Program-made: the position numbers and the translations under genes
Notes under the pieces: generated by a model
Seen by the model: only the letters and a program-made list of their open reading frames with translations
What the model was told of the DNA's origin: nothing
The model's database searches: none
DNA from: Nitrospirales bacterium
Lineage (GTDB): Bacteria > Nitrospirota > Nitrospiria > Nitrospirales > UBA8639
DNA: 64,000 nt
Reading direction: 5' to 3'
Assembly (NCBI GenBank): GCA_963555755.3
Contig: OY820905.2
Coordinates: forward strand, 3,840,001-3,904,000
Part shown: positions 1 to 64,000 of the stretch, in pieces
Numbering within the stretch: position 1 is the first letter of the stretch
Layout of the letters: every line of letters begins with the position of its first letter

Positions 1-3000
1 GTCCCCTTCAAATCCAGTCTGATGGGCCGTATCGATCTCTGCGGTGTGGGTGACGGATTCCCGTGTCAATTCAAGTTTGTGTGAGACTTTTCCGTTTCCT
101 CGCCCATTCCCGTGTTGTCCATTTTTATTGCCTCGCCGTGAAGGAAACAGCTCCGAGCTGATGGTGGCAGAGGTAATGGTTCTTGGGTCAGCGGGTTCAT
201 CGTCGGTGCATTCAGGGTCTTGTTTGACGGAATCTCCCCGAAGGTCTTCCTGTACAACCTGTTGCAGGTCAGTCCGGTCTAGATACGTGATGGCGAGTTC
301 ACGGAAGATGTAGTCGATGATTGAAGTCGACATTTTGATATGGTCATTCAGTTTGACGGGGCCATTGGGTTCGAACCGGGTGAAGAGGAAGGCTTCTACG
401 AACTCTTCGAGTGGGACGCCATGTTGGAGCCCCAAAGAAATGGCGATGGCGAAGCAGTTGATCAAACTGCGGAAGGCGGCCCCTTCTTTGTGCATATCGA
501 GGAAAATTTCTCCCAACGTGCCATCTTCATATTCTCCGGTTCGAAGATAAATTTTGTGACCGCCGACATTCGCCTTTTGGGTATAGCCCACTCGTCGAGT
601 GGGAAGTGGACGACGTTTAGCTAAATACCGAACCATGATGCGTTCCGTGATCTGCTGAGCCTTGACCATGATCTCATCAGATGCTTCTGTGGTCTGGATA
701 ATGTCACTGGAGGCGCTCAGTGGTTGGCTGAGTTTCGAGCCATCACGATAGAGGGCCACGGCTTTGAGCATGTTTTTCCACCCCAAATAATAGGCATCCT
801 TGACATGGCCGACGGTGGATTCTGCTGGCATGTTGATGGTTTTGCTAATAGCTCCGCTGATAAACGGTTGGGCTGCGGCCATGGTGCGAATATGGGCATC
901 AGTGGAAATATATCGTTTTCCAATTCGGCCACAGCGGTTGGCGCAATCAAAGACGGGCAAATGCTCAGTTTGGAGATGAGGCGCTCCTTCAACTGTCATC
1001 GTTCCGCAACAAAAATCATTTGCTGCTAAAATTTCTTCCTGTGCAAATCCTAGTTCCTTGAGCATATTGAACTTTGGGTCATTGAGTTGGGTATCCGTGA
1101 ATCTTAAGCGATCTCGACAGAAGTCTTCGCCCAAGGTCCATTTATTAAACGCAAATTGAATTTCGAATACCCCATCGAGCGTGGCTTCGATTCGTTCCAT
1201 GGCCTCAGGGTTAAAGTCTTTCGCCATCAGCGATTCATGGTTGATGAACGGTGCATGTTTCAATGTCCGTGTGCCGGTGGCATAGGTAATAATGTCGTGA
1301 ATCTGCTCTTGGGTGTACCCGAGTTTCTTCAACGCGGGTGGCAGACTTTGGTTGATGATTTTAAAGTACCCACCACCAGCCAATTTTTTGAATTTGACCA
1401 GGGCAAAGTCTGGTTCAATGCCCGTCGTGTCACAATCCATGACCAATCCAATGGTACCGGTTGGCGCAATGACGGTGGCTTGGGCATTGCGGTACCCATG
1501 CGCTTCGCCTAATTTAACAGCTCGATCCCATGTTTCTCGTGCTGCGGCAAGGAGGTTGCTGGGCGCCTCACGTTCATCGATACACTGGGGAGGGATGGTC
1601 AAGCCTTCGTACGCGCCATAAGACGTCCCATATGTCGCGCGTCGATGATTTCGCATGACACGCAACATGGATTCACGGTTCTTTGCATAGCCGGGGAACG
1701 GTCCGAGTTCCGCAGCCATTTCCGCGGATGTGGCATAGGATTCTCCAGTCAGAATAGCGGTGAGCGTTCCAGTGATGGCTAAGGCCTTAGGAGAGCCGTA
1801 GGGTATGCCTTGCCGCATGAGCAGGGAGCCCAGGTTGGCATATCCCAGTCCCAAGGTTCGAAACTTATAACTTTTCTCGGCAATAGACTTGCTGGGGAAT
1901 CCAGCCATGAGCACGCTAATTTCCAATACGATCGTCCATAGTCGAATCGCATGCTGGTAGGCGGGAACATCAAATTCCCCTTCTGGGGTCATAAAGGTCC
2001 CCAGATTTAACGAGGCTAAATTGCAGGCCGTGTCATCTAAGAACATGTATTCACTGCAAGGGTTCGAGGCATTAATGCGTCCATCCTCTGGACAGGTATG
2101 CCATTCATTGATGGTGGTGTCATATTGAATGCCGGGGTCCGCACATATCCACGCGGCCCAGGAAATCCGGTCCCACAATTCCCTGGCTTTGAATGTTTTC
2201 GTGGGTTTCCCATCGGTCCGTCGCGTCAAGATCCAGTCTGCATCCTGATTTAAGGCGTCAAAAAACGCATTCGGCACACGAATGCTGTTATTGGAATTTT
2301 GCCCGGAAACGGTTTGGTAGGCTTTGCTATCCCAATTGGTGTCGTATTCATGAAACACAAAATGGGTAAACCCTTCTTGTGCGTAGGCATACATCCGTTG
2401 AATGTAGGGCTCAGGAACGGCGGAGTCACGAGCAGCCTTCAGGGCCTGTTTGAGCGAAGGATTCCGTTGTGGGTCGATTTCTACAGATGTCTGATCGCCG
2501 GATTTGAGCTGGCACGCCTGAAGAACCGCATTTAACCGTTGGGCACAGACTTTTGATCCTGTGACCATGGCCGCGACTTTTTGTTCTTCGATAACCTTCC
2601 AGTCGATGAATTGTTCAATGTCGGGATGATCGAGATCCAAACACACCATCTTGGCGGCCCGACGAGTGGTGCCCCCAGATTTGATCGCGCCTGCCGCGCG
2701 ATCGCCAATCCGTAGAAATGACATCAGGCCGGAGGATTTTCCACCTCCGGATAGGGGCTCATCGTCACCTCGTAGTTTGGAAAAGTTCGTTCCGGTTCCA
2801 GACCCATATTTGAAGAGCCGGGCTTCACGAACCCACAGATCCATGATGCCACCTTCGTTCACGAGGTCATCGGAAACGGATTGGATGAAACAGGCATGGA
2901 CTTGAGGGCGTTCATAGGCGTTCTTCGATCGGTTGAGTCGTTTGGTGCTGGGATCGACGTAATAATGTCCTTGCGAAGGGCCAACAAGCCCATAGGCACT

Positions 3001-3438
3001 ATGGAGGCCTGTATTAAACCATTGTGGCGAATTCGGGGCCGCCATTTGTTTAGCCAACATAAAACACAATTCATCATAAAACGTGTGTCCGTCCTCATCC
3101 GTATCAAAATATCCATGGGTTTGGCCCCAGCGGGACCAGCACCCTGCGAGCCGATGAAAGACGTGTCGAGCATCCCGCTCACACCCCGTGAGTGGGTTTC
3201 CGTCGGCATCTTGGAGGGAGGCTCCCTGCTCATCCAATTGTGGGATCCCGGCTTTTCGGAAGTACTTTTGGGCTAGGATATCCACGGCCAACTGGGACCA
3301 CTGTTCTGGCGCCTGAATATCCTCATGCTGAAACACTACCGAACCATCAGGATTCCGAATTTCAGATGATCGGGTCGAAAAGGGAATCGTTTCATAAGGA
3401 CTTTGGCCCGGTTGAGTAAAACGACGCTCGATTTTCAA
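1..3438 (-). CDS. nrdJ: Vitamin B12-dependent (class II) ribonucleotide reductase, 3' end runs off the window
   Basis: Manual translation from TTG 3438 (AGGAG RBS): [20 protein letters not shown]...; motifs [36 protein letters not shown] and [20 protein letters not shown]. Absent from the ORF track because it has no stop in the window. Confidence 0.93.
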
Positions 3439-3561
3439 GCCAATTCTCCTTTGCCTTTGAGTAAAGAAAGGTCAGGTCGTAATGGATCGACTGTAAACAT
3501 ATTCCATGGCATTTTAGTGTACCATTTGCGTAAATCAGGAAGGAGATGTTCAATCGAGGAG

Positions 3562-3609
3562 GCACAATCTATAGCGGTTAGGGTAAATTGTCAATACTAA
3601 ATATTGTGT
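3562..3609. promoter_or_regulatory. Tandem NrdR boxes
   Basis: GCACAATCTATAGCGG (3562-3577) and ATACTAAATATTGTGT (3594-3609) match acaCwAtATaTwGtgt. They are 32 bp apart, directly upstream of nrdJ. Confidence 0.8.
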
Positions 3610-4122
3610 TTTTAGATGAAATGATGGGGATAAAAGTGAATAGCCTGTGAACAAAGAAAAGCCATAAAATGTCAATGTGTTGCAAGGAAATATATTGAGT
3701 TATGCACAGGTTGCTTAGGGTTTGACTTTCATATCCACAGGCCTTCCTTCATTCTGTCTAATTTTTTTTAAAGATGTCTTTCCGTAAGGGGAAACTGGCT
3801 TGGAAATACCAAAAGATGATGTTGAAAAATGGCTTCAGCGGCGTACTCATGGTTTGTCTCTGGTCGCTTGTTTTTGTCGCTAGGTTGTGATCTTTCGTGC
3901 CCTCATTTTTTTTGAGCGATTAGCGACAAGTTCCCTGTTTTCCATTGATCCGGCCTTTCCTTGGGACCAAGCTTGTTTCTTGTCTTGAGTAAGGCCGAAG
4001 GGCCTCTTCCGGCCTGGATTTTTTCACTCTGGTCGTACTATGCTAAGGGGTGAATGGTGAGGAACGCTGGCATGGGACCGAACTTCAGCGAAGGTCTCAA
4101 TTAAAAATTGTGAGGTGATGGC

Positions 4123-4413
4123 ATGTATGTGTGGAGTAAGCGAATCGTCCTGACGTTATTGGTGTTGTTCGGAATTCTGGAGGTAGTCTTTTGGCTGACG
4201 TCAACTGGTGAAGAAGCCAGTGCACTCGTGACGCGAACCACCCATTGGATGGCCTTGAACTATGTACTGTTGCTGGTATGGGTGTTTGTGTGGATGTACG
4301 ATCAAGCGCGAGTACGGGGGAAGAACATCTGGATTTGGATGCTCCCGTTTTTTATCGCCCCCTTGCCGACCTTAATGGCGTTTGTGTTGGTGCTGCAACG
4401 CCGTGCAAAGTAA
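4123..4413 (+). CDS. Small membrane protein (about 3 TM), function unknown
   Basis: GAGGTG RBS; hydrophobic 96-aa ORF. Confidence 0.7.
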   Translation: MYVWSKRIVLTLLVLFGILEVVFWLTSTGEEASALVTRTTHWMALNYVLLLVWVFVWMYDQARVRGKNIWIWMLPFFIAPLPTLMAFVLVLQRRAK

Positions 4414-4414
4414 C

Positions 4415-4539
4415 GGGAGGCTGTTGAAAAAGTCCGCCAGCGGCGTTCTCGGTCCGTTGTCGTGCTCACGTACTATGAGTACGCTCCGCGCGCCAACGGC
4501 CCTGCGGCCTTGCTGGACGGGCCTTTTTGAACAGCTCCC
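4415..4539 (+). repeat. MITE-like palindromic repeat, family A, copy 1
   Basis: Termini GGCTGTTGAAAAAG...CTTTTTGAACAGC; homologous copies at ~35995, ~56887 and ~59298. Confidence 0.8.
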
Positions 4540-4565
4540 AGATACAACTGGGCTCGGAAGACTCG

Positions 4566-5960
4566 CTATCCAATAAGGACCCGAGACTCGGGATAGCGGT
4601 ATCGAGCCGGAATGGTGGTTTGGACCGCGAACAGCCCAATCAGCAATGGGCCAAATCGGCCTAGGAGCATGGAGACGATAATGACCAGTTTTCCGAAATC
4701 CGTGAGTAAGGCAGAGAAACTGCGGCCGTCCCCATCACCTAGCGACATGCCGACAATGCCCATGGCAGATGTGACCTCAAACATGATGCTCAAAAACGGC
4801 CGTTCTTCCGTAAAGGCTAAGGCTAGCGTGAACAGAGTAATGGTGGTAAAGGCAAGAATGCACAACACAAATGCCCTGACAATAAGATCTTTAGGAATGC
4901 GCCGGTGAAACACTTCCACATCAGCTTTTCTCCAGAGTACGGCCCAAATTGTGAGCCAAATAATGGCAAACGTGGTGGTTTTAATACCGCCAGACATGCT
5001 CCCGGGAGAGCCGCCAATCGTCATCAGTAACAACAGAAAATACAGCGTCGCATCCTTCATGTCTCCGATATCCATGGTGGTAAATCCCGCGGTGCGAGAG
5101 ACGGTGTGGAAATGAGCAACTGCGATACGCTCTCCCAGGCTCAAGGGGCCAAACGTACGAGGATTGTTCCACTCCAGGATCGTGATCCCCAGGGTTCCTG
5201 AAATCAACATGACCAAGGTGACGACGACCACCAATTTGGTATGAGTCTGAAAGCGAAACCGTTTGCCGGTGACGTTGTCCCAGGCATCATGAAAGAGAAA
5301 AAACCCAAGGCTGCCGAAGACGATTAAAATCGTCACGATAAGATTAATGGGAATGTCGGATTGATAGGCAATGAGGCTATCGGAGAATAAGGCAAACCCC
5401 GCATTGTTAAAGGCGGAAATCGAATGGAAGATGCCGGCGTACAGCGCTTGCCCCCATGGCATATCCTGGGCAAATCGCAGTGTAAGGAACATGGCTCCGA
5501 GACCTTCGAAGATCACGGTGGCGACTGCCACGATTTTGACATAGCGAACCGTCTCCCCCATGTCTGAGACACTGAGCGATTCCACGAGCATCATCCGGTC
5601 GCGCAACCCAATGCGATGTCCCAGCGCGAGCAAGATGAGTGTGGCCATGAGCGCATACCCGAGTCCGCCGATTTGGACTAGCATGAGAATGACGAGTTGG
5701 CCAAAGAGGGTAAATTCCGTTGGTGTGTCCATGACAATGAGGCCAGTCACGCATACGGCGGAGGTTGAGGTAAACAGCGCATCAAGAAATCCAAGCTCCA
5801 CGCTCTCTGGCGTGGAAAACGGCAACATCAAAAGAACCGTTCCAATTAAAATAAGCCCTGCGGCGGCCAAAGCGACGATTTGGCCGGGCAGCAACCTGAT
5901 GGATGACAGGCGCCTCAGAAAAGATTCGTGTCGAGTCTTCGTGTGTTCAGTGAAGGCCAT
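4566..5960 (-). CDS. TrkH/KtrB family potassium uptake membrane subunit
   Basis: Pore-loop motifs FTSTSAVCVTGL, SAFNNAGF, SRTAGFT and IGGSPGSMSGGIKTTT. Likely start ATG 5960. Confidence 0.92.
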   Translation of the reverse strand: MAFTEHTKTRHESFLRRLSSIRLLPGQIVALAAAGLILIGTVLLMLPFSTPESVELGFLDALFTSTSAVCVTGLIVMDTPTEFTLFGQLVILMLVQIGGLGYALMATLILLALGHRIGLRDRMMLVESLSVSDMGETVRYVKIVAVATVIFEGLGAMFLTLRFAQDMPWGQALYAGIFHSISAFNNAGFALFSDSLIAYQSDIPINLIVTILIVFGSLGFFLFHDAWDNVTGKRFRFQTHTKLVVVVTLVMLISGTLGITILEWNNPRTFGPLSLGERIAVAHFHTVSRTAGFTTMDIGDMKDATLYFLLLLMTIGGSPGSMSGGIKTTTFAIIWLTIWAVLWRKADVEVFHRRIPKDLIVRAFVLCILAFTTITLFTLALAFTEERPFLSIMFEVTSAMGIVGMSLGDGDGRSFSALLTDFGKLVIIVSMLLGRFGPLLIGLFAVQTTIPARYRYPESRVLIG

Positions 5961-6188
5961 AATGGTGTGATGTAGGTAAGGGCTGTAGGAGTGGTGGAAG
6001 AAAAGAATTTTGAGGTTATTAAACACGGATTGGAATCGAAAGTCACCTTTCCAATTGATGCTTCAGGTTTATTGCAACACATGTCGTGTGAGGCGGGTCT
6101 TATTTTTCAGGAGGTGGACCTATCCAAGCGAGAGTGACACAAGAGGTGAATGCTAAGGTTGTAACCGTACGTAGGGGTTCAGGTCCTC

Positions 6189-6593
6189 CTAACAACGTTG
6201 TCCGTTGAAGAGGCATGGTTTGTAACGGCTGGGGTCGAAATCAACTTCTTCTTGATACACCAATTCATTGCCATTGACCCCGTCCTGTTCAGGATCGTTA
6301 TACATGGTATGATTCCACCAATAAAACAAGGGATAGGCTTCGTGGTAATATACCGGATTCCCGTACACGCTACGCTGATGCTCCAGCACTTTCCGTCCGA
6401 CGACATAATCGACATCATCAGTGCCTGTGAGTGAATACAGAAAGATGATCATTTGTGCTTCATGATCATAGATTTCCTCCAGGCGGGTCTCTTCATCGGG
6501 TTCCGTGGGGAGATTGGGTTGGGACCAACCGAGGGAGGAACACATAAGTGAAGACGCAAGTAACACCACGGGAATACTCCAAGCCTTCTTCAT
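6189..6593 (-). CDS. Secreted hypothetical protein
   Basis: N-terminal signal-peptide-like segment; 134 aa. Confidence 0.65.
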   Translation of the reverse strand: MKKAWSIPVVLLASSLMCSSLGWSQPNLPTEPDEETRLEEIYDHEAQMIIFLYSLTGTDDVDYVVGRKVLEHQRSVYGNPVYYHEAYPLFYWWNHTMYNDPEQDGVNGNELVYQEEVDFDPSRYKPCLFNGQRC

Positions 6594-6767
6594 GATCGTT
6601 CTTCCTTCTCACGTTGGAGTCACGAGTCAGTTTGTCGGAATGTCAACGACATTTTACCCTATCGGCGTCCTATCGGCAATTTGTTTCCGATTCCTCAAGG
6701 GTCACGGTTGTTCTCTTCAGTAGGGGTTTTCTATAATGTCTTTCTCTTTTGTCCTCTTGGGAGATAT

Positions 6768-8120
6768 ATGAAGAAAGTTGCGTTTCATACCATCGGGTGT
6801 CGCCTGAATCAATCGGAAACCGCGGTGCTGGCTGATCGCTTAAAAACGATTGGCTATGAGCGGGTTGAGTTTGGAGCACCCACGGATTTGTTAGTTCTGA
6901 ATACGTGCTCTGTCACTGAAGGTGCCGAGATTGATTGCCGCCGTGCGATCCGGCGTACGTTGCGACAATCTCCCCAAGCATTTGTGGCGGTGACCGGGTG
7001 TTATGCCCAAACCGGGTTACAAGCCTTACAGACAATACCAGGGGTGGATTTGGTATTAGGGAATCGGTTTAAGATGAACTTGCCGGACTATGTCCGGCCG
7101 GAAGTTATTACCGAAAAATTCTCTTTGCCGAAAATGCTGCATACCCGGACCATTGACCGGGAAGATTTTCTCCAAGAGGGCGTGGGGGACTATGCGACCA
7201 CACGGGCCAATCTCAAGATACAGGATGGCTGTAATTTCATGTGTTCGTTTTGCCTCATTCCGTTTGCTCGAGGGCGAGAACGCAGTCGGCAGCTCGATGA
7301 TGCCGTTCGGGAAGCCGAGCAACTCGTGGACCGAGGCCACAAGGAACTTGTGCTGACGGGTGTGAATATTGGTCAATTTGCGAGTGGTGGCTTGGGGATT
7401 ATTGATCTTATTCAACGTTTGGAATCGATCCCAGAGTTGGCTCGGATCCGCATTTCGTCTATCGAGCCCACGACGATTCCTGAGGCCCTATTGGACTATA
7501 TGGCTTCCTCCTCCAAGCTGTGTCGCTTTTTACACGTTCCGTTGCAAAGTGGAGACGATGAGATTTTGCACGGGATGAACCGGCGGTATACCGTGAAAGA
7601 ATACGCCGACTGGGTGTGTCATGCCGCTCGAAAGATTCCGGATGTGTGCATCGGCACGGATCTCATGGTAGGATTTCCGGGGGAGAGTGAACAACAATTT
7701 GACAATACTCGCTCAGTGGTCGCGGATCTTCCCCTGGCGTATTTTCATGTCTTCAGTTATTCGACGCGTCCGGGAACGGCTGCGACTCGCATGGACAATC
7801 ATGTGCCCGCCAAGACGATGAAAGCTCGAAGTAAAAACCTTTCTGAACTTTCACGGGGCAAGCGAGCTGAATTTTACCGGAAGTTTGTCGATCGTCGCGT
7901 GTCGGTCTTGTTCGAATCGTCCGAGTCTGCAGGTTGGTGGAGTGGGTTGACCGACAACTATATTCGGGTCCGAGTGCCTAGCACGACGGTGTCGTCGAAC
8001 GAAATCCATACGGTTCAAATAACCGGCGCCATGGGGGAGGCGGCCCTTGGGCACGTCATTAATGCTGAGGATCAGCTTGTACACCACAGAGAAGTTCTGA
8101 ATCTCGTGGTATCATCGTAG
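6768..8120 (+). CDS. mtaB: tRNA t6A37 methylthiotransferase (radical SAM)
   Basis: HTIGCRLNQSE, TGCYAQ, KIQDGCNFMCSFCLIP and RIRISSIEP. Likely start ATG 6768. Confidence 0.9.
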   Translation: MKKVAFHTIGCRLNQSETAVLADRLKTIGYERVEFGAPTDLLVLNTCSVTEGAEIDCRRAIRRTLRQSPQAFVAVTGCYAQTGLQALQTIPGVDLVLGNRFKMNLPDYVRPEVITEKFSLPKMLHTRTIDREDFLQEGVGDYATTRANLKIQDGCNFMCSFCLIPFARGRERSRQLDDAVREAEQLVDRGHKELVLTGVNIGQFASGGLGIIDLIQRLESIPELARIRISSIEPTTIPEALLDYMASSSKLCRFLHVPLQSGDDEILHGMNRRYTVKEYADWVCHAARKIPDVCIGTDLMVGFPGESEQQFDNTRSVVADLPLAYFHVFSYSTRPGTAATRMDNHVPAKTMKARSKNLSELSRGKRAEFYRKFVDRRVSVLFESSESAGWWSGLTDNYIRVRVPSTTVSSNEIHTVQITGAMGEAALGHVINAEDQLVHHREVLNLVVSS

Positions 8121-8131
8121 GACTCACAACC

Positions 8132-9469
8132 ATGCCCTATCAGGTTTTTATTGAAACATTCGGGTGTCAAATGAATGAGTATGACACGGAACTTGTGCGG
8201 TCGTTGCTGCTGAAAAACGGGTTCACGTTTACCGAGGATCACGCCCAGGCTGACGTGTGGCTCATGAACACCTGTGCCATTCGAGAAAATGCGCACAATC
8301 GGGTGTATGGTCATCTGGGCGATTGCCGAGTGATCAATCGGGAACGCAAGGTTGTGGTGGGTGTGTTGGGGTGTATGGCTCAGAATTTAAAAAAAGAATT
8401 AATGGAGAGCAATCCGGTGATCGATGTCATCGTGGGACCGGATGCCTATCGGCAATTGCCGGACCTCTTGACTCGGGCTCTTGAACAACAAGAAAAAACC
8501 CTGGCCGTGGACCTCTCGGAATATGAAACGTATGAATACATTTTGCCGGATCGTGGTCCTGGGCTGAATGGCTGGATTGCCGTCATGCGGGGATGCGATA
8601 ACTTTTGCACGTTTTGTGTGGTGCCCTACACCCGTGGACGAGAACGGTCACGCACTCCTGAAGGGATTCTCGAAGAAGCCCAAGGGTTAGTCTCCCAAGG
8701 GTATAAACAAATCACGCTCCTTGGCCAGAATGTCAACTCTTACTCCTGTAATGACTGGGATTTTTCCCGACTGCTCATTGCGGTCGCTGATATTCCTGGC
8801 ATTGAACGTGTCCGGTTTACCTCGCCCCACCCGAAAGATTTCCCGCCATCCTTGCTGGAGGCTGTGGCCCATCATCCTCGGGTGTGTCGACAGATCCATT
8901 TACCTCTGCAATCCGGAAACGATCGGATTCTTGAATTGATGGGGCGGTCCTACACTCGGAAAGGCTTTCTGTCTTTGGTCGAAGACATTCGACGCCGGGG
9001 GGATATTTCGCTTAGCACCGATATCCTTTGCGGCTTTTGTTCGGAAACGAATGCAGAGTACCGTGAGACCGTTGAGTTGGTCCAAGAGGTTGAATTTCAG
9101 TCAGCCTTTATTTTTACGTATTCCGAACGAAAGCATACCATTGCCAGTCGAAAATATCCGGATGATGTGCCGGCCCAGGTGAAGTCTGAACGAGCCACGC
9201 AATTATTCGAATTGCAACGGGCCATCTCCTCCAACCTGAATCATCGCCTGATTGGGAAGACTGTTGACGTGCTCATCGAAGGGCATGCCAAAAAGTCCCA
9301 GGAACAATGGATGGGTCATACGGAAAGTAATGTGACGGTGGTATGGAAAAAACAGGAGCCTTGGCTCCAGCTTGGGGACCTTATGTCCGTCACGGTCATG
9401 GATGCCTCAGCCTCTACACTCTTTGGAGTGGATGTGACGTCTCCATCGTCCCGCGTCTGTACTGACTGA
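8132..9469 (+). CDS. miaB: tRNA i6A37 methylthiotransferase (radical SAM)
   Basis: ETFGCQMNEYD, NTCAIRENA, RGCDNFCTFCVVPYTRGRERSR and RFTSPHPKD. Confidence 0.93.
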   Translation: MPYQVFIETFGCQMNEYDTELVRSLLLKNGFTFTEDHAQADVWLMNTCAIRENAHNRVYGHLGDCRVINRERKVVVGVLGCMAQNLKKELMESNPVIDVIVGPDAYRQLPDLLTRALEQQEKTLAVDLSEYETYEYILPDRGPGLNGWIAVMRGCDNFCTFCVVPYTRGRERSRTPEGILEEAQGLVSQGYKQITLLGQNVNSYSCNDWDFSRLLIAVADIPGIERVRFTSPHPKDFPPSLLEAVAHHPRVCRQIHLPLQSGNDRILELMGRSYTRKGFLSLVEDIRRRGDISLSTDILCGFCSETNAEYRETVELVQEVEFQSAFIFTYSERKHTIASRKYPDDVPAQVKSERATQLFELQRAISSNLNHRLIGKTVDVLIEGHAKKSQEQWMGHTESNVTVVWKKQEPWLQLGDLMSVTVMDASASTLFGVDVTSPSSRVCTD

Positions 9470-9470
9470 A

Positions 9471-9611
9471 GGGCACCTCTAAAAACCCGGCATTTTTTGT
9501 GAGGGCAAGGAAGCCGCGCGCGGAAAACCGGAGTGTATGGGCGAATACATGAGGATGTGAGCACGCGGCTGACGCCGCCATCACGGAAAAGGACGGTTTT
9601 TAGAGGTGCCC
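9471..9611 (+). mobile_element. 141-bp MITE, family B, copy 1
   Basis: TIR GGGCACCTCTAAAAACC; 4-bp TSD TGAA/TGAA that includes the miaB stop codon. Confidence 0.88.
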
Positions 9612-9707
9612 TGAAGGTCAGGCAGTTCAAACTTCTCCATTTGGCTATATCAAAATCAATCTAAAAACAGCAGTTACATGGCAGCTCTCCTGTTCATGAT
9701 TCGACTC

Positions 9708-9810
9708 TTCGACATGCTCAGGACTCAGCACAAACGTGGACCATGGCCGTCACCCGTTCGGTGAGAGTCCATTCGCCCTGAGCGCCGCGGTCACCGCGGC
9801 AGTCGAAGGG
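9708..9810. repeat. Degenerate CTTCGACA-GCTCAGG / CCCTGAG-GTCGAAGGG palindromic repeat (family H)
   Basis: Related motifs at 11211-11285 and inside two family-A copies (CCCTGAGTCTTTCCG[A/C]AGGG). Confidence 0.5.
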
Positions 9811-10156
9811 ATCCGAGATTTCCAACTGCCGTTTTTAGGTTCAATGCTTTTGGGGTGTTGTCTACCCGTTAAGGGGGGGGATCTCTTGGTGAAAATTGCC
9901 TGGGTGCGTTCTGGGTCTCGGATGTTTTATTGGCCCAACCTCACGGTCTGTCCACATTTTTGGTGGTGGTGAGGGAAAATGAGGCTCGTTTCAAACCAGG
10001 TTTGCCCAATAACCGTCTGTGTTCATTATGCTTAAGTCGTATTCGATTTGGCCGATAATTGTTAGGGAGAATCAAGACAGTCATGATGAGGTGACTGTGC
10101 AATATCACGTGTCCGATACCAGTCTGCACCCTTGCAGAAGATAAGGTGCCTAGTGG

Positions 10157-11110
10157 ATGACTCCTGAACTTATCCAACGACTCAAAAATTGCAAAACACT
10201 CCCGGCGATTCCTGCCTTGCCCTTGCAAGTCCTTCAGATGTGTCGTAGTGAAGATGCAGATATTAAGAAGATGGGGGATGTCATCAGTAAGGATCCCACC
10301 TTTGTCGCGAAAGTGCTCAATGTGGCGAATTCAAGCTTTTACGGAGGCTCACGGCATACAGTGACCACCGTAACTCAGGCCATCACGTTGTTGGGAATGA
10401 ATTCCATTGCCACCGTAGCCTTTTGCTTTTCGTTATACCGAGACCTCCGACGGCATGGGGCTAAGGGGTTTGATCATAAGCAATATTGGCGGCGATCACT
10501 TCTGGCGAGCGTGTCAGGTCGTGTCATCGGGACATGGGCTAAGGTCATCGATTGTGAAGAAATTTTCCTAGCAGCCCTACTCCAGGATATTGGCGTGTTG
10601 ATCTTGAGTGAAACGCATATGGATGTGTACGGCACAATCATGAAACAGGCCGACCGGAACCATACGCGATTACAGGAACTCGAGAGGGAGAAGATTGGGA
10701 CGGATCACAGCGAAGTGGGAGCGTGGTTAGCTGAAACCTGGCAGTTGCCAGAATTGTTACAAGCCGCCATTCGCTGCAGTCATGATCCATGGGAAATGGA
10801 TGTGCCTGAAGAATTCTTGCCAGTCGTGAAGACCGTAGCCTTCTCGGGCAAGTTAGCGGACATTTGGTGTGATCCACAAACCGAACAGGCCACACAGGAA
10901 GCAGCTCTTGCGGCGCAATCTATGCTCGGCATGGAATTCAACGAATTAGAAACATGTCTCGATCGTATCGCCAATGGATTTTTAGAAATGTCGGGGATCT
11001 TCCAAATTGATTTAGGCAATCCCCAAGAAATTACGAATATACTCGAAACAGCCAAGAAGACCATTCGAAGCCTTTCGGCAGGGGCCCCACAGCCAGCCGC
11101 AGTCTCCTAA
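10157..11110 (+). CDS. HDOD domain protein
   Basis: LPAIP...DPTFVAKVLNVANSSFYG, A(L)LQDIG and DHSEVGAWLAETWQLP. Confidence 0.88.
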   Translation: MTPELIQRLKNCKTLPAIPALPLQVLQMCRSEDADIKKMGDVISKDPTFVAKVLNVANSSFYGGSRHTVTTVTQAITLLGMNSIATVAFCFSLYRDLRRHGAKGFDHKQYWRRSLLASVSGRVIGTWAKVIDCEEIFLAALLQDIGVLILSETHMDVYGTIMKQADRNHTRLQELEREKIGTDHSEVGAWLAETWQLPELLQAAIRCSHDPWEMDVPEEFLPVVKTVAFSGKLADIWCDPQTEQATQEAALAAQSMLGMEFNELETCLDRIANGFLEMSGIFQIDLGNPQEITNILETAKKTIRSLSAGAPQPAAVS

Positions 11111-12184
11111 TCAGCGCATTCATGGCCATTCCCTTGGGACGTGACCGTCATGTGTGAAGCGTGATGAGTTTCCCGTTCCTACCCATCATGGATCACGGAA
11201 CCCCTGTCTGTCCTTCGACAGGCCCTATCCTGAGTCTGTCGAAGGATCAGGACAGGCCTTCATTTTGGCAAAGCTCAGGACAGGTTTGGAAGAGCCGTTT
11301 CGTCAAACAATATGCCGTGATCAGCAGGTGCTGGAACATGAAATCTTCCTGCATACCGGCTTGACTCCAGTTGCCCCACTATGTAGTGTTTTGCGACATG
11401 GTGAGTTACCCCAAGGACATGGCCGATCTGATGACCCGTTTTTTTACTGAGGAGGCCTGTCGCACCCATATTGAGAAGCTTCGATGGCCAGACGGGTATA
11501 CCTGTGTGAAATGTGGGAATCAAAAGAGGTGGAAAACCAAGCGAGGGTTGTCGATGTGCTCCAGCTGTCAATATCAGCAGTCACCCTTGGCCGGAACGAT
11601 TTTTCAAGATTCTCGTATCCCGTTGCGCATTTGGTTTCAGGCAATCTGGTGGTTTACAAGCCAGAAAAATGGAGCGAGCGCTCAAACGTTGCAAAGGGTG
11701 TTGGGGATGAGCGGTCACGAGCCTGCGTGGCTCATGCTTCATAAATTACGGGTTGCGATGGGTCGCCCCTCCCGCAACCGTCTTGCCGGGCAAGTTGAAG
11801 TGGATGAAGCCTAGTTGGGTGGAGAAGGAAACAAGCAACTTGTTGGCGTTGCCGTGGAAATCAAAGACAAAGGAAGTGGGCGAATGCGAAGGCAAACGCT
11901 TAAGGGCCGGACGAGCGCGGATGTCAAGAATTTCGTTCAGCAGCATGTTGAGCCTGGCAGTACGATTATAACCGACGGACTCACAAGTTATTGCTGTCTG
12001 GCAGACGAAGGGTATGCGCACAAACCAATGCGAAAGCCCGATGTTGGGGGAAATCACGACCCAGACGCGGACAACCTGTTGCCACGAGTCCACCGTGCCA
12101 TTTCACTGGTGAAACGTTGGCTACTGGGCACATACCAGGGACGCCTTGATCATAAGTACCTCGACGCCTACCTGAATGAATTTA

Positions 12185-13196
12185 GATGGTTCTACGGTTG
12201 ACTCCGGTTAACCAGATCGCCAAGCGTTAGCGGCGCTTTATTCACTGAGATCCCGAGGAGGGTTTGAAACGCAGCCATCGGCGTCTTGCGCCGGTTGAAG
12301 CGGAAAACAAACTCGTCCAGATAGCTCTGGAGATACTTCGGCTCAACCCCGTGATGCGTGCCATTGAGCCACGCCTTGAGGTTGCTGAAGACCCGGTGGA
12401 TAGGGGGCGCAACTTTGTGCGCTCGCCCCGGTGTCCGAACAATTCGCACACGATGCTTGTATCCCACCAGCGCCGCATCGGAATACCCGCGCCAACCATC
12501 GGTTCGGAGTGTGGAGCCGGCCTGAATATTTTCTATCAAAAACCCACGAATGCTGCTCTCGCCTGCATCCTTTAGGAGCGAGAGACGCAACCGCCCTGCC
12601 CGTTCACATTGTTTTCCCTTCTTATCAGTATAGGGGAGAACCTCAACGGCACCGATCAGCAAACTCTTGTGCTTGGCTGCAGGTGAGCCTCGACCTTGCT
12701 TGCCTGTTGCTGGTCCGCCGATGATCGCCTCATCGGCCTCAATCAAGCCAGAGAGCTGGCTTCGGTTCTTGTTGACCATTCCTTGACGCAGCCGATGCAG
12801 CATATGCCAGGCTGTGGTGGCGCTCGATAGGCCAAGCTGTCGTGAGAGCTGGACGGCACTGATTCCTGGCGTATGGGTCGTAACGAGATAAGCAGCCCAG
12901 AACCACTCCTGGACGGGCACGTGGGAACGGTGCATGAGCGTGCCTGCCATAGGCGAAGTCTGACGACCACACGTCCTACACTCGAAAACGTAACGCTTGG
13001 AGTTTAGCCAGGCCGACTTACCCGTGCACGTTGGACAAACAAACTCATCTGGCCAGCGACTCTGCACCAAATATTCAAGGCAAGCCTGGCGTGAAGTGAA
13101 GCGTTGGCGGAATTCCCGCATGTCCTTCGGATACTGCGGACGACCCATACCTGCATAGTCGCAACTGTCTCAACCGGAGTCAACCGTAGAACCATC
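12185..13196 (-). mobile_element. IS1595-family element (inner), copy 1
   Basis: TIR GATGGTTCTACGGTTGACTCCGGTT at both ends, around an intact transposase. Confidence 0.9.
12192..13148 (-). CDS. IS1595-family (ISXO2-like) transposase
   Basis: RWPDEFVCPTC Zn ribbon; IEADE, TDGW and YLDEFVFRFNRR. Confidence 0.92.
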   Translation of the reverse strand: MGRPQYPKDMREFRQRFTSRQACLEYLVQSRWPDEFVCPTCTGKSAWLNSKRYVFECRTCGRQTSPMAGTLMHRSHVPVQEWFWAAYLVTTHTPGISAVQLSRQLGLSSATTAWHMLHRLRQGMVNKNRSQLSGLIEADEAIIGGPATGKQGRGSPAAKHKSLLIGAVEVLPYTDKKGKQCERAGRLRLSLLKDAGESSIRGFLIENIQAGSTLRTDGWRGYSDAALVGYKHRVRIVRTPGRAHKVAPPIHRVFSNLKAWLNGTHHGVEPKYLQSYLDEFVFRFNRRKTPMAAFQTLLGISVNKAPLTLGDLVNRSQP

Positions 13197-13563
13197 TAAA
13201 TTTATAAAAAGAGGCTTAGGATTCCTAATCACCCCCATTATTAATAAAAAGGAAGTGGGCGAATGCGAATGCAAACGCTTAAGGGCCGGACGAGCGCGGA
13301 TGTCAAGAATTTCGTTCAGCAGCATGTTGAGCCTGGCAGTACGATTATAACCGACGGACTCACAAGTTATTGCTGTCTGGCAGACGAAGGGTATGCGCAC
13401 AAACCAATGCGAAAGCCCGATGTTGGGGGAAATCACGACCCAGACGCGGACAACCTGTTGCCACGAGTCCACCGTGCCATTTCACTGGTGAAACGTTGGC
13501 TACTGGGCACATACCAGGGACGCCTTGATCATAAGTACCTCGACGCCTACCTGAATGAATTTA

Positions 13564-14575
13564 GATGGTTCTACGGTTGACTCCGGTTAACCAGATCGCC
13601 AAGCGTTAGCGGCGCTTTATTCACTGAGATCCCGAGGAGGGTTTGAAACGCAGCCATCGGCGTCTTGCGCCGGTTGAAGCGGAAAACAAACTCGTCCAGA
13701 TAGCTCTGGAGATACTTCGGCTCAACCCCGTGATGCGTGCCATTGAGCCACGCCTTGAGGTTGCTGAAGACCCGGTGGATAGGGGGCGCAACTTTGTGCG
13801 CTCGCCCCGGTGTCCGAACAATTCGCACACGATGCTTGTATCCCACCAGCGCCGCATCGGAATACCCGCGCCAACCATCGGTTCGGAGTGTGGAGCCGGC
13901 CTGAATATTTTCTATCAAAAACCCACGAATGCTGCTCTCGCCTGCATCCTTTAGGAGCGAGAGACGCAACCGCCCTGCCCGTTCACATTGTTTTCCCTTC
14001 TTATCAGTATAGGGGAGAACCTCAACGGCACCGATCAGCAAACTCTTGTGCTTGGCTGCAGGTGAGCCTCGACCTTGCTTGCCTGTTGCTGGTCCGCCGA
14101 TGATCGCCTCATCGGCCTCAATCAAGCCAGAGAGCTGGCTTCGGTTCTTGTTGACCATTCCTTGACGCAGCCGATGCAGCATATGCCAGGCTGTGGTGGC
14201 GCTCGATAGGCCAAGCTGTCGTGAGAGCTGGACGGCACTGATTCCTGGCGTATGGGTCGTAACGAGATAAGCAGCCCAGAACCACTCCTGGACGGGCACG
14301 TGGGAACGGTGCATGAGCGTGCCTGCCATAGGCGAAGTCTGACGACCACACGTCCTACACTCGAAAACGTAACGCTTGGAGTTTAGCCAGGCCGACTTAC
14401 CCGTGCACGTTGGACAAACAAACTCATCTGGCCAGCGACTCTGCACCAAATATTCAAGGCAAGCCTGGCGTGAAGTGAAGCGTTGGCGGAATTCCCGCAT
14501 GTCCTTCGGATACTGCGGACGACCCATACCTGCATAGTCGCAACTGTCTCAACCGGAGTCAACCGTAGAACCATC
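13564..14575 (-). mobile_element. IS1595-family element (inner), copy 2 (tandem duplicate)
   Basis: Same TIRs and identical translation as copy 1, offset 1379 bp. Confidence 0.9.
13571..14527 (-). CDS. IS1595-family transposase, identical copy
   Basis: Protein identical to 12192-13148. Confidence 0.92.
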   Translation of the reverse strand: MGRPQYPKDMREFRQRFTSRQACLEYLVQSRWPDEFVCPTCTGKSAWLNSKRYVFECRTCGRQTSPMAGTLMHRSHVPVQEWFWAAYLVTTHTPGISAVQLSRQLGLSSATTAWHMLHRLRQGMVNKNRSQLSGLIEADEAIIGGPATGKQGRGSPAAKHKSLLIGAVEVLPYTDKKGKQCERAGRLRLSLLKDAGESSIRGFLIENIQAGSTLRTDGWRGYSDAALVGYKHRVRIVRTPGRAHKVAPPIHRVFSNLKAWLNGTHHGVEPKYLQSYLDEFVFRFNRRKTPMAAFQTLLGISVNKAPLTLGDLVNRSQP

Positions 14576-14734
14576 TAAATTTATCTTTCGATTCAATCGT
14601 TGGACCTCGCGCTCTCGGGGCCTCTTGTTTCATCGACTCCTGGAAAATGCTATCGCAGTCGACCCGGCTCCGCTCCAAAAAATTCAGAGGACCCACAAAA
14701 TCTAGTAGCAACTGGAGTTAAGCCGGTATGCAGG

Positions 14735-15561
14735 TGGAGCCGGGGACCGGCGGCACCCTGGAGACGGACACGACGCTGCTGATGGGGGCCTTCGGCGGCC
14801 GGGGCATCCTGCTCTCGGCGCCGGACAACGCGGGCTTCCAACTGGCCACGCGCACGGACGCCATGCTCACGCGCATGACGTCGGGGGCCGTCGCAGGCCT
14901 CGCCGCGACGGACGCGGAGGCGCACCGGCTGCGGCTGGTCCTGGAAGGCACCCACGAAGTCACGTGGCCGGAAGGCCAGCGCGTGACCCCGACCGTGGAG
15001 TTGGGCGTCCGGCATGACTGGGGCGACGCCGAGACCGGGTTCGGCCTCGAACTGGGCGGCCGGGTGCAGTATGCGGACCCCGGCCATGGCCTGACCATTG
15101 AAGTGGCGGTGCGGGGCCTGCTCGCCCACGAAGACAGCGACTATAAGGAATGGGGCGCCTCGGGCACGATTCGGATCGATCCCGGCCCCACGGGCCAGGG
15201 CCTCTCCCTGACGCTCGCCCCAACCTGGGGCGCCGCGTCGAGCGGGATAGAAAGCCTCTGGGCCCGGCAGACCACCGCGGGCCTGGCTCCCCAAGGCACC
15301 CGATCGGCCCCAACCGGCCGTCTGAACGCCGAAGTCAGCTATGGTGTCGCCGCGCCCTTCGGCACCGGCCTCCTGACCCCCTATGTGGGCACGGTGCTCA
15401 CGGATGGCGCCGCCCGCACCTACCGGGTGGGCACGCGGCTGGAACTGACCGGGGGCTGGACCACGGGCGTGACGCTGAGCCTGGAAGGGCAGCGGCAGGA
15501 GCCGGTCGGCCCACAGCCAATCTACCAAGGCCTGCAATTCCAAGCCGCCTGGGGGTTCTGA
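14735..15561 (+). pseudogene. 5'-truncated C-terminal beta-barrel (autotransporter-like) fragment of a surface protein
   Basis: Near-identical to 23565-24391; ends in ..QAAWGF; begins at the IS1595 right TIR. Confidence 0.8.
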
Positions 15562-15595
15562 GTCTTTCCTCTCCTGACCGTATCTTCTCTTGTTG

Positions 15596-15631
15596 GAGGG
15601 GCCGCCTCTCATGCGGCCCCTCTTTGCTTTT
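15596..15631 (+). terminator. Rho-independent terminator
   Basis: GAGGGGCCGC-7nt-GCGGCCCCTC followed by TTTGCTTTT, just after the barrel fragment. Confidence 0.7.
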
Positions 15632-15681
15632 GCCGGTGTCCCCGCGCCCTCTCATCCCGCTATCTTCTAAATGGTCATTCC

Positions 15682-16358
15682 TGTCTGTGTTCAGGCATTC
15701 GTTGACCAGATTCGTTGATCTGTTTCGGAGTGTGCCCCTGCAACCCCTGATGGGGGCGCACCTCATGGTCATAGAGTACATATTGCTCCAAGTCGTCCCG
15801 GAACTCCGCGAAAGACGCAAACGTGGTCCCATCGATGGCAGTCGAGATGCCCTCGTTCCCCGGCTTTCTGCTTCACAATGCGTCGTTTCTCCTCTCGCAG
15901 CTTGGGCGTCAAGCGGTTCAGCCCGTAGCGCTGGGTCATCCGATACACGGTACTCGGCGCGGGCGTCAGGAACTGGCAAATCTCATAGCGGTTGACGCCC
16001 TGCCGCCGGTGCAGGAGCACTTGCTGCTCACGAGACCCGTAGACCCCCGGCGGCTTTTCCACTTCGGACCGCGTTTCTGGGGCACCAGGGTCTCCTCCGC
16101 CCCACTCTGGCGAACCCGGTGATCAGAGTTCAAGAAGGTCTGCCGGTGGGTCTGATGAAACCGGTAGAAATCGGCCACACACCGGAACGTGGGGTGGCGT
16201 TTCTGTGTGACCAACTCGTACTCCTGAATCAGGAATTTCCACTTGCGGACATAATTGCGGTAGAGGGTTTTGTCGTGGGTATTGTGTCGCATGGCTTCGC
16301 CTCCAGGTGAAAGGTGGATCGTCCCTTCATTCTGTCAACGAATGACTGAACCTTTACA
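15682..16358 (-). mobile_element. Internally deleted IS481-like element
   Basis: Imperfect TGT-terminated TIRs (TGTCTGTGTTCAGGCATTCGTTGAC / TGTAAAGGTTCAGTCATTCGTTGAC); frameshifted transposase fragments starting MRHNTHDKTL. Confidence 0.6.
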
Positions 16359-16658
16359 ATCTCCGACCTAAGTGGGGGGCCAGTGTCGTTGCTTTTGGTC
16401 GTCGTACCCGCGCGATCGTATCGCACCGTGTCCCCAGGCGGGGGCCGGGGTGCGCGCCGCTGTCATGCCGCGCAACACGCGGAGTAGAGCAGGCCAACAG
16501 GGCGGCCACTCGGCGTGGCCTCGTCAGGAGGCGGGGGCACGGGGAATCTGGTCGTCCCTCCTCCAGGCAACGCGTGCGACGCGCCGCGTGCATGGAGCCG
16601 TCCGGTATCCGCGTCCGACGTTCAGGTCAGTGCGGTGGGTCGATTGCCGGGGGCACGC

Positions 16659-17609
16659 CTAGGTCGAGCGCGTGGTGCGTCGCGTGGTGCGGGCTGGGGC
16701 CTCGACGCGCTCCTGCGCAGCCGTCTGCAGGAGCCATCGCCGGAACGCCTGGACATGCGGCTCGCGGCTCGCCGCTTCGGTGGTGATCAGGCAGCAACGC
16801 GTGCGCAGGTGGTCGGCCTGGTTAAACACAGGCACCAGCACTCCCTGTTGCAATTCGGGTGCAATGAGCGTGGGGCGTCCGAGGGCCACCCCCAAGCCCG
16901 CCGTGGCCGCGTGAATCAGCAGGCTGCAGAGACGGAAGCCCGAGGCGTTCGACAGGTCCGGCGGAAGGGAGCCTTGGGCCGTGAACCAGGACGACCAATC
17001 GGCTGGCCAGCCCAGATGGTAGAGCAGGGGCCAGGAACGCAGGGCTGTCGAGTGGGGGGGCTGGCCGCGCGTCTTGAGAAGCTGCGGACTACAGACGGGG
17101 AACAACGGCTCCTCGAACAACTTCTCCCGGCGAAGGATTTTCACGTTCGGCGTCCCGGCCTCGCCGTCATAGGTGATCCAAAGGTCGAAGTCAGCCCGGT
17201 TGGGGGCGCCGCGCACGTGGTCGGTCTCCAACGTGATGGCGAGGTCGGGCCGGACGGCGGTAAAGGCCGCGACTTTCGGCATGAGCCACCGCTCGGCAAG
17301 GGATTCGATCGCGACGACGCGCAGGCGCCGCTTCGTCGGCATGTTTCGGTGGCGGTCCATGACTGCGGTGATCTCTGTGAGGAGACATTGAACGTCCCCA
17401 AGACAGGCCTGGCCGCGCAGGTTCAGCTTGAGCCCGCGGCGACTGCGGTCAAACAAGGGATGGCCGATGTGATTTTCGAGTACCTTGACGCGGTAGGCGA
17501 CGGCCGGGGGGGTGACCTGGAGTTCCTCGGCGGCGCGGACGAAGCTCTCATGCCGGGCGGCGGCCTCGAAGAAGCGGAGACACTCAAGGGGCGGCAGGGG
17601 GGGCATCAT
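16659..17609 (-). CDS. LysR-family transcriptional regulator (GcvA-like)
   Basis: LPPLECLRFFEAAARHESFVRAAEEL HTH plus a substrate-binding domain (LFPVCSP, AATAGLGVALG). Confidence 0.92.
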   Translation of the reverse strand: MMPPLPPLECLRFFEAAARHESFVRAAEELQVTPPAVAYRVKVLENHIGHPLFDRSRRGLKLNLRGQACLGDVQCLLTEITAVMDRHRNMPTKRRLRVVAIESLAERWLMPKVAAFTAVRPDLAITLETDHVRGAPNRADFDLWITYDGEAGTPNVKILRREKLFEEPLFPVCSPQLLKTRGQPPHSTALRSWPLLYHLGWPADWSSWFTAQGSLPPDLSNASGFRLCSLLIHAATAGLGVALGRPTLIAPELQQGVLVPVFNQADHLRTRCCLITTEAASREPHVQAFRRWLLQTAAQERVEAPARTTRRTTRST

Positions 17610-17693
17610 CTCGATAGTGTTGCTAGCAAGTTTGGCATAAGTGAATTATGTCATAACAAAAAACGTAGGCGGGCGCAAGTCGGGCGCGGCCGG

Positions 17694-17969
17694 TCAGGCG
17701 CGGCCGCGGCGTCGGCGCTGGGTGGCGTCGGAGAGGTCGGTCAGGATGCGCTGGATGTCGGCGTGGTACTGACGGCCACACTGGTTGAGGTGCACCCCAC
17801 GCTGGCGGCGGACGAACAGCGGGGCACGGAGATGGCCTTCGAGCTTGCGGATGCGGTAGGCGACCGCGGCGGCGGTGACCCGGAGTTCCTCGGCGGCGCG
17901 GACGAAGCTCTCATGCCGGGCGGCGGCCTCGAAGAAGCGGAGACACTCAAGTGGCGGCAGGGGTTGCAT
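17694..17969 (-). CDS. HTH-only mini-LysR protein (91 aa)
   Basis: HTH nearly identical to the neighbouring LysR; stops cleanly after the linker helix. Likely start ATG 17969. Confidence 0.75.
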   Translation of the reverse strand: MQPLPPLECLRFFEAAARHESFVRAAEELRVTAAAVAYRIRKLEGHLRAPLFVRRQRGVHLNQCGRQYHADIQRILTDLSDATQRRRRGRA

Positions 17970-18331
17970 GGCGTGGCTGACGGGTGAAAACAGTAACAAG
18001 GATTGTACAATAAATAATTTATATTTTAAAGAAAGATTATTTTTGCAACCGGAATCGATGGTGGGGGTGGCTGCGGCCCGTGGCTCGTCGCGCGAGGTGG
18101 ACGGGGCTGGGCAGGGCTGTCAATAGGCCAGTTATGACAAAATACAATTATGTCTAATCATAAAAAACTCTTTGCTTGCGTATAGTTATCTCCTTTGTTA
18201 TAAGCGAGCCCGCGTCGGGGGCCGTGGCGGCCGGCGGACGGAAAGGGGAAGCCGAACTGGCCTGATGGGCCCTCTCATGAGCGTGCCGCAGACTTTCCAA
18301 AAGGCCGGAAAACAGGAGTGAGGAAGAGAGC

Positions 18332-21300
18332 ATGGTCAATGGCGAATGCCTGGGCGATCTGGGTGCGCCGCATGTGAAAGGATCGGTGAGCTTGATGATG
18401 AACGAGGGCACGAGGATTGACACGATTTGTGAAGAGAGAGACGCTTTTCCGCTAACCGGCGCCCCTGATCCCGCCGGTGCAACTGGAAGGCGTGGTGCCC
18501 CGCGCCCCGCGCCCCACCTCACTCACCGACCCCGTCCCGAGTCCCGCCCGGCCCCCCGCAGGCATCGTGGTGTGGCCCTCGCCTGCGCCGCCCTGGCCCT
18601 GCTCGGCCTCCTGGCCCACCCGTCGCCGGCCGCCGCGCAGGCGGTCACGACCTTCATCAGCAACACCGGGCAGACACCGACCTTCACCTCACCCTTGGTT
18701 CAGGCCGTAGCGTTCACCACGGGCACCGGCACCTACACGCTGTCCAGCGTCGGGATATATCTTGATACTCAGATGGGGCCGGACTCCCCCATCCCGTCGG
18801 TCAATATTCACAGGGACGACGAGGGCAATCCGGCCACCGCCCTACTGATCTCCCTGACCAATCCGGGCACGATCCAGAACAACGCCGTCAACAGCTTCAC
18901 GCCCCCGGCAACACCACGCTGAGTGCCAGCACGACCTACTGGGTGGTCACGACCAATGCCGCCAGGGTCGATGGCACGGGGTTAAATGTCGGCCTGACCA
19001 CACAGGACCCTGGACACCGGCACGGCAGTGGGATGGAGCCTCGGCGACGCGCGTCTTAAGATCGACTTGCAAAGGCCCGACTGGACTGTCAGCGCTCGCC
19101 CCCTCCGCCTCGAGATCCGGGGGACAAGCGGGACCCCCGCGACGGGCGCGCCGACGATCACGGGCACGGCGCAGGTCGGGCAGACGCTGACGGCGGGCAC
19201 CACCTCATCAGGGATGCCGACGGGCTGACTAGCGTCAGCTACACGTACCAGTGGATCCGGACCGAGGCGCCCATCTCCGAGGCGACGGCGAGCACCTACA
19301 CGCTGGTGCCGGCCGACCTGGGCATGACGATCAAGGTAAAGGTGAGCTTCACCGACGCTGCCGGCTACGACGAGACGCTGACCAGCGCGGCGACGGCGAC
19401 CGTCGCGGCGGCGAACACCCCTCCCTCGGCGTCTGACGGGACGGTCACGACGAACGAGGACACGGCCCGCACGTTCGCCGCGGCAGACTTCAATTTCTTG
19501 GACACCGACTCCGGCGACACGTTATCAAACGTAAGGATTGTACGCTTCCGGCTTCGGGCACGGGGACCCTGGCGCTCTCGGGCACGCCTGTGACCGCAGG
19601 GCAGGAGTTCGGCGAGCAAACATAGGCACTCTGACCTACACCCCGCCCGCCAACGCGAACGGGACGGGCTACGCGAGTTTCACCTTCAAGGTCAGCGATG
19701 GCACGGACGAGAGCGCGGCGGACTACACGATGACCATCAACGTGACGGCGGTGAACGACGCCCCGACGGTGGCGACCGCGATTCCGGACCAGCCGGCGAC
19801 GGTGGGGACGGCGTTCAGCTATGCGTTCCCGGGACACCACGTTCACCGACGCGGACACCGGCGCCACGCTGACCTACACGGCGACGCAAGCCGACGGCGC
19901 GGCGCTGCCCACGTGGCTGGGCTTCGCCGCCGGCACGCGCACCTTCTCGGGCACGCCGCAGACGGCGGACGTGGGGACGGTGTCGGTGAAGGTGACCGCC
20001 AGCGACAGCAACGGCGGGTCGGTCAGCGACGAATTCGACATCACGGTGAGCGCGGCGGCGAACACCCCCGCGACGGGCGCGCCGACGATCACGGGCACGG
20101 CGCAGGTCGGGCAGACGCTGACGGCGGACACCACCGACATCATGGATGCCGACGGGCTGACCAGCGTCCGCTACACGTACCAGTGGATCCGGGTGGCCAC
20201 GACAACGACGGCGACGAGACGGACATCTCCGGGGCGACGGCGAGCACCTACACGCTGGTGACGGCCGACCAGGGCACGACGATCAAGGTGAGGGTGAGCT
20301 TCACCGACGACGCCGGCAACCCCGAGACGCTGACCAGCGCGGCGACGACGGCCGTCGCGGCGGCGGCCAACACCCTTCCGACGGCGCTGACGGGACGGTC
20401 ACGACGAACGAGGACACGGGCACGTTCGCTGACGGCGACTTCAATTTCCGGACACCGATGGCGACGGGCTGAAAGCGTAGAGACATTACGCTTCCGGCTT
20501 CGGGACGGGGACCCTGGCGCTCTCGGGCACGCTGTGACTGCAAACCAGGTGGTTGCGGCGACAAACATAGGCACTCTGACCTACACCCCGCCCGCCAACG
20601 CGAACGGGACGGGCTACGCGAGTTTCACCTTCAAGGTCAGCGATGGCACGGCCGAGAGCGCGGCGGCCTACACGATGACCATCACCGTGACGGCGGTGAA
20701 CGACGCCCCGACGGTGGCGAACACGATTGACGCGGACCAGCCGGCGACCGCGGGTCACGGCGTTCAGCTATGCGTTCCCGGCGCGCCACGTTCAGCGACG
20801 CGGACACCGGCGACGCTGACGGCTACACGGCCACGGAAGCCGACGGCGCGGCGCTGCCCACGTGGCTGGGCTTCGCCGCCACCACGCGCACCTTCTCGGG
20901 CACGCCGCAGACGGCGGACGTGGGGACGGTGTCGGTGAAGGTGACCGCCAGCGACGGCAACGGCGGGTCGGTCAGCGGCGATTCGACATCACGGTGAGCG
21001 CGGCGGCCAACACCCTTGCGACGGGCGCGCCGACGATCACGGGCACGGCGCAGGTCGGGCAGACGCTGACGGCGGACACCACCGGCATCATGGATGCCGA
21101 CGGGCTGACCAGCGTCAGCTACACGTACCAGTGGATCCGGGTGGACGACGGCACCGAGACGAACATCTCCGGGGCGACGGCGAGCACCTACACGCTGGTG
21201 ACGGCCGACCAGGGCACGACGATCAAGGTGAGGGTGAGCTTCACCGACGACGCCAGCAACGCCGAGACGCTGACCAGCGCGGCGACGCGGCCGTCGCGGC

Positions 21301-24300
21301 GGCGGCCAACACCCTCCCTCGGCGTCTGACGGGACGGTCACGACGAACGAGGACACGGCCCGCACGTTCGCCGCGGCAGACTTCAATTTCTTGGACACCG
21401 ACCCCGGCGACACGCTCGAAAGCGTAGGATCATTACGCTTCCGGCTTCGGGCACGGGGACCCTGGCGCTCTCGGGCACGGCTGTGACTGCAAACCAGGTG
21501 GTTGCGGCGACAAACATAGGCACTCTACCTACACCCCGCCCGCCAACGCCAACGGGACGGGAGCTACGCGAGTTTCACCTTCAAGGTCAGCGATGGCACG
21601 GCCGAGAGCGCGGCGGCCTACACGATGACCATCACCGTGACGGCGGTGAACGACGCCCCGACGGTGGCGACACGATGACGGACCAGCCGGCGACCGTGGG
21701 GACGGCGTTCAGCTATGCGTTCCCGGCGGAACACGTTCAGCGACGCGGACACCGGCGACACGCTGACCTACACGGCGACGAAAGCCGACGGCGCGGCGCT
21801 GCCCACGTGGCTGGGCTTCGCCGCCGGCACGCGCACCTTCTCGGGCACGCCGCAGACGGCGGACGTGGGGACGGTGTCGGTGAAGGTGACCGCCAGCGAC
21901 GGCAACGCCGGCGGGTCGGTCAGCGGCGATTCGACATCACGGTGAGCGCGGCGGCCAACACCCTTGCGACGGGCGCGCCGACGATCACGGGCACGGCGCA
22001 GGTCGGGCAGACGCTGACGGCGGGCACCACCGGCATCATGGATGCCGACGGGCTGACCAGCGTCACCTACACGTACCAGTGGATCCGGGTGGCCACCGAC
22101 AACACCGAGACGAACATCTCCGGGGCGACGGCGAGCACCTACACGCTGGTGACGGCCGACCAGGGCACGACGATCAAGGTGACGGTGAGCTTCACCGACG
22201 ACGCCAGCAACGCCGAGACGCTGACCAGCGCGGCGACGGCGACCGTCACGGCGGCGGACAACACCCCCGCGACGGGCGCGCCGACGATCACGGGCACGGC
22301 GCAGGTCGGGCAGACGCTGACGGCGGCCACCACCGCCATCATGGATGACGACGGGCTGACCAGCGTCCGCTACACGTACCAGTGGATCCGGGTGGCCACC
22401 GACAACACCGAGACGGACATCTCCGAGGCGACGGCAAGCACCTACACGCTGGTGACGGCGGACCAGGGCATGACGATCAAGGTGAGGGTGAGCTTCACCG
22501 ACGACGCCAGCAACGCCGAGACGCTGACAGCGCGGCGACGACGGCCGTCACGGCGACGACCAACAACTTTGCGACGGGCGCGCCGACGATCACGGGCACG
22601 GCGCAGGTCGGGCAGACGCTGACGGCGGGCACCACCGCCATCATGGATGCCGACGGGCTGACCAGCGTCCGCTACACGTACCAGTGGATCCGGGTGGACG
22701 ACACCACCGAGACGAACATCTCCGGGGCGACGGCGAGCACCTACACGCTGGTGGCGGCGGACGAGGGCAAGACGATCAAGGTGACGGTGAGCTTCACCGA
22801 CGATGCCGGCTACGCCGAGACGCTGACCAGCGCGGCGACGGCGGCCGCGAGGGTGGTCATGGTCGCCCCGTCGACGCTTCGGGCGTGGACGTCGCGGTTC
22901 GGCCGGACCGTGGCGACCCACGTGACGGATGCGGTGGGCGAGCGGCTGCGCCAGTCGCCTGGGGAGGACTCCCAGGTGACGGTGGGCGGCTACCGGCTGC
23001 CGCTGGGGCGGCACGCCGCGGGCGGCGCCGACCCTGACGCCACGGAGCCGGAGACCACCACGGACCGGCTGGCCTCCCTGCTGACGGGGCTGGTGGGCCG
23101 GGTCTTGGGGCTGGCCGCACCGCAGGGCGGCGACCCGCGTGTGGACGAGCCGGACCCGCGCCTAGGGCAATCCCAACCCCTGCAACCCCCCACCATCCGC
23201 TTGCGCGACGTCTTGCTGGGCAGTTCCTTCCGGCTCGCCCTCGGGGATGACGACGCCGCACCCGGGGACCTGCGCCTGACGGCCTGGGGTCGGGTGGCCG
23301 GCACCCAATTCAGCGGCCGCGACGGGGCGTTGACCCTGGACGGGAACGTGCTCACGGGCACCGTGGGCGTGGATAGCGCGTGGGACCGCTGGCTGACCGG
23401 CGTGGCGGTCTCCCACAGCCTGGGGGGCGGCTCGTTCACCGGGGACAGGGCTGGCGACTTCGACAGCAGTACCCTGACGAGCCTCCATCCCTACCTGCGC
23501 TATGCGTTCAACGAGCGGGTGGACGTGTGGAGTGTGCTGGGCTACGGGTGGGGCGACATGACCTTGGAGCCGGGGACCGGCGGCACCCTGGAGACGGACA
23601 CGACGCTGCTGATGGGGGCCTTCGGCGGCCGGGGCATCCTGCTCTCGGCGCCGGACAACGCGGGCTTCCAACTGGCCACGCGCACGGACGCCATGCTCAC
23701 GCGCATGACGTCGGGGGCCGTCGCGGGCCTCGCCGCGACGGACGCGGAGGCGCACCGGCTGCGGCTGGTCCTGGAAGGCACCCGTGAAGTCACGTGGCCG
23801 GAAGGCCAGCGCGTGACCCCGACCGTGGAGTTGGGCGTCCGGCATGACTGGGGCGACGCCGAGACCGGGTTCGGCCTCGAACTGGGCGGCCGGGTGCAGT
23901 ATGCGGACCCCGGCCATGGCCTGACCATTGAAGTGGCGGTGCGGGGCCTGCTCGCCCACGAAGACAGCGACTATAAGGAATGGGGCGCCTCGGGCACGAT
24001 TCGGATCGATCCCGGCCCCACGGGCCAGGGCCTCTCCCTGACGCTCGCCCCAACCTGGGGCGCCGCGTCGAGCGGGATAGAAAGCCTCTGGGCCCGGCAG
24101 ACCACCGCGGGCCTGGCTCCCCAAGGCACCCGGTCGGCCCCAACCGGCCGTCTGAACGCCGAAGTCAGCTATGGTGTCGCCGCGCCCTTCGGCACCGGCC
24201 TCCTGACCCCCTATGTGGGCACGGTGCTTACGGATGGCGCCGCCCGGACCTACCGGGTGGGCACGCGGCTGGAACTGACCGGGGGCTGGACCACGGGCGT

Positions 24301-24391
24301 GACGCTGAGCCTGGAAGGGCAGCGGCAGGAGCCGGTCGGCCCACAGCCAATCTACCAAGGCCTGCAATTCCAAGCCGCCTGGGGGTTCTGA
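18332..24391 (+). pseudogene. Giant repetitive surface adhesin-like protein with C-terminal beta-barrel; multiply frameshifted as given
   Basis: Signal peptide (..ALALLGLLAHPSPAAA). Ig-like repeat A ([18 protein letters not shown]) x6; cadherin-like repeat B ([20 protein letters not shown]) x3; putative-Ig/CADG-like repeat C (LPTWLGF..RTFSGTP) x3. Barrel ends in WGF. Confidence 0.75.
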
Positions 24392-24436
24392 GCGTTCCCC
24401 TCGCCCCGGCGGCTATAATGTCACCAATTCCTTAAG

Positions 24437-24966
24437 GAGAAGTGGCTTCGCATATTGAGACAGTCCGATAAGTGGTAGTCTTGCTCAACCCATGCCGTGG
24501 GGAACACGACCAATAAAGGAGCAAGTACATAAGAAGGACGAGAAGAAATCACGCAGCGGGCTTCAAGGCCAAGGTGGCGGTGGCGGCCATCAAGGGGGAC
24601 AAAACGCTGGCGGAGCTGGCTGAACATTTTGACGTACATCCGAATCAGATTTCGGAGTGGAAACAGCAATTACTGGAGTCTGTGGCCGAGGTGTTTGGCG
24701 GGACACGCCACGCCAAGGCAGAACCAGACTTGAGGGTCTTACACGCTAAGATCGGGCAACTGACACTGGAAAATGATTTTTTAGAAGGGGCGCTCACCAA
24801 GGCGGGATTGTTGAGCGCAAGACGATGATCGACCGAACCCACAAACTGCCCGTTGTTCGACAATGCCAAATCTTGGCGCTGTCTCATTCCACGGCCTACT
24901 ATCAGCCTCAGCCGGTTTCCGAAATGGACCTGGCGCTCATGCGCCGAATTGACACGTTACACCTGG
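24437..24966 (+). mobile_element. IS3-family remnant
   Basis: OrfA (RRTRRNHAAGFKAKVA...LHAKIGQLTLENDFL) with ATA in place of ATG; OrfB start (MIDRTHKLPVVRQCQILAL) truncated. Confidence 0.8.
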
Positions 24967-25405
24967 AATGGGGTCAGGAATGGGGTCAGGCATGAGTATG
25001 GAGTTTTATTGTGGCCCGTCCCTACCCTCCAGTGAAGAGCGTGTGCCAATGGAACACCGACAATTTGGTCAGGACCGGCACGCATCACCAATTGAGTGCG
25101 TTCACCAGGTACGCGTGGGAGCCATTCTCGGAAGGGGATGTGGAATAAGGTGGAACCGGATCATACAGAATATATGGTTCTAGCCTACCGCCATCCAATT
25201 CTGGCCACATGGAGTTTCTTGGCCATGGCGTTGCTTCCTGTGAGCGTTCTTGCTTGTGTCGCTGCACAATCTTATCGTGCCCTCTTCCCACGGACCAAGG
25301 GGCTATGACGCCAGGAAGAGGCAGCATGAGATGCTGCAGCGACCTAACAAGACGACGCAATTCGCTCAAAAGGAGAGGCGCCATAACCCACGAGGAGTGC
25401 CATAC

Positions 25406-25460
25406 ATTTATGTGCACCTGATCGTATTGTGCTGCCAGAACCCTACATTCTGCATGATCC
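25406..25460 (+). repeat. 55-bp inverted repeat, left arm
   Basis: 53/55 identical to the reverse complement of 27216-27270. Confidence 0.85.
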
Positions 25461-25541
25461 CAAAAACCTCACCTTAACAATCCCCCCTTATTTATCCAAC
25501 AGGTGCTGAAACGAAACAATTGGGGCAAATTCTTTCATGGT

Positions 25542-25622
25542 ACATAACGCCAGTCGTAACCGGCGCATTTGTAGTGAGCGCAGTGGGCGAAAAATGCGTC
25601 CGAGTTTACGGCCTTGTTAGAT
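25542..25622 (-). other. Integron attC recombination site
   Basis: Minus strand: R'' ATCTAAC-AAGGC-CGTAAAC...GTTACG-ACTGGC-GTTATGT R'. An 81-bp imperfect palindrome beginning 10 bp after the stop of ORF 25633-25938. Confidence 0.75.
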
Positions 25623-25632
25623 GCAGCCAGTT

Positions 25633-25938
25633 TTATAGAAACGATTGACCGCAGGATGGACACGATCTTGGATTTATTGATCGCCCAAGGGCTTCACCAC
25701 ATGAAGGACACCTCCAATTTTTGGAGGTTAGAAATATAACAGGGAGAATAAATAGGATGGAAAATACTATCGTTACAGCATATCCAATTGGTGTAGGGGT
25801 TAATCCCACATCCTCCTTAATTTGTATCCCTGACAAATTGACGAAGCTACAAAGAACCACAAACCATATTAGCCCGAAAATTGTGATCAGCCATTGTCTT
25901 TTCTTCCTTGTTTTGAACTCTTGTAAAAGGGGATTCAT
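25633..25938 (-). CDS. Gene-cassette membrane protein with C-terminal Zn ribbon
   Basis: Two TM helices followed by CPSC...CPSC; AT-rich; followed by attC. Confidence 0.7.
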   Translation of the reverse strand: MNPLLQEFKTRKKRQWLITIFGLIWFVVLCSFVNLSGIQIKEDVGLTPTPIGYAVTIVFSILFILPVIFLTSKNWRCPSCGEALGRSINPRSCPSCGQSFL

Positions 25939-26009
25939 CTTTCGATCACTTTTTCATTGTCTGTAACACTTCTCTTAGGGAACTGTTACAGGGTTTAATG
26001 AACAGTCCC

Positions 26010-26364
26010 AATCCTCGCTTCCTCCTGCTCTAAATCAATCGCTTCCCCGACTCGATCAAGAACCTCTCTTGCTTGACTGGAAGATAGCCCGGCTTCAAGG
26101 ATCAACTCCAATATCTTTTCAACTAAGACGTTCCCAAACCTGCTTTGGATGTTGCTTGGAATTCTCAGGAATGTCTTCCAATTCTAAAGGAGTCCTCGCT
26201 TTCGGATTCTTCTGCCGTCACTCACGTATAGCATCCAGAATATCCTGCTTCTTCATCACACCTTTCTTCTCCAACACTTCAATCAATGCGGCCACTTCCC
26301 ACATGTTGGAAATGGTGAGTTCTTCAAGGGTGACGATTTCTTTGGGGTCGAGGGGTTGAGCTAT
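26010..26364 (-). pseudogene. Decayed hypothetical gene
   Basis: Protein-like frame (A)QPLDPKEIVTLEELTISNMWEVAALIEVLEKKG.. with an ATA start and internal stops. Confidence 0.4.
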
Positions 26365-26404
26365 AATGGAGGAAGGATACTGTATTTAGGTGTGCTGGCA
26401 AAAG

Positions 26405-26435
26405 AAAAAGCCCCACCGCCGAAACGATGAGGCTC
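26405..26435 (-). terminator. Possible rho-independent terminator
   Basis: Minus strand AGAGCCTCATCG-TTTCGG-CGGTGGGGCTTTTT. Confidence 0.45.
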
Positions 26436-26583
26436 TCTGTTTGTGCAATGCTGTTATCGACTATTCGATTACGCTTGTGCTTTCCTCATTTGGCTCGCTT
26501 GCCTGAAGTCCTACGTGGAGAATTTCAACTAACTTTGGGCTTGACTCTTCGGTTTCTATTTCAGGACAGGAATAGAAAGCCTA

Positions 26584-26816
26584 TGAAGTGCGACCACTAT
26601 GTCGCACCGAGAAGGCCTTCATTATTGTTAGGTTATTTTAGGAATTCCTTGTAATTTTGTAAGATGGTGCGACCAACTTTCCGCAGTTTTTTTGGTATTG
26701 CGAATGCTAAATATGCAAAATTCAAAGGAATTTTTAATCATCATTTTGGCACAGACCTTACTTTATCTTGGTTTAGAAGATTTTTTTAACAATAAATTCC
26801 CTAGGGAGGTATTACC
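26584..26816 (+). promoter_or_regulatory. Sigma54-type enhancer/promoter, homologue of the flp promoter
   Basis: Palindrome GTGCGAC-N6-GTCGCAC (26588-26607); second half-conserved site at ~26667; TGGCACAGACCTTAC (26747-26761). Collinear with 48376-48610. Confidence 0.7.
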
Positions 26817-27083
26817 ATGTCGTTTTCCATCATCAACCCAGAGAATCAGCCCGTCGTCGTCGTCGTGGTCTTCGTGCTCGCGTTACTGGCTCTAGGCCTC
26901 ACCGTCCACAACAACCAGCAAATCGAGCGGGTGGCTGCATTCTATGGTGTTGCCTCGGTTAAAACCTTCGAGACATTGCAAGATCAGGTTGGTGATACGT
27001 CGGCCAATTTCGCGACGCTCGAAGCACGGGTCGCCAGGCTGGAAAGTCAAGGCGTGACTGCGCCTGAAGTCGGAGTCAATTAA
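26817..27083 (+). CDS. Orphan single-TM, coiled-coil small protein
   Basis: GGGAGGT RBS; hydrophobic N-terminal stretch, then heptad-like FATLEARVARLE. Confidence 0.7.
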   Translation: MSFSIINPENQPVVVVVVFVLALLALGLTVHNNQQIERVAAFYGVASVKTFETLQDQVGDTSANFATLEARVARLESQGVTAPEVGVN

Positions 27084-27215
27084 ACCCCTTAACCGGGGTC
27101 CATAGCGGTTCTGACCCACGACATTTTTCTAGTGAAGGAGGGGGTCGAGAAGAATGGGCTTCTACCCGAAAGAAAGATAATCATGGGGTAACCCGACTCA
27201 TTCACCATTCTCTTT

Positions 27216-27270
27216 GGATCATGCAGAATTTAGGGTTCTGGCAGCACAATACGATCAGGTGCAAATAAAT
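27216..27270 (-). repeat. 55-bp inverted repeat, right arm
   Basis: Partner of 25406-25460; its outer 8 bp are the IS1 target duplication. Confidence 0.85.
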
Positions 27271-27279
27271 TTGGCATTG

Positions 27280-27977
27280 TTAATTTAAGATATATCCCAG
27301 TTCGCCGTTCCATTTAGCCATCAAGAGCATGACGGAATGCCTCAGCATGGCTTCGCTTTTGCTGTAGCATTTCGTTTTCCGCCGGAAGCGGGCCAGAAAG
27401 TGGCGGAATAAGCTAGTGTAGCCTTCGACCGTGAAGGTTTCCGCTTTCGACTGACGGTGTTTCTCCGGGGGCACAAAGTGCTCATACGGTTCCCAATAGT
27501 CCGTCATGACTTGGGTAATCAGCGGACTTTTAATCGCGGCCCACAATTGCTTCCCAGTCACGATCCCTCGGGTGCCAGTGACAGCATGGAGAAAGCGTTT
27601 CCCAAGTCGATCAACAGCAAGCCAGACCCAGCAATAGTTTTTTTATGCCTCACGTAGCTATGCAGTTCATCGAGTTCGACGATCTGAGCGGCTGGCCGCT
27701 TGATCTGCTCCAGGTTTTCCCCGAAAGTTTTCACCCATTGATAGACCGCCACATGACTAAACCCCAAGATTCGACCAATGGATCGAAAGCCCAAACCTTC
27801 CAAGTACAGGGTCAACGCCAAGCGGCGCTGGGCTGGAGTCGCCGTATCGGATTTATGGGAAACGGTAAAAAAGTACTGACACGCTTTACACTTGTAGCGT
27901 TGGCGTCCTTTGTTGCATCCAGCTTTGACTTTGTCCGCACTGGCACACCGAGGGCAATTCAGCATCTTCGCCTCCAT
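27280..27977 (-). CDS. IS1-family transposase (InsA/InsB, -1 programmed frameshift)
   Basis: CPRC..CKAC Zn finger, HTH and ELDELHSYV; A7C slippery site at ~27637-27644; then TDYW..EGY..RHFLARF. Confidence 0.85.
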
Positions 27978-28018
27978 GATAAAAGTTAGGAGGCGAGTTT
28001 AGTGTATATATCTTAATT

Positions 28019-29405
28019 GGGTCTACGCGGAAACGTGTGGGGTGATATTGGCATTTCGGGGTAGTGCTGGAAGAAATGCGGCAATGATTTTCAGCTTGAG
28101 ATATTCCTCATCCCGATAGCCATAGGCCCGCCGTTGGAGCACCCGGATTTTGGTATTGATCCCTTCGCCCAATCCAAGACTGACTTTGTGCTCTGGGCGA
28201 CAATAGGACACAATGCCCTCCCAGTGGGAGTCAATCAACGCCGCAAACTTTCGATACGGCTCCAAGCGTTGCCACCTCAGACTGTCCTGCTAGCGTTCGA
28301 AAAAGATCCGGGCACCCCGTTCGGTGCGGTAGTCCCAACGCTGGCCGAAGGTTTCCTTGAGGAGGTAGGCCGTATTCAGCCGCCGGTTAGCCTGCAGCAG
28401 TTTTTTCAACGCCCGCCTGCCATTCAGACTGAGGTTCTCGCGTCGTGAGAGTAAGGTATACCGCTGGCCCTTGATGTACCGCCTGTCTTGCCCACTGAGG
28501 CGCGCGTACTCCGAGCGCCGGACGGCATCGAGCGCCTGGGAGAGATGGCGCAGAATATGAAACTTGTCAAAAATGATGTGGGCCGTCGGGGCGTTGGTCA
28601 TGACCGAGTTCCGGAATGGCTTCCACATGTCCATTACCGCCAGTTCGATCCGGGCACTCTTGTTCGCGCCCAAGGCCTGGAAAAACAGATCGATGTCCGC
28701 TTCCTTGCGCCCTGCCCCACCCACCCAGATGGGCCGCGCCCGCTCCAGGTCACTGACGATCACCCGGTCATGATGGCCTTTGCGAATCGAAAGCTCGTCA
28801 ATGCCGATGGCTCGAGGCGCGGGCTGTCCCGTCAGGGCACCCTGCTTGTGCATGTAGAGTGTATCCAGATCTTTCACCGTGCTGTGGTGCAGCCGTTCGA
28901 GCTCGGCCACGGTTTTGTTCGGCATACTCTGGCACAGCCTGCCCACCTGTAGGGCAAAACGTTGCGTCTAGCGAGGATTCGTGGCCAGCCAGGCTAGGTG
29001 TTCTACATGCACCCCGTCACACCTTGGACAACGGACCCGCCAGCGTTCGAATTCCAGGTACAGGCGCCAGCCCGCAACCGAGAGGTCTCGGACTCGCAGG
29101 ACCTTCTTGTCGTACCGCCCTTGGCCCCGGGCCCCATAGTGCGAACAGATACCTGTTTTTTTCGCCGCTGGAGGTGGATCACCCGGGCATGCCGATCCCC
29201 AGATCCCCCCCCCTCAATTTCGATGAGGCGGTGAACCCAGGGAAGGAAAATAACTCGCGAATCGATTTGGGATTTTTCATGGCGTGAGTTTACCCGTAAA
29301 GTGAACCAATTTTCACCCCCCACCGAATCTCTCAATACCTACATGAATGCTATGGTTTTCACTTTGTGGAACGCAGGATTCCGCCACACGTTTCCGCGTA
29401 GACCC
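28019..29405 (-). mobile_element. ISL3-family element with inactivated transposase
   Basis: TIR GGGTCTACGCGGAAACGTGTGG; perfect 8-bp TSD TCTTAATT; IGIDE, MDMW, FDKFH and EGINTKI motifs; in-frame stops at ~28968 and 28290. Confidence 0.9.
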
Positions 29406-29562
29406 TCTTAATTTAACAATGCCAAAAATAAATACCGTGTTTGGTTGTTGTTTACACAAGAGTCAGTTGGTTGTTACCTTATCTTCTCTTGAGGAGACTC
29501 AATCCGCAATGCGCTAAAGTGAGTAGTGGAATATATGGAAACATAAATGCTATCATACCCCC

Positions 29563-29808
29563 ATGAAAAACCTAAGGAGTTACCGTGAAAAGTTGGGCTT
29601 CTCAGTCCGTGGCTTAGCAGGAGAAGCAGGGATTCACTATGTCTCGTTAGTGAGGTTAGAAAATGGGAAGTTTGATCCCCGTCTGTCTACACTACGGAAG
29701 CTCGCCAAAGCATTGGGGGTCACTGCGTGTGACCTAATTGATGATCAACCACCAACCAAAAGGAGGTCCCATGGGACTGACAAAACGAAAAGACGGTTGG
29801 TACGTTAA
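29563..29808 (+). CDS. XRE-family HTH regulator
   Basis: LRSYREKLGFSVRGLA..LVRLENGKFDPRLSTLRKLAKALG. Confidence 0.85.
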   Translation: MKNLRSYREKLGFSVRGLAGEAGIHYVSLVRLENGKFDPRLSTLRKLAKALGVTACDLIDDQPPTKRRSHGTDKTKRRLVR

Positions 29809-30902
29809 GTTTCCCGTCTTGGATTGATGGGAAGGTCTTAACATTGGCCAGAGGCACACCTGGATCGAAAATTAAACGGTGGAAAGTGAGGGCGAACAAC
29901 AAAACGGTCGCCAAACACAAGAGGCTATAATGAAGACGGATTTGATGAAAGGGGTGATAAAAAGTGATCGGGCATCGGGACCAGTTTCATTCAAAGCTTT
30001 GGCCGATGCGTATTTGTCACTTCCATCTATCAAAAAGCAACTTCATATGATAACAAAGTGACGGTAGGAAAGAACCATTGCCTTCCGTGTTTTGGTGGGA
30101 AACGGGTAACGATGATCACGCCCACCATGATTGAAATCTATCGGGAAAAGCGATGGGAAAAAGGGACTTGGTTTGGTACAACCCCCAAACCGGCAACGCT
30201 GAATAGAGAAAGATCCTTGCTCAAACACATGTTCGGTTATGCGATTCGGGAAGGATGGCTTCAGAAGAATCCGGTGAGTTACGTCAAACTAGAGAAGGAA
30301 AACAATGTGCGCGTGATCGGGTAGTAGACCCAGAGGAGTTTGAACGACTTCAAGCCCACTCAGCGCCACATCTTCAGGCCATTCACCTCATGGCGTATCA
30401 ACCCGGCATGCGGTCGGGAGAGCTTTTGGGTTTGACGTGGGACAGAGTGGGCATGAAAGCTGGATTGATTTGCTTGAGGCCGGAAGATACCAAAACCGAG
30501 GACGCGCGACTCGTTCCCCTGACGGCAGAGTTGACGCATCTTCTCAGGGACTTGTATAAATTGCGCTACCTTCTTAATGAAGATCATGTTTTCCTTTTGA
30601 AGGGACAGTGGGTGAATTCCATCAAGACAGCATTGAAAGCGGCATGCCGGCGGGCTAACGTAGAGAGTTTCCGGTTTCATGATTTTCGGCATGCGGCGGT
30701 CACGAACATGCGTCGAGCGAGGATTGATCATTTAACGATTATGCGAATCACTGGACACAAGACATTGGAAGTGTTTAAACGAAACAATAGCTTCCTGGAG
30801 GGTGATTTGAGGGAAGCAGCTTCCTGTTTTAACACCTATTTAACACTAGCCCATTCCAGCCAAAAGACCGACACGCCTAAGTCGTTGATAAATCAAGTAT
30901 AG
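29771..30902 (+). pseudogene. Tyrosine recombinase (phage-type integrase) pseudogene
   Basis: Split over several frames; MRSGELLGL, FHDFRH and ITGHKT present; expected catalytic Tyr reads Asn (VFKRNN). Confidence 0.85.
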
Positions 30903-30977
30903 CGCCCGTAGCTCAATGGATAGAGCACTTGACTACGGATCAAGAGGTTACAGGTTCGACTCCTGTCGGGCGCGCCA
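30902..30977 (+). tRNA. tRNA-Arg (ACG)
   Basis: Acceptor stem GCGCCCG/CGGGCGC; anticodon arm CTTGA-CTACGGA-TCAAG; T loop GTTCGAC; encoded CCA. Confidence 0.97.
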
Positions 30978-31074
30978 TATGCCATTTTTAGAACCTTTTC
31001 GAACTTACACTAGGAGGTTGCCTCAACATTCCACCATCTTCCAACCATGACCTTCGTCGCCTAATTCTTCTTTA

Positions 31075-31215
31075 GGGCACCTCTAAAAACCGTCCTTTTC
31101 CGTGATGGCGGCGTCAGCCGCGTGCTCAAATCCTCATGTATTCGCCCATACACTCCGGTTTTCCGCGCGCAGCTTCCTTGCCCTCACAAAAAATGCCGGG
31201 TTTTTAGAGGTGCCC
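31075..31215 (-). mobile_element. MITE family B, copy 2
   Basis: 141 bp; same TIR; TSD TTTA/TTTA. Confidence 0.88.
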
Positions 31216-31482
31216 TTTACTCTTTTCCCCAATACTGCCCGTTGCTCAATTTCTTGCCCTGCTGGTCTTCGGTGTATTCCCTGTCGGAAATTTTTCCACC
31301 TACCACAGGTCCTCCTTCAGCAGTCTTCCTGCCCGTTGTTGATCGATTCAGAGTGATGTTTCGTGTTTGCCCGTTACCCCTGTTGGATTTTTTTACATAA
31401 ACGGAAAATTGGGCAAGGGTTTAAATCGCCAGGAATAATAAAATTTCATTTCAAATCAGAAGGTTAGGACTTAGCAATTTTT

Positions 31483-31497
31483 TGGCACGGTAGTTGT
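31483..31497 (+). promoter_or_regulatory. Probable sigma54 -24/-12 promoter
   Basis: TGGCACGGTAGTTGT with an IHF-like AATCAGAAGGTTA at 31454-31466. Confidence 0.55.
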
Positions 31498-31552
31498 AAA
31501 GGATACAGGTGACAGCGAACAAAAGTTGGTTACCTAAACCCGGGAGGATGCC

Positions 31553-31798
31553 ATGCTGAAACTATTTTGGGGAATGATTATTGGATCGGTGATAACAATC
31601 TATGCGGCGGGTGGCCCGCCTGTTGCCGACCTTATTATCCACAACGTGCTGACTCTGGCCCAAGATTCTGCGAGTAATCCCCAATCGTTGATGGTGTGGA
31701 TGAGTGTCTGGGGCGCGACGGTCTTCTCCATGGCATGGATGAAAAGACGACAGCAACGCCCAACAAAGACTTCTCAGTACGCATTTTTGCTGAGATAA
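31553..31798 (+). CDS. Small membrane protein
   Basis: GGAGG RBS; two hydrophobic segments. Confidence 0.6.
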   Translation: MLKLFWGMIIGSVITIYAAGGPPVADLIIHNVLTLAQDSASNPQSLMVWMSVWGATVFSMAWMKRRQQRPTKTSQYAFLLR

Positions 31799-31861
31799 CA
31801 CATTGAAGAAATGGATCCCCCTCGATAGAGGAATTTACTTTTGTCCTCGTGAACGTTTACG

Positions 31862-32311
31862 GTGGACCACGGTGGAATGATCCTTGGAGAGAGAAACGTG
31901 TTGAGCGAGAATCGAACACACACGAGAGGGTATGGCCTCAATCAATGGCCCGTATTAGGGGTCATAGTGTTGGTGTGTGTGTGGTTCGGAATGAGCCCGC
32001 CGGGGGCTCATAGTCGTGTGCCTCCGTCATCCCATAGTTTGATGACCCAGGAAGACCGGCTCTCATCGCCAGAACCGAATCGATCATGGTCGGCGTTTCG
32101 GAGCGATGACGCGAAAAATGTGTGTGTAACCGTGGTGAATGATGGTGCGAGTGAGGTATTTGTCCATTTATTTCGGAACCGGTCATTAGCTGGGGCCTTT
32201 ACTGTTCTTCCTCAACGGGTATCGGCGATATGTACGGAAGTGACCGTGATCGAATTAGAGTGCGGGAGTGGATCCTGCCAACCACAGTGGTACATTTCGG
32301 ACTCCAATTAA
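31862..32311 (+). CDS. Secreted/membrane-anchored hypothetical protein with Cys-containing beta domain
   Basis: Hydrophobic segment followed by a beta-rich region with 4 Cys; start uncertain. Confidence 0.5.
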   Translation: MDHGGMILGERNVLSENRTHTRGYGLNQWPVLGVIVLVCVWFGMSPPGAHSRVPPSSHSLMTQEDRLSSPEPNRSWSAFRSDDAKNVCVTVVNDGASEVFVHLFRNRSLAGAFTVLPQRVSAICTEVTVIELECGSGSCQPQWYISDSN

Positions 32312-32380
32312 TTGTTCCATTGGATGTATCTTTCCCCTTTTACCTGCCTTCTCAGTCGCTTGATCAAATTTCCTTCCTAA

Positions 32381-32538
32381 GGGTTCGCGGAAAAATAACT
32401 TCCCATGTTTGGGCGTCGAGCCATCCCGTCTGGCGGTGTTGCTCGTCCTTTTCATACCGAGGAATATGCACAGTCCTCGCGCCTTGCCAGATAGGTATCT
32501 CAGCACCCAAACAGGGGAAGTTATTTTTGCGCGAACCC
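32381..32538 (+). mobile_element. MITE family D, copy 1
   Basis: TIR GGGTTCGCG.AAAAATAACTTCCC; flanked by TAA/TAA. Confidence 0.8.
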
Positions 32539-32690
32539 TAAGAAATAACCCAGCCGGTTGGTCTCTGGAATGCTGATCTGGGGAATTCGTTCGGGTGAGC
32601 CTTGGTGATTCCTGAAGTATTTATGGTATTCTTCGCTTTGTGGTGCGTGAGCCCCTTTGTCAAAACGCCCATGGTTGCAGGAGGTACGAG

Positions 32691-32850
32691 GAGCCTGTCC
32701 AAGATTAGACAGATCTACTGGGGATGCGCTGGGTTTGGCCAGATTTTCCGATCCTTTTCGTTGAATAGTCCCACTATTCGCCCCAAACGATCGAAACATC
32801 TGACTCAAGCAAGCACCCCCTTGTCATGATCGCTAATCCTGGACGGGCTC
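32691..32850 (+). mobile_element. MITE family C, copy 1
   Basis: 160 bp; TIR GAGCCTGTCC..GATTAG; homologous to 56101-56260. Confidence 0.82.
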
Positions 32851-32891
32851 CTAGGGATGATTTCGAAGGAGTCTCTGGACGAGGTCGTTTG

Positions 32892-33650
32892 ATGATAAGA
32901 ACGGTCAAGGTAAATGAGGGAGTGGGAGTGAGGTGGGTTTTGCCTGTCTTCCTGGTCGTGGGGCTGTTGACCGGATGCGAATCAACCGACCTGATCGTCA
33001 GTAGTTCGACTTCCGAAGAGGCAGATTCTGAGACAATCATTCCTCCCATTGTTGCGGAGGAAGAAGTCTTCGAACCGATGGTCGAGGAACTTGAGGTCGG
33101 CTCCACAGTAGCTGAACCTGTTGAACAAGCAGTCGAATCGGAAGAGGACATACCTCAAGAGTCGATAGAACCTGTCTTGGAAGAGCTTGCACCTGAAATG
33201 GCTCAGGCTGCTCCCGCTCAACCGTCTGTCCCTCAAGCGCGGCCGTCATCGCCAACTCCCCAAGTTCCTGCCTTTCTTGGACCTCAACAAGCTGCTCTCG
33301 TGGAACCTGTTCGACCGAAAACGCTGCAGGATATCTTTTTTGCTTTTGATCAGGCGACGATCCTGAGTCCAGCCAAGCCCATCCTAGAAGCGAATGCCAC
33401 GCTCCTCCAAACCCGATACAAACATCTGACTGTACTTCTTGAGGGCCATTGTGATGAGCGAGGATCAGTAGAATATAATCTGGTTCTGGGGGTGAGGCGG
33501 GCTCAGGTTGTGAAAGCGTATCTGGTTGATTTAGGCATTTCCCAACTACGGATTCGTATCGTGAGTTACGGGAAAGAACGTCCGGTGTGTTCGCAGCAAC
33601 ATGAGCGATGTTGGCAGAAAAATCGCCGTACGCATTTTCTTCTTCAATAG
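32892..33650 (+). CDS. OmpA/Pal-family peptidoglycan-binding lipoprotein
   Basis: Lipobox LTGC; acidic/Pro-rich linker; IFFAFD, EGHCDERGSVEYNLVLGVRRA, SYGKERP and NRR. Confidence 0.88.
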   Translation: MIRTVKVNEGVGVRWVLPVFLVVGLLTGCESTDLIVSSSTSEEADSETIIPPIVAEEEVFEPMVEELEVGSTVAEPVEQAVESEEDIPQESIEPVLEELAPEMAQAAPAQPSVPQARPSSPTPQVPAFLGPQQAALVEPVRPKTLQDIFFAFDQATILSPAKPILEANATLLQTRYKHLTVLLEGHCDERGSVEYNLVLGVRRAQVVKAYLVDLGISQLRIRIVSYGKERPVCSQQHERCWQKNRRTHFLLQ

Positions 33651-33716
33651 CATTATTCCTGCTACCGTGCCTTTTCAATTATTGCTGGTGGGTTCTTTGA
33701 CAAAGGGTGGATCAGA

Positions 33717-33873
33717 GGGTTCACGCAAGAATGACTTCCCATGTTTGGGCGTCGATTCATCCCGCCTGGCGGTGTGGCCCGTCCTTTCCATACGAGGAGT
33801 ATGCGCAGTCCTCGCGTCTTGCCAGACAGGCATCTCAACACCCAAACATGGGAAGTTATTCTTGCGTGAACCC
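33717..33873 (+). mobile_element. MITE family D, copy 2
   Basis: Homologous to 32381-32538. Confidence 0.8.
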
Positions 33874-33940
33874 TAGGGTTCTATGCTGAAATACGCGGAA
33901 CAAATCCGAAACTCGAGTGCCGAAATTCGAAACACATTCA

Positions 33941-34227
33941 ACCTAGAAACAGCTGTTGGGCGCAAAGAAGACCCGTAAGATATTGGTGTGCATCGTGAAA
34001 GAGAAAAAGTCGTGGTCACCTTGGTGGTGATGAGACATTTTTTTGTGTTGCTAGGAGCCTGTCCGAGATTAGCGATTGTCACGAGGGTGGTCTGGTTTGA
34101 GTCAGATATTTCGATCGTTTGAGGCGAATAGTGGTGCTATTCAACGAAAACGGAGAATGTTCAAAAAGGCCGCCAACTGCGCCAAGAGCTTGCGGGGGAC
34201 TTGGTGATCCAACAGCTGTTTCTAGGT
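33941..34227 (+). mobile_element. MITE family F interrupted by a partial family C copy and a family A fragment
   Basis: TIR ACCTAGAAACAGCTGTTGG; family C end inserted after CTAG at 34051-34054. Confidence 0.75.
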
Positions 34228-34352
34228 TCCCATGGCCACATTGCACATAACAAAGACGCCGGGATACTGGTTGCGATTATTGGACGCGCAAGATAATCCG
34301 GTACTCCCGACGCAGAACGCGACAAATCCGTTCGGCGTATTTTGGGCGGTTT

Positions 34353-34784
34353 TTAGAGCATCCAAGCCAAAGAAACCAATTTGGTGCTGGGATTCATAGC
34401 GATGAGCCAAAATACGAACCCTAGCGTGACCACGCTGCCTAGAATCAGCCCAATGAACCTCCACGCCGCATTTCGGTGTTGGTAGGTGATGTCCCGTTCA
34501 GATCCAAAGTGTCCACGTGGTTTTTGGGCTGCTGAAACGGGATTCCCATTGCCGGAATGATGGCGATGAGACGGAGAATGGGTGCTTCCCATCATCTGGG
34601 CTTTTCGTAGTTCTCGGCGTTCCTCGAGGAGACAGGCTGTCTGATACCAGTACTGTTCTTCAAGTTTTAGGAGTGCATCACGATTCTCAAACGCAAGGGC
34701 TTTATCGAGAAGCGGTTGATAGGTTCGGTCAAGTTGTTTGAATTTCCACCAGATGGATAATCGTTTGGTCATTATTTTAAGCAC
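34353..34784 (-). CDS. Hypothetical protein with C-terminal TM helix
   Basis: GGAGG 7 nt before GTG 34784. Confidence 0.55.
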   Translation of the reverse strand: MLKIMTKRLSIWWKFKQLDRTYQPLLDKALAFENRDALLKLEEQYWYQTACLLEERRELRKAQMMGSTHSPSHRHHSGNGNPVSAAQKPRGHFGSERDITYQHRNAAWRFIGLILGSVVTLGFVFWLIAMNPSTKLVSLAWML

Positions 34785-35034
34785 AGTCGTACCTCCACTT
34801 ATGATGGCGTATTGTGTGCTTTGGTTATGACAGATTGGTGAGGATTTCAAAATACGACAATTGCCGCATCAGGGGAATGGGGAGATGTCAAAACAGTAGG
34901 GAGTTAGGACAGAGAACCTCACGTCCCGTGGGGAAGAACGTGAGCCTTTTGATGGTCAGAGAGAAACGAATGCCTCTGCGTCAGGAAGAGTTTTTTGGTA
35001 AGAGTATGGAACCACGTTGCTGGCTGTTGAGTAT

Positions 35035-35358
35035 TTATGATTCATGCGAGAGCGGAATGGGCATATGCATATGGTGATCTTCCCTCGCCGTCCGGACTTC
35101 ACGTGTGTGTTGAATCAATTCCAGAAACTGAACCACCGCCGCTGTACGGGATTCGACACCGAGTTTGGTGTAAATGTGTTCTAAGTGTTTTGACGCAGTT
35201 CGTGGACTAATGGCCAGGATGAGGCCAATTTCATTGTTCGTCTTTCCACGAGCCACCCATTCAAGTACCTCGACCTCTCGGGGAGTTAGTCCCTTTTCCT
35301 CTAGGGCGACAAGGGTATCCGTTTCAAGCGATGGACTAGTGTCCTGTATCATTTCCAT
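35035..35358 (-). CDS. Stand-alone LuxR-type HTH regulator
   Basis: LTPREVEVLEWVARGKTNNEIGLILAISPRTASKHLEHIYTKLGV. Confidence 0.88.
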   Translation of the reverse strand: MEMIQDTSPSLETDTLVALEEKGLTPREVEVLEWVARGKTNNEIGLILAISPRTASKHLEHIYTKLGVESRTAAVVQFLELIQHTREVRTAREDHHMHMPIPLSHES

Positions 35359-35440
35359 GATAATAACCTTTCCTCTCCCTGGGCCTTACCCAGGTACTTG
35401 TTGAACTCTCATATGTTTGCGTCTTTGAATAAGGTATATG

Positions 35441-35455
35441 GCAACTTACGGGCCA
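35441..35455 (-). promoter_or_regulatory. Probable sigma54 promoter of the LuxR gene
   Basis: Minus strand TGGCCCGTAAGTTGC; IHF-like site at ~35494-35506. Confidence 0.6.
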
Positions 35456-35994
35456 ACTTGGCATGGGAGGAAATTTTGTCGGAAAAAATGTCATAACCTG
35501 TTGAATCTAAATAATAAAATTTGTATAAAGTTTGATGGTCGTGTTGCCGATTGGGCCAAACTCCTATCCAAAATCGTAAAAAAACTTTACGATTTTACAG
35601 TCGAGTCAGCAGAATCTTGTGAAAAAATTAATCAATTCAATGTGTTGCGAGGGAATGGGGAATTGTAAAAATTTTCGACATTCGTTAGATGACGAATGAG
35701 TATTTTGAGGGAGGATGGTGAAAAATATGCGTTAAAACAACGAGTTGATTGTCCAAATCAACCAAGTTTCTGCCATGATCAATTTTCTGACATAACCCCA
35801 AAGAGGGATGAGGTTTAGCTGGAAGGCAGACGGAATTACCACACTTACGAGGGGCTATTAAGTGTAGAAACGTAGACTTTATTTTTCAGACACAGTCAGC
35901 TATTGGGGATCAACTTGCGGTCCTTATGGGGCTGTTGAATAATTCGCGTCAATAGCCAATACACGCTCCAGATGAGCCCCACATCGTCAGTGGG

Positions 35995-36141
35995 AGGGAA
36001 TGTTCAAAAAAGCATGCCCTGAGTCTTTCCGAAGGGTCTATCCAGCAAGGCCGCAGCCCTTTTGACGCGCGGAGCGTACTCATAGTACGTGAGCACGGCA
36101 AAAGGGCGAGAACGCCGCTGGCGGCTTTTTTCAACATTCCC
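35995..36141 (-). repeat. MITE-like family A, copy 2
   Basis: GGGAATGTTCAAAAAAG...CTTTTTTCAACATTCCC. Confidence 0.8.
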
Positions 36142-36199
36142 CTTATATAACAAGACAACAAACAAAGGGCATGGGGATTCGGGTCCAGGGGGTTCATTG

Positions 36200-37225
36200 T
36201 CTGTAAATAGCTCTTGAAGCGTAATAATATTGTCTTCCATACCAGTGATTTCCTGACCACTTACCAACTTCCAGGTCCCACGAAGAGGCGGTTTTGCTGC
36301 AGAATGAGTTCAATCGCAGAACCAATATAATGCCGCATGGCCTTCGTCGAAATTTCCAGGCCGGACATCGCCACCAGGGTTTCAATTCTCATCAATGTAT
36401 CTCGAGGAGAATTGGCATGAATGATTGTCAGAGACCTATCATGGCCAGTAGTCATCGCTTGCAGCATATCCAGGGTTTTAGCCCCACGAACCTCACCGAG
36501 AACAATTCGGTCCGGCCTCATCCGCCAGGTATTTGATCAGTTCCCGCTGCGTCGCTTCTCCCCGTCCCTCAACATTGAGGGGGGGGCCATTCCCACAACA
36601 TACTCTTGTCGAAGTTGAAGCTAGCCAGCACCTTCAATGGTAATAATTCGCTCGTCACCCGGGATAAAGCTCGACAAAATATACAACAGGGTCGTCTTCT
36701 CAGACCCTGTTCCTCCTGAAATCACAATGGTGAGACGAGACCGGACTGCTGCTTCCAACACCTGCCCAATTTCGGGAGTCATCGATGTATTGGAAAGGAG
36801 GTATTCACTTCGCTCCATCTGATGGGATGTTCAGGGCATGGGAGACCCAATATTCTTTCGGTTCGTGGGTGGCATCGATTATTTTTGGATATTTGGGTAA
36901 ATTCATTGCGGGTTTTTGGGGCGAAGGGGCTTCCAATATTACCTGGAGCAGTTACGTTGGCCTGAACAATTTTTTCCCCTTGGTTGGGGGAATGCATCAA
37001 GGCGTCTTGGTGTCCTAACAGGTAAAGGTGGAGCGAAGTGAATACCCCGTATTGATCATCAGATGAGTCATGTGGAGTGTATCAGGACTGAACTTTCTGA
37101 TAGAAAGCGCGGTCGTCCCATCGAGGGCTCAAGGAGGAAGGACCGCAGTGACACGTGATCAATCAGGAAGACGCGCATCAACTATTGGAGACGATTCGTC
37201 AATCCTTCGCCCGACCTGCTTCTGG
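36200..37225 (-). pseudogene. Decayed CpaF/TadA ATPase paralogue
   Basis: GRRIDESSPIVDARLPD, GGTGSEKTT (broken Walker A) and [12 protein letters not shown] fragments, with stops and frameshifts. Confidence 0.85.
36800..37046. mobile_element. 247-bp MITE (family G) inserted in the cpaF pseudogene
   Basis: Perfect 18-bp TIR GGTATTCACTTCGCTCCA, resembling the IS1595 termini in this window. Confidence 0.65.
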
Positions 37226-37262
37226 TGATGCGTATGTACTACGAGGAGGCCTTGTTACTTAA

Positions 37263-37403
37263 GGGCACCTCTAAAAACCGTCCTTTTCCGTGATGGCGGC
37301 GTCAGCCGCGTGCTCACATCCTCATGTATTCGCCCATACACTCCGGTTTTCCGCGCGCGGCTTCCTTGCCCTCACAAAAAATGCCGGGTTTTTAGAGGTG
37401 CCC
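37263..37403 (-). mobile_element. MITE family B, copy 3
   Basis: 141 bp; TSD TTAA/TTAA. Confidence 0.88.
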
Positions 37404-37800
37404 TTAAGTACGCCGCCTACACGAATGATGCGAACCGAATCCGTTGGCGCTTGATCCCATCCATCTGGTAAGCAATTTCCGAGAGATATTCTGCAACCAG
37501 CCGTGTCATTGAGTCTGTAGGCAAGAATCGTTGACGCTCCCCCCGTAATTTCGCATTTGCGACAGCATGCCCTGAAAACTCAAAGCGATATCCTGGATCC
37601 ATTATCTGCGTTGCAAACGGCAGCGCTCGCTCGGAATGTCCAGCCACTGTGAGTGGTGAATGTAATCGGTGTGGAAGTCACTACGGAGAGGATGGATGAC
37701 CTTCCCTCTTTTGAGTTAAGACGATTGTCGTATGGTTCAAAAGCATGACGTTGAATTATTCTTGAAAAAACAAAATGATAAAAGAGCTTGAGGAAACAAA

Positions 37801-39333
37801 ATGATCAAAGAGAATGAACAACTGAAGAACCAGGCAATTTTTATGAGAGCAACTATCTTGAAATTCCTATTCCCTATTGGAGTGCTGTTGGTGATAAGTT
37901 TTTTCACGAACCACACCCTTGGTTGGGCGGCTGACCTTACGTTCCAAGTACTTAAAACCCAAAAACCCCAAAAGGTGGAATTGGTTGCGGGAACTTCAGT
38001 GGTCATAGAGGTTCCAATAGCCATCAAGCGAGCCTCTATTGCCAATACGGAAGTAGCAGACACCCGAGTCCTTTCTAATAAACATGTTTATGTTATCGGA
38101 AAAACCATCGGGGTGACGAATCTTACCTTGTGGGATAAAAAGAATGGGAGGGTTTTTGCAGTCCTTGATTTGAATGTCCGACCGGATGTGAGTCGGCTAA
38201 AGGCTCACCTCCATAAAGTTTTGCCAGGAGAAAAAAATGTCCACGTATCCGCTGCTCATGACAGCCTCACCATTTGGGGAACGGTCTCGGATCCTGTCAT
38301 CGTTAAGCAAGTCTTAGATATGGCTGAGCCGTATGCTCCTAAAAAAATTGTGAACCTTCTGACGGTGGGTGGAGTACAGCAAGTCATGCTGGAGGTCCGA
38401 GTCGCTGAGATGAGCCGTGATTTGTCAAAAAGATTGGGCTTTAACTGGACCTCTGTGAATTCAGTGGGAGATGGAATATTCGTGAATAAGTTGAACAATC
38501 TGGCTCAGATAGTTCCATCTAATGATGCTGTAATAAGTCCCCTTGCACCGGGGAATAGTTCTCCATTCGGCTTGGCTTTGAATCAGGCAGTCAACGTGGT
38601 GTTACGATTTCAGACAGGGAGCATCACCACGACCGGCTTTATCGATGCCCTGAAACAGTCTGGACTGGTGAAGATTCTGGCTGAACCGACCCTCGTAGCA
38701 TTAAATGGCCAGGAAGCGAGTTTTTTGGCAGGTGGAGAATTCCCATTTCCGGTGCCGCAGAACTTTAATACCACCACCATCAAATTTAAGAAATTTGGCG
38801 TAGGTCTCAGTTTTCGGCCGACGGTATTGGGAAATCACAAAATTAGTATAGAAGTAGCGCCAGAGGTCTCTGAACTAGATTTTCAAAATGCTATTACAAT
38901 CCAAGGTTTTACTATCCCATCGATTACAACCCGACGAGTCAAGACAGTGGTAGAACTAAAAGATGGACAGAGTTTTGCTATTGGAGGGCTGATTCGAGAG
39001 AACGTCAAAGAGCAAATATCTAAATTTCCCTTGTTGGGCGATATTCCTATATTGGGTGTTTTGTTTCGGAGCAGCTCCTTTCAAAAAAGTGAGACGGAAT
39101 TAGTCATCATCGTAACGGTTCATATTATCAAACCGCTCGATGTCGTCAAGCAGACAGTTCCCACAGATTTTTTCGTGGAACCTAATGATTACGAATTTTT
39201 CATTGAGGGGAAAATGGAGGGGCCGAGGCAATCCAAAGACGGAAAAGCCTCAGTCACATCTTTACGGAAATCCTCAAAGCAGCGAACAACAACAGTAGGA
39301 TTGGATGGAGAGTTCGGTCATATATGGCCATAA
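37801..39333 (+). CDS. cpaC: Tad pilus secretin CpaC/RcpA
   Basis: QQVMLEVRVAEM, LAEPTLVALNGQEASFLAGGEFP and FPLLGDIPILGVLFRS. Confidence 0.93.
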   Translation: MIKENEQLKNQAIFMRATILKFLFPIGVLLVISFFTNHTLGWAADLTFQVLKTQKPQKVELVAGTSVVIEVPIAIKRASIANTEVADTRVLSNKHVYVIGKTIGVTNLTLWDKKNGRVFAVLDLNVRPDVSRLKAHLHKVLPGEKNVHVSAAHDSLTIWGTVSDPVIVKQVLDMAEPYAPKKIVNLLTVGGVQQVMLEVRVAEMSRDLSKRLGFNWTSVNSVGDGIFVNKLNNLAQIVPSNDAVISPLAPGNSSPFGLALNQAVNVVLRFQTGSITTTGFIDALKQSGLVKILAEPTLVALNGQEASFLAGGEFPFPVPQNFNTTTIKFKKFGVGLSFRPTVLGNHKISIEVAPEVSELDFQNAITIQGFTIPSITTRRVKTVVELKDGQSFAIGGLIRENVKEQISKFPLLGDIPILGVLFRSSSFQKSETELVIIVTVHIIKPLDVVKQTVPTDFFVEPNDYEFFIEGKMEGPRQSKDGKASVTSLRKSSKQRTTTVGLDGEFGHIWP

Positions 39334-39348
39334 GAAGAAGGTAAACCT

Positions 39349-39636
39349 ATGAAAACAACTTTAGTGATGGTGGGTGCTATCGTTTGTGCGTTAAGCGTGC
39401 TGGCTTGTCAAGGAAGACCGACGAGATTGAGCCCAGACTTCGGTTCATCGGCAAGATTGGTTGTCGAAAATCAAATATTGAACCCAAATGCTCCAACAAG
39501 TCTTGACCCCGTGGAAGGCATGGATGGCAAGGCATCCCTCAAAATTTTAGAGCAATATCATAAGTCTTTCGAGGGGAAAAGGAAGCAAACCGAGAGGGCT
39601 GGTTTCGTTATCAATGCAGGCTCGTCTAAAAAATGA
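39349..39636 (+). CDS. Small Tad-associated lipoprotein (pilotin/CpaD-like position)
   Basis: Lipobox VLAC; DFG...QILNPNA motif; immediately follows the secretin. Confidence 0.7.
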   Translation: MKTTLVMVGAIVCALSVLACQGRPTRLSPDFGSSARLVVENQILNPNAPTSLDPVEGMDGKASLKILEQYHKSFEGKRKQTERAGFVINAGSSKK

Positions 39637-39758
39637 GTTGGGTTCGAAACTCAAGGAGATTTTTGAAATGTGAAGAAAGAGGATCTCGTTGAAATTCAAT
39701 CATTATGAAAGATGACGCCATCGGGAAATTATGATTTCAGTGAGAAGGAGGCAAAGTC

Positions 39759-40205
39759 ATGTTTCGAGAATTGGTCCGGCTTAAACCTGTGAAACGGAAA
39801 CACGTAATCTGGAGGGACAACCGTGGTGCTGCGGCCATCGAAATGGCCCTTGTGCTTCCGATCCTGGTGGTTTTAGTTCTGGGGATTATGGAATTTGGAA
39901 TACTCATGTTTTCCCAACAAGTGATCGTCAATGCAAGTCGTGAAGGAGCGAGACAAGGTATCGTGCTGGCCACCCCACGACCTACGGAGGGAGACGTGGA
40001 GAATGTTGTGGCTAATTACCTTACTACGTCCACCTTAGATAGTGGTCTTGCTGATGTGACCGTAGAAGGTGCTGGTGGTGCAGGGGGAACGAACCTAACG
40101 GTTTCAGTCAATTATCCTTACCAGTTTATAGCGCTTAGCAATTTTGTGCCAGGATTGCCTGATCCGTTTCCTTTAACTGCTTCGACAACCATGGTTTTAG
40201 AATAG
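39759..40205 (+). CDS. tadE: TadE-like pseudopilin
   Basis: RG/AAAIEMALVLPIL...NASREGARQG. Confidence 0.9.
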   Translation: MFRELVRLKPVKRKHVIWRDNRGAAAIEMALVLPILVVLVLGIMEFGILMFSQQVIVNASREGARQGIVLATPRPTEGDVENVVANYLTTSTLDSGLADVTVEGAGGAGGTNLTVSVNYPYQFIALSNFVPGLPDPFPLTASTTMVLE

Positions 40206-40299
40206 GGATTTCCAAAACAATAACAGGGTGCCTAACCGACACTTCGCGGTGAATGAGGATCTCATCCTTTTTAGTTTTTGGGGAAAGATTGAGGGAAAA

Positions 40300-41376
40300 A
40301 TGAAGATTCTAAGAAATAAAATGAAAATAATCATTTCCGAAAATCGTGGGGCTGTTGTGATCACAGTGGCCCTGATCTTAGGTGTATTGGTTTCGATTAC
40401 CGCCTTAACCGTTGATATCGGGTACGGGTTAGTCACGAGAACGCAACTGCACGCTATTGCTGATGGATCTGCATTGGCAGGGACTCGACAACTCGGGCTG
40501 GTCTATGAAGGGCTGACCTCAGCTGAACAACAAAATTATACCCTGTCCAGTATGGGACAACAGGCTATTACGACAATGGTGAACAGTGTTGGGCAAGCTA
40601 ATGAGGCGGGAGGACAGGCTATCACCATAAACGATGGAGACATTCAGGTCGGGCGATGGGACTTTGAAGCGCAAACGTTTACTGCAGGCTTGAATAGTCC
40701 CAATGCCGTCAGGGTAACAGCACGTCGGGACCGTGCAGCCAATGGTCCGATTGTCACCTTTTTTGCAGGGATTATGGGCATTAACACGATAAATGTGTCC
40801 GCAACCGCGACAGCGTCACTGGGGGCCCTGAGTACTACCAATGTGGGCGACCTGCCGGCTCCCATAGGAATATCGGAGTATTGGTATACACAAGGAGAGT
40901 GGTGTGGTGAGAGCATAAAGTTTCACCCAACGGGAACCCTTGACGGTTGCGCGGGCTGGCATACATATGAGGACCACCCGTCCAATGCCAGAAGGTTGCG
41001 TGATATCATTGATGGCCTTGAAGATCAGTCCTATGAGTCCCCAGAGACTCAGGCTGGAGACTCTTCCTTTGAATTTATCGGTGGGGATGTGGCGTCGGCA
41101 TTTTCGAATTTTCAAGAACTTTATGAGACCAGGAAATATGACGAGGAACCACATGACACCTGGGCAACCTCCGTCGTTGTCTATGACCGGGACGATTGTT
41201 CCAATCCGAATAAGGATATCCTCATTGTAGGATTTGCCAAAGTTGAGATCTATGAGGTCCTTGGACCACCAGAGAAAACGATTAAGGCGACGGTTTTGTG
41301 CAATGAGTACGAGGCCGGGCGGTCAAGTGGAAGTAATTTTGGTTTGATGGGAACGATTCCTGGCTTAGTGCAATAA
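40300..41376 (+). CDS. tadG: TadG-like pilus assembly protein
   Basis: RG/AVVITVAL..VDIGY..QLHAIADGSALAG and NAVRVTARRD. Confidence 0.82.
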   Translation: MKILRNKMKIIISENRGAVVITVALILGVLVSITALTVDIGYGLVTRTQLHAIADGSALAGTRQLGLVYEGLTSAEQQNYTLSSMGQQAITTMVNSVGQANEAGGQAITINDGDIQVGRWDFEAQTFTAGLNSPNAVRVTARRDRAANGPIVTFFAGIMGINTINVSATATASLGALSTTNVGDLPAPIGISEYWYTQGEWCGESIKFHPTGTLDGCAGWHTYEDHPSNARRLRDIIDGLEDQSYESPETQAGDSSFEFIGGDVASAFSNFQELYETRKYDEEPHDTWATSVVVYDRDDCSNPNKDILIVGFAKVEIYEVLGPPEKTIKATVLCNEYEAGRSSGSNFGLMGTIPGLVQ

Positions 41377-41386
41377 CTCCGTTGAT

Positions 41387-42679
41387 GTGATTCGTGCAGA
41401 AATAATAATGATGAATGAAAAACTTTCAGTATCAGTCCAGGTTGCTGATGAACAAGTCAAAACCGCTTTAGAGGGCATAATCAGTGATACCAAAGATTTT
41501 ATGGTAAGTCAGCCGGGAGGGCTGGATCACCTTGATTTCCTCATTATGGAGTTGGACGAAAATAATCCCACCAAAACGTTTTCACAAATTGAGGCCAACC
41601 TGAAAGGGTTTCCCCAAACAGATATTTTTTTGACTTGTCAAACCATTGATGCGCCAACGCTCTTAAACGCCTTTCGAATTGGCGTAAAGGAATTTATTCC
41701 CCAACCCCTGAACCGGGACGAAGTTCAGCAAATTTTTGTCCGTGCCCAGGAAAAACATCAGGGATGTTCAGTGCCCGCTCCTTCCCAAAAACCGAAAGGT
41801 CGTGTCATATCCATACTGGGTGGCAAAGCTGGGGCGGGAGTAACCACCCTTACTGTCAATCTGGGGGTCAGTTTGCAAAATTTGGGAAAATCCGTCGTGA
41901 TTCTCGATCTCAATTTTCACAGCGGAGATGTGCCAATCTTTTTGGATCTTCAGCCGACACGGGGCATCTTTGAGGTTGCCAGGAATCTGGCCAGACTGGA
42001 CGATGCGTTTTTGTTGAGTTGTCTCACCACGCATAGTTCCGGTGTATCGATTTTGTCTCTAGACGAAGCACGGCCTTCAAAGATAGGGGACAAAAGAACA
42101 GATAAGATAACTTCTTCAACGATGCATCCGGTGCTCGAGCTCTTGGTAGGTTTATTTGATTACATTCTTATAGATTGTGGAACGGTCCTAGATGAACGCA
42201 TGGTAAAGATTTTTGAACAATCAGCCATGTTATTTGTCCTCTATACCCTTCGGCTTCCTGTGATTAAAAAAACCCAGCGTCTTTTACAGATTCTCGATGA
42301 GATGGGATATCCCAAGGAAAAAAGAAAATTGATATTAAATGCCTTCGTTCCAGAAGCAGAAGCTCTTATGCTCGAAACCGAAACAATTTTTGAAACGAAG
42401 GTGTTTGTGAAAATCATGGAGGATCTTCCAAGCGCGAACACCGCTGTCAATAGTGGAATACCAATGGTAATTGGGGCGCCCAAAACAGTCGTGGTGAAAG
42501 CTTTTCAAAATCTAGCCTATTTCTTGATTGGCAAGAAGCCACCGAAGAAAAAAAATGAATTACAATCAATTCTAGCGGTGTTCAGCCGTACAGGTGTGCG
42601 GGGAATATGGGCGTCTCTACAAGACAAATGGGTAAGGCCAAAGGTTAATCCGAACATAAGTCAGGAGATAAAAACATGA
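41387..42679 (+). CDS. cpaE: CpaE/TadZ (pseudo-receiver plus MinD-like ATPase)
   Basis: [35 protein letters not shown]. Confidence 0.88.
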
Positions 42680-44013
42680 CATTCTTCTCAGGCAATGATT
42701 CCACAGAGGTTTTTGAAGCCCCATTGACGGGGACCAACGCAGATTATGTGGATGTGAAGGAAAAAGTGCATCAACAAGTTCTGGAAATGTTAGACCTAGC
42801 CGCCCTTGCAAAACTGAGTTCTGAAGAAATTAAGTCTGAATTGAGAAATATCATTATGCGGATTATCAGCGAGCAGAATTTTCCTCTTAATTCAGTTGAA
42901 CGAGATGGGTTGGTGGCAGAGATTGGGCATGAGATCATGGGCCTTGGTCCTTTAGAGCCCTTGATTGAAGATGGCACGATCAATGACATTTTGGTGAATA
43001 GGCCCGATCAAGTGTTTGTTGAACGGAAAGGGAAGCTTCAACTCACGAATGTACGGTTCCGCAATGAAGCGCATTTACGAAAAATCATTGACCGAATCGT
43101 TTCGTCGGTTGGGAGACGGGTTGACGAATCTTCTCCAATGGTTGATGCCCGTTTAACTGACGGGTCTCGCGTCAATGCCATTATTCCTCCGCTGGCGTTG
43201 GATGGCTCTTGCCTATCAATCAGAAAATTCAGCAAAGACAAATTGACGGTTCATGATCTCTTGAACTATCAGACATTGATTCAGCCGATGGCGGAACTCT
43301 TGGAAGCCATTGTGAAAGGGAGACTCAATGTTCTTATTTCAGGTGGAACGGGCTGTGGAAAAACAACCGTTTTGAATATCTTGTCAGGATTCATTCCTGA
43401 TGATGAACGCATCATTACCATCGAAGATGCCGCGGAGCTTCAACTCCGTCAAGAACATGTTGTTCGGTTGGAGACTCGTCCTCCGAATGTCGAGGGACAA
43501 GGCGAAGTGACGCAAAGGGAATTGGTCAAAAATAGTCTGAGGATGCGGCCCGATCGAATCGTCATGGGTGAGGTGCGCGGAGCGGAAACGCTCGACATGT
43601 TGCAAGCGATGAATACTGGTCATGATGGGTCTCTGACCACTATCCATGCGAATTCCCCGAGAGATGCGTTGACAAGGATAGAAACCTTGGTGGCCTTGGC
43701 TGGATTGAATATTTCCACCAAGGCATTGAGGCACTATGTGAGTTCGGCTATTAATGTCATTATCCAATTGGCCCGGCTCTCCGATGGAGGCCGTAAAGTC
43801 ATGAGTATTCAAGAAGTTTCAGGGATGGAGGGGGAGGTGATCACCCTGCAGGAGATTTTTGCCTTTGAGCAGACAGGATTAGGCGAAAACCGAAAAGTTG
43901 TGGGACGGTTTAAGGCGACAGGAGTAAGGCCAAAGTTCGTGGATCGCCTCAAAGCCTTAGGAATTGATGTGGATCCGGATATATTCGATCCATTAGAAAT
44001 TACCGAAGTGTAA
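42676..44013 (+). CDS. cpaF: CpaF/TadA pilus ATPase
   Basis: [33 protein letters not shown] and MNTGHDGS. Confidence 0.95.
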
Positions 44014-44033
44014 GTCTTTCCAGAAAGCCGTTT

Positions 44034-44999
44034 ATGAATATTGTTATCGCCATTGGTTTGTTTATCACCGTCGTGCTCCTTCTAGAGGGACTCTTTTATT
44101 TCTATCGTTCTTCGCTAAGCCCTGAAGCGAGGCGCATAAACCAACGTGTCCGGCGAGGAGAAATTAGGGACACTGTGACAAAAGAAGTCAAGATCCTTCG
44201 CACCCGCAATTTGAGCGAGGTGGCATCGTTTCGAAAAGTATTAGAAAGTTCGGTTCAAATCAATTTTATCGAGCGACTGCTCCGACAGGCCGACAGTCAA
44301 CTTTCCGTTGGCGTCTTTCTGATGCTATCGGCTCTTTTGGGAATCAGTGGGATTATGATTTTTAATCTCTTCAGTATGCATCTGCTTGCTGCTGTTGGTG
44401 TTGGGGTCTTAATGGCCTGCATGCCTTTGGTGATGTTGTTGCGGCAAAGAAAAAAGAGATTTGCGCTCTTCGAAAGGCAATTGCCTGATGCCTTAGACTT
44501 AATCTCGCGAGCGCTACGGGCGGGTCATTCTTTATCGGTAGGCATGAACATGATAGGCGAAGAATTAGCTGCACCAATTGGTAGCGAGTTTGAACGAACT
44601 GTTCAAGAAATATCATTTGGGGTTCCTACCCAAGATGCGTTAGGCAACCTTTGTACTCGGATTGATAGTCTAGAGTTGAAATTCTTTGTCACGGCTTTAT
44701 TGGTTCAATGGGAAACAGGGGGCAATCTTATCGAAATCCTTGAAACGATTAGCGATCTCATTCGCCAGCGCTTTGAATTGCTTAGCCGAGTTCGATCACT
44801 TTCTGCTGAGGGCAGGCTTTCAGCTATCATTTTGTTTGGGATGCCTATAGTCCTCGCTGGCGTAATCAGTTGGGTCAATCCTGATTATATTATTATCATG
44901 ACGGAAGATCCGATTGGGCAGGGCATGTTAGCCTGTGGTGCGTTTCTGATGACCCTCGGAGGTATTATAACGAAAAGAATGGTAAACATCGATGTGTAA
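44034..44999 (+). CDS. tadB: TadB inner-membrane platform protein
   Basis: QLPDALDLISRALRAGHS, ETGGNL and LSAEGRLSA. Confidence 0.92.
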   Translation: MNIVIAIGLFITVVLLLEGLFYFYRSSLSPEARRINQRVRRGEIRDTVTKEVKILRTRNLSEVASFRKVLESSVQINFIERLLRQADSQLSVGVFLMLSALLGISGIMIFNLFSMHLLAAVGVGVLMACMPLVMLLRQRKKRFALFERQLPDALDLISRALRAGHSLSVGMNMIGEELAAPIGSEFERTVQEISFGVPTQDALGNLCTRIDSLELKFFVTALLVQWETGGNLIEILETISDLIRQRFELLSRVRSLSAEGRLSAIILFGMPIVLAGVISWVNPDYIIIMTEDPIGQGMLACGAFLMTLGGIITKRMVNIDV

Positions 45000-45014
45000 T
45001 CAGTCAGGCCTGAC

Positions 45015-45968
45015 ATGAGCGAAATATTTACTCCTACAATTCTTGTGGCTGCATTTGCTTTTTTAACAGTAGTATTAGCTGTGGCTGGAACATCTTCGTT
45101 TTGGGAGACCAAACAGCAGGGGCAAGAGCTTAGAAGGCGTGTGAGCGGAAAAGGGGCCGTAAAAAACCAGGCGCAAGGGCAAAAGGTTGTTCAGAAAAGG
45201 GTTTTCGGTTTGTTGGAGTGGTTGGGTAAAACCTCTCAGTCGAAAGATTCTCAAGAGGTTACCTTTTTAAAAAAATCTCTTGTTCGCGCCGGCTACAGAG
45301 AAAAAAGGGCTCCTATGTATTTTTCGGGAGCTAAAATCATTCTTCTCCTGATAGGAGTCGTAATCTTCACATTGATTCATGTGTTCATTTTTCCTCTCCT
45401 CGAGACGCAATGGGTGTATGGATTGTATGGGGGTTTTGCTTTGCTCTTTTTTTATCTCCCGAATTTTTGGTTGAACATAAAGACCGGTAAACGGAAAGAT
45501 AATATTTCGAAGGCTATTCCTCCTACTCTCGATCTTCTGGTGGTTTGCGTAGAAGCAGGGCTGGGGTTGGATGCGGCCATCAAACGGGTAGGAGAAGAAA
45601 TTCAAATTGCTCACCAAGAATTGTATGAGGAATTTCAAATCTTGACTCTTGAATTGCGAGCTGGGCAATCAAGAATTACGGGATTGAAAAATTTGGCTGA
45701 TCGTACAAATCTAGATGAGATGAGGAGTTTAGTGGCATTGTTGGTCCAAACCGATCGGTTTGGAACCAGTTTGGCTCAAGCCCTACGAGTTCATGCGGAT
45801 ACGGTTCGAAAAACCCGACGCTTTAAAGCAGAGGAATATGCAGCAACCTTGCCGGTTAAATTAATGTTCCCAGTTGTATTATTTATTTTTCCCAGTCTCT
45901 TCTTGGTGTTATTGGGGCCGGCTGTGGTGCGAGGCATTCGGATTCTCTTGCCCACACTTGCCCAGTAA
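45015..45968 (+). CDS. tadC: TadC inner-membrane platform protein
   Basis: LDLLVVCVEAGLGLDAA, QTDRFGTSLAQALRV and KLMFPVVLFIFP. Confidence 0.92.
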   Translation: MSEIFTPTILVAAFAFLTVVLAVAGTSSFWETKQQGQELRRRVSGKGAVKNQAQGQKVVQKRVFGLLEWLGKTSQSKDSQEVTFLKKSLVRAGYREKRAPMYFSGAKIILLLIGVVIFTLIHVFIFPLLETQWVYGLYGGFALLFFYLPNFWLNIKTGKRKDNISKAIPPTLDLLVVCVEAGLGLDAAIKRVGEEIQIAHQELYEEFQILTLELRAGQSRITGLKNLADRTNLDEMRSLVALLVQTDRFGTSLAQALRVHADTVRKTRRFKAEEYAATLPVKLMFPVVLFIFPSLFLVLLGPAVVRGIRILLPTLAQ

Positions 45969-46031
45969 AATTCACAATGGGTTATGAAACAAATGGTCAA
46001 CACACAGAATCGCGAATTAGGGTATAAGTAA

Positions 46032-47012
46032 ATGTTAGAGTTGCGTTCATCCATCATTGGAAAATCTCCAGGCTTCGTGAAGGTGATGAGTTCTCTTCCA
46101 GCCTTGGCGGCCTCTGATGCCCCAATCATGGTTCTTGGAGAAACCGGGACCGGAAAAGAACTCATAGCCCAGGAAATTCATCAATATAGCCCAAGGGCAC
46201 CAAAAAACTTTTTCCCGATTAATTGCGCGGCTATTCCGAATGAACTTTTTGAAAGTGAACTTTTTGGATCTGCTAAAGGTGCCTTTACGGATTCTAAAAT
46301 GGAAAAGCCAGGAATTCTTCAAAGCATCGATGGCGGAACTCTGTTTTTGGATGAAATTGATTGCATAGATTTCAATACCCAAGCCAAGCTGTTACGATTT
46401 ATTCAAGAGGGTGAGTTTAAGCCCTTGGGATATTGTCGGAATATCAAGTCCGATATTCGCATTATCGCGTCTACCAATGCTGACTTAGGCCAAAAAATCA
46501 GGGATAAAAATTTCCGGGAAGACTTATTTTATCGCTTAAATGTTTTAAATATTACTCTCCCCCCACTTCGGGAGAGAATTGAAGATATCCCTCTCTTAGC
46601 GGATTATTTTTTGGAAAAATTTTCTTCTAAATACAAAAAATTAAATATGTCCTTAGCTCCAGAAACCATTCTTAGTTTTTTATCCTATGAGTGGCCAGGA
46701 AATATTAGGGAATTGGAGGGGATCATGGAACGCGCGATCCTTACGGCTCGCTCGACGTGTATTCAACCTCAAGACATTGTGTTTTCGATTCAAACTGATG
46801 AAAAGGCCTTCGGACAGGTCCCCTATTATGTTGCGAGAAATGAAGTGCTCGATCGCTTTGAGCGGTCCTATCTTCTTGTAACATTAAGGGCTTACGGTGG
46901 GAATGTATCGCGAGCTGCGGATGGGGCAGGTGTCGACCGACGAATATTGCAGAGGCTTCTTCGAAAACACCAAATTGACCGTTCGGAATTTTCCGAAAAG
47001 ATGTCTCCCTAA
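46032..47012 (+). CDS. Sigma54-dependent enhancer-binding protein lacking an N-terminal sensory domain
   Basis: GETGTGKE, ESELFG..GAFTD, LFLDE, FREDLFYRLN, WPGNIREL and a Fis-type HTH. Confidence 0.92.
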   Translation: MLELRSSIIGKSPGFVKVMSSLPALAASDAPIMVLGETGTGKELIAQEIHQYSPRAPKNFFPINCAAIPNELFESELFGSAKGAFTDSKMEKPGILQSIDGGTLFLDEIDCIDFNTQAKLLRFIQEGEFKPLGYCRNIKSDIRIIASTNADLGQKIRDKNFREDLFYRLNVLNITLPPLRERIEDIPLLADYFLEKFSSKYKKLNMSLAPETILSFLSYEWPGNIRELEGIMERAILTARSTCIQPQDIVFSIQTDEKAFGQVPYYVARNEVLDRFERSYLLVTLRAYGGNVSRAADGAGVDRRILQRLLRKHQIDRSEFSEKMSP

Positions 47013-47103
47013 TGCGATCAATTTTCCGTAGAGTTTGGATGTTTGGGATAAAAGGAAAAGACTGGAATAAAAATTCTTTTGGTTTTGCAATGAAAGGGGT
47101 TCC

Positions 47104-47580
47104 ATGCTGATAGAGCCATTAATAGGGGCAATGATAGGAGGGCTTGTTGCCTATTTTAAAAAAAGTCAAGAAGAGAAAATTGAGGACGACCATAGCAAGG
47201 TTGTTAGGCTAGGGGAATACTTTACCACACTTGCCGCTTACCTGCGAGAGATCCAAAAGGATTTAAGTCATGGGATTGTGCCCATCGAAGCTGGCAACAA
47301 AGTTAAGAGAACAATGGAAATTTTTTCAAAAAGTATTGAGAATATGGCAGGCACAAGCCAAAGCGCGCGTAAAGCATTACGTGATGACCATGAAGCAATG
47401 AGACAGTGTTTGACAGCCGGTACATTTCTGGAGGAAATGGTTCAAGGGAAAATCCTATATGCCAATAACGTAGAGCGTCGGGAAAAATTATATGACCTGG
47501 GGTGCACTGCGGCGAACCTTGAGAAAAGGGGGAACCAGCTTCTAGGTCATCCTCATTCAGGTATTCATCCCAGTGCCTAA
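47104..47580 (+). CDS. Hypothetical protein with N-terminal anchor
   Basis: 158-aa ORF with a hydrophobic N-terminus. Confidence 0.55.
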   Translation: MLIEPLIGAMIGGLVAYFKKSQEEKIEDDHSKVVRLGEYFTTLAAYLREIQKDLSHGIVPIEAGNKVKRTMEIFSKSIENMAGTSQSARKALRDDHEAMRQCLTAGTFLEEMVQGKILYANNVERREKLYDLGCTAANLEKRGNQLLGHPHSGIHPSA

Positions 47581-47942
47581 AACCGGGATTCCCCATTCAA
47601 TTGCCAAACATCTCTGTATTGGTTAAAACAAAACATCCGCTGATAACACGTCCGGCCAAAAATGCTTAAAATAGGCCGAGCCTTCCTGGCAACCATCAAT
47701 CGGATTTTCCTGGCAGTTCAGGTGGAGAATAAAAATTTTCAAAAGAATAAGGAATCCCAAAGACCACTTGGGTAATCTACTGGCCACATCAAATTGTTTA
47801 GGCTTCTAATATTCTCATCATATTACCACTATCTCAGGTTAAAATTCAGGGATCAATCGCAATTTTGGTGGAGTGAGAACTAGCCCATCGTTTGTTATTC
47901 TCGTGACGGGGTCCGCCCGGACCATAGCGCTACTCCACATAA

Positions 47943-48082
47943 GGGCACCTCTACAAACCAGGCATTTTGGTGAGGGCAAGGAAGCCGCGCGCGGAAAACC
48001 GGAGTGTATGGGCGAATACATGAGGATGTGAGCACGCGGCTGACGCCGGCATCACGGAAAAGGACGGTTTTTAGAGGTGCCC
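47943..48082 (+). mobile_element. MITE family B, copy 4
   Basis: 140 bp; flanks ATAA/ATTA. Confidence 0.85.
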
Positions 48083-48375
48083 ATTACATATTTCCGTTCG
48101 ACCTCCTCGCTTCGTCTTACGGATTTCCCGTAGCTGCAGCATCTCATGCGGTCTCTTCCTGACGTCAGTGGACATTGCTGCGGGGGGGGCACGATGAGAT
48201 CGTGCTGCAGCTATACAAGAAAGAAAGCCCCCACAAGGAGTATCCTACAGGGATAATGCGGTAATGCTGCTTGGATATTACGATAGCCTGTTCACACCAA
48301 AGGCCAAACTTTACCAAAATTTCAACTGGTCCAAATCCACAGGGTTCTGTTTCTGTGTACAAAATAGAATGCATG

Positions 48376-48610
48376 TGAAGTGTGACAAGTAAGTCGCACA
48401 GAGAGGGCCTTGATCTTGTGGGATTATTTTAGGAATTCCTTGTGAAGTTGTAAGGATGGTGCGACAAACCGTCCGCGGATCATTTTTATTGCGAATGCTA
48501 AGTCTTTAAAAAACAAAGGAAAATTTATCATCGTTTTGGCACAGAGATTGCTTGTTATATCGTGTAGAAGTTATTTATTAACAGTTTTAGGACGGATGGA
48601 GGTACATACC
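48376..48610 (+). promoter_or_regulatory. flp sigma54 promoter with two upstream palindromic activator sites
   Basis: TGGCACAGAGATTGC (48537-48551); GTGTGAC-N6-GTCGCAC (48380-48399); second site at ~48459. Confidence 0.8.
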
Positions 48611-48784
48611 ATGGTCAAGGCAATGGTAAGGTTTTTAAAAGATGAAGAAGGGGCCACCGCGATTGAGTATGGGCTTATTGCGGCGCTAATTTCTGTCGCT
48701 ATTATTATTGGCGCAGGCCTTGTTGGAACAGCGGTAAACACAACCTTTACGACTGTCGCTGGTAAAATGACTCCAGCTAATTAA
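48611..48784 (+). CDS. flp: Flp/Tad major pilin
   Basis: RFLKDEEG/ATAIEYGLIAALI; GGAGG RBS. Confidence 0.95.
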   Translation: MVKAMVRFLKDEEGATAIEYGLIAALISVAIIIGAGLVGTAVNTTFTTVAGKMTPAN

Positions 48785-49118
48785 AAAGCACTGGCGACCT
48801 TTAAGTAAGCGGGTTAAGGCCCTCTGGGATTTTTGGAGATGTTTTTCTGGAATCTTAGGGGGCCATCCCCTCCAAAATGGTTTACGAGCGAAATTCCCCT
48901 CCGAGCAACACACAGTCTTTTCCTTATCCCTCTGCGTAGTTATTCGTTCATATACACACCTGGGTTTATAGGTTTCATACTTTGGAAGACCAGATTCCTA
49001 TAATAAAGTTTGAAGGGAAACATAAATTTGGTCTTTGGTGAGTACTACCTAAATTGCGCATTTCGAAAGTCAAGAGAGGGGTGTACTCTATAAGAAAAAT
49101 CTACATTGGAGGGATAAT

Positions 49119-49952
49119 ATGTTACGACATCGGCTTACTCTGGGATTAGCTTTGGGAACCGGACTGTTCACCAGCATTTTTGCCTATAATGCCATGAATG
49201 ATGGAGCTATTGAAAAAACCGTTTCTCAGTCCATGCATGAGTATAATTTTCAATCAGTGGCTGTGGCCTCGACTGCTCTTCCTTGGGGAACGGTTTTTGC
49301 TGAGGAAATGGTCAAAGTTGTGGATTATCCGGATGGCAGTGTGCCAAGTGGCGCCTTTGCAGCGTATGATTCTTTGAAGGGCAGAGTTCTCTTATCCAAT
49401 CTTCAACCCAATGAACCTATTCTGGAGTCAAAACTCGCTCCTGAAAGCATGGAAACTGGTGGGGTTTCGGCGATTTTACATCCAGAAAAACGGGCAATGG
49501 CTGTTAAGGTCAATGAAGCTGTTGGTGTTGGTGGGTTTATGAAGCCTGGTGATAAGGTTGACGTTATGGTGACCATTGATAGGGGTGGAGAGAAAAAGAA
49601 AAAGATTATAACGAAGACTGTGCTGGAAAATATCTTGGTTTTAGCGAGTGGTATTCACATGGAGCGACAAGGTAAAGAAGAAGAAGCTGTTCCCGTCAAG
49701 TATATCACTTTAGAAGTGACTCCCAAGGAAGCTGAAAAGCTTGCTCTGGCTATCAATGAGGGGAATATCCGTTTTGCATTGAGAAGTCCGCTGAATTCTG
49801 ATCCGATTCTCACAAAAGGAGAAACGGTTCCATCCCTTTTGGACTCCTATACAGCTAAGAGAACTGCCAGGAAATATAAACCGCAAAGAAAGCAGAGGGT
49901 CGAAATCCTAAAAGGGGTTGAACTGAGTTCTGTTTCGGTTGTGAAGATGTAA
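49119..49952 (+). CDS. cpaB: CpaB/RcpC pilus assembly protein
   Basis: SAF-like N-terminal part; RAMAVKV..GVGGFMKPGDKVDV; TVLENILVLA; TLEVTP. Confidence 0.92.
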   Translation: MLRHRLTLGLALGTGLFTSIFAYNAMNDGAIEKTVSQSMHEYNFQSVAVASTALPWGTVFAEEMVKVVDYPDGSVPSGAFAAYDSLKGRVLLSNLQPNEPILESKLAPESMETGGVSAILHPEKRAMAVKVNEAVGVGGFMKPGDKVDVMVTIDRGGEKKKKIITKTVLENILVLASGIHMERQGKEEEAVPVKYITLEVTPKEAEKLALAINEGNIRFALRSPLNSDPILTKGETVPSLLDSYTAKRTARKYKPQRKQRVEILKGVELSSVSVVKM

Positions 49953-49995
49953 CTTCCTGTTTGTTATTCATATGTTTCTGATTCTCTTTCTGTAA

Positions 49996-51444
49996 CTACT
50001 CAGGTGTGATGATCTTTGTAGTGAATTGTGCAGGCATAAAGGGGTGGCCGATCATGGCTTGTGAAATGGCTTGCAGCATGTTGCCGCCCTGCTTTCTCGC
50101 GGTAGAAAGGTAGCTTCGTATGCGGGCGAACTGCCTCGCGCCTTGAAGCGTTCGAAAACACCCGGATATTTTGAGGCGGAGCTTGATCATGCGGATATCC
50201 TGTTCTGCCAGATTATTAGTGAAGGGAACCTGTCTGTCATGGAGGAACGCGAGCACGGAGGCTTCATGCTCGCCAAGACGGGTGAGGAGATTTTGGGCCT
50301 TGGTCTTTTTGGGCCGGCCTCGTGACTTTTTCTGTGGCGGTGCCGGAAGGGGGTTGGCCTGCCATCCGAGGGTGAGAAGATCCCTGTATTGTTTCAGCCA
50401 GGGGGTTTTCTGTTCTTCCGTTAACTGTGCGAGTTGCTTGCTGACAAACACGTTCATCGTCAGCAACAGGTCAAACATGTGTTTGGCCCATGGTTGTTCG
50501 TGCTGCTCGAACAGGCACGTGAGTTCCCGCAAATGATGGGCGTTACAGAGGCCGTGGGCACAGTCATAGGAGAGATAGGGTTTCCAGAAATCGTGGATCA
50601 GGCGGCCAGCAAAATCCGGGAGGATCTGGAACTGCTCGATCGCCTCTCTTCCCCGTTTGGCGTGCACACCGTAAAAGGTCAACGTGGCCGTGCTGGCACT
50701 GTGGAGCCAGTGGAGCGTCCCGGCCGTGCGGACGCCGCTTTCATCGGCATGGAGGATGGGACTCTTGCCGAGCGCTTCTTTGACCGCAGTCTCGAACGGC
50801 GCGAGGTGCTCATAACTTCGGCGGGAGGCCTCGTCAATGGTGGCGTCGCTGACCGAGGCGCCATACAGATCAGCCATCATCTGGCTGACACGGCGTAAGG
50901 GGATCAACTGTTGGTTCTGGAGGTAGACCAGGAGGCTGCGAAATCTGGGACCGTACTGTGCCGGCGCAGGCAGGTCATCAGGAAATGACGCCGTGACCGA
51001 GCGGCCGCATTGGGGGCAGGTTTTGATTGCTCCCCGATATTCGGTGACGTCGAGTTTTGGCTCCGGCAGTTCAAAGAGCTGCCGGCGTTCATAGCCGGTG
51101 ACCGTCTCGTTGGTGAGGTCGGCATGGCAGGAACAGGAGTGAACAGGCAGGTGGACCAGGTGGTCTGGGGTTTCCACCTGTTTTAACGTCTGGCCGGCAT
51201 GTCCCTGTTGGCCGCCCGGCTTTTTCCCGGAAGGTATGCGCAGGCTCTTGGTTCGGGGCTTGGCCGGTCCATCGGACGAGGGCGGTTTGCTGCTGTTGCG
51301 ACTGTGTTGGTCGAGCCGCTGTGCCAGTTCGGTGACATGCGTGGTCAGCGCCTGCCCCTGTTCCTGCAGCGCCAGGATCAGTTCGACGAGCGCCTCGGGG
51401 TTGCTCTTGGCCAGGATGAGGAGTGCGTCGCGGGTGAAGGTCAT
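49996..51444 (-). CDS. IS66-family transposase
   Basis: SRNSSKPPSSD, KKPGGQQGH, LHADESG, LCNAHHLREL and VPFTNNLAEQDIRMIK. Confidence 0.92.
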   Translation of the reverse strand: MTFTRDALLILAKSNPEALVELILALQEQGQALTTHVTELAQRLDQHSRNSSKPPSSDGPAKPRTKSLRIPSGKKPGGQQGHAGQTLKQVETPDHLVHLPVHSCSCHADLTNETVTGYERRQLFELPEPKLDVTEYRGAIKTCPQCGRSVTASFPDDLPAPAQYGPRFRSLLVYLQNQQLIPLRRVSQMMADLYGASVSDATIDEASRRSYEHLAPFETAVKEALGKSPILHADESGVRTAGTLHWLHSASTATLTFYGVHAKRGREAIEQFQILPDFAGRLIHDFWKPYLSYDCAHGLCNAHHLRELTCLFEQHEQPWAKHMFDLLLTMNVFVSKQLAQLTEEQKTPWLKQYRDLLTLGWQANPLPAPPQKKSRGRPKKTKAQNLLTRLGEHEASVLAFLHDRQVPFTNNLAEQDIRMIKLRLKISGCFRTLQGARQFARIRSYLSTARKQGGNMLQAISQAMIGHPFMPAQFTTKIITPE

Positions 51445-52328
51445 GGCTTGCTCCGGCAGAGGGCCTGTCGGAAGTGGCGGATGAGGGGATAGAGATAAAT
51501 TGCCTTCACCGGCACGCGCAGAGCCTTGTCACGGTCCTGCCGGGACCGGCCTTTGGTCTGCCCGACATAGAGCCAGTTCGCGGCCTGATAGCAGATACCT
51601 TTGAAGCGGTCTCGCTCCACAAAGGTCTCCACCAAGTGGACGGGATGGCCGTATTTCTCGATCCAGTCCTGCCGGAGACGTCTCATGACCCGGCCCAGGA
51701 GATGGCTGGCCAGATGCGGCACACGCACCCAGGGCAGGATGAGAAAGCGGGTATTGTTGGTCATGAAGTTGAGGTTGGCGGCTCGGGTGTCCGGCTCCCA
51801 GCCGATAAAGGTGTCGCGCGGGGTGGTTTTCCAGGCGGCGGAACCGAAGAGGAGGCAGGCCAGATCCTGCCCGGAGCGATCCCGCACCAGGTACTTGAGA
51901 TGTTCACCGACCGTTCGGGTGAACCCGAGGTAGTGATGGTGGCTCAGGTAATATCCCACACAACTGGCTTCGTAGGAATGTGAGGTTGGAATATGAATGG
52001 ACAGGGGCGTCAGGGTCTTGAGAGCTGCGTCGATGTGCGGGGCTTCGGGAGGCATAAACCCCTTTCGGAAAGGGGGGAAGATGTTGCGTCGAGAGGCGAC
52101 ACGAATCGGGGGCAGCTTCAGGAGCCCGCGATGTTCGAGTTTGTCGATCATGCTGCGGGCGGCAAAGGTTTTCAGTTGTCCGGACGGGGTCTGCCAGCCC
52201 CAGTGCCGACAAATATGCTGGGTTATTTTATGGCGGCTCCAGTCAGGGTGCCGGCAAACCAGATGGCGTAACCAGCACAGATCAGATTGGGGGAGGCGAC
52301 GACCTTGACATGTAATCGCTTCATTCAT
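51441..52328 (-). CDS. DUF4338 (Druantia DruA-like) domain protein
   Basis: HHYLG..GEHLKYLV, RDTFIGW, NNTRFLILPWV, LVETFVE..F.G.CYQAANW..VG.TKGR. Recognised by motif only. Confidence 0.75.
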   Translation of the reverse strand: MNEAITCQGRRLPQSDLCWLRHLVCRHPDWSRHKITQHICRHWGWQTPSGQLKTFAARSMIDKLEHRGLLKLPPIRVASRRNIFPPFRKGFMPPEAPHIDAALKTLTPLSIHIPTSHSYEASCVGYYLSHHHYLGFTRTVGEHLKYLVRDRSGQDLACLLFGSAAWKTTPRDTFIGWEPDTRAANLNFMTNNTRFLILPWVRVPHLASHLLGRVMRRLRQDWIEKYGHPVHLVETFVERDRFKGICYQAANWLYVGQTKGRSRQDRDKALRVPVKAIYLYPLIRHFRQALCRSKP

Positions 52329-52531
52329 GGCCCCGATTATGCCATGGGTGGAGCCGTTAGTCCAGAAAAAAATCAGGCTATAGAAAATTGACCTGAGTAG
52401 TTACCTCTTTCTTTACGTTCCTGGATTAACGAGTTTGTACTAGAGACTTATATTCTTCCAAGGAGATTGGGTCAAACGGTAAAAAAGAGCTTGGAAGGGA
52501 ATGATGAGTAAAAAGAAGTGGAAAGGCAGTT

Positions 52532-53089
52532 TTGAAAGTGTTCAAATTTAAAGTTGAAAATTTTTTATTGCTAATCCTTTTGACTAGTATGGTGGTGTTT
52601 ACCAGCCAGCATGGATGGGCTTCGACATTTTTGGAGAAAGAGTCTCTGCGAGGGCTGCCAGGAATTCTTTTAAAACCTTTGAATTTCATCTCTACACCAA
52701 TAAAAATAAATGGTGAGTTGCCAATTTCCCAGTTAACCGCGGAGATTGAAGCTGAATTTCGCTACGCAGGCATTCTACTTGACGAAAAAGCCTTTGAAAG
52801 CTCGAACGAACGCCCGTTCCTGGAGATTCAAGGTGCTGTGACTCAGATCGCTGCCAATCTTTATGCCTATACAATTATACTTGAACTCCACCAACAAGCC
52901 GCCTTGCTACGAAATGCCAGTCGGCCTTGGGTGGTAACATGGAGCCTTGGGTCACTCTCTACTGGTGACATTAAAAAATTCCAGGACCGCCTTCAGCTTC
53001 TCGTCCGTATGTTTATCCAGGACTATAAGGAGGTAAATGCCAGGCCTGCTCAGGCCCGGTCCATTTCCTGGATCCCTTCCAACTACTAA
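52532..53089 (+). CDS. Secreted hypothetical protein
   Basis: Signal-peptide-like N-terminus; 185 aa. Confidence 0.6.
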   Translation: MKVFKFKVENFLLLILLTSMVVFTSQHGWASTFLEKESLRGLPGILLKPLNFISTPIKINGELPISQLTAEIEAEFRYAGILLDEKAFESSNERPFLEIQGAVTQIAANLYAYTIILELHQQAALLRNASRPWVVTWSLGSLSTGDIKKFQDRLQLLVRMFIQDYKEVNARPAQARSISWIPSNY

Positions 53090-53129
53090 ATAGTTTTCTG
53101 CTTTCCGAGACCTTTCCCTTCGAAGGGAA

Positions 53130-54209
53130 TCAATCCTCCGTATGCGCACTGGGATGTATTTGCCATAAACTCCAATCAATGGCTTCACGGAGGTCTTGCA
53201 TGCGTGGATCCCTGGATCGAGATGTCCAGGCTTTCACTCCAAGTTGTTGGAGCGGATTCACCGATTGGTGGTCTGGAATTTTTCCGACGGCTTTCACGAT
53301 TTCCGTTTGAACCTGAAGATCGATTGTTGGCGAATCCATCATGGCCAACAGGGGCGGGAGGATGGTCATGTCGCCGCTATGGGCTCCGATCTCTCCTAAA
53401 GCCTGTGCCGCCGAGGCTTTGATTTCTGTGGAATCAGATTTCTTCAGGAGATCCAAAAGAAAGGGGGTGGCTGCCGTACCCATAAAACCCATGGCTCGAG
53501 TGGCATGGGGTGCAAGGTCCTGGTCGGACATGATGGTGTGTAGGGCCTGGAGCATCGTGGGGCTTGCCACTTTTTTGGCGAGTCGAAGAATGATTCGTTT
53601 GGTCGCCGGGCGGGTATTCTTTGACGTCAGGATTGCAGCCAGGCGTTTGGCTTGTTTCCACTCGGCCAGAAGTTCTAGGGGGAAATTGTGTTTTCGCAGG
53701 ACTTCACGGAGTTGACCCAAAGCATACAACCCGGAGTCCTTGTGCCCCTGAGTTTTGGCTGCTTGCCAGGCATCTTCAAATGGTGTGCGAACCTCTTGCC
53801 GCCAGGGGCCGATCTGACCATCAATACTGTACCTCAGTTGACAGGCAGGACCTTTCCACAGTCGGGAAGGAGCGCCCGGTTGATCGGCATCCCCGCCAAT
53901 GGTTGTCATGGCGACCGACGATCGGCGTTCCTCACATTTCACCTTGAGCACGACATCATGGGGTTTCGTGGCCCTCTCGACGACGGTCAGCCCAATAGTG
54001 TGGAGGCGGTCTGATATCACGCGTTGAATCGCATCGGAGTCAGTGGGACCCTTTTCTGTTAAGGCTAATGCCTGGATTCGAATATCTTGTGCGGTTCGCA
54101 GGTGTTCTCTCTGGTCGGGCGTGAGTGCATTTTGGCGGGCCAAGCTTTCAATGGGGGCAACTGTGGAAAACAAGGTGAACAGTAAAAGACAGGATAACGC
54201 CATTCTCAT
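53130..54209 (-). CDS. Secreted HEAT-repeat protein
   Basis: Likely start MRMALSCLLLF (signal peptide); ATRAMGFMG, AAQALGEIG and IVKAVGKI repeats. Confidence 0.75.
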   Translation of the reverse strand: MRMALSCLLLFTLFSTVAPIESLARQNALTPDQREHLRTAQDIRIQALALTEKGPTDSDAIQRVISDRLHTIGLTVVERATKPHDVVLKVKCEERRSSVAMTTIGGDADQPGAPSRLWKGPACQLRYSIDGQIGPWRQEVRTPFEDAWQAAKTQGHKDSGLYALGQLREVLRKHNFPLELLAEWKQAKRLAAILTSKNTRPATKRIILRLAKKVASPTMLQALHTIMSDQDLAPHATRAMGFMGTAATPFLLDLLKKSDSTEIKASAAQALGEIGAHSGDMTILPPLLAMMDSPTIDLQVQTEIVKAVGKIPDHQSVNPLQQLGVKAWTSRSRDPRMQDLREAIDWSLWQIHPSAHTED

Positions 54210-54432
54210 ATTTGATGTACTCCCTTTGGATAATAGCCAACATGGATTTCCTTTGAAGGAATGCTGCACTGGCGTCAATGTACCATAGGTGAGGCGTTGT
54301 CCGCACTTCATGAAACATGTGGGACCTTGTGTGGTTTGGCGCAGGATATGATCTGATTCGGCAGGGGTCAAGTGCCTACAGGAAAGCGCCGAAACAGGGA
54401 AGGACACAGAAACATTGTTCTCCAGAGGTTTG

Positions 54433-54807
54433 ATGGTCATGGTGATTTCTGAACAACAGGTGAATAGCGAAGTGATTATTGAGAAGATGGTCGGGCGGTT
54501 TGACCAGACTGCCTGCCAGGAATGAAAGTGGCGGATCGATCTGGCGATCAACGCCGGGTATTGCCATATTATATTGGATGTCACTGATATGACGTGTATT
54601 GATAGTGCGGCCTTGGGGTGGCTGGTGATCACGCAGCGAGAGTTTGGCCGGGTTCGTGGAAAGATGAGTCTGGTTGTCCGAGATGGGTTTGTCCGGGACA
54701 TACTTAACATAACGGAGATTGGCGAATGGTTGCCCGTGTTTCGAAGTCAAGAAGAAGCGGTCGCTGATTCACAGAATATGTCTGCCGAGGAGGTCAAATC
54801 TGAGTGA
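54433..54807 (+). pseudogene. STAS-domain anti-sigma-factor antagonist with in-frame TGA
   Basis: GRFD..IILDVTDMTCIDSAALGWLV; single stop at 54523-54525. Confidence 0.7.
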
Positions 54808-55187
54808 TGAAAAACAATGAACGACGAAAAGCCTCGCGAGTTTCTATTCTTTCAGGAATGCGTCTACCCGCAGAAATTCGAGCCAGCCAGAATCAGTCCT
54901 TATCAGCCACACTCCTCAACCTCAGCCGGCATGGTGCCCTTCTCGAATTGGATCGCCGTCAATCTTCACATCTTCGTGTTGATGAACGGGTCTCAGTGAA
55001 ACTTCGTTTTTCGCAAGATGTCGTGTGGTTGGCAGGGATTGTTCGTCATTGTTATGCCTCAAGACTTGGAGTGTTTTTCCCGGCGGGAGTCGGAACGGTG
55101 TTGAGTAAATCCAATCTTTCTCCTCGGAAAACTATTCAGCGTGTGAAGCACCATCGTGCACCGCAGGCCGTGCTTCAGTTGTTGTAG
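54804..55187 (+). CDS. PilZ-domain protein
   Basis: ERRKASR and NLSRHG motifs. Confidence 0.8.
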   Translation: MMKNNERRKASRVSILSGMRLPAEIRASQNQSLSATLLNLSRHGALLELDRRQSSHLRVDERVSVKLRFSQDVVWLAGIVRHCYASRLGVFFPAGVGTVLSKSNLSPRKTIQRVKHHRAPQAVLQLL

Positions 55188-55540
55188 ACCGACAGCGATA
55201 CATGACGGTCGATCCCCAAATCTGATTTCTCTTGCCTCTCTTCTCCTAAAGTGGTTTTATCAACCGTCCCTACCTTGAAATCTCGTGGCTCCCTCACGGT
55301 CTTTCGGTGTGAACCGTTGCTCTATAGTCCTTCCAAATAATTTTCATAAACTCGAAAAAGGAATTTCGAATTTCGAAATAAATCAAAAATTCAAAATTCG
55401 AATTTTTCAATTTGGTTATTCTCATGTGTTTCGGATTTCGATATTCGAGTTTCGGACTTACCTCATAGTTCTTCCCTCATCAGCAGAGAGAACGGAAGTG
55501 AGTTGAAAGAGGTCTAGTTTTGGTGTGGGAGGAAGGGGTT

Positions 55541-56080
55541 TTACAACCGAATACGTCGATTTAAAGGGCGGCGCGAGCGACTTGGCTGTGATGACCGGGT
55601 TGGCGCTGGACTGGTGGTTGATAACGCGCAATCGAGTCTGGGCGACTCTCGATCCAAGGATTTATACAAGTGAATTTCGACGATGCGATTGTCATTGATT
55701 CCCATGGCTTCGCACAACGCATCTTGGGCAATTTTTAGTCCGCCATCGAGGTCCCGCCTCAGCAATGTTGGAAAATAAAAGTGAATCGAGAGCGCAAGAT
55801 AGTGGGATTGAGCCGCATTCAGAAAGGTGGCACGGTTGGGTGATTGCGCCAACGCTCCCAGTAAAATTTGAGCGATAGCGGCCTTGTACCGTCGTCCGGT
55901 TGAAGACAGAACACGTCGTCCATTGACTGTCGCATATTGGCTGTTAATGCTGGGAGGCAGAGGTAGCTCGAAGGCAAATCGTGTGGGGGTGAGAGTCACC
56001 AATGGGGTTGTCGATCGAAGATCAACGGGACTTTTCGGGTTCTGGCGTTTTTTCTGTAACGAGAGTCGGGGTGCCGCCAC
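55541..56080 (-). CDS. rusA: RusA-family Holliday junction resolvase
   Basis: LPLPPSINSQY, RRDLDGGLKIAQDAL and INDNRI. Likely native start GTG 56080. Confidence 0.8.
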   Translation of the reverse strand: MAAPRLSLQKKRQNPKSPVDLRSTTPLVTLTPTRFAFELPLPPSINSQYATVNGRRVLSSTGRRYKAAIAQILLGALAQSPNRATFLNAAQSHYLALSIHFYFPTLLRRDLDGGLKIAQDALCEAMGINDNRIVEIHLYKSLDRESPRLDCALSTTSPAPTRSSQPSRSRRPLNRRIRL

Positions 56081-56100
56081 AGGCTTTTGGGGTTGGCTAG

Positions 56101-56260
56101 GAGCCTGTCCGAGATTAGACGCATCTACTGCGGATGTGCTGGATTTGGCCAGATCTTCCGATCCTTTTCGTTGAATAGTCCCACTATTCGCCTCAAACGA
56201 TCGAAACATCTGACTCAAACCAGCACATCCTCGCGACGATCGCTAATCTCGGACAGGCTC
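56101..56260 (+). mobile_element. MITE family C, copy 2
   Basis: Perfect TIR GAGCCTGTCCGAGATTAG; CTAG/CTAG TSD containing the mraZ stop. Confidence 0.88.
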
Positions 56261-56701
56261 CTAGAGAAGGTCCAGCATTTTTCCGAGATTGTTCTCGAAT
56301 TGCTCATCGTGTTGAATGAGATAGCATCGCCATTCCGAAGGATTCCAGATCTCCAACCGGTGATACATCCCAACTAAGACAATCTCTAAGTCGTCTTCTA
56401 TGGGGATGGTTTTTCGGAGTTTGCCGGGAATGAGAATACGCCCGGTTTTGTCGATATCCGAGGAGGCGGCTTCGGATACCACGAAGTGCATGAACAAGCG
56501 GCTTTGATCTTCATCAAAGGTGTTTTTTGCACGTGTGAGGACGGATTCCCATTCTTTCACGGAGTAGGCTGAGAGGGGCTGGTCTTGTCCCTTGACGAAA
56601 ATGACTCGCTCGCCATCTGCTTCCAGTTGCTCCCGAAGCGGGCTTGGAAGAATGAATCGACCCTTCTCATCTAATTTACAATGGTATTGTCCAGCGAACA
56701 T
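56261..56701 (-). CDS. mraZ: MraZ-family regulator
   Basis: MFAGQYHCKLDEKGRFILP, IDKTGRILIP and VGMYHRLEIWN. Confidence 0.85.
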   Translation of the reverse strand: MFAGQYHCKLDEKGRFILPSPLREQLEADGERVIFVKGQDQPLSAYSVKEWESVLTRAKNTFDEDQSRLFMHFVVSEAASSDIDKTGRILIPGKLRKTIPIEDDLEIVLVGMYHRLEIWNPSEWRCYLIQHDEQFENNLGKMLDLL

Positions 56702-56886
56702 CGTTCAATATTTCTCGACTGGTTGAGTGTGATTCCCAATAAATACTTAGTGGAAGGTTAGGAAAATTACCTAGTAATGTCAAGTAATACTTTTAATTTC
56801 ATATTTCAACTTCTTCAAAGGGCCTGTTGAGTATTTCACGCCCGAGGCCCATACATGGTCGAGAGGGGCAGGCCATCATCGAGTTG

Positions 56887-57036
56887 GAGGGAATGTTCAA
56901 AAAAGCATGCCCTGAGTCTTTCCGCAGGGTCCGTCCAGCAAGGCCGCAGCCCTTTTGACGCGCGGAGCGTACTCTCAGTACGTGAGCACGGCAAAAGGGC
57001 GAGAACGCCGCTGGCGGCTTTTTTCAACATTCCCTC
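56887..57036 (-). repeat. MITE-like family A, copy 3
   Basis: GAGGGAATGTTCAAAAAAG...CTTTTTTCAACATTCCCTC; overlaps the comF stop. Confidence 0.8.
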
Positions 57037-57772
57037 AAACCATTCGAGCGAGGGTTTGGACGTACACCGCTTCTGCGCCGGCTTTTCGCAGCGTTTTTGC
57101 GCATTCATTGATGGTCGTTCCGGTGGTAAAGACATCATCCACAAGTAAGATCTTTTTGCCAGAAACCACATCGGGATGGGTGACGGCAAAGGACTTCCGC
57201 AGGTTTTTGAGCCTGGCCGATCGTTTCAAAGTAGTTTGAGGGACGGTGTGTTGAGTGCGAACCAAGACATTCCACATGACGGGCATTCCAAGGTGCTGGC
57301 TCAGACGTTCAGCCAACAGTAGCGATTGATTATATTCCCGTTCTCTCAGTCGCGTGGGGTGAAGGGGCACGGCCATGATTCCGTCAAGATCACGGGGTAA
57401 GTCCCAAGCCGAAGCCATGAGCTGGGCCAGTGGTTGCGCCAATCGTACTTTCCCGTGATATTTGAATTGGCTGATGGCATCTTTGAGTACCCCCTGGTAC
57501 GCGTAGGGTGTGCAGGCTTTGGTGTACGCTGGCGGTCGTTGCCGACATCGCCCACAGAGGTGCTGCGGACTGTGCGTGAGCGTTGAAGACGAGGAAAACG
57601 GAATATGGCATCGAGGGCATTTTGGCTCGGGCAGAACGCAAATGGTTTTCCAACACGACGGACAAATGTAGGGAATGGCATTATCGAACAACGCTTCTTT
57701 GCAACTAATACAGTCCATCGGCAGAAGCGTATGAAGAACGCGATGAAGTATGTGAGAGGGAGTCAACATCAT
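57035..57772 (-). CDS. comF: ComF-family phosphoribosyltransferase-like protein
   Basis: Double Zn ribbon; VPLH..R.REYNQS; ILLVDDVFTTGTT. Confidence 0.9.
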   Translation of the reverse strand: MMLTPSHILHRVLHTLLPMDCISCKEALFDNAIPYICPSCWKTICVLPEPKCPRCHIPFSSSSTLTHSPQHLCGRCRQRPPAYTKACTPYAYQGVLKDAISQFKYHGKVRLAQPLAQLMASAWDLPRDLDGIMAVPLHPTRLREREYNQSLLLAERLSQHLGMPVMWNVLVRTQHTVPQTTLKRSARLKNLRKSFAVTHPDVVSGKKILLVDDVFTTGTTINECAKTLRKAGAEAVYVQTLARMV

Positions 57773-57950
57773 AGGGGTTCTAACCTCTGCCTGAATGGGA
57801 CATCACTTTAGAAAAAGCTCTGAATAGCGTCAAGCGAGGATGTTGGGACCGTTGAATAATTCAAAAACTATCCTAATTCGTCACTACCTTTCCACCATCC
57901 TTCTGTGGCAGAAGGAATCGGGGCTGTTGGAAATTTGGATCATGTGATAC

Positions 57951-58458
57951 GGGTTCGCATAAGAATAACTTTCCCTGTTTGGGTGTTGAGGTACCTGTCT
58001 GGCAAGGCGCGAGGGCTGCGCATACTCCTGGGTATGGAAGGGCCTGTGAAACAATAACTTGGACAAAATCGCGCCCAGATTTTGGTCGGATTTGGACGTA
58101 CTGATTGAGAAAACACCGAGGCATAGCATGCCGATGTTGAAGTGTTTTCGATTGAGGCGCGTTCAACCCAGAAACGGCAGTTGGGCGCAAAAAAGAGGCG
58201 CAAGATATTGGTGTGCATGGTGAAATAAAAAAAGTCGTGGTCACCTTGGTGGTGATGAGACATTTTTTTATTTTGCCAGGTGCGCCAAGAGCTTGCGTGG
58301 ACTTTTGTGATCCAATTGCTGTTTCTAGGTTTCAAGATGGCCCGAAGATGGGATGCGAGATGTTCAAGTTATTGTTTCACAGGCCCTAAGGGACGAGCAA
58401 CGCCGCCAGACAGGATGGATCGACGCCCAAACAGGGGGAGCTATTTTTGCGTGAGCCC
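57951..58458 (-). mobile_element. Three-level nested MITE stack (D contains E contains F)
   Basis: D halves at 57951-58039 and ~58390-58458; E 58040-58386 (TIR GGGCCTGTGAAACAATAACTTG); F 58166-58330 with TTCA TSD. Confidence 0.8.
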
Positions 58459-58526
58459 TGAGTGTGTGGTATAGGAACGGGGAGTGCGTGCCAGCCATTG
58501 TCCCAGGGTCAGGAGTGAGAAGAATC

Positions 58527-59240
58527 GTGGTACGGTTAGAGCATGTCTACAAGGAATATCGTCGTGGTGCCGTGGTGATTCATGCCCTCAACGATGCGAC
58601 GGTCCACATTGCCGACGGAGAGTTCTGTGCGGTGATGGGGCCTAGTGGGAGCGGAAAGAGTACGCTCTTGAATGTCATTGCTGGGTTGGACTCTATTTCG
58701 TCCGGTGAGATTTTTCTGGATAACCAACCATCGAGCGGGTTTTCGGACGCAGAGTGGACTCGACGGCGACGGGAGTGGATTGGGATGGTCTTTCAGTCCT
58801 TTCACTTGGTGCCAGGCATGACCGCTGCGGAGAATGTGGGGTTGCCCTTGCAGTTCAATGGGCAATCCTCGAGGGTCATTCGTCAACGAGTGGCTGAGGT
58901 GTTGGAAATGGTAGGGCTCGAGGATCGGCGCACTCATCGACCCAGCGAGCTATCGGGTGGCGAACAACAACGCGTGGCCATTGCCCGGGCCGTGGTCCAT
59001 CAACCGCGGGTTCTCTTGGCCGATGAACCAACGGGAAATCTCGACTCTCATCAGGGTGCCGAGATCGTGGAATTGCTGCATCGAATAGCCAAACGTGCCG
59101 GTCAAACGGTCATTCTTGTAACACATTCCGAAACCGCGGCTCGCGTGGCTGACCGAATCTATGCGTTACAGGATGGGCAACTGAAGCCACGTGGGTTCCC
59201 GAAACCGGCAGCCCCGGCCATGTCAGTGACTATTGAATAG
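58527..59240 (+). CDS. ABC transporter ATP-binding protein (LolD/MacB-like)
   Basis: GPSGSGKST, LSGGEQQRVAIARA, LADEPTGNLD and VTH. Confidence 0.92.
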   Translation: MVRLEHVYKEYRRGAVVIHALNDATVHIADGEFCAVMGPSGSGKSTLLNVIAGLDSISSGEIFLDNQPSSGFSDAEWTRRRREWIGMVFQSFHLVPGMTAAENVGLPLQFNGQSSRVIRQRVAEVLEMVGLEDRRTHRPSELSGGEQQRVAIARAVVHQPRVLLADEPTGNLDSHQGAEIVELLHRIAKRAGQTVILVTHSETAARVADRIYALQDGQLKPRGFPKPAAPAMSVTIE

Positions 59241-59297
59241 TTTATAAATCTCCATGGCTAGGCCTATGTAATGAATTCCATAAATTCTCAAGCGCGA

Positions 59298-59422
59298 GAG
59301 GGGGTGTTCAAAAAGGCTGTCCAGCAAGGCCGCAGGCCCTTTGGCGCGCGGAGCGTACACGGAGTACGTGCGCACGACAAAGGGCCGAGAACGCCGCTGG
59401 CGGACTTTTTCAACACCCCCTC
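59298..59422 (-). repeat. MITE-like family A, copy 4
   Basis: GAGGGGGTGTTCAAAAAG...CTTTTTCAACACCCCCTC. Confidence 0.8.
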
Positions 59423-59437
59423 AGGTAGGGAGACCGC

Positions 59438-60364
59438 ATGAACCTTTCGACGAGGATCGCAGGGGTGACCTTCCCGACCTGTTTCATGAATGCGGCTGGA
59501 GCATGTTGCGTGACACAAGAAGAGTTGGAAGCGCTCGGTGAGTCCCATGCCGGCGCGATTGTCACAAAATCCATGACCCCTCAACCGCGGGAAGGCAATC
59601 CTGGTCCGCGGTATCACAGCTTTCCTGGTGGGTCGATCAACTCGATGGGGCTGCCGAACTTGGGCTATCCTGCTTACGCCAAGTTGATCCCGGAACTTCG
59701 GCGGTTTGGGAAACCTATCGTAGCCAGTATCGCGGGCTTGAATCCTCAAGATTTTCTTGAGGCTGCCAAAGCCATAGAACTTGCCAAACCAGACCTCGTT
59801 GAGGTCAATCTCTCCTGCCCCAATATTCTGGGAAAACCGCAAATTGGATACGATATCAAGGTGTCGAGACAGCTGCTACTCGAACTCCAAGAATGCCTCA
59901 CCATTCCCATGGGTGTGAAACTACCACCGTATTTTGACCCCGTTCATCATGAGGCCATGGCTGGTATGCTGGAAGGCGTCAATGTGTCGTTTTTGTCACT
60001 GATTAATTCGGTGGGCAATGGGCTAGTGATCGATCCGGAATCGGAAACTGTGGTGATTAAACCCAAAGGTGGGTTTGGCGGGATTGGCGGAACGATCATT
60101 AAACCGGTGGCGTTGGCCAATGTGCGGGCGTTTTGGAAGTTGTTTCAGGGACGCATGCCAATTATTGGCGTAGGAGGGGTCGTGACGGGAACGGACGCGT
60201 TCGAACATCTGCTCTGCGGGGCGTCGGCTGTTCAGGTGGGCACGACCTTGGTCGAGGAAGGTCTGACTGCATTCGAGCGCCTTGAAAAAGAGTTGTCCGA
60301 GGTCCTAACCAAGAAAGGCTATGCCTCGGTTGATGATTGCCGAGGGTGCCTCAAGGAATTGTGA
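59438..60364 (+). CDS. pyrD: Dihydroorotate dehydrogenase, class 1A-like
   Basis: SINSMGLPNLG, EVNLSCPN..GKPQ, VKLPPY and PKGGFGGIGG. Confidence 0.9.
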   Translation: MNLSTRIAGVTFPTCFMNAAGACCVTQEELEALGESHAGAIVTKSMTPQPREGNPGPRYHSFPGGSINSMGLPNLGYPAYAKLIPELRRFGKPIVASIAGLNPQDFLEAAKAIELAKPDLVEVNLSCPNILGKPQIGYDIKVSRQLLLELQECLTIPMGVKLPPYFDPVHHEAMAGMLEGVNVSFLSLINSVGNGLVIDPESETVVIKPKGGFGGIGGTIIKPVALANVRAFWKLFQGRMPIIGVGGVVTGTDAFEHLLCGASAVQVGTTLVEEGLTAFERLEKELSEVLTKKGYASVDDCRGCLKEL

Positions 60365-60411
60365 ACTGTTCCAGCGTGGACCGTAAACGGACGTGCAGCG
60401 AAAGGGACCGG

Positions 60412-60693
60412 TTATTTGTTAGGAGCGGAATTTTTTGGAATGAGGCGTAAGAGGAGGCCTTGTCGAAGGAGTTGGGCGACGTTTCGCACCCGCAGACGAC
60501 GCATTAAATTGAAGCGATGCACTTCAACTGTCCGCACACTAATATCTAACTGTGCCCCGATTTCTCGATTGGTATGCCCGAGGGCCACCAATTTGAGAAT
60601 TTCTTTTTGACGAGTCGTTAACGAAAACGCCTCGTCCTTCTTTTCGCGAGCAGTATCCTTCAGATCCTGGGTCTTCGATTTTGCTTTAGCCAT
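60412..60693 (-). CDS. Stand-alone LuxR-type HTH regulator
   Basis: LTTRQKEILKLVALGHTNREIGAQLDISVRTVEVHRFNLMRRL. Confidence 0.88.
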   Translation of the reverse strand: MAKAKSKTQDLKDTAREKKDEAFSLTTRQKEILKLVALGHTNREIGAQLDISVRTVEVHRFNLMRRLRVRNVAQLLRQGLLLRLIPKNSAPNK

Positions 60694-60774
60694 GGAATGA
60701 TGCCTGTATGAATGAATACCCAATCGGGAGACACTTATTTACCAAAATTAGGCCTCCCCATACAACCCTCCCTA

Positions 60775-61963
60775 GTGTAGTGTCCTAAACAGGTAGTGCA
60801 TTAAGTGCGGCCTTCGCCCGGCGGACCTTTTTAAGAATTGTTTCCGCCGATTTCGTCCACACAAACGGTTTTGGGGCCGTATTGTTCTGGGCAATATGGT
60901 CACCAATCGCCGCTTCCAATTCTTCCACGGACCGAAACACTCCGCGCCGGATCTGCTTGGCCGTGATGTTGGCGAAGAACCGTTCTACCAAATTCAGCCA
61001 CGACGAACTGGTCGGGATAAAGTGGAAATGGACCCGCGGGTGCTTGGCAAGCCACGCCTGGACCTTCGCATGTTTATGCGTGGCATAATTATCCATGATA
61101 ATGTGCAAGTCGACCGTCTTGTCCACGGTTCGATCAATCAGGGACAGAAACTTGAGAAATTCCTGATGCCGGTGTCGCGGCATACATTTGCCCAGAATCT
61201 GTCCGCTCAAGACATCCAGCGCCGCAAAGAGGGTACTCGTGCCATGGCGCTTATAATCGTGAGTCATCGTTCCACAGCGGCCCTTCTTCATCGGCAGGCC
61301 TGGCTGCGTACGATCCAAGGCCTGAATCGAACTCTTCTCGTCGACACACAGCACCACGGCTTTTTCGGGGGGATTCAAATAGAGCCCCACGACGTCGTGT
61401 AATTTCTCCTCAAACCGGGGGTCATTGCTGATTTTAAAGTGTTTCACCAGATGGGGCTTCAAGCCATGGGCTTTCCAGACGCGCTGGACGAAACTATGCT
61501 GACAGCCCACAGCCTGTGCCATGGATCGGGTGGACCAGTGGGTCGCGCCCTTGGGTTTGTCCTGGGTGGTGCGGCGAAGAATCTTCTGCCTCAGCCGCGT
61601 CTGGTCTTCCGTCTTCTTGCCGCCGTGGTTGGCTCCGCGCGGCGCATCTTTGAGGATGCCAGGGTATCCTTGCGCTGCATACCGATTGCGCCATCGCCCC
61701 ACTTTATGCGGATCAATCCCCAGCACCAGACTAATCTCTTTGTTGGTATTCCCGGCTGCGGCAAGCAGAACAATCTTTGAGCGCTCCACCAATCGGACCG
61801 CACTGCGGCGACTTCGGGTATGCCGTTGTAACTGCTGACGGTCCCCAGCTCTTAAGGTGATCGGCACGGCTTGACGCATACTCCCCTCCTCAACACGAGC
61901 ATGAATAATATCGTGATGCTAGCAGAATGCGATATAATATACAATCTATTTAGGACACTACAC
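60775..61963 (-). mobile_element. IS630-family element
   Basis: TIR GTGTAGTGTCCTAAA; TA duplication within CTAG. Confidence 0.92.
60785..61879 (-). CDS. IS630-family transposase
   Basis: VLCVDEKS, THDYKRHGT, MDNYATHKH and SSWLNLVERFF. Confidence 0.93.
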   Translation of the reverse strand: MRQAVPITLRAGDRQQLQRHTRSRRSAVRLVERSKIVLLAAAGNTNKEISLVLGIDPHKVGRWRNRYAAQGYPGILKDAPRGANHGGKKTEDQTRLRQKILRRTTQDKPKGATHWSTRSMAQAVGCQHSFVQRVWKAHGLKPHLVKHFKISNDPRFEEKLHDVVGLYLNPPEKAVVLCVDEKSSIQALDRTQPGLPMKKGRCGTMTHDYKRHGTSTLFAALDVLSGQILGKCMPRHRHQEFLKFLSLIDRTVDKTVDLHIIMDNYATHKHAKVQAWLAKHPRVHFHFIPTSSSWLNLVERFFANITAKQIRRGVFRSVEELEAAIGDHIAQNNTAPKPFVWTKSAETILKKVRRAKAALNALPV

Positions 61964-61973
61964 TAGTTGACGC

Positions 61974-64000
61974 ATGTTTTATCCCGTCTTGACATTGGCA
62001 ATTCACCATCTTTTAAGCCGCCCCTTCCGTACCGTACTAACGGTTTTTGGGGTTGGAATCGGTGTCTCAGCAGCCATGGCGATGTTCTTGGCGAATGAGC
62101 AGGTCTTTCGATCATTCGAACAAACCGTGACCAGTGTGGTGGGAAAGACGACCATTCAAGTGACCGCCACAGAGGGTTTGCTCGATGAACAGGTCATGAT
62201 CCCGATTCGCACACATCAGGCTGTGGAGTCAGTCAGTCCTATTATCACTATCTCTACGAAGGTTCTCCTTCCTAGCCGAGAGGTGCAACCATTGCGTATT
62301 CAGGCTGTGGATCTGCTCGAATGGCTCGGCGTCGGCACGCTCAATTTTTCTTCCAACTCCTCTTCGGCGGGAACAACGGACTCTTTTTTAGAGTACCTGA
62401 TTGCTCCAGATGTGCTGTTTTTTCATCAAGAGACCGCCAAGCAATTCAACTTTGAAGTGGGAGAGTTGCTGACCCTGGCGATTGGGACCCGTCGCTACGA
62501 GGTGACATTGGGTGGTGTGTTTGCCGCGGAGCGACCAGGGCAAACCTGGGATTCATTTGCCGTGATGGACATTGCCGCGGCGCAAACGGTGTTTGATCTC
62601 GTAGGCTATGTGAATCGGCTGGATTTGGTGACGTTTCCCGATGTGTCAGTCGAAGATGTCATCCAGGATTTGCAGCAAACCTTGGGTCCCACAGTCTTTG
62701 TGGGACGGCCTGCCCAACGTAATCAACAGGTAGAGCGCATGCTTCGGTCGTTTCAACTGAATTTGACCACGTTGAGTATGGTGGGTCTGTTCGTGGGAGT
62801 GTTCCTGGTCTATAACGCAGTAGGATTTTCCGTTGTCCAATATCGTCGGGAAATCGGGATCCTGCGGGCGCTTGGCATGTTTCGTGGCCAGATCGGGCTC
62901 TTGTTTCTGGGTGAGGCCGCAGTGGTGGGTACTCTGGGTGGAGTCTGTGGAACCGTCTTGGGTGTGTTCTTCGCGAAATTCCTTGTTGTGTTAGAGAGCG
63001 AAACGGTGTCCGAACTCTATACAGCAGTGGCAGTGGGTTCCATCGAATTGACTCCGTGGTTGTTGGGTGTGGGATGTGTCTTGGGCCTGGGGCTATCAAT
63101 CTTGGGTGCGCTTGGACCTTGTTGGGAAGCCAGCCGCACCGCGCCGGCTCTGGCGCTGGCACCAGGGCAGTATGAAGATACTCGTCACAATCGCTATGGG
63201 GTCTTTACGAGTGTGGCGGCTGCGTTGTTTCTGGTGGCATTGGGACTTTCGATGTTGGCGCCTGTGAACGGCATTCCCGTGTTTGGATATGCCGCGGCGT
63301 TCTGTATTCTGCTGGCGTGCACATGTTTAGCCCCACTGTGTATCCACGCGCTTCGTGGAATCATGAACCTGCCATTCAGCACGTCTTCCGGGCTGGCGGC
63401 GCACCTTGCGGCGGATCAGATCATTCGGACACCAGGACGAAATAGTATGACCTTATCCGCCCTGATGGTCGGCATTGCGATCATGGTTGGTGTGGGTGTG
63501 ATGGTCCAAAGCTTTCGAGCCACCGTGGAAACCTGGATCGATCAAACGATGATGGCGGATCTGATTGTCACGCCGCAGTCGGGCATCACTGATTCCAGCC
63601 AGAGTGGCAGAGTTTCCCTTCTTTCTAAAGACATTCTTTCAGTTGCCGCAGGAGTGCAAGGCGTTGCAGCAGTGGACCCGTATCGACAAGTCCGTATTCA
63701 AGTGGGTTCGACCACCGTGAGTCTCGTAGCCCGCGATTTTCAGATTCATGCCGATCGAAGCCAGTATCTGTTTGTCCATGGCGATTCTGATTCGCTTCTG
63801 CAACTAGCGCTGACGAAGAACGGGGTGATCGTGTCCGAGGTGTTGGCAAGACGATTGGAGGTAGAGGTCGACGAGACCTTGATGTTGCCCACACGTCAAG
63901 GCCTCCGAGGCTTTCCGGTCGTCGGCGTCTTTTACGACTATGCCACTGATGGAGGGAAAGTGGTGTTGGATCGAGGGTTATATGAAGAGTTTTGGGGTGA
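61974..64000 (+). CDS. FtsX/MacB-type ABC permease, runs off the window
   Basis: Manual translation MFYPVLTLAIHHLLSRPFRTVLTVFGVGIG...RREIGILRALG...; no stop seen before the window end. Confidence 0.85.
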   Translation, partial: MFYPVLTLAIHHLLSRPFRTVLTVFGVGIGVSAAMAMFLANEQVFRSFEQTVTSVVGKTTIQVTATEGLLDEQVMIPIRTHQAVESVSPIITISTKVLLPSREVQPLRIQAVDLLEWLGVGTLNFSSNSSSAGTTDSFLEYLIAPDVLFFHQETAKQFNFEVGELLTLAIGTRRYEVTLGGVFAAERPGQTWDSFAVMDIAAAQTVFDLVGYVNRLDLVTFPDVSVEDVIQDLQQTLGPTVFVGRPAQRNQQVERMLRSFQLNLTTLSMVGLFVGVFLVYNAVGFSVVQYRREIGILRALGMFRGQIGLLFLGEAAVVGTLGGVCGTVLGVFFAKFLVVLESETVSELYTAVAVGSIELTPWLLGVGCVLGLGLSILGALGPCWEASRTAPALALAPGQYEDTRHNRYGVFTSVAAALFLVALGLSMLAPVNGIPVFGYAAAFCILLACTCLAPLCIHALRGIMNLPFSTSSGLAAHLAADQIIRTPGRNSMTLSALMVGIAIMVGVGVMVQSFRATVETWIDQTMMADLIVTPQSGITDSSQSGRVSLLSKDILSVAAGVQGVAAVDPYRQVRIQVGSTTVSLVARDFQIHADRSQYLFVHGDSDSLLQLALTKNGVIVSEVLARRLEVEVDETLMLPTRQGLRGFPVVGVFYDYATDGGKVVLDRGLYEEFWG

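Follow-up and report, generated by a model that had tools for sequence, protein, structure and literature searches.

A single-strand-folding core shared by short bacterial repeats with different transposon-like ends

The ERIC repeats of enterobacteria (IRU, RU-1), which we take to be the same as the element MITEEc1, form a hairpin over their whole length. ERIC has been known since 1990-91, and the RSA and RPE repeats for more than two decades; their interior conservation and movement are still unexplained, and for ERIC no DNA motif besides the terminal inverted repeats (TIRs) had been found (PMC2229807). MITEEc1 is listed in the IS630 group of transposons (PMC11602168). An orientation-dependent RNase E effect of ERIC has been described in Yersinia (PMC2229807; PMC10969869). 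Reviews of bacterial hairpin MITEs present the interiors of such elements as family-specific, none being common to several transposase types (PMC2229807; PMC3184786; PMC10969869).

The window analysed here is a stretch of 64,000 nt from a Nitrospirales bacterium (contig OY820905.2, positions 3,840,001 to 3,904,000). A first-pass annotation proposed that several repeat families in it, with unrelated termini, carry one ERIC-like hairpin core. The window holds four copies of family A, four of B, three of D (one split by nested inserts) and two full copies plus one partial copy of C, alongside the other elements listed below.

4415-4539, minus strand: A hairpin, core at 4440-4513; no left end found upstream
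9471-9611, plus strand: B element, core at 9505-9577, located at the stop codon of miaB, with TGAA as its 4-bp duplication
31075-31215, minus strand: B element, core at 31109-31181
32381-32538, minus strand: D element, core at 32433-32487; outer module present, inner loop of another type
32690-32851, minus strand: C element with IS1182-type ends, a marginal member of the core group
33717-33873, minus strand: D element, core at 33769-33822
33940-34228, strand not given: E element split by a partial C (34054-34150)
35928-36141, plus strand: complete A unit with left end (35928-35941), 55-nt linker and hairpin (35996-36141), core at 36045-36118
37263-37403, minus strand: B element, core at 37297-37369
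47943-48082, plus strand: B element, core at 47976-48048
49992-52404, minus strand: autonomous IS66 of 2413 bp, one of 12 copies; ends match G, core absent
56100-56261, minus strand: second full C element
56820-57034, plus strand: complete A unit with left end, 56-nt linker and hairpin (56889-57034), core at 56938-57011, duplication TCAAA
57951-58458, plus strand: nested stack of E in F in D, with D in two parts (57951-58039 and 58391-58458)
58040-58386, in the stack: F within the split D, carrying the inner tandem-GA module and hosting E
58165-58331, in the stack: E within F, the innermost insert
59226-59420, plus strand: A unit, its left end decayed (at about 59226, by inspection), hairpin at 59300-59420, core at 59324-59397

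The unit at 35928-36141 has a 24-nt insert in its hairpin and the target duplication CTTAT. Public RNA contigs of other copies diverge from it at 35923-35926 and past 36141, and such contigs join across 58029-58391 in the nested stack; these data are contigs only, covering repeats without strand, end or level, and no expression evidence is drawn from them. Promoter and terminator scans of two A units gave no sites. When 26 window ORFs were compared with NCBIfam, none of the ten that overlap or adjoin repeats matched a family. Rfam, at its cut-off, returned no family for the window repeats (tRNA only on the window), and at E<=10 nothing relevant in 55900-59600, where three chance matches were obtained.

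Genome-wide, the families are dispersed and multi-copy, with TIRs, lengths of 141-263 bp and 15-160 full copies each (157 A, 120 B, 160 D, 44 C, 90 F, 15 G and 38 I). Target duplications are of 4 bp in B (81% of 120 copies), 3 bp in D (56% of 160) and F (66% of 90), TA in C (43% of 44) and 8 bp in G (40% of 15); A has 5-6 bp in 51 of the 80 left-end-bearing copies among 197 scored, and 26% of the 38 full I copies have a duplication. The ends of G match IS66 elements of the same genome, those of C match IS1182 elements and those of A, more loosely, IS5 elements; mobilisation in trans by these three partners may account for the respective families. The partner elements lack the core, their best internal match (E 0.28) overlapping a nested E copy. 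No autonomous partner for B, D, F or I was found in the genome, nor any PF13359 transposase for D, F and I. The repeats are non-autonomous transposons, and whichever DDE transposase fits their ends is likely to move them. The view of a conserved, single-strand-folded module, found in shells of different IS families and also in ERIC, is borne out. That the termini are unrelated holds in part: over the terminal 18 bases, G, ERIC and RSA are alike at 3-7 positions, but D, F and I have 10-11 in common and A and B have 10.

The core consists of two parts. Its outer part comprises an AAGG loop, a lone C-G pair and an AAC bulge; in its inner part, a G.T pair and a stem of 5 bp lie under tandem G.A pairs. 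The ordered motifs first reported for A, B and D are present in A and B; as written for D, they match only the split copy (58018), and both D1 and D2 have ACACCGC in place of AACGCCGC and a different inner loop. The 4-nt spacer attributed to A finds no match as written, the real spacer being 5 nt (as in 102 of 136 copies across the genome). A covariance model trained on A alone finds B and G and, in Escherichia coli K-12, ERIC-type and likely RSA repeats, which supplies the cross-family matches that had been sought. Among its 29 matches at E<=10, the four window B copies score at E 1.2e-4 to 0.043, while D1 reaches only E 1.0 and the C copies stand at E 2.4 and 9.8. Pairwise alignment against dinucleotide shuffles gave z of 9.5 for B-G, 6.0 for G-RSA, 5.7 for D-I2, 4.3 for A-RSA, 4.1 for A-ERIC and 2.8 for D-G; the values for A-B (1.7), A-D (0.9) and C with any family (at most 3.1) are low. 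D is a weaker member of the core group, and C, put forward as a looser analogue, is marginal. A wider model, R2, which includes D, G, I, ERIC and RSA rows and has four of its 42 rows on the reverse strand, was used for screening only.

All ten window strands that were folded gave z of -3.6 to -10.8, and none of 200 shuffles was as stable. Whether folded as RNA or as DNA, the core strand is more stable than its complement in all eight families. On that strand, purine-purine oppositions outnumber pyrimidine-pyrimidine oppositions by 145 to 24 (13 elements); G.T and A.C oppositions are about equal (50 and 44), which counts against the favoured reading given below. Family I carries the core twice, head to head. 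Another point against that reading is that E, and largely C and F, have spread with little or no outer motif, which shows that elements can do without the complete core. Three familiar identities were considered and rejected. A duplex-DNA operator would call for symmetric sites at fixed spacing, a poor fit because the apex varies from 4 to 10 nt, and the half sites differ. In a kink-turn, a 3-nt bulge stands ahead of tandem G.A pairs; the latter are present, but the bulge is only 0-1 nt in the folds. The loops are invariant rather than variable guides, unlike those of an IS110 bridge RNA, and IS110 was found only as an insert in A.

Family A is informative in its architecture. The base of its hairpin, at first taken as its TIR pair, is not the pair of true ends: the complete unit is a left end, a 55-nt linker and a hairpin, the left end lying 70-80 nt upstream and the true ends being this left end and the right arm. 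At variable positions, the inner arm follows the right end in 41 of 50 units and the left end in one. Among 197 copies, an inner C faces a G of the right end in 161 and 189; in other genomes the same holds for 56 of 57 copies. A thus keeps an extra, altered copy of its right end only to close the stem; together with the real left end upstream, this means that the closed hairpin matters separately from the ends. Cruciform pairing of both ends is ruled out as the whole explanation for A, whose left end lies outside the hairpin. As for the linker, stops occur in 12-34 of the 34 copies in every frame, and the same copies gave no consensus fold. No autonomous IS ending in the hairpin was found at 110 loci of other genomes, for which 11 transposases were searched; the single IS neighbour among these loci is an IS1182 at two sites of a Terriglobia genome, where its own end adjoins a complete element.

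Constraint is concentrated in the motif. Across 34 complete A units, changes per column were 0.17 in the motif, 0.11 in the right end, 0.5 in the inner arm, 0.84 in the other core, 3.25 in the linker and 4.0 in the apex, and median identity was 64% in the linker and 94% in the core. Constraint on the A motif is five times that on the surrounding paired core, and the motif is conserved as tightly as the transposon end. The loops are more conserved than the stems, which the first-pass proposal of a selected core had needed. In six families taken together, alleles present in several copies occur at 0.147 per motif column compared to 0.325 elsewhere (p 5e-4). Changes found in single copies are equally frequent in and outside the motif (5.63 vs 5.56 per 1000 nt, p 0.94), a comparison with little power for weak selection on young copies. 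Selection on the core is supported by the depletion of shared alleles and by the end-like constraint in A, and we infer that it acts mainly on copies that go on transposing. The hairpin arms co-vary even at the termini; since template switching can match hairpin arms, stem covariation alone is weak evidence here.

The explanation that we favour, to which we give somewhat less than an even chance, is that the folded single-strand core raises the element's own spread, probably via a conserved host protein. Non-autonomous repeats would be moved by a DDE transposase that matches their ends, while the core, folding on one strand and putatively binding a widely conserved host protein, would raise the element's chance of being copied. 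New shells may acquire the core by nested insertion followed by deletion. Our preference for folded DNA over RNA as the working form is slight. One observation counts against a role in spread. In a sister genus, an A copy resident between rplW and rplB has been inherited across nine genomes with 4 changes in 24 motif columns (0.17), compared to 0.80 in the rest of the element (p 6e-4) and 1.31 at fourfold sites (p 1e-8), a pattern suggestive of selection on a copy that no longer moves. The copy is lost, its site being empty or collapsed, in four of 13 parsed genomes, one copy is decayed and another has a 39-nt insert in common with its paralogues. This loss, decay and sharing weaken the objection but do not remove it.

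The same resident copy, situated in the S10 operon spacer, is among the arguments for a host-selected RNA signal, in which the core would tune processing, decay or termination in transcripts and bearing copies would be tolerated or kept. We regard this as rather unlikely. The published RNase E effect in Yersinia agrees with it, as do the eight K-12 ERIC copies matched below gathering score by the Rfam family V_AS5 (RF02818). Tandem G.A and G.U pairs are, moreover, common features of RNA. Orientation points both ways: between co-oriented genes the counts of sense to antisense copies are 51:80 for A (p 0.014) and 30:10 for B (p 0.002), biases which indicate that the host does see orientation in some families, yet they are opposite, and five core families pooled give 135 cores with and 128 against transcription (p 0.71). 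An early count for A at distances of up to 50 nt from gene ends, biased 14:53 towards antisense, was partly a linker artefact and has been replaced by the 51:80 count; no shared orientation to replication was detected. The S10 copy itself carries its core antisense to the mRNA and is missing from the genomes noted above, single-copy mutations are not depleted in the motif, and the motif is constrained like a transposon end inside transposing units. An mRNA processing or stability signal, suggested at the outset as the reason for conservation, is thus not supported so far.

A further alternative dispenses with any specific ligand: an ancient hairpin was inherited, re-wrapped by nesting and kept alike by gene conversion, its purine-rich mismatches being retained only for one-strand folding, which limits cruciforms, nuclease attack or deletion. 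Nesting is indeed common and composites have been amplified, with 33 of A in C, 34 of D in E and 17 of I in E; a resident copy carries the paralogue-specific insert, the arms co-vary to the termini, and E, which lacks the motif, shows this strand asymmetry too. Amplified composites also mostly explain the fixed orientation of nested A and D copies, which had been considered as strand-specific targeting; nested copies cluster on the tree both in A (7 changes vs 26 shuffled) and in D (12 vs 23). However, generic folding does not require identical letters, whereas the K-12 matches of the A-only model are all ERIC-type or RSA-like; nor does it require a motif five times more constrained than its paired surroundings, and conversion cannot act across phyla. 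We find this account doubtful. Most improbable is a core that is itself the selfish unit, a small hairpin of RNA or DNA copied into palindromes by some non-DDE enzyme or a conserved peptide-coding cassette as proposed for RPE, since its occurrence in many shells, its head-to-head doubling in I and its matches to RPE1 and RPE5 protein profiles are set against duplications that flank the shells and track shell type, a shell-free core absent among 43 rows outside the first family set, an apex length that breaks any reading frame and no conserved core boundary.

Should the module aid transposition, DDE transposon biology would gain a new cis-acting part; should it instead be an RNA signal, Rfam would lack a structured RNA that crosses phyla. 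A common, mutable motif set of about 40 nt, a genome with both elements and matching transposases, and a linker that serves as neutral control make the question directly testable in K-12.

Among known systems, ERIC is the closest, and the resemblance that had been suggested was confirmed on K-12 DNA: it bears both the outer and the inner motifs, on the corresponding strand. The A-only model makes ten matches in K-12, all in ERIC-type or likely RSA repeats, and scores all 11 pattern-found ERIC copies, four at E<=2e-5 and the others at E 0.07-1.4. The central inverted-repeat core of ERIC is found in A, A', G and B and not in D, C or F. ERIC differs in its phylum, its length (127 bp) and its ends, alike at 3-7 of 18 positions, and in its TA duplication, seen here only in C, compared to 3-8 bp in A, B, D and G. 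Another example is RSA of E. coli, a label inferred from count, length and the 2:4 strand split in Table 1 of PMC5172473 rather than from a reference sequence. Its six K-12 copies are hairpins of about 150 bp whose inner module is nearly identical to that of B and G (z 4.3-6.0 in the RSA comparisons), but they lack the canonical outer AAGG/AAC module and have their own ends (3-5 of 18 in common). For the Rickettsia repeats RPE-1 and RPE-5, the likeness comes from protein profiles below cut-off. Positions 14-37 of the RPE1 profile TIGR01045 gave 115 matches, every one on the core strand and 113 of them in B or G, the best at 21.2 bits against a cut-off of 30, and the RPE5 profile TIGR03776 gave six weak matches (E 0.3-0.8); the copies here are almost all intergenic and keep no frame. 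A likeness among IRU, RSA and RPE may already have been noted by Bachellier in 1999 or Ogata in 2000. BLAST of A and B against plasmids returned only chance matches of 25-30 nt, with no Rickettsia copies among the plasmids. Correia/NEMIS, RUP, YPAL and QMITE are alike in being short and gene-less, with TIRs, a duplication and a partner IS in the genome. The A layout of left end, linker and closed hairpin is not described in the three reviews of bacterial hairpin MITEs (PMC2229807; PMC3184786; PMC10969869). We tentatively propose, as a possibility that we rate below the role in spread itself, that ERIC, RSA and RPE form one superfamily with hundreds of unnamed repeats from five or more phyla, defined by a transposase-independent folded module. 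This would act in cis as a helper, bound by a conserved host factor, that allows elements without genes to be moved in trans; nesting would swap it among IS5, IS1182, IS66 and IS630-type ends, and family A would build a dummy end so that it stays folded.

The hairpin repeat families of this Nitrospirales genome (A, B, D, F, G and I, and marginally C; MITE-like and gene-less) contain a folded core that is real, under selection and common to classic repeats; it is a conserved part of these hairpin MITEs. Its outer module comprises GC, an AAGG loop, a lone C-G pair and an AAC bulge, and its inner module sets tandem G.A pairs over a G.T pair and a 5-bp stem, leaving the apex free. The window carries A and B in four copies each, D in three and C in two full ones, plus pieces of F and of E, a family lacking a clear core; in folding, all ten strands tested beat 200/200 shuffles in stability. 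The ordered internal motifs that the first-pass annotation reported are present in the window copies of A and B, with an A spacer of 5 nt instead of 4, and its pattern for D matches one of three window copies, the other two of which do not fit.

Features discussed (G000, source genome; C1, its contig; L-numbers, extracted loci)
G000:C1:3840001-3904000, the window in source contig coordinates
Window 49992-52404, IS66 element with G-type ends, one of 12 copies
Window 58165-58331 and 33940-34228, family E, 167-bp hairpin
Window 36005-36030, and L038, L080, L116, L127, palindromic inserts in A arms
G000:C1:564933-565195 (L181), family I, 263 bp, 38 full copies
G000:C1:1893100-1894520 (L166) and others, IS110 in family A, 6 copies inspected, repeat cluster of 11
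G000:C1:2911360-2911530 (L185), extra shell around the core, ends unlike A-I, low copy number

Covariance model R1 rests on an alignment of 20 diverse members of family A, chosen from 157. Pairing holds in 97% of the cells of this alignment, and both sides have changed in 10 of its 28 pairs, which exceeds 500 shuffles and every slid control but is inflated by related copies and arm homogenisation. The cross-family matches that had been proposed as a check are present, with R1 recovering B, G, I, D and ERIC. In the window its E-values run from 1.2e-4 to 0.043 for the B copies, with 1.0 for D1; on cut loci it scores G at E 4e-6 in two of three copies (3.7 in the third), I at 0.016 and D at 0.018-0.066. 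Direct A-B and A-D alignments gave z-scores that were not significant. Alignment z-scores place the elements in two clusters, A/A'/B/G/ERIC/RSA and D/I/G, to which F is joined through the inner module. Family C, rightly described at first as a looser analogue, is similar only loosely (R1 E 2.4 and 9.8) and falls nearly outside the clusters.

Counted along the core strand, 13 elements together have 145 purine-purine oppositions against 24 pyrimidine-pyrimidine ones, with 50 G.T and 44 A.C. This strand is the more stable one, as RNA and as DNA, in 8/8 families, and the apex ranges from 4 to 10 nt. The strand asymmetry and variable apex fit a folded single strand better than a duplex operator; DNA and RNA are not separable on these data. 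The likeliest reading, at slightly less than even confidence, is that the core is a cis-acting folded module that would raise an element's chance of being copied. Its effect would be independent of transposase family, and for this reason the core would probably be read by a host protein. Selection by the host as an RNA signal is credible, though unlikely. Bearing on it are copies between co-oriented genes (gene calls made in this analysis), whose core strand is sense in 135 and antisense in 128 when pooled, 51:80 in A and 30:10 in B. Only family I deviates in replichore bias (12/38, p 0.03).

Retention of the core for structure only, with conversion, we consider improbable. Selection is read from where changes accumulate. 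Parsimony changes, counted per column in the 34 complete A units (of 52) whose linker is 55 nt long, were high in the apex (4.0), linker (3.25) and left end (1.21), and low in the right end (0.11) and inner arm (0.5). The linker yielded neither reading frame nor fold. The loop motif changed at 0.17 against 0.84 in other core columns, as anticipated for the loops. In a comparison across six families, the motif is poor in alleles that several copies share (0.147 vs 0.325 per column elsewhere, p 5e-4) but not in changes private to one copy (5.63 vs 5.56 per 1000 nt, p 0.94), as would be expected if the motif mattered to copies still spreading. A resident copy of A, absent from G000, lies between rplW and rplB in the S10 operon of many streamlined sister-genus genomes (L190-L195, L199-L210), its core antisense to the mRNA. 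Of the 13 genomes parsed from that genus, 9 have it; another 10 loci lie outside the parsed set, two with full-length matches. Across the nine genomes the motif changed at 0.17, the rest of the element at 0.80 and fourfold sites at 1.31. This constraint runs against selection via spreading copies; the spacer element is a candidate domesticated copy. Conversion or re-insertion may play a part, as one copy is decayed and another has an insert in common with its paralogues.

Shells, the transposase-type ends around the core, differ among families. Families F, G and I are additions made in this analysis, and full-length copies genome-wide number 157 (A), 120 (B), 44 (C), 160 (D), 90 (F), 15 (G) and 38 (I), plus 68 for E. 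Target duplication length depends on family: 4 bp in B (81% of copies), 3 bp in D (56%), F (66%) and I (26%), TA in C (43%) and 8 bp in G (40%). The ends of G match those of a 2413-bp IS66 element, those of C match an IS1182 element at its left end, and those of A resemble an IS5 element that has GGG termini and duplicates 6 bp. No partner elements for B, D, F or I were found in the genome, and the core is absent from the matching autonomous IS66, IS1182 and IS5 elements. That the core is a self-mobile or peptide cassette is very improbable. Nesting of families in one another is frequent, and nested A and D copies group together on trees, so composites were amplified as units; these would offer the core a route to switch shells. 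In family I, two different core modules lie head to head, and the lone pair between two tandem G.A pairs is swapped relative to D, from G-C to C-G. Family E, the commonest host of nested D, I and C, has the strand asymmetry of the core families with the motif absent; its shell may be IS1380-type, going by its termini and what looks like a 5-bp TTNAA duplication. At G000:C1:2332100-2333800 (L165), an IS630 element flanked on both sides by the same D 5' arm, inverted, suggests rearrangement between two targeted D copies. The IS66 element has a second ORF (window 51441-52328, 295 aa) upstream of its transposase, with no NCBIfam match. Two tandem IS1595 copies (window 11864-14584) show a duplicated 300-bp flank and 1379-bp spacing. 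A GC-rich island at window 18900-24400, with repeat units of ~950 bp and ~300 bp and broken frames, resembles a decayed repetitive surface-protein gene and is bracketed by a 300-bp direct repeat at 14735 and 23565.

The family A hairpin alone has no consistent target duplication. Of the 197 copies scored, 80 have a left end 70-80 nt upstream, and in the other 117 none was found; in 51 of the 80, a 5-6 bp duplication brackets the stretch from left end to right arm (chance expectation about 1-2%, by arithmetic). At window unit 35928-36141, contigs from other A copies diverge at the predicted boundaries, and left end, linker and hairpin recur together in 11/57 A copies of other genomes. The hairpin 5' arm is a further end-like sequence, the third, in which C replaces the G of the right end (161 and 189 of 197 copies; 56/57 in other genomes). 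This inner arm tracks the right end in 41/50 units and the left end in 1/50, so a closed stem is maintained separately from the two working ends. Small palindromes, 24-48 nt long, have inserted repeatedly at fixed spots in A arms, both in this genome and in others. The IS110 element, inserting at one fixed point within a 24-nt insert of A copies, is a site-specific parasite of this repeat.

Family A has close relatives in named Nitrospira genomes, and R1 matched 30/121 genomes of the phylum. A pattern scan of species genomes gave at least 123 stretches in several shells; of 80 named among the matches listed, 61 are labelled Nitrospir- and 19 are others, including Syntrophales, Geobacteraceae, Acidobacteriota and Firmicutes. 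A broader model, R2 (42 rows, four being reverse-strand contaminants), finds 3-47 copies in each of five genomes chosen for already having a pattern match. A core common to ERIC, RSA, RPE or several shells is undescribed in the portions available of PMC2229807, PMC10969869, PMC2759123, PMC3184786, PMC11602168 and PMC5172473, and no paper on one was found in the wider literature covered, the primary RSA and RPE papers and supplements lying outside it. The RPE1 protein profile has 115 matches in G000 (best 21.2 bits, below the 30-bit cut-off), 113 of them on the core strand of B or G; a link of the Rickettsia palindromic elements to the core is suggestive, since the profile also matched 6/14 control genomes at E<=10. 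In Rfam the sole relevant family is V_AS5, which matches ERIC. The ERIC likeness is borne out in E. coli K-12, where R1 with filters off scored 11/11 pattern-found ERIC copies (E 7.5e-6 to 1.4), two of which are among its ten matches at E<=10. Four of those ten are ERIC-type and six fall in a ~150-bp hairpin whose copy count, length and strand split match those given for RSA in Table 1 of PMC5172473.

Follow-up and report, generated by a model that had tools for sequence, protein, structure and literature searches.

Locus and surroundings

We analysed a window of 64,000 nucleotides from a Nitrospirales bacterium, in which the region upstream of a gene for an 88-aa protein (copy A) resembles the promoter of the pilin gene flp (copy B). 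The features of the window referred to below are as follows.

26405..26500, minus strand: remnant of the tail of a PEP-CTERM gene with a terminator-like hairpin, a dispersed repeat shared with a third copy of the promoter (copy C)
26514..26547, plus strand: right end of an IS256-family element, 34 nt, without transposase, matched at 100% in five other places
26588..26607, no strand assigned: predicted activator site 1, perfect palindrome GTGCGAC-N6-GTCGCAC (counterpart in copy B, 48380-48399)
26667..26685, no strand assigned: predicted weaker activator site 2, with one perfect half (counterpart in copy B, 48459-48477)
26747..26762, plus strand: sigma54 -24/-12 element, with G>A in the GC of the -12 box (TTAC; TTGC in sister strains)
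26805..26810, plus strand: Shine-Dalgarno sequence GGAGGT, from the sequence
26817..27083, plus strand: single-pass membrane protein of 88 aa, belonging to an unnamed family and with a coiled-coil tail, from sequence, profile search and folding
37801..45968, plus strand: Tad genes cpaC, cpaD-like, tadE, tadG, cpaE-like, tadA, tadB and tadC (cpaC, tadE and tadG by Pfam)
46032..47012, plus strand: sigma54 enhancer-binding protein, receiver-less, with AAA+ and Fis HTH domains only, the predicted cognate activator
48346..48610, plus strand: copy B, the flp promoter (palindrome 48380-48399, site 2 48459-48477, sigma54 element 48537-48552)
48611..48784, plus strand: flp pilin, 57 aa (PF04964, E 2.9e-19)
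49119..49952, plus strand: cpaB/rcpC, by domain search

The genes at 37801-45968 named here tadA, tadB, tadC, cpaD and cpaE are those we take to be such from sequence and position. The Tad cluster (37801-49952) is circularly permuted: activator, flp and cpaB follow tadC, compared with the order activator-flp-cpaB-cpaC in a genome from another family of the order (G484). Genome G005 and sediment contigs share the junctions of the window, and the permuted layout is thus population-wide; it could form a cascade in which the assembly genes are followed by the activator and then by the pilin. In this cluster we found no gene for a prepilin peptidase. The genome under study (G000) also has a second complete Tad cluster with cpaA, on contig C1 near 272-273 kb (L062), preceded by two c-di-GMP-I riboswitches (L062:4282-4362 and 4835-4915); of the 20 flp loci scanned in relatives, 18 carry such a riboswitch. 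Broken tadA fragments (62-66% to intact tadA) lie on the minus strand at 36200-37215, opposite the start of the cluster, and in genome G032 two tandem flp genes (L085:59-591) have a sigma54-like site with neither riboswitch nor dyad.

The surroundings of copy A are IS-rich, with IS1-like, ISL3 and IS66 transposases and an IS3-like orfA. Copy A is contained in an island of high-GC autotransporter-like DNA with several IS remnants, and an integrase fragment ending at a tRNA gene (30255-30974) forms its right edge. The only Rfam match in the window was one tRNA, and a reading of the region as a non-coding RNA was rejected. The five full-length contexts listed for the 34-nt IS256 end follow a transposase open reading frame or a broken one, and the IS256 copy in L064 has a PF00872 match. 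The repeat at 26405-26500, which combines 3' ends of PEP-CTERM genes with a shared hairpin, occurs at about 25 other places in this genome, and its sister copies translate as PEPSTMLLL...GYRMKKAQA followed by a stop. At C1:1257109-1257245, the C-terminus of a GDSL-type gene is made up of this repeat together with a decayed IS256 end.

Three copies of the flp promoter

Copy A (26571-26791) and copy B (48363-48583) are 77.7% identical over 224 nt (E 2.6e-39), and their local alignment score is 188, whereas 500 shuffles averaged 18.5 and never exceeded 34. The duplication of the flp regulatory region, which an earlier note had proposed from the sequence alone, is therefore real. The strings named there as shared are all present, namely the first palindrome, the -24 box TGGCACAGA (at 26747 in copy A and 48537 in copy B), a -12 box reading TTAC in copy A as against TTGC in copy B, and the Shine-Dalgarno sequence with TACC-ATG. 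Two palindromes had been described as common to the copies; the first is perfect, but the second is only a half-match, TGCGAC-N6-TCCGCA.

Copy C lies outside the window at C1:2724913-2725137 (2.72 Mb). It is 86% identical to A over 229 nt and 77% identical to B, and the identity between A and C (84-86%) is higher than that between A and B (73-76%). Copy C runs into the first 28 nt of flp, with CTG in place of the ATG start codon, before an IS66 element cuts it off; the remainder of flp was not found on the far side of this element. Since both B and C carry flp, the simplest account, with three taxa and a midpoint root for the direction of capture, is that A lost flp and gained another gene. 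The five A-type promoters form one clade (100/99).

The edges of the similarity differ from those first described. On the right, it had been said to end at the ATG. The coding regions after A and B are indeed unrelated (alignment score 17, equalled by 163 of 500 shuffles), but the last ~24 columns before the ATG are already less alike: A matches B or C at 11 of 24, a figure that a one-base offset lowers, compared with 17 of 24 between B and C. The right-hand junction thus falls between ~26795 and the ATG. On the left, the similarity begins not at 26584, as had been thought, but further left, at 26548, directly after the IS256 end. In both A and C, homology to B begins at the base right after the 34-nt IS256 right end, and these two copies have in common this end and about 150 nt further upstream.

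We consider it reasonably probable that an IS-associated promoter capture made the 88-aa gene a satellite of the regulon of the Tad activator, with a copy that is likely weakened in this genome. The flp promoter and gene would have been duplicated, and the duplicate would then have gained the IS256 scar at its left edge and have been copied again. Copy C would later have been broken by IS66, and in copy A flp would have been replaced by a pre-existing 88-aa gene at or just before the start codon. The flp-type copy C, the IS256 left edge and a protein family far older than the promoter copy bear out the promoter capture that was among the possibilities raised in the earlier note.

Nijveen, Matus-Garcia and van Passel (2012; PMC3575422) described putative mobile promoters, where, as here, genes of one genome that are not paralogous have similar upstream regions; the definition asks for an identity of at least 80% across 50 nt or more upstream of two such genes. 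Copies A and C, at 86% over 229 nt, fall within this range of identity, and A and B, at 77.7% over 224 nt, lie just below 80% overall, with 20/25, 20/24 and 20/23 in 25-column windows; the downstream coding sequences are not paralogous. IS elements are involved in the known captures, as they probably were at copy A. Unlike in those cases, a whole sigma54 module has moved here (two predicted activator sites, the -24/-12 element and the leader), the IS scar is preserved along with an intermediate flp-type copy, and a name can be put to the activator. Of the 1,298 upstream regions in this genome, as delimited by crude gene calling, 21 are low-copy duplicates that stand before unrelated DNA; A and B are among them, as are two duplicates from the small contig. 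The duplication is thus an event of an ordinary kind for an IS-rich genome. The promoter DNA had no match in 40 relatives except one of 25 nt.

A genome scan for the palindrome, which had been suggested as a check, found the perfect 14-base dyad GTGYGAC-N6-GTCRCAC exactly three times on the scanned contig, C1 (a second contig is of 14 kb), and these are A, B and C. Each lies 156-159 nt before a sigma54 element; one more 12-base dyad has no sigma54 motif nearby. The putative upstream activator sites of A fall within the ~80-200 nt expected of sigma54-dependent promoters. Elsewhere on C1 (L063:4958; G000:C1:664958), a perfect sigma54 element without a dyad stands before a PEP-CTERM gene, and its upstream region is AT-rich, resembling that of the flp promoter.

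Close relatives were found in three marine-sediment or sediment runs. In four of the five metagenome loci a complete promoter with the canonical TTGC precedes the gene, and all four keep both sites, the spacing and the Shine-Dalgarno sequence. Copies with -24 GG and -12 GC are therefore the rule among the complete sisters (4/4), and the TTAC of the window, which departs from it, is derived in the window strain. The suggestion that copy A serves as an activator decoy had rested on this TTAC, which is the strain's own change. In the available part of PMC7910581, three sigma54 promoters of Myxococcus were about 3- to 11-fold lower in activity once their -12 GC had been replaced, and some working sigma54 promoters carry single-base deviations. 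Thus, the change from TTGC to TTAC likely weakens copy A and would lower its output in this genome, but may not silence it. The fifth locus (L010) has lost the enhancer and the -24 box to an IS3-like remnant, and damaged promoters are therefore found in two of the six known copies.

These damaged promoters suit another explanation, that copy A is a neutral passenger or a decaying relic of IS shuffling, which would drive hardly any expression and, at the most, act as a decoy that titrates the activator. The IS-rich surroundings, the 21 upstream regions similarly duplicated and the relative rates, which do not tell A and the broken copy C apart, are also consistent with a relic, as is the gene neighbourhood: in three sister loci a gene for a 140-aa hydrophobic protein lies 3' of the 88-aa gene (L009:749-1171, L011:880-1302 and L008:10510 onward; no Pfam match), and it is absent from G000. 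Motif columns are better kept than spacer columns (35/37 vs 104/134, p 0.017), but the broken copy C shows much the same pattern (34/37), and this conservation is thus not evidence of selection after capture; nor do changes specific to A differ between motif (1/37) and spacer (7/132). However, the four complete metagenome copies keep every element listed above, the open reading frame is full length in 56 of 56 aligned proteins, and a simple scan of 26200-27400 found no forward sigma70-type site. We therefore regard a relic as unlikely.

The 88-aa protein and its family

The gene had been called an orphan, which was wrong. Besides 11 close cluster matches with 66-92% identity, 87 of 1.84 billion representatives matched at E<=0.001 in a profile search, 83 of them of <=130 aa, and these make up a family of about 83 diverged clusters with identities of 22-45%. 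Its members are transmembrane/coiled-coil proteins whose common features are an IS-x-EN-x-P-type motif on the N-terminal side, a single hydrophobic helix, the coiled coil and an Ala/Pro tail. With identities this low, as compared with a promoter about 15% diverged, the protein family is older than the promoter copy. Among six close copies, pN/pS was 0.30-0.88, from small counts. None of the Pfam and NCBIfam models covers more than 9 of 60 members. The 88-aa protein was folded as one long helix, residues 8-77 (pLDDT 69.5 and 77.4). It had no match in the PDB by Foldseek and none of >=0.9 in the Atlas, and a PDB sequence search gave generic coiled coils only.

With the queries used, no family member was found in 114 genomes of the family, in 400 genomes of the phylum, or in the GTDB and viral scans, plasmids and phages. 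Matches in 2 of 400 order genomes (E 0.006-0.008) and 2 of 19 others lay within long frames and were dropped as weak, and the 5/200 phylum matches were generic membrane coiled coils without the N-terminal motif.

The description of the product as a transmembrane/coiled-coil protein without a pilin motif holds: the Flp motif G/xxxxEY occurs in none of the 83 members, and the 88-aa protein has no PF04964 match. It could nevertheless be thought that the gene is a highly diverged flp paralogue encoding a pilin-like subunit, so that nothing was captured. The two genes have the same start position, and the 88-aa protein resembles Flp in its single hydrophobic helix and in a G-x6-F spacing that the Flp tail also shows. 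This explanation is, however, largely refuted and has hardly any likelihood left, given a profile-profile probability of 0.3% and 0.09% against 45 Flp sequences, the missing motif, the lack of DNA similarity, and the breadth and independence of the family.

Contigs from the runs X19 (26542-27215) and X9 (26726-26917) likewise join the promoter and the gene. The neighbours of this cassette differ among L007, L008 and L011 and none of them are Tad genes; Tad genes lie beside none of the five homologous loci, three of which are on contigs of only 1.1-3.1 kb. The G484 genome (92% complete), which has the activator-flp module, gave no family match. The idea that the gene is an undescribed member of the Tad regulon thus survives for a lineage-specific satellite, but not for a gene linked to Tad loci or shared with G484.

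The differing neighbours in L007, L008 and L011, together with a similarity that extends to the Shine-Dalgarno sequence and TACC-ATG, might also point to an ancient co-regulation in which gene conversion or other recombination keeps the copies alike, or to capture in the opposite direction. The closest relative of A, however, is copy C, which has flp sequence, and the set of dyad, sigma54 element and flp is conserved in another family (G484), which makes flp the older owner of the promoter. We consider an old link of this kind very improbable, and return to promoter capture by the 88-aa gene.

The predicted activator and its regulon

The protein encoded at 46032-47012 has matches to PF00158 (E 1e-61) and PF02954 and no N-terminal domain. 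It has the features of an enhancer-binding protein, namely an AAA+ domain, a GAFTGA-like loop (GAFTD[A/S]) and a C-terminal HTH; its own loop is GAFTDS and its recognition helix DRR. Its cluster has 50 members, and the 15 listed are all of 326 aa, with GAFTDA in 13 and no sensory domain in any. The GAFTD loop is compatible with activation, since NorR G266D activates (available part of PMC2941729), and DVU2106 (OrpR) naturally has GAFTDA (available part of PMC4641369). NorR and OrpR have regulatory domains, whereas the window activator has none, and GAFTDS is a variant of its own.

G484 encodes a 325-aa receiver-less GAFTDA activator with an ERR helix, which two small genes separate from TGCGGC-N6-GTCGCA; after this come a perfect sigma54 site and flp-cpaB-cpaC-cpaD-tadE-tadG. 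Because the dyad occurs on C1 only at A, B and C and the same set is found in G484, 46032-47012 is the predicted cognate activator of the dyads, and we infer that it needs no phosphorylation. The co-activation by the locus' own activator that had been envisaged thus gains comparative evidence, from the G484 set and the distribution of the dyad, as a prediction from sequence. The activator would bind two predicted sites, one lying ~160 nt and the other ~80 nt before the -24 box, oligomerise and open the sigma54 closed complex without phosphorylation, and the 88-aa gene is predicted to be co-activated with flp.

Among the matches listed, a [DE]RR recognition helix was read in one of 30 activator loci from five genomes, that of G484, and in none of the 13 other activator matches in G000, two of which have no readable helix. 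A GTDB scan found the pattern of dyad and sigma54 element in 17 genomes, where a uniform-composition estimate gives about 8 by chance; four of the 17 have an activator within 4 kb, two of these with a DRR helix. With a relaxed pattern, 6 of 400 order genomes matched, as against 2 for a reversed control, and only the G484 match lay by Tad genes; the strict pattern was found in none of 114 family genomes. Eight closer relatives of the activator carry an N-terminal domain, and the 16-20 kb around each of them contain no Tad genes; a near-dyad is present in two of these eight regions. Near-identical activator and 158-aa proteins labelled Caldithrix (P0067, P0081) occur in one MAG, possibly by a binning error.

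Among known systems, DVU2114 of Desulfovibrio vulgaris, a sigma54 activator located by flp/cpa/tad, likewise targets a pilin promoter and a distant operon, according to the available parts of PMC3333781 and PMC4641369. It is a REC-AAA-DBD regulator with GAFTGA, unlike the receiver-less window activator with GAFTDS; in the same available text, its shifted oligonucleotide lacks a TGYGAC dyad, and the genes that it targets at a distance are tadE/tadG. The Flp/Tad system of Pectobacterium was rejected as a precedent, since its sigma54 activator did not regulate flp (available part of PMC3767616), and Nitrospira is not mentioned in the part of PMC12316311 that was available. In the literature searched, with most subscription journals outside its coverage, we found no description of the activator-dyad-sigma54-flp module in Nitrospirota.

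PspF is devoid of a sensory domain, and PspG is a small protein of the membrane. As far as the available part of PMC3467454 describes it, this sigma54 activator drives its adjacent operon and one unlinked gene, pspG, much as is predicted here. The window system differs in having no Psp homology above noise and no known inhibitor, and its satellite promoter is a recognisable DNA duplicate. The window case resembles the DVU2114 and PspF/pspG regulons and belongs to neither.

By analogy, the 88-aa protein might be a feedback partner of the receiver-less activator, anchored in the membrane and serving as its regulator or stress effector. Induced by the activator, it would, like PspA, PspB and PspG for PspF, restrain it or protect the membrane during secretin/pilus assembly. 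This would suit the 15 listed activators without a sensory domain, the single long helix of the folding models, Lys/Arg counts that favour a cytoplasmic tail in 38 as against 13 of 83 members, and weak PspB matches in the family (PF06667/TIGR02976, 1 and 4 of 60 members at E<=0.01; best E 6e-5). But the window protein has no PspB match, nor does G000, and such matches are expected for any transmembrane helix with a coiled coil. Furthermore, G484 has the activator-flp module with no family match, and the promoter link looks recent. We find a feedback role distinctly doubtful. Equally speculative, and put forward with little confidence, is the idea that the sensor-less sigma54 activator of the Tad pilus of the window, a second one besides that preceded by riboswitches, recruited the 88-aa protein as a feedback inhibitor or pilus-stress effector by capture of the whole enhancer. 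If true, a Psp-like circuit would have arisen from unrelated parts, with its intermediates still visible in a marine Nitrospirota genome, and the Tad pilus of the window would be under sigma54 control where most relatives use c-di-GMP riboswitches. Under promoter capture as we prefer it, our best guess is that the 88-aa protein sits in the inner membrane, crossing it once, and serves as an accessory factor or a stress effector induced together with pilus assembly.

Promoter capture is already a known kind of event; here one can name the donor and the intermediate copy, the IS scar, and the activator along with its likely site. The value of the case lies in a named activator-site pair and an unnamed protein family. 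The pair, a DRR/ERR helix with a predicted TGYGAC-N6-GTCRCA site, is testable, and it suggests a sigma54 route to the control of flp in a family where c-di-GMP-I riboswitches stand at most of the flp loci scanned. In the sister strains, the pilus activator is predicted to switch on the 88-aa gene, and this would give a first regulatory handle on a family of about 83 diverged membrane proteins.
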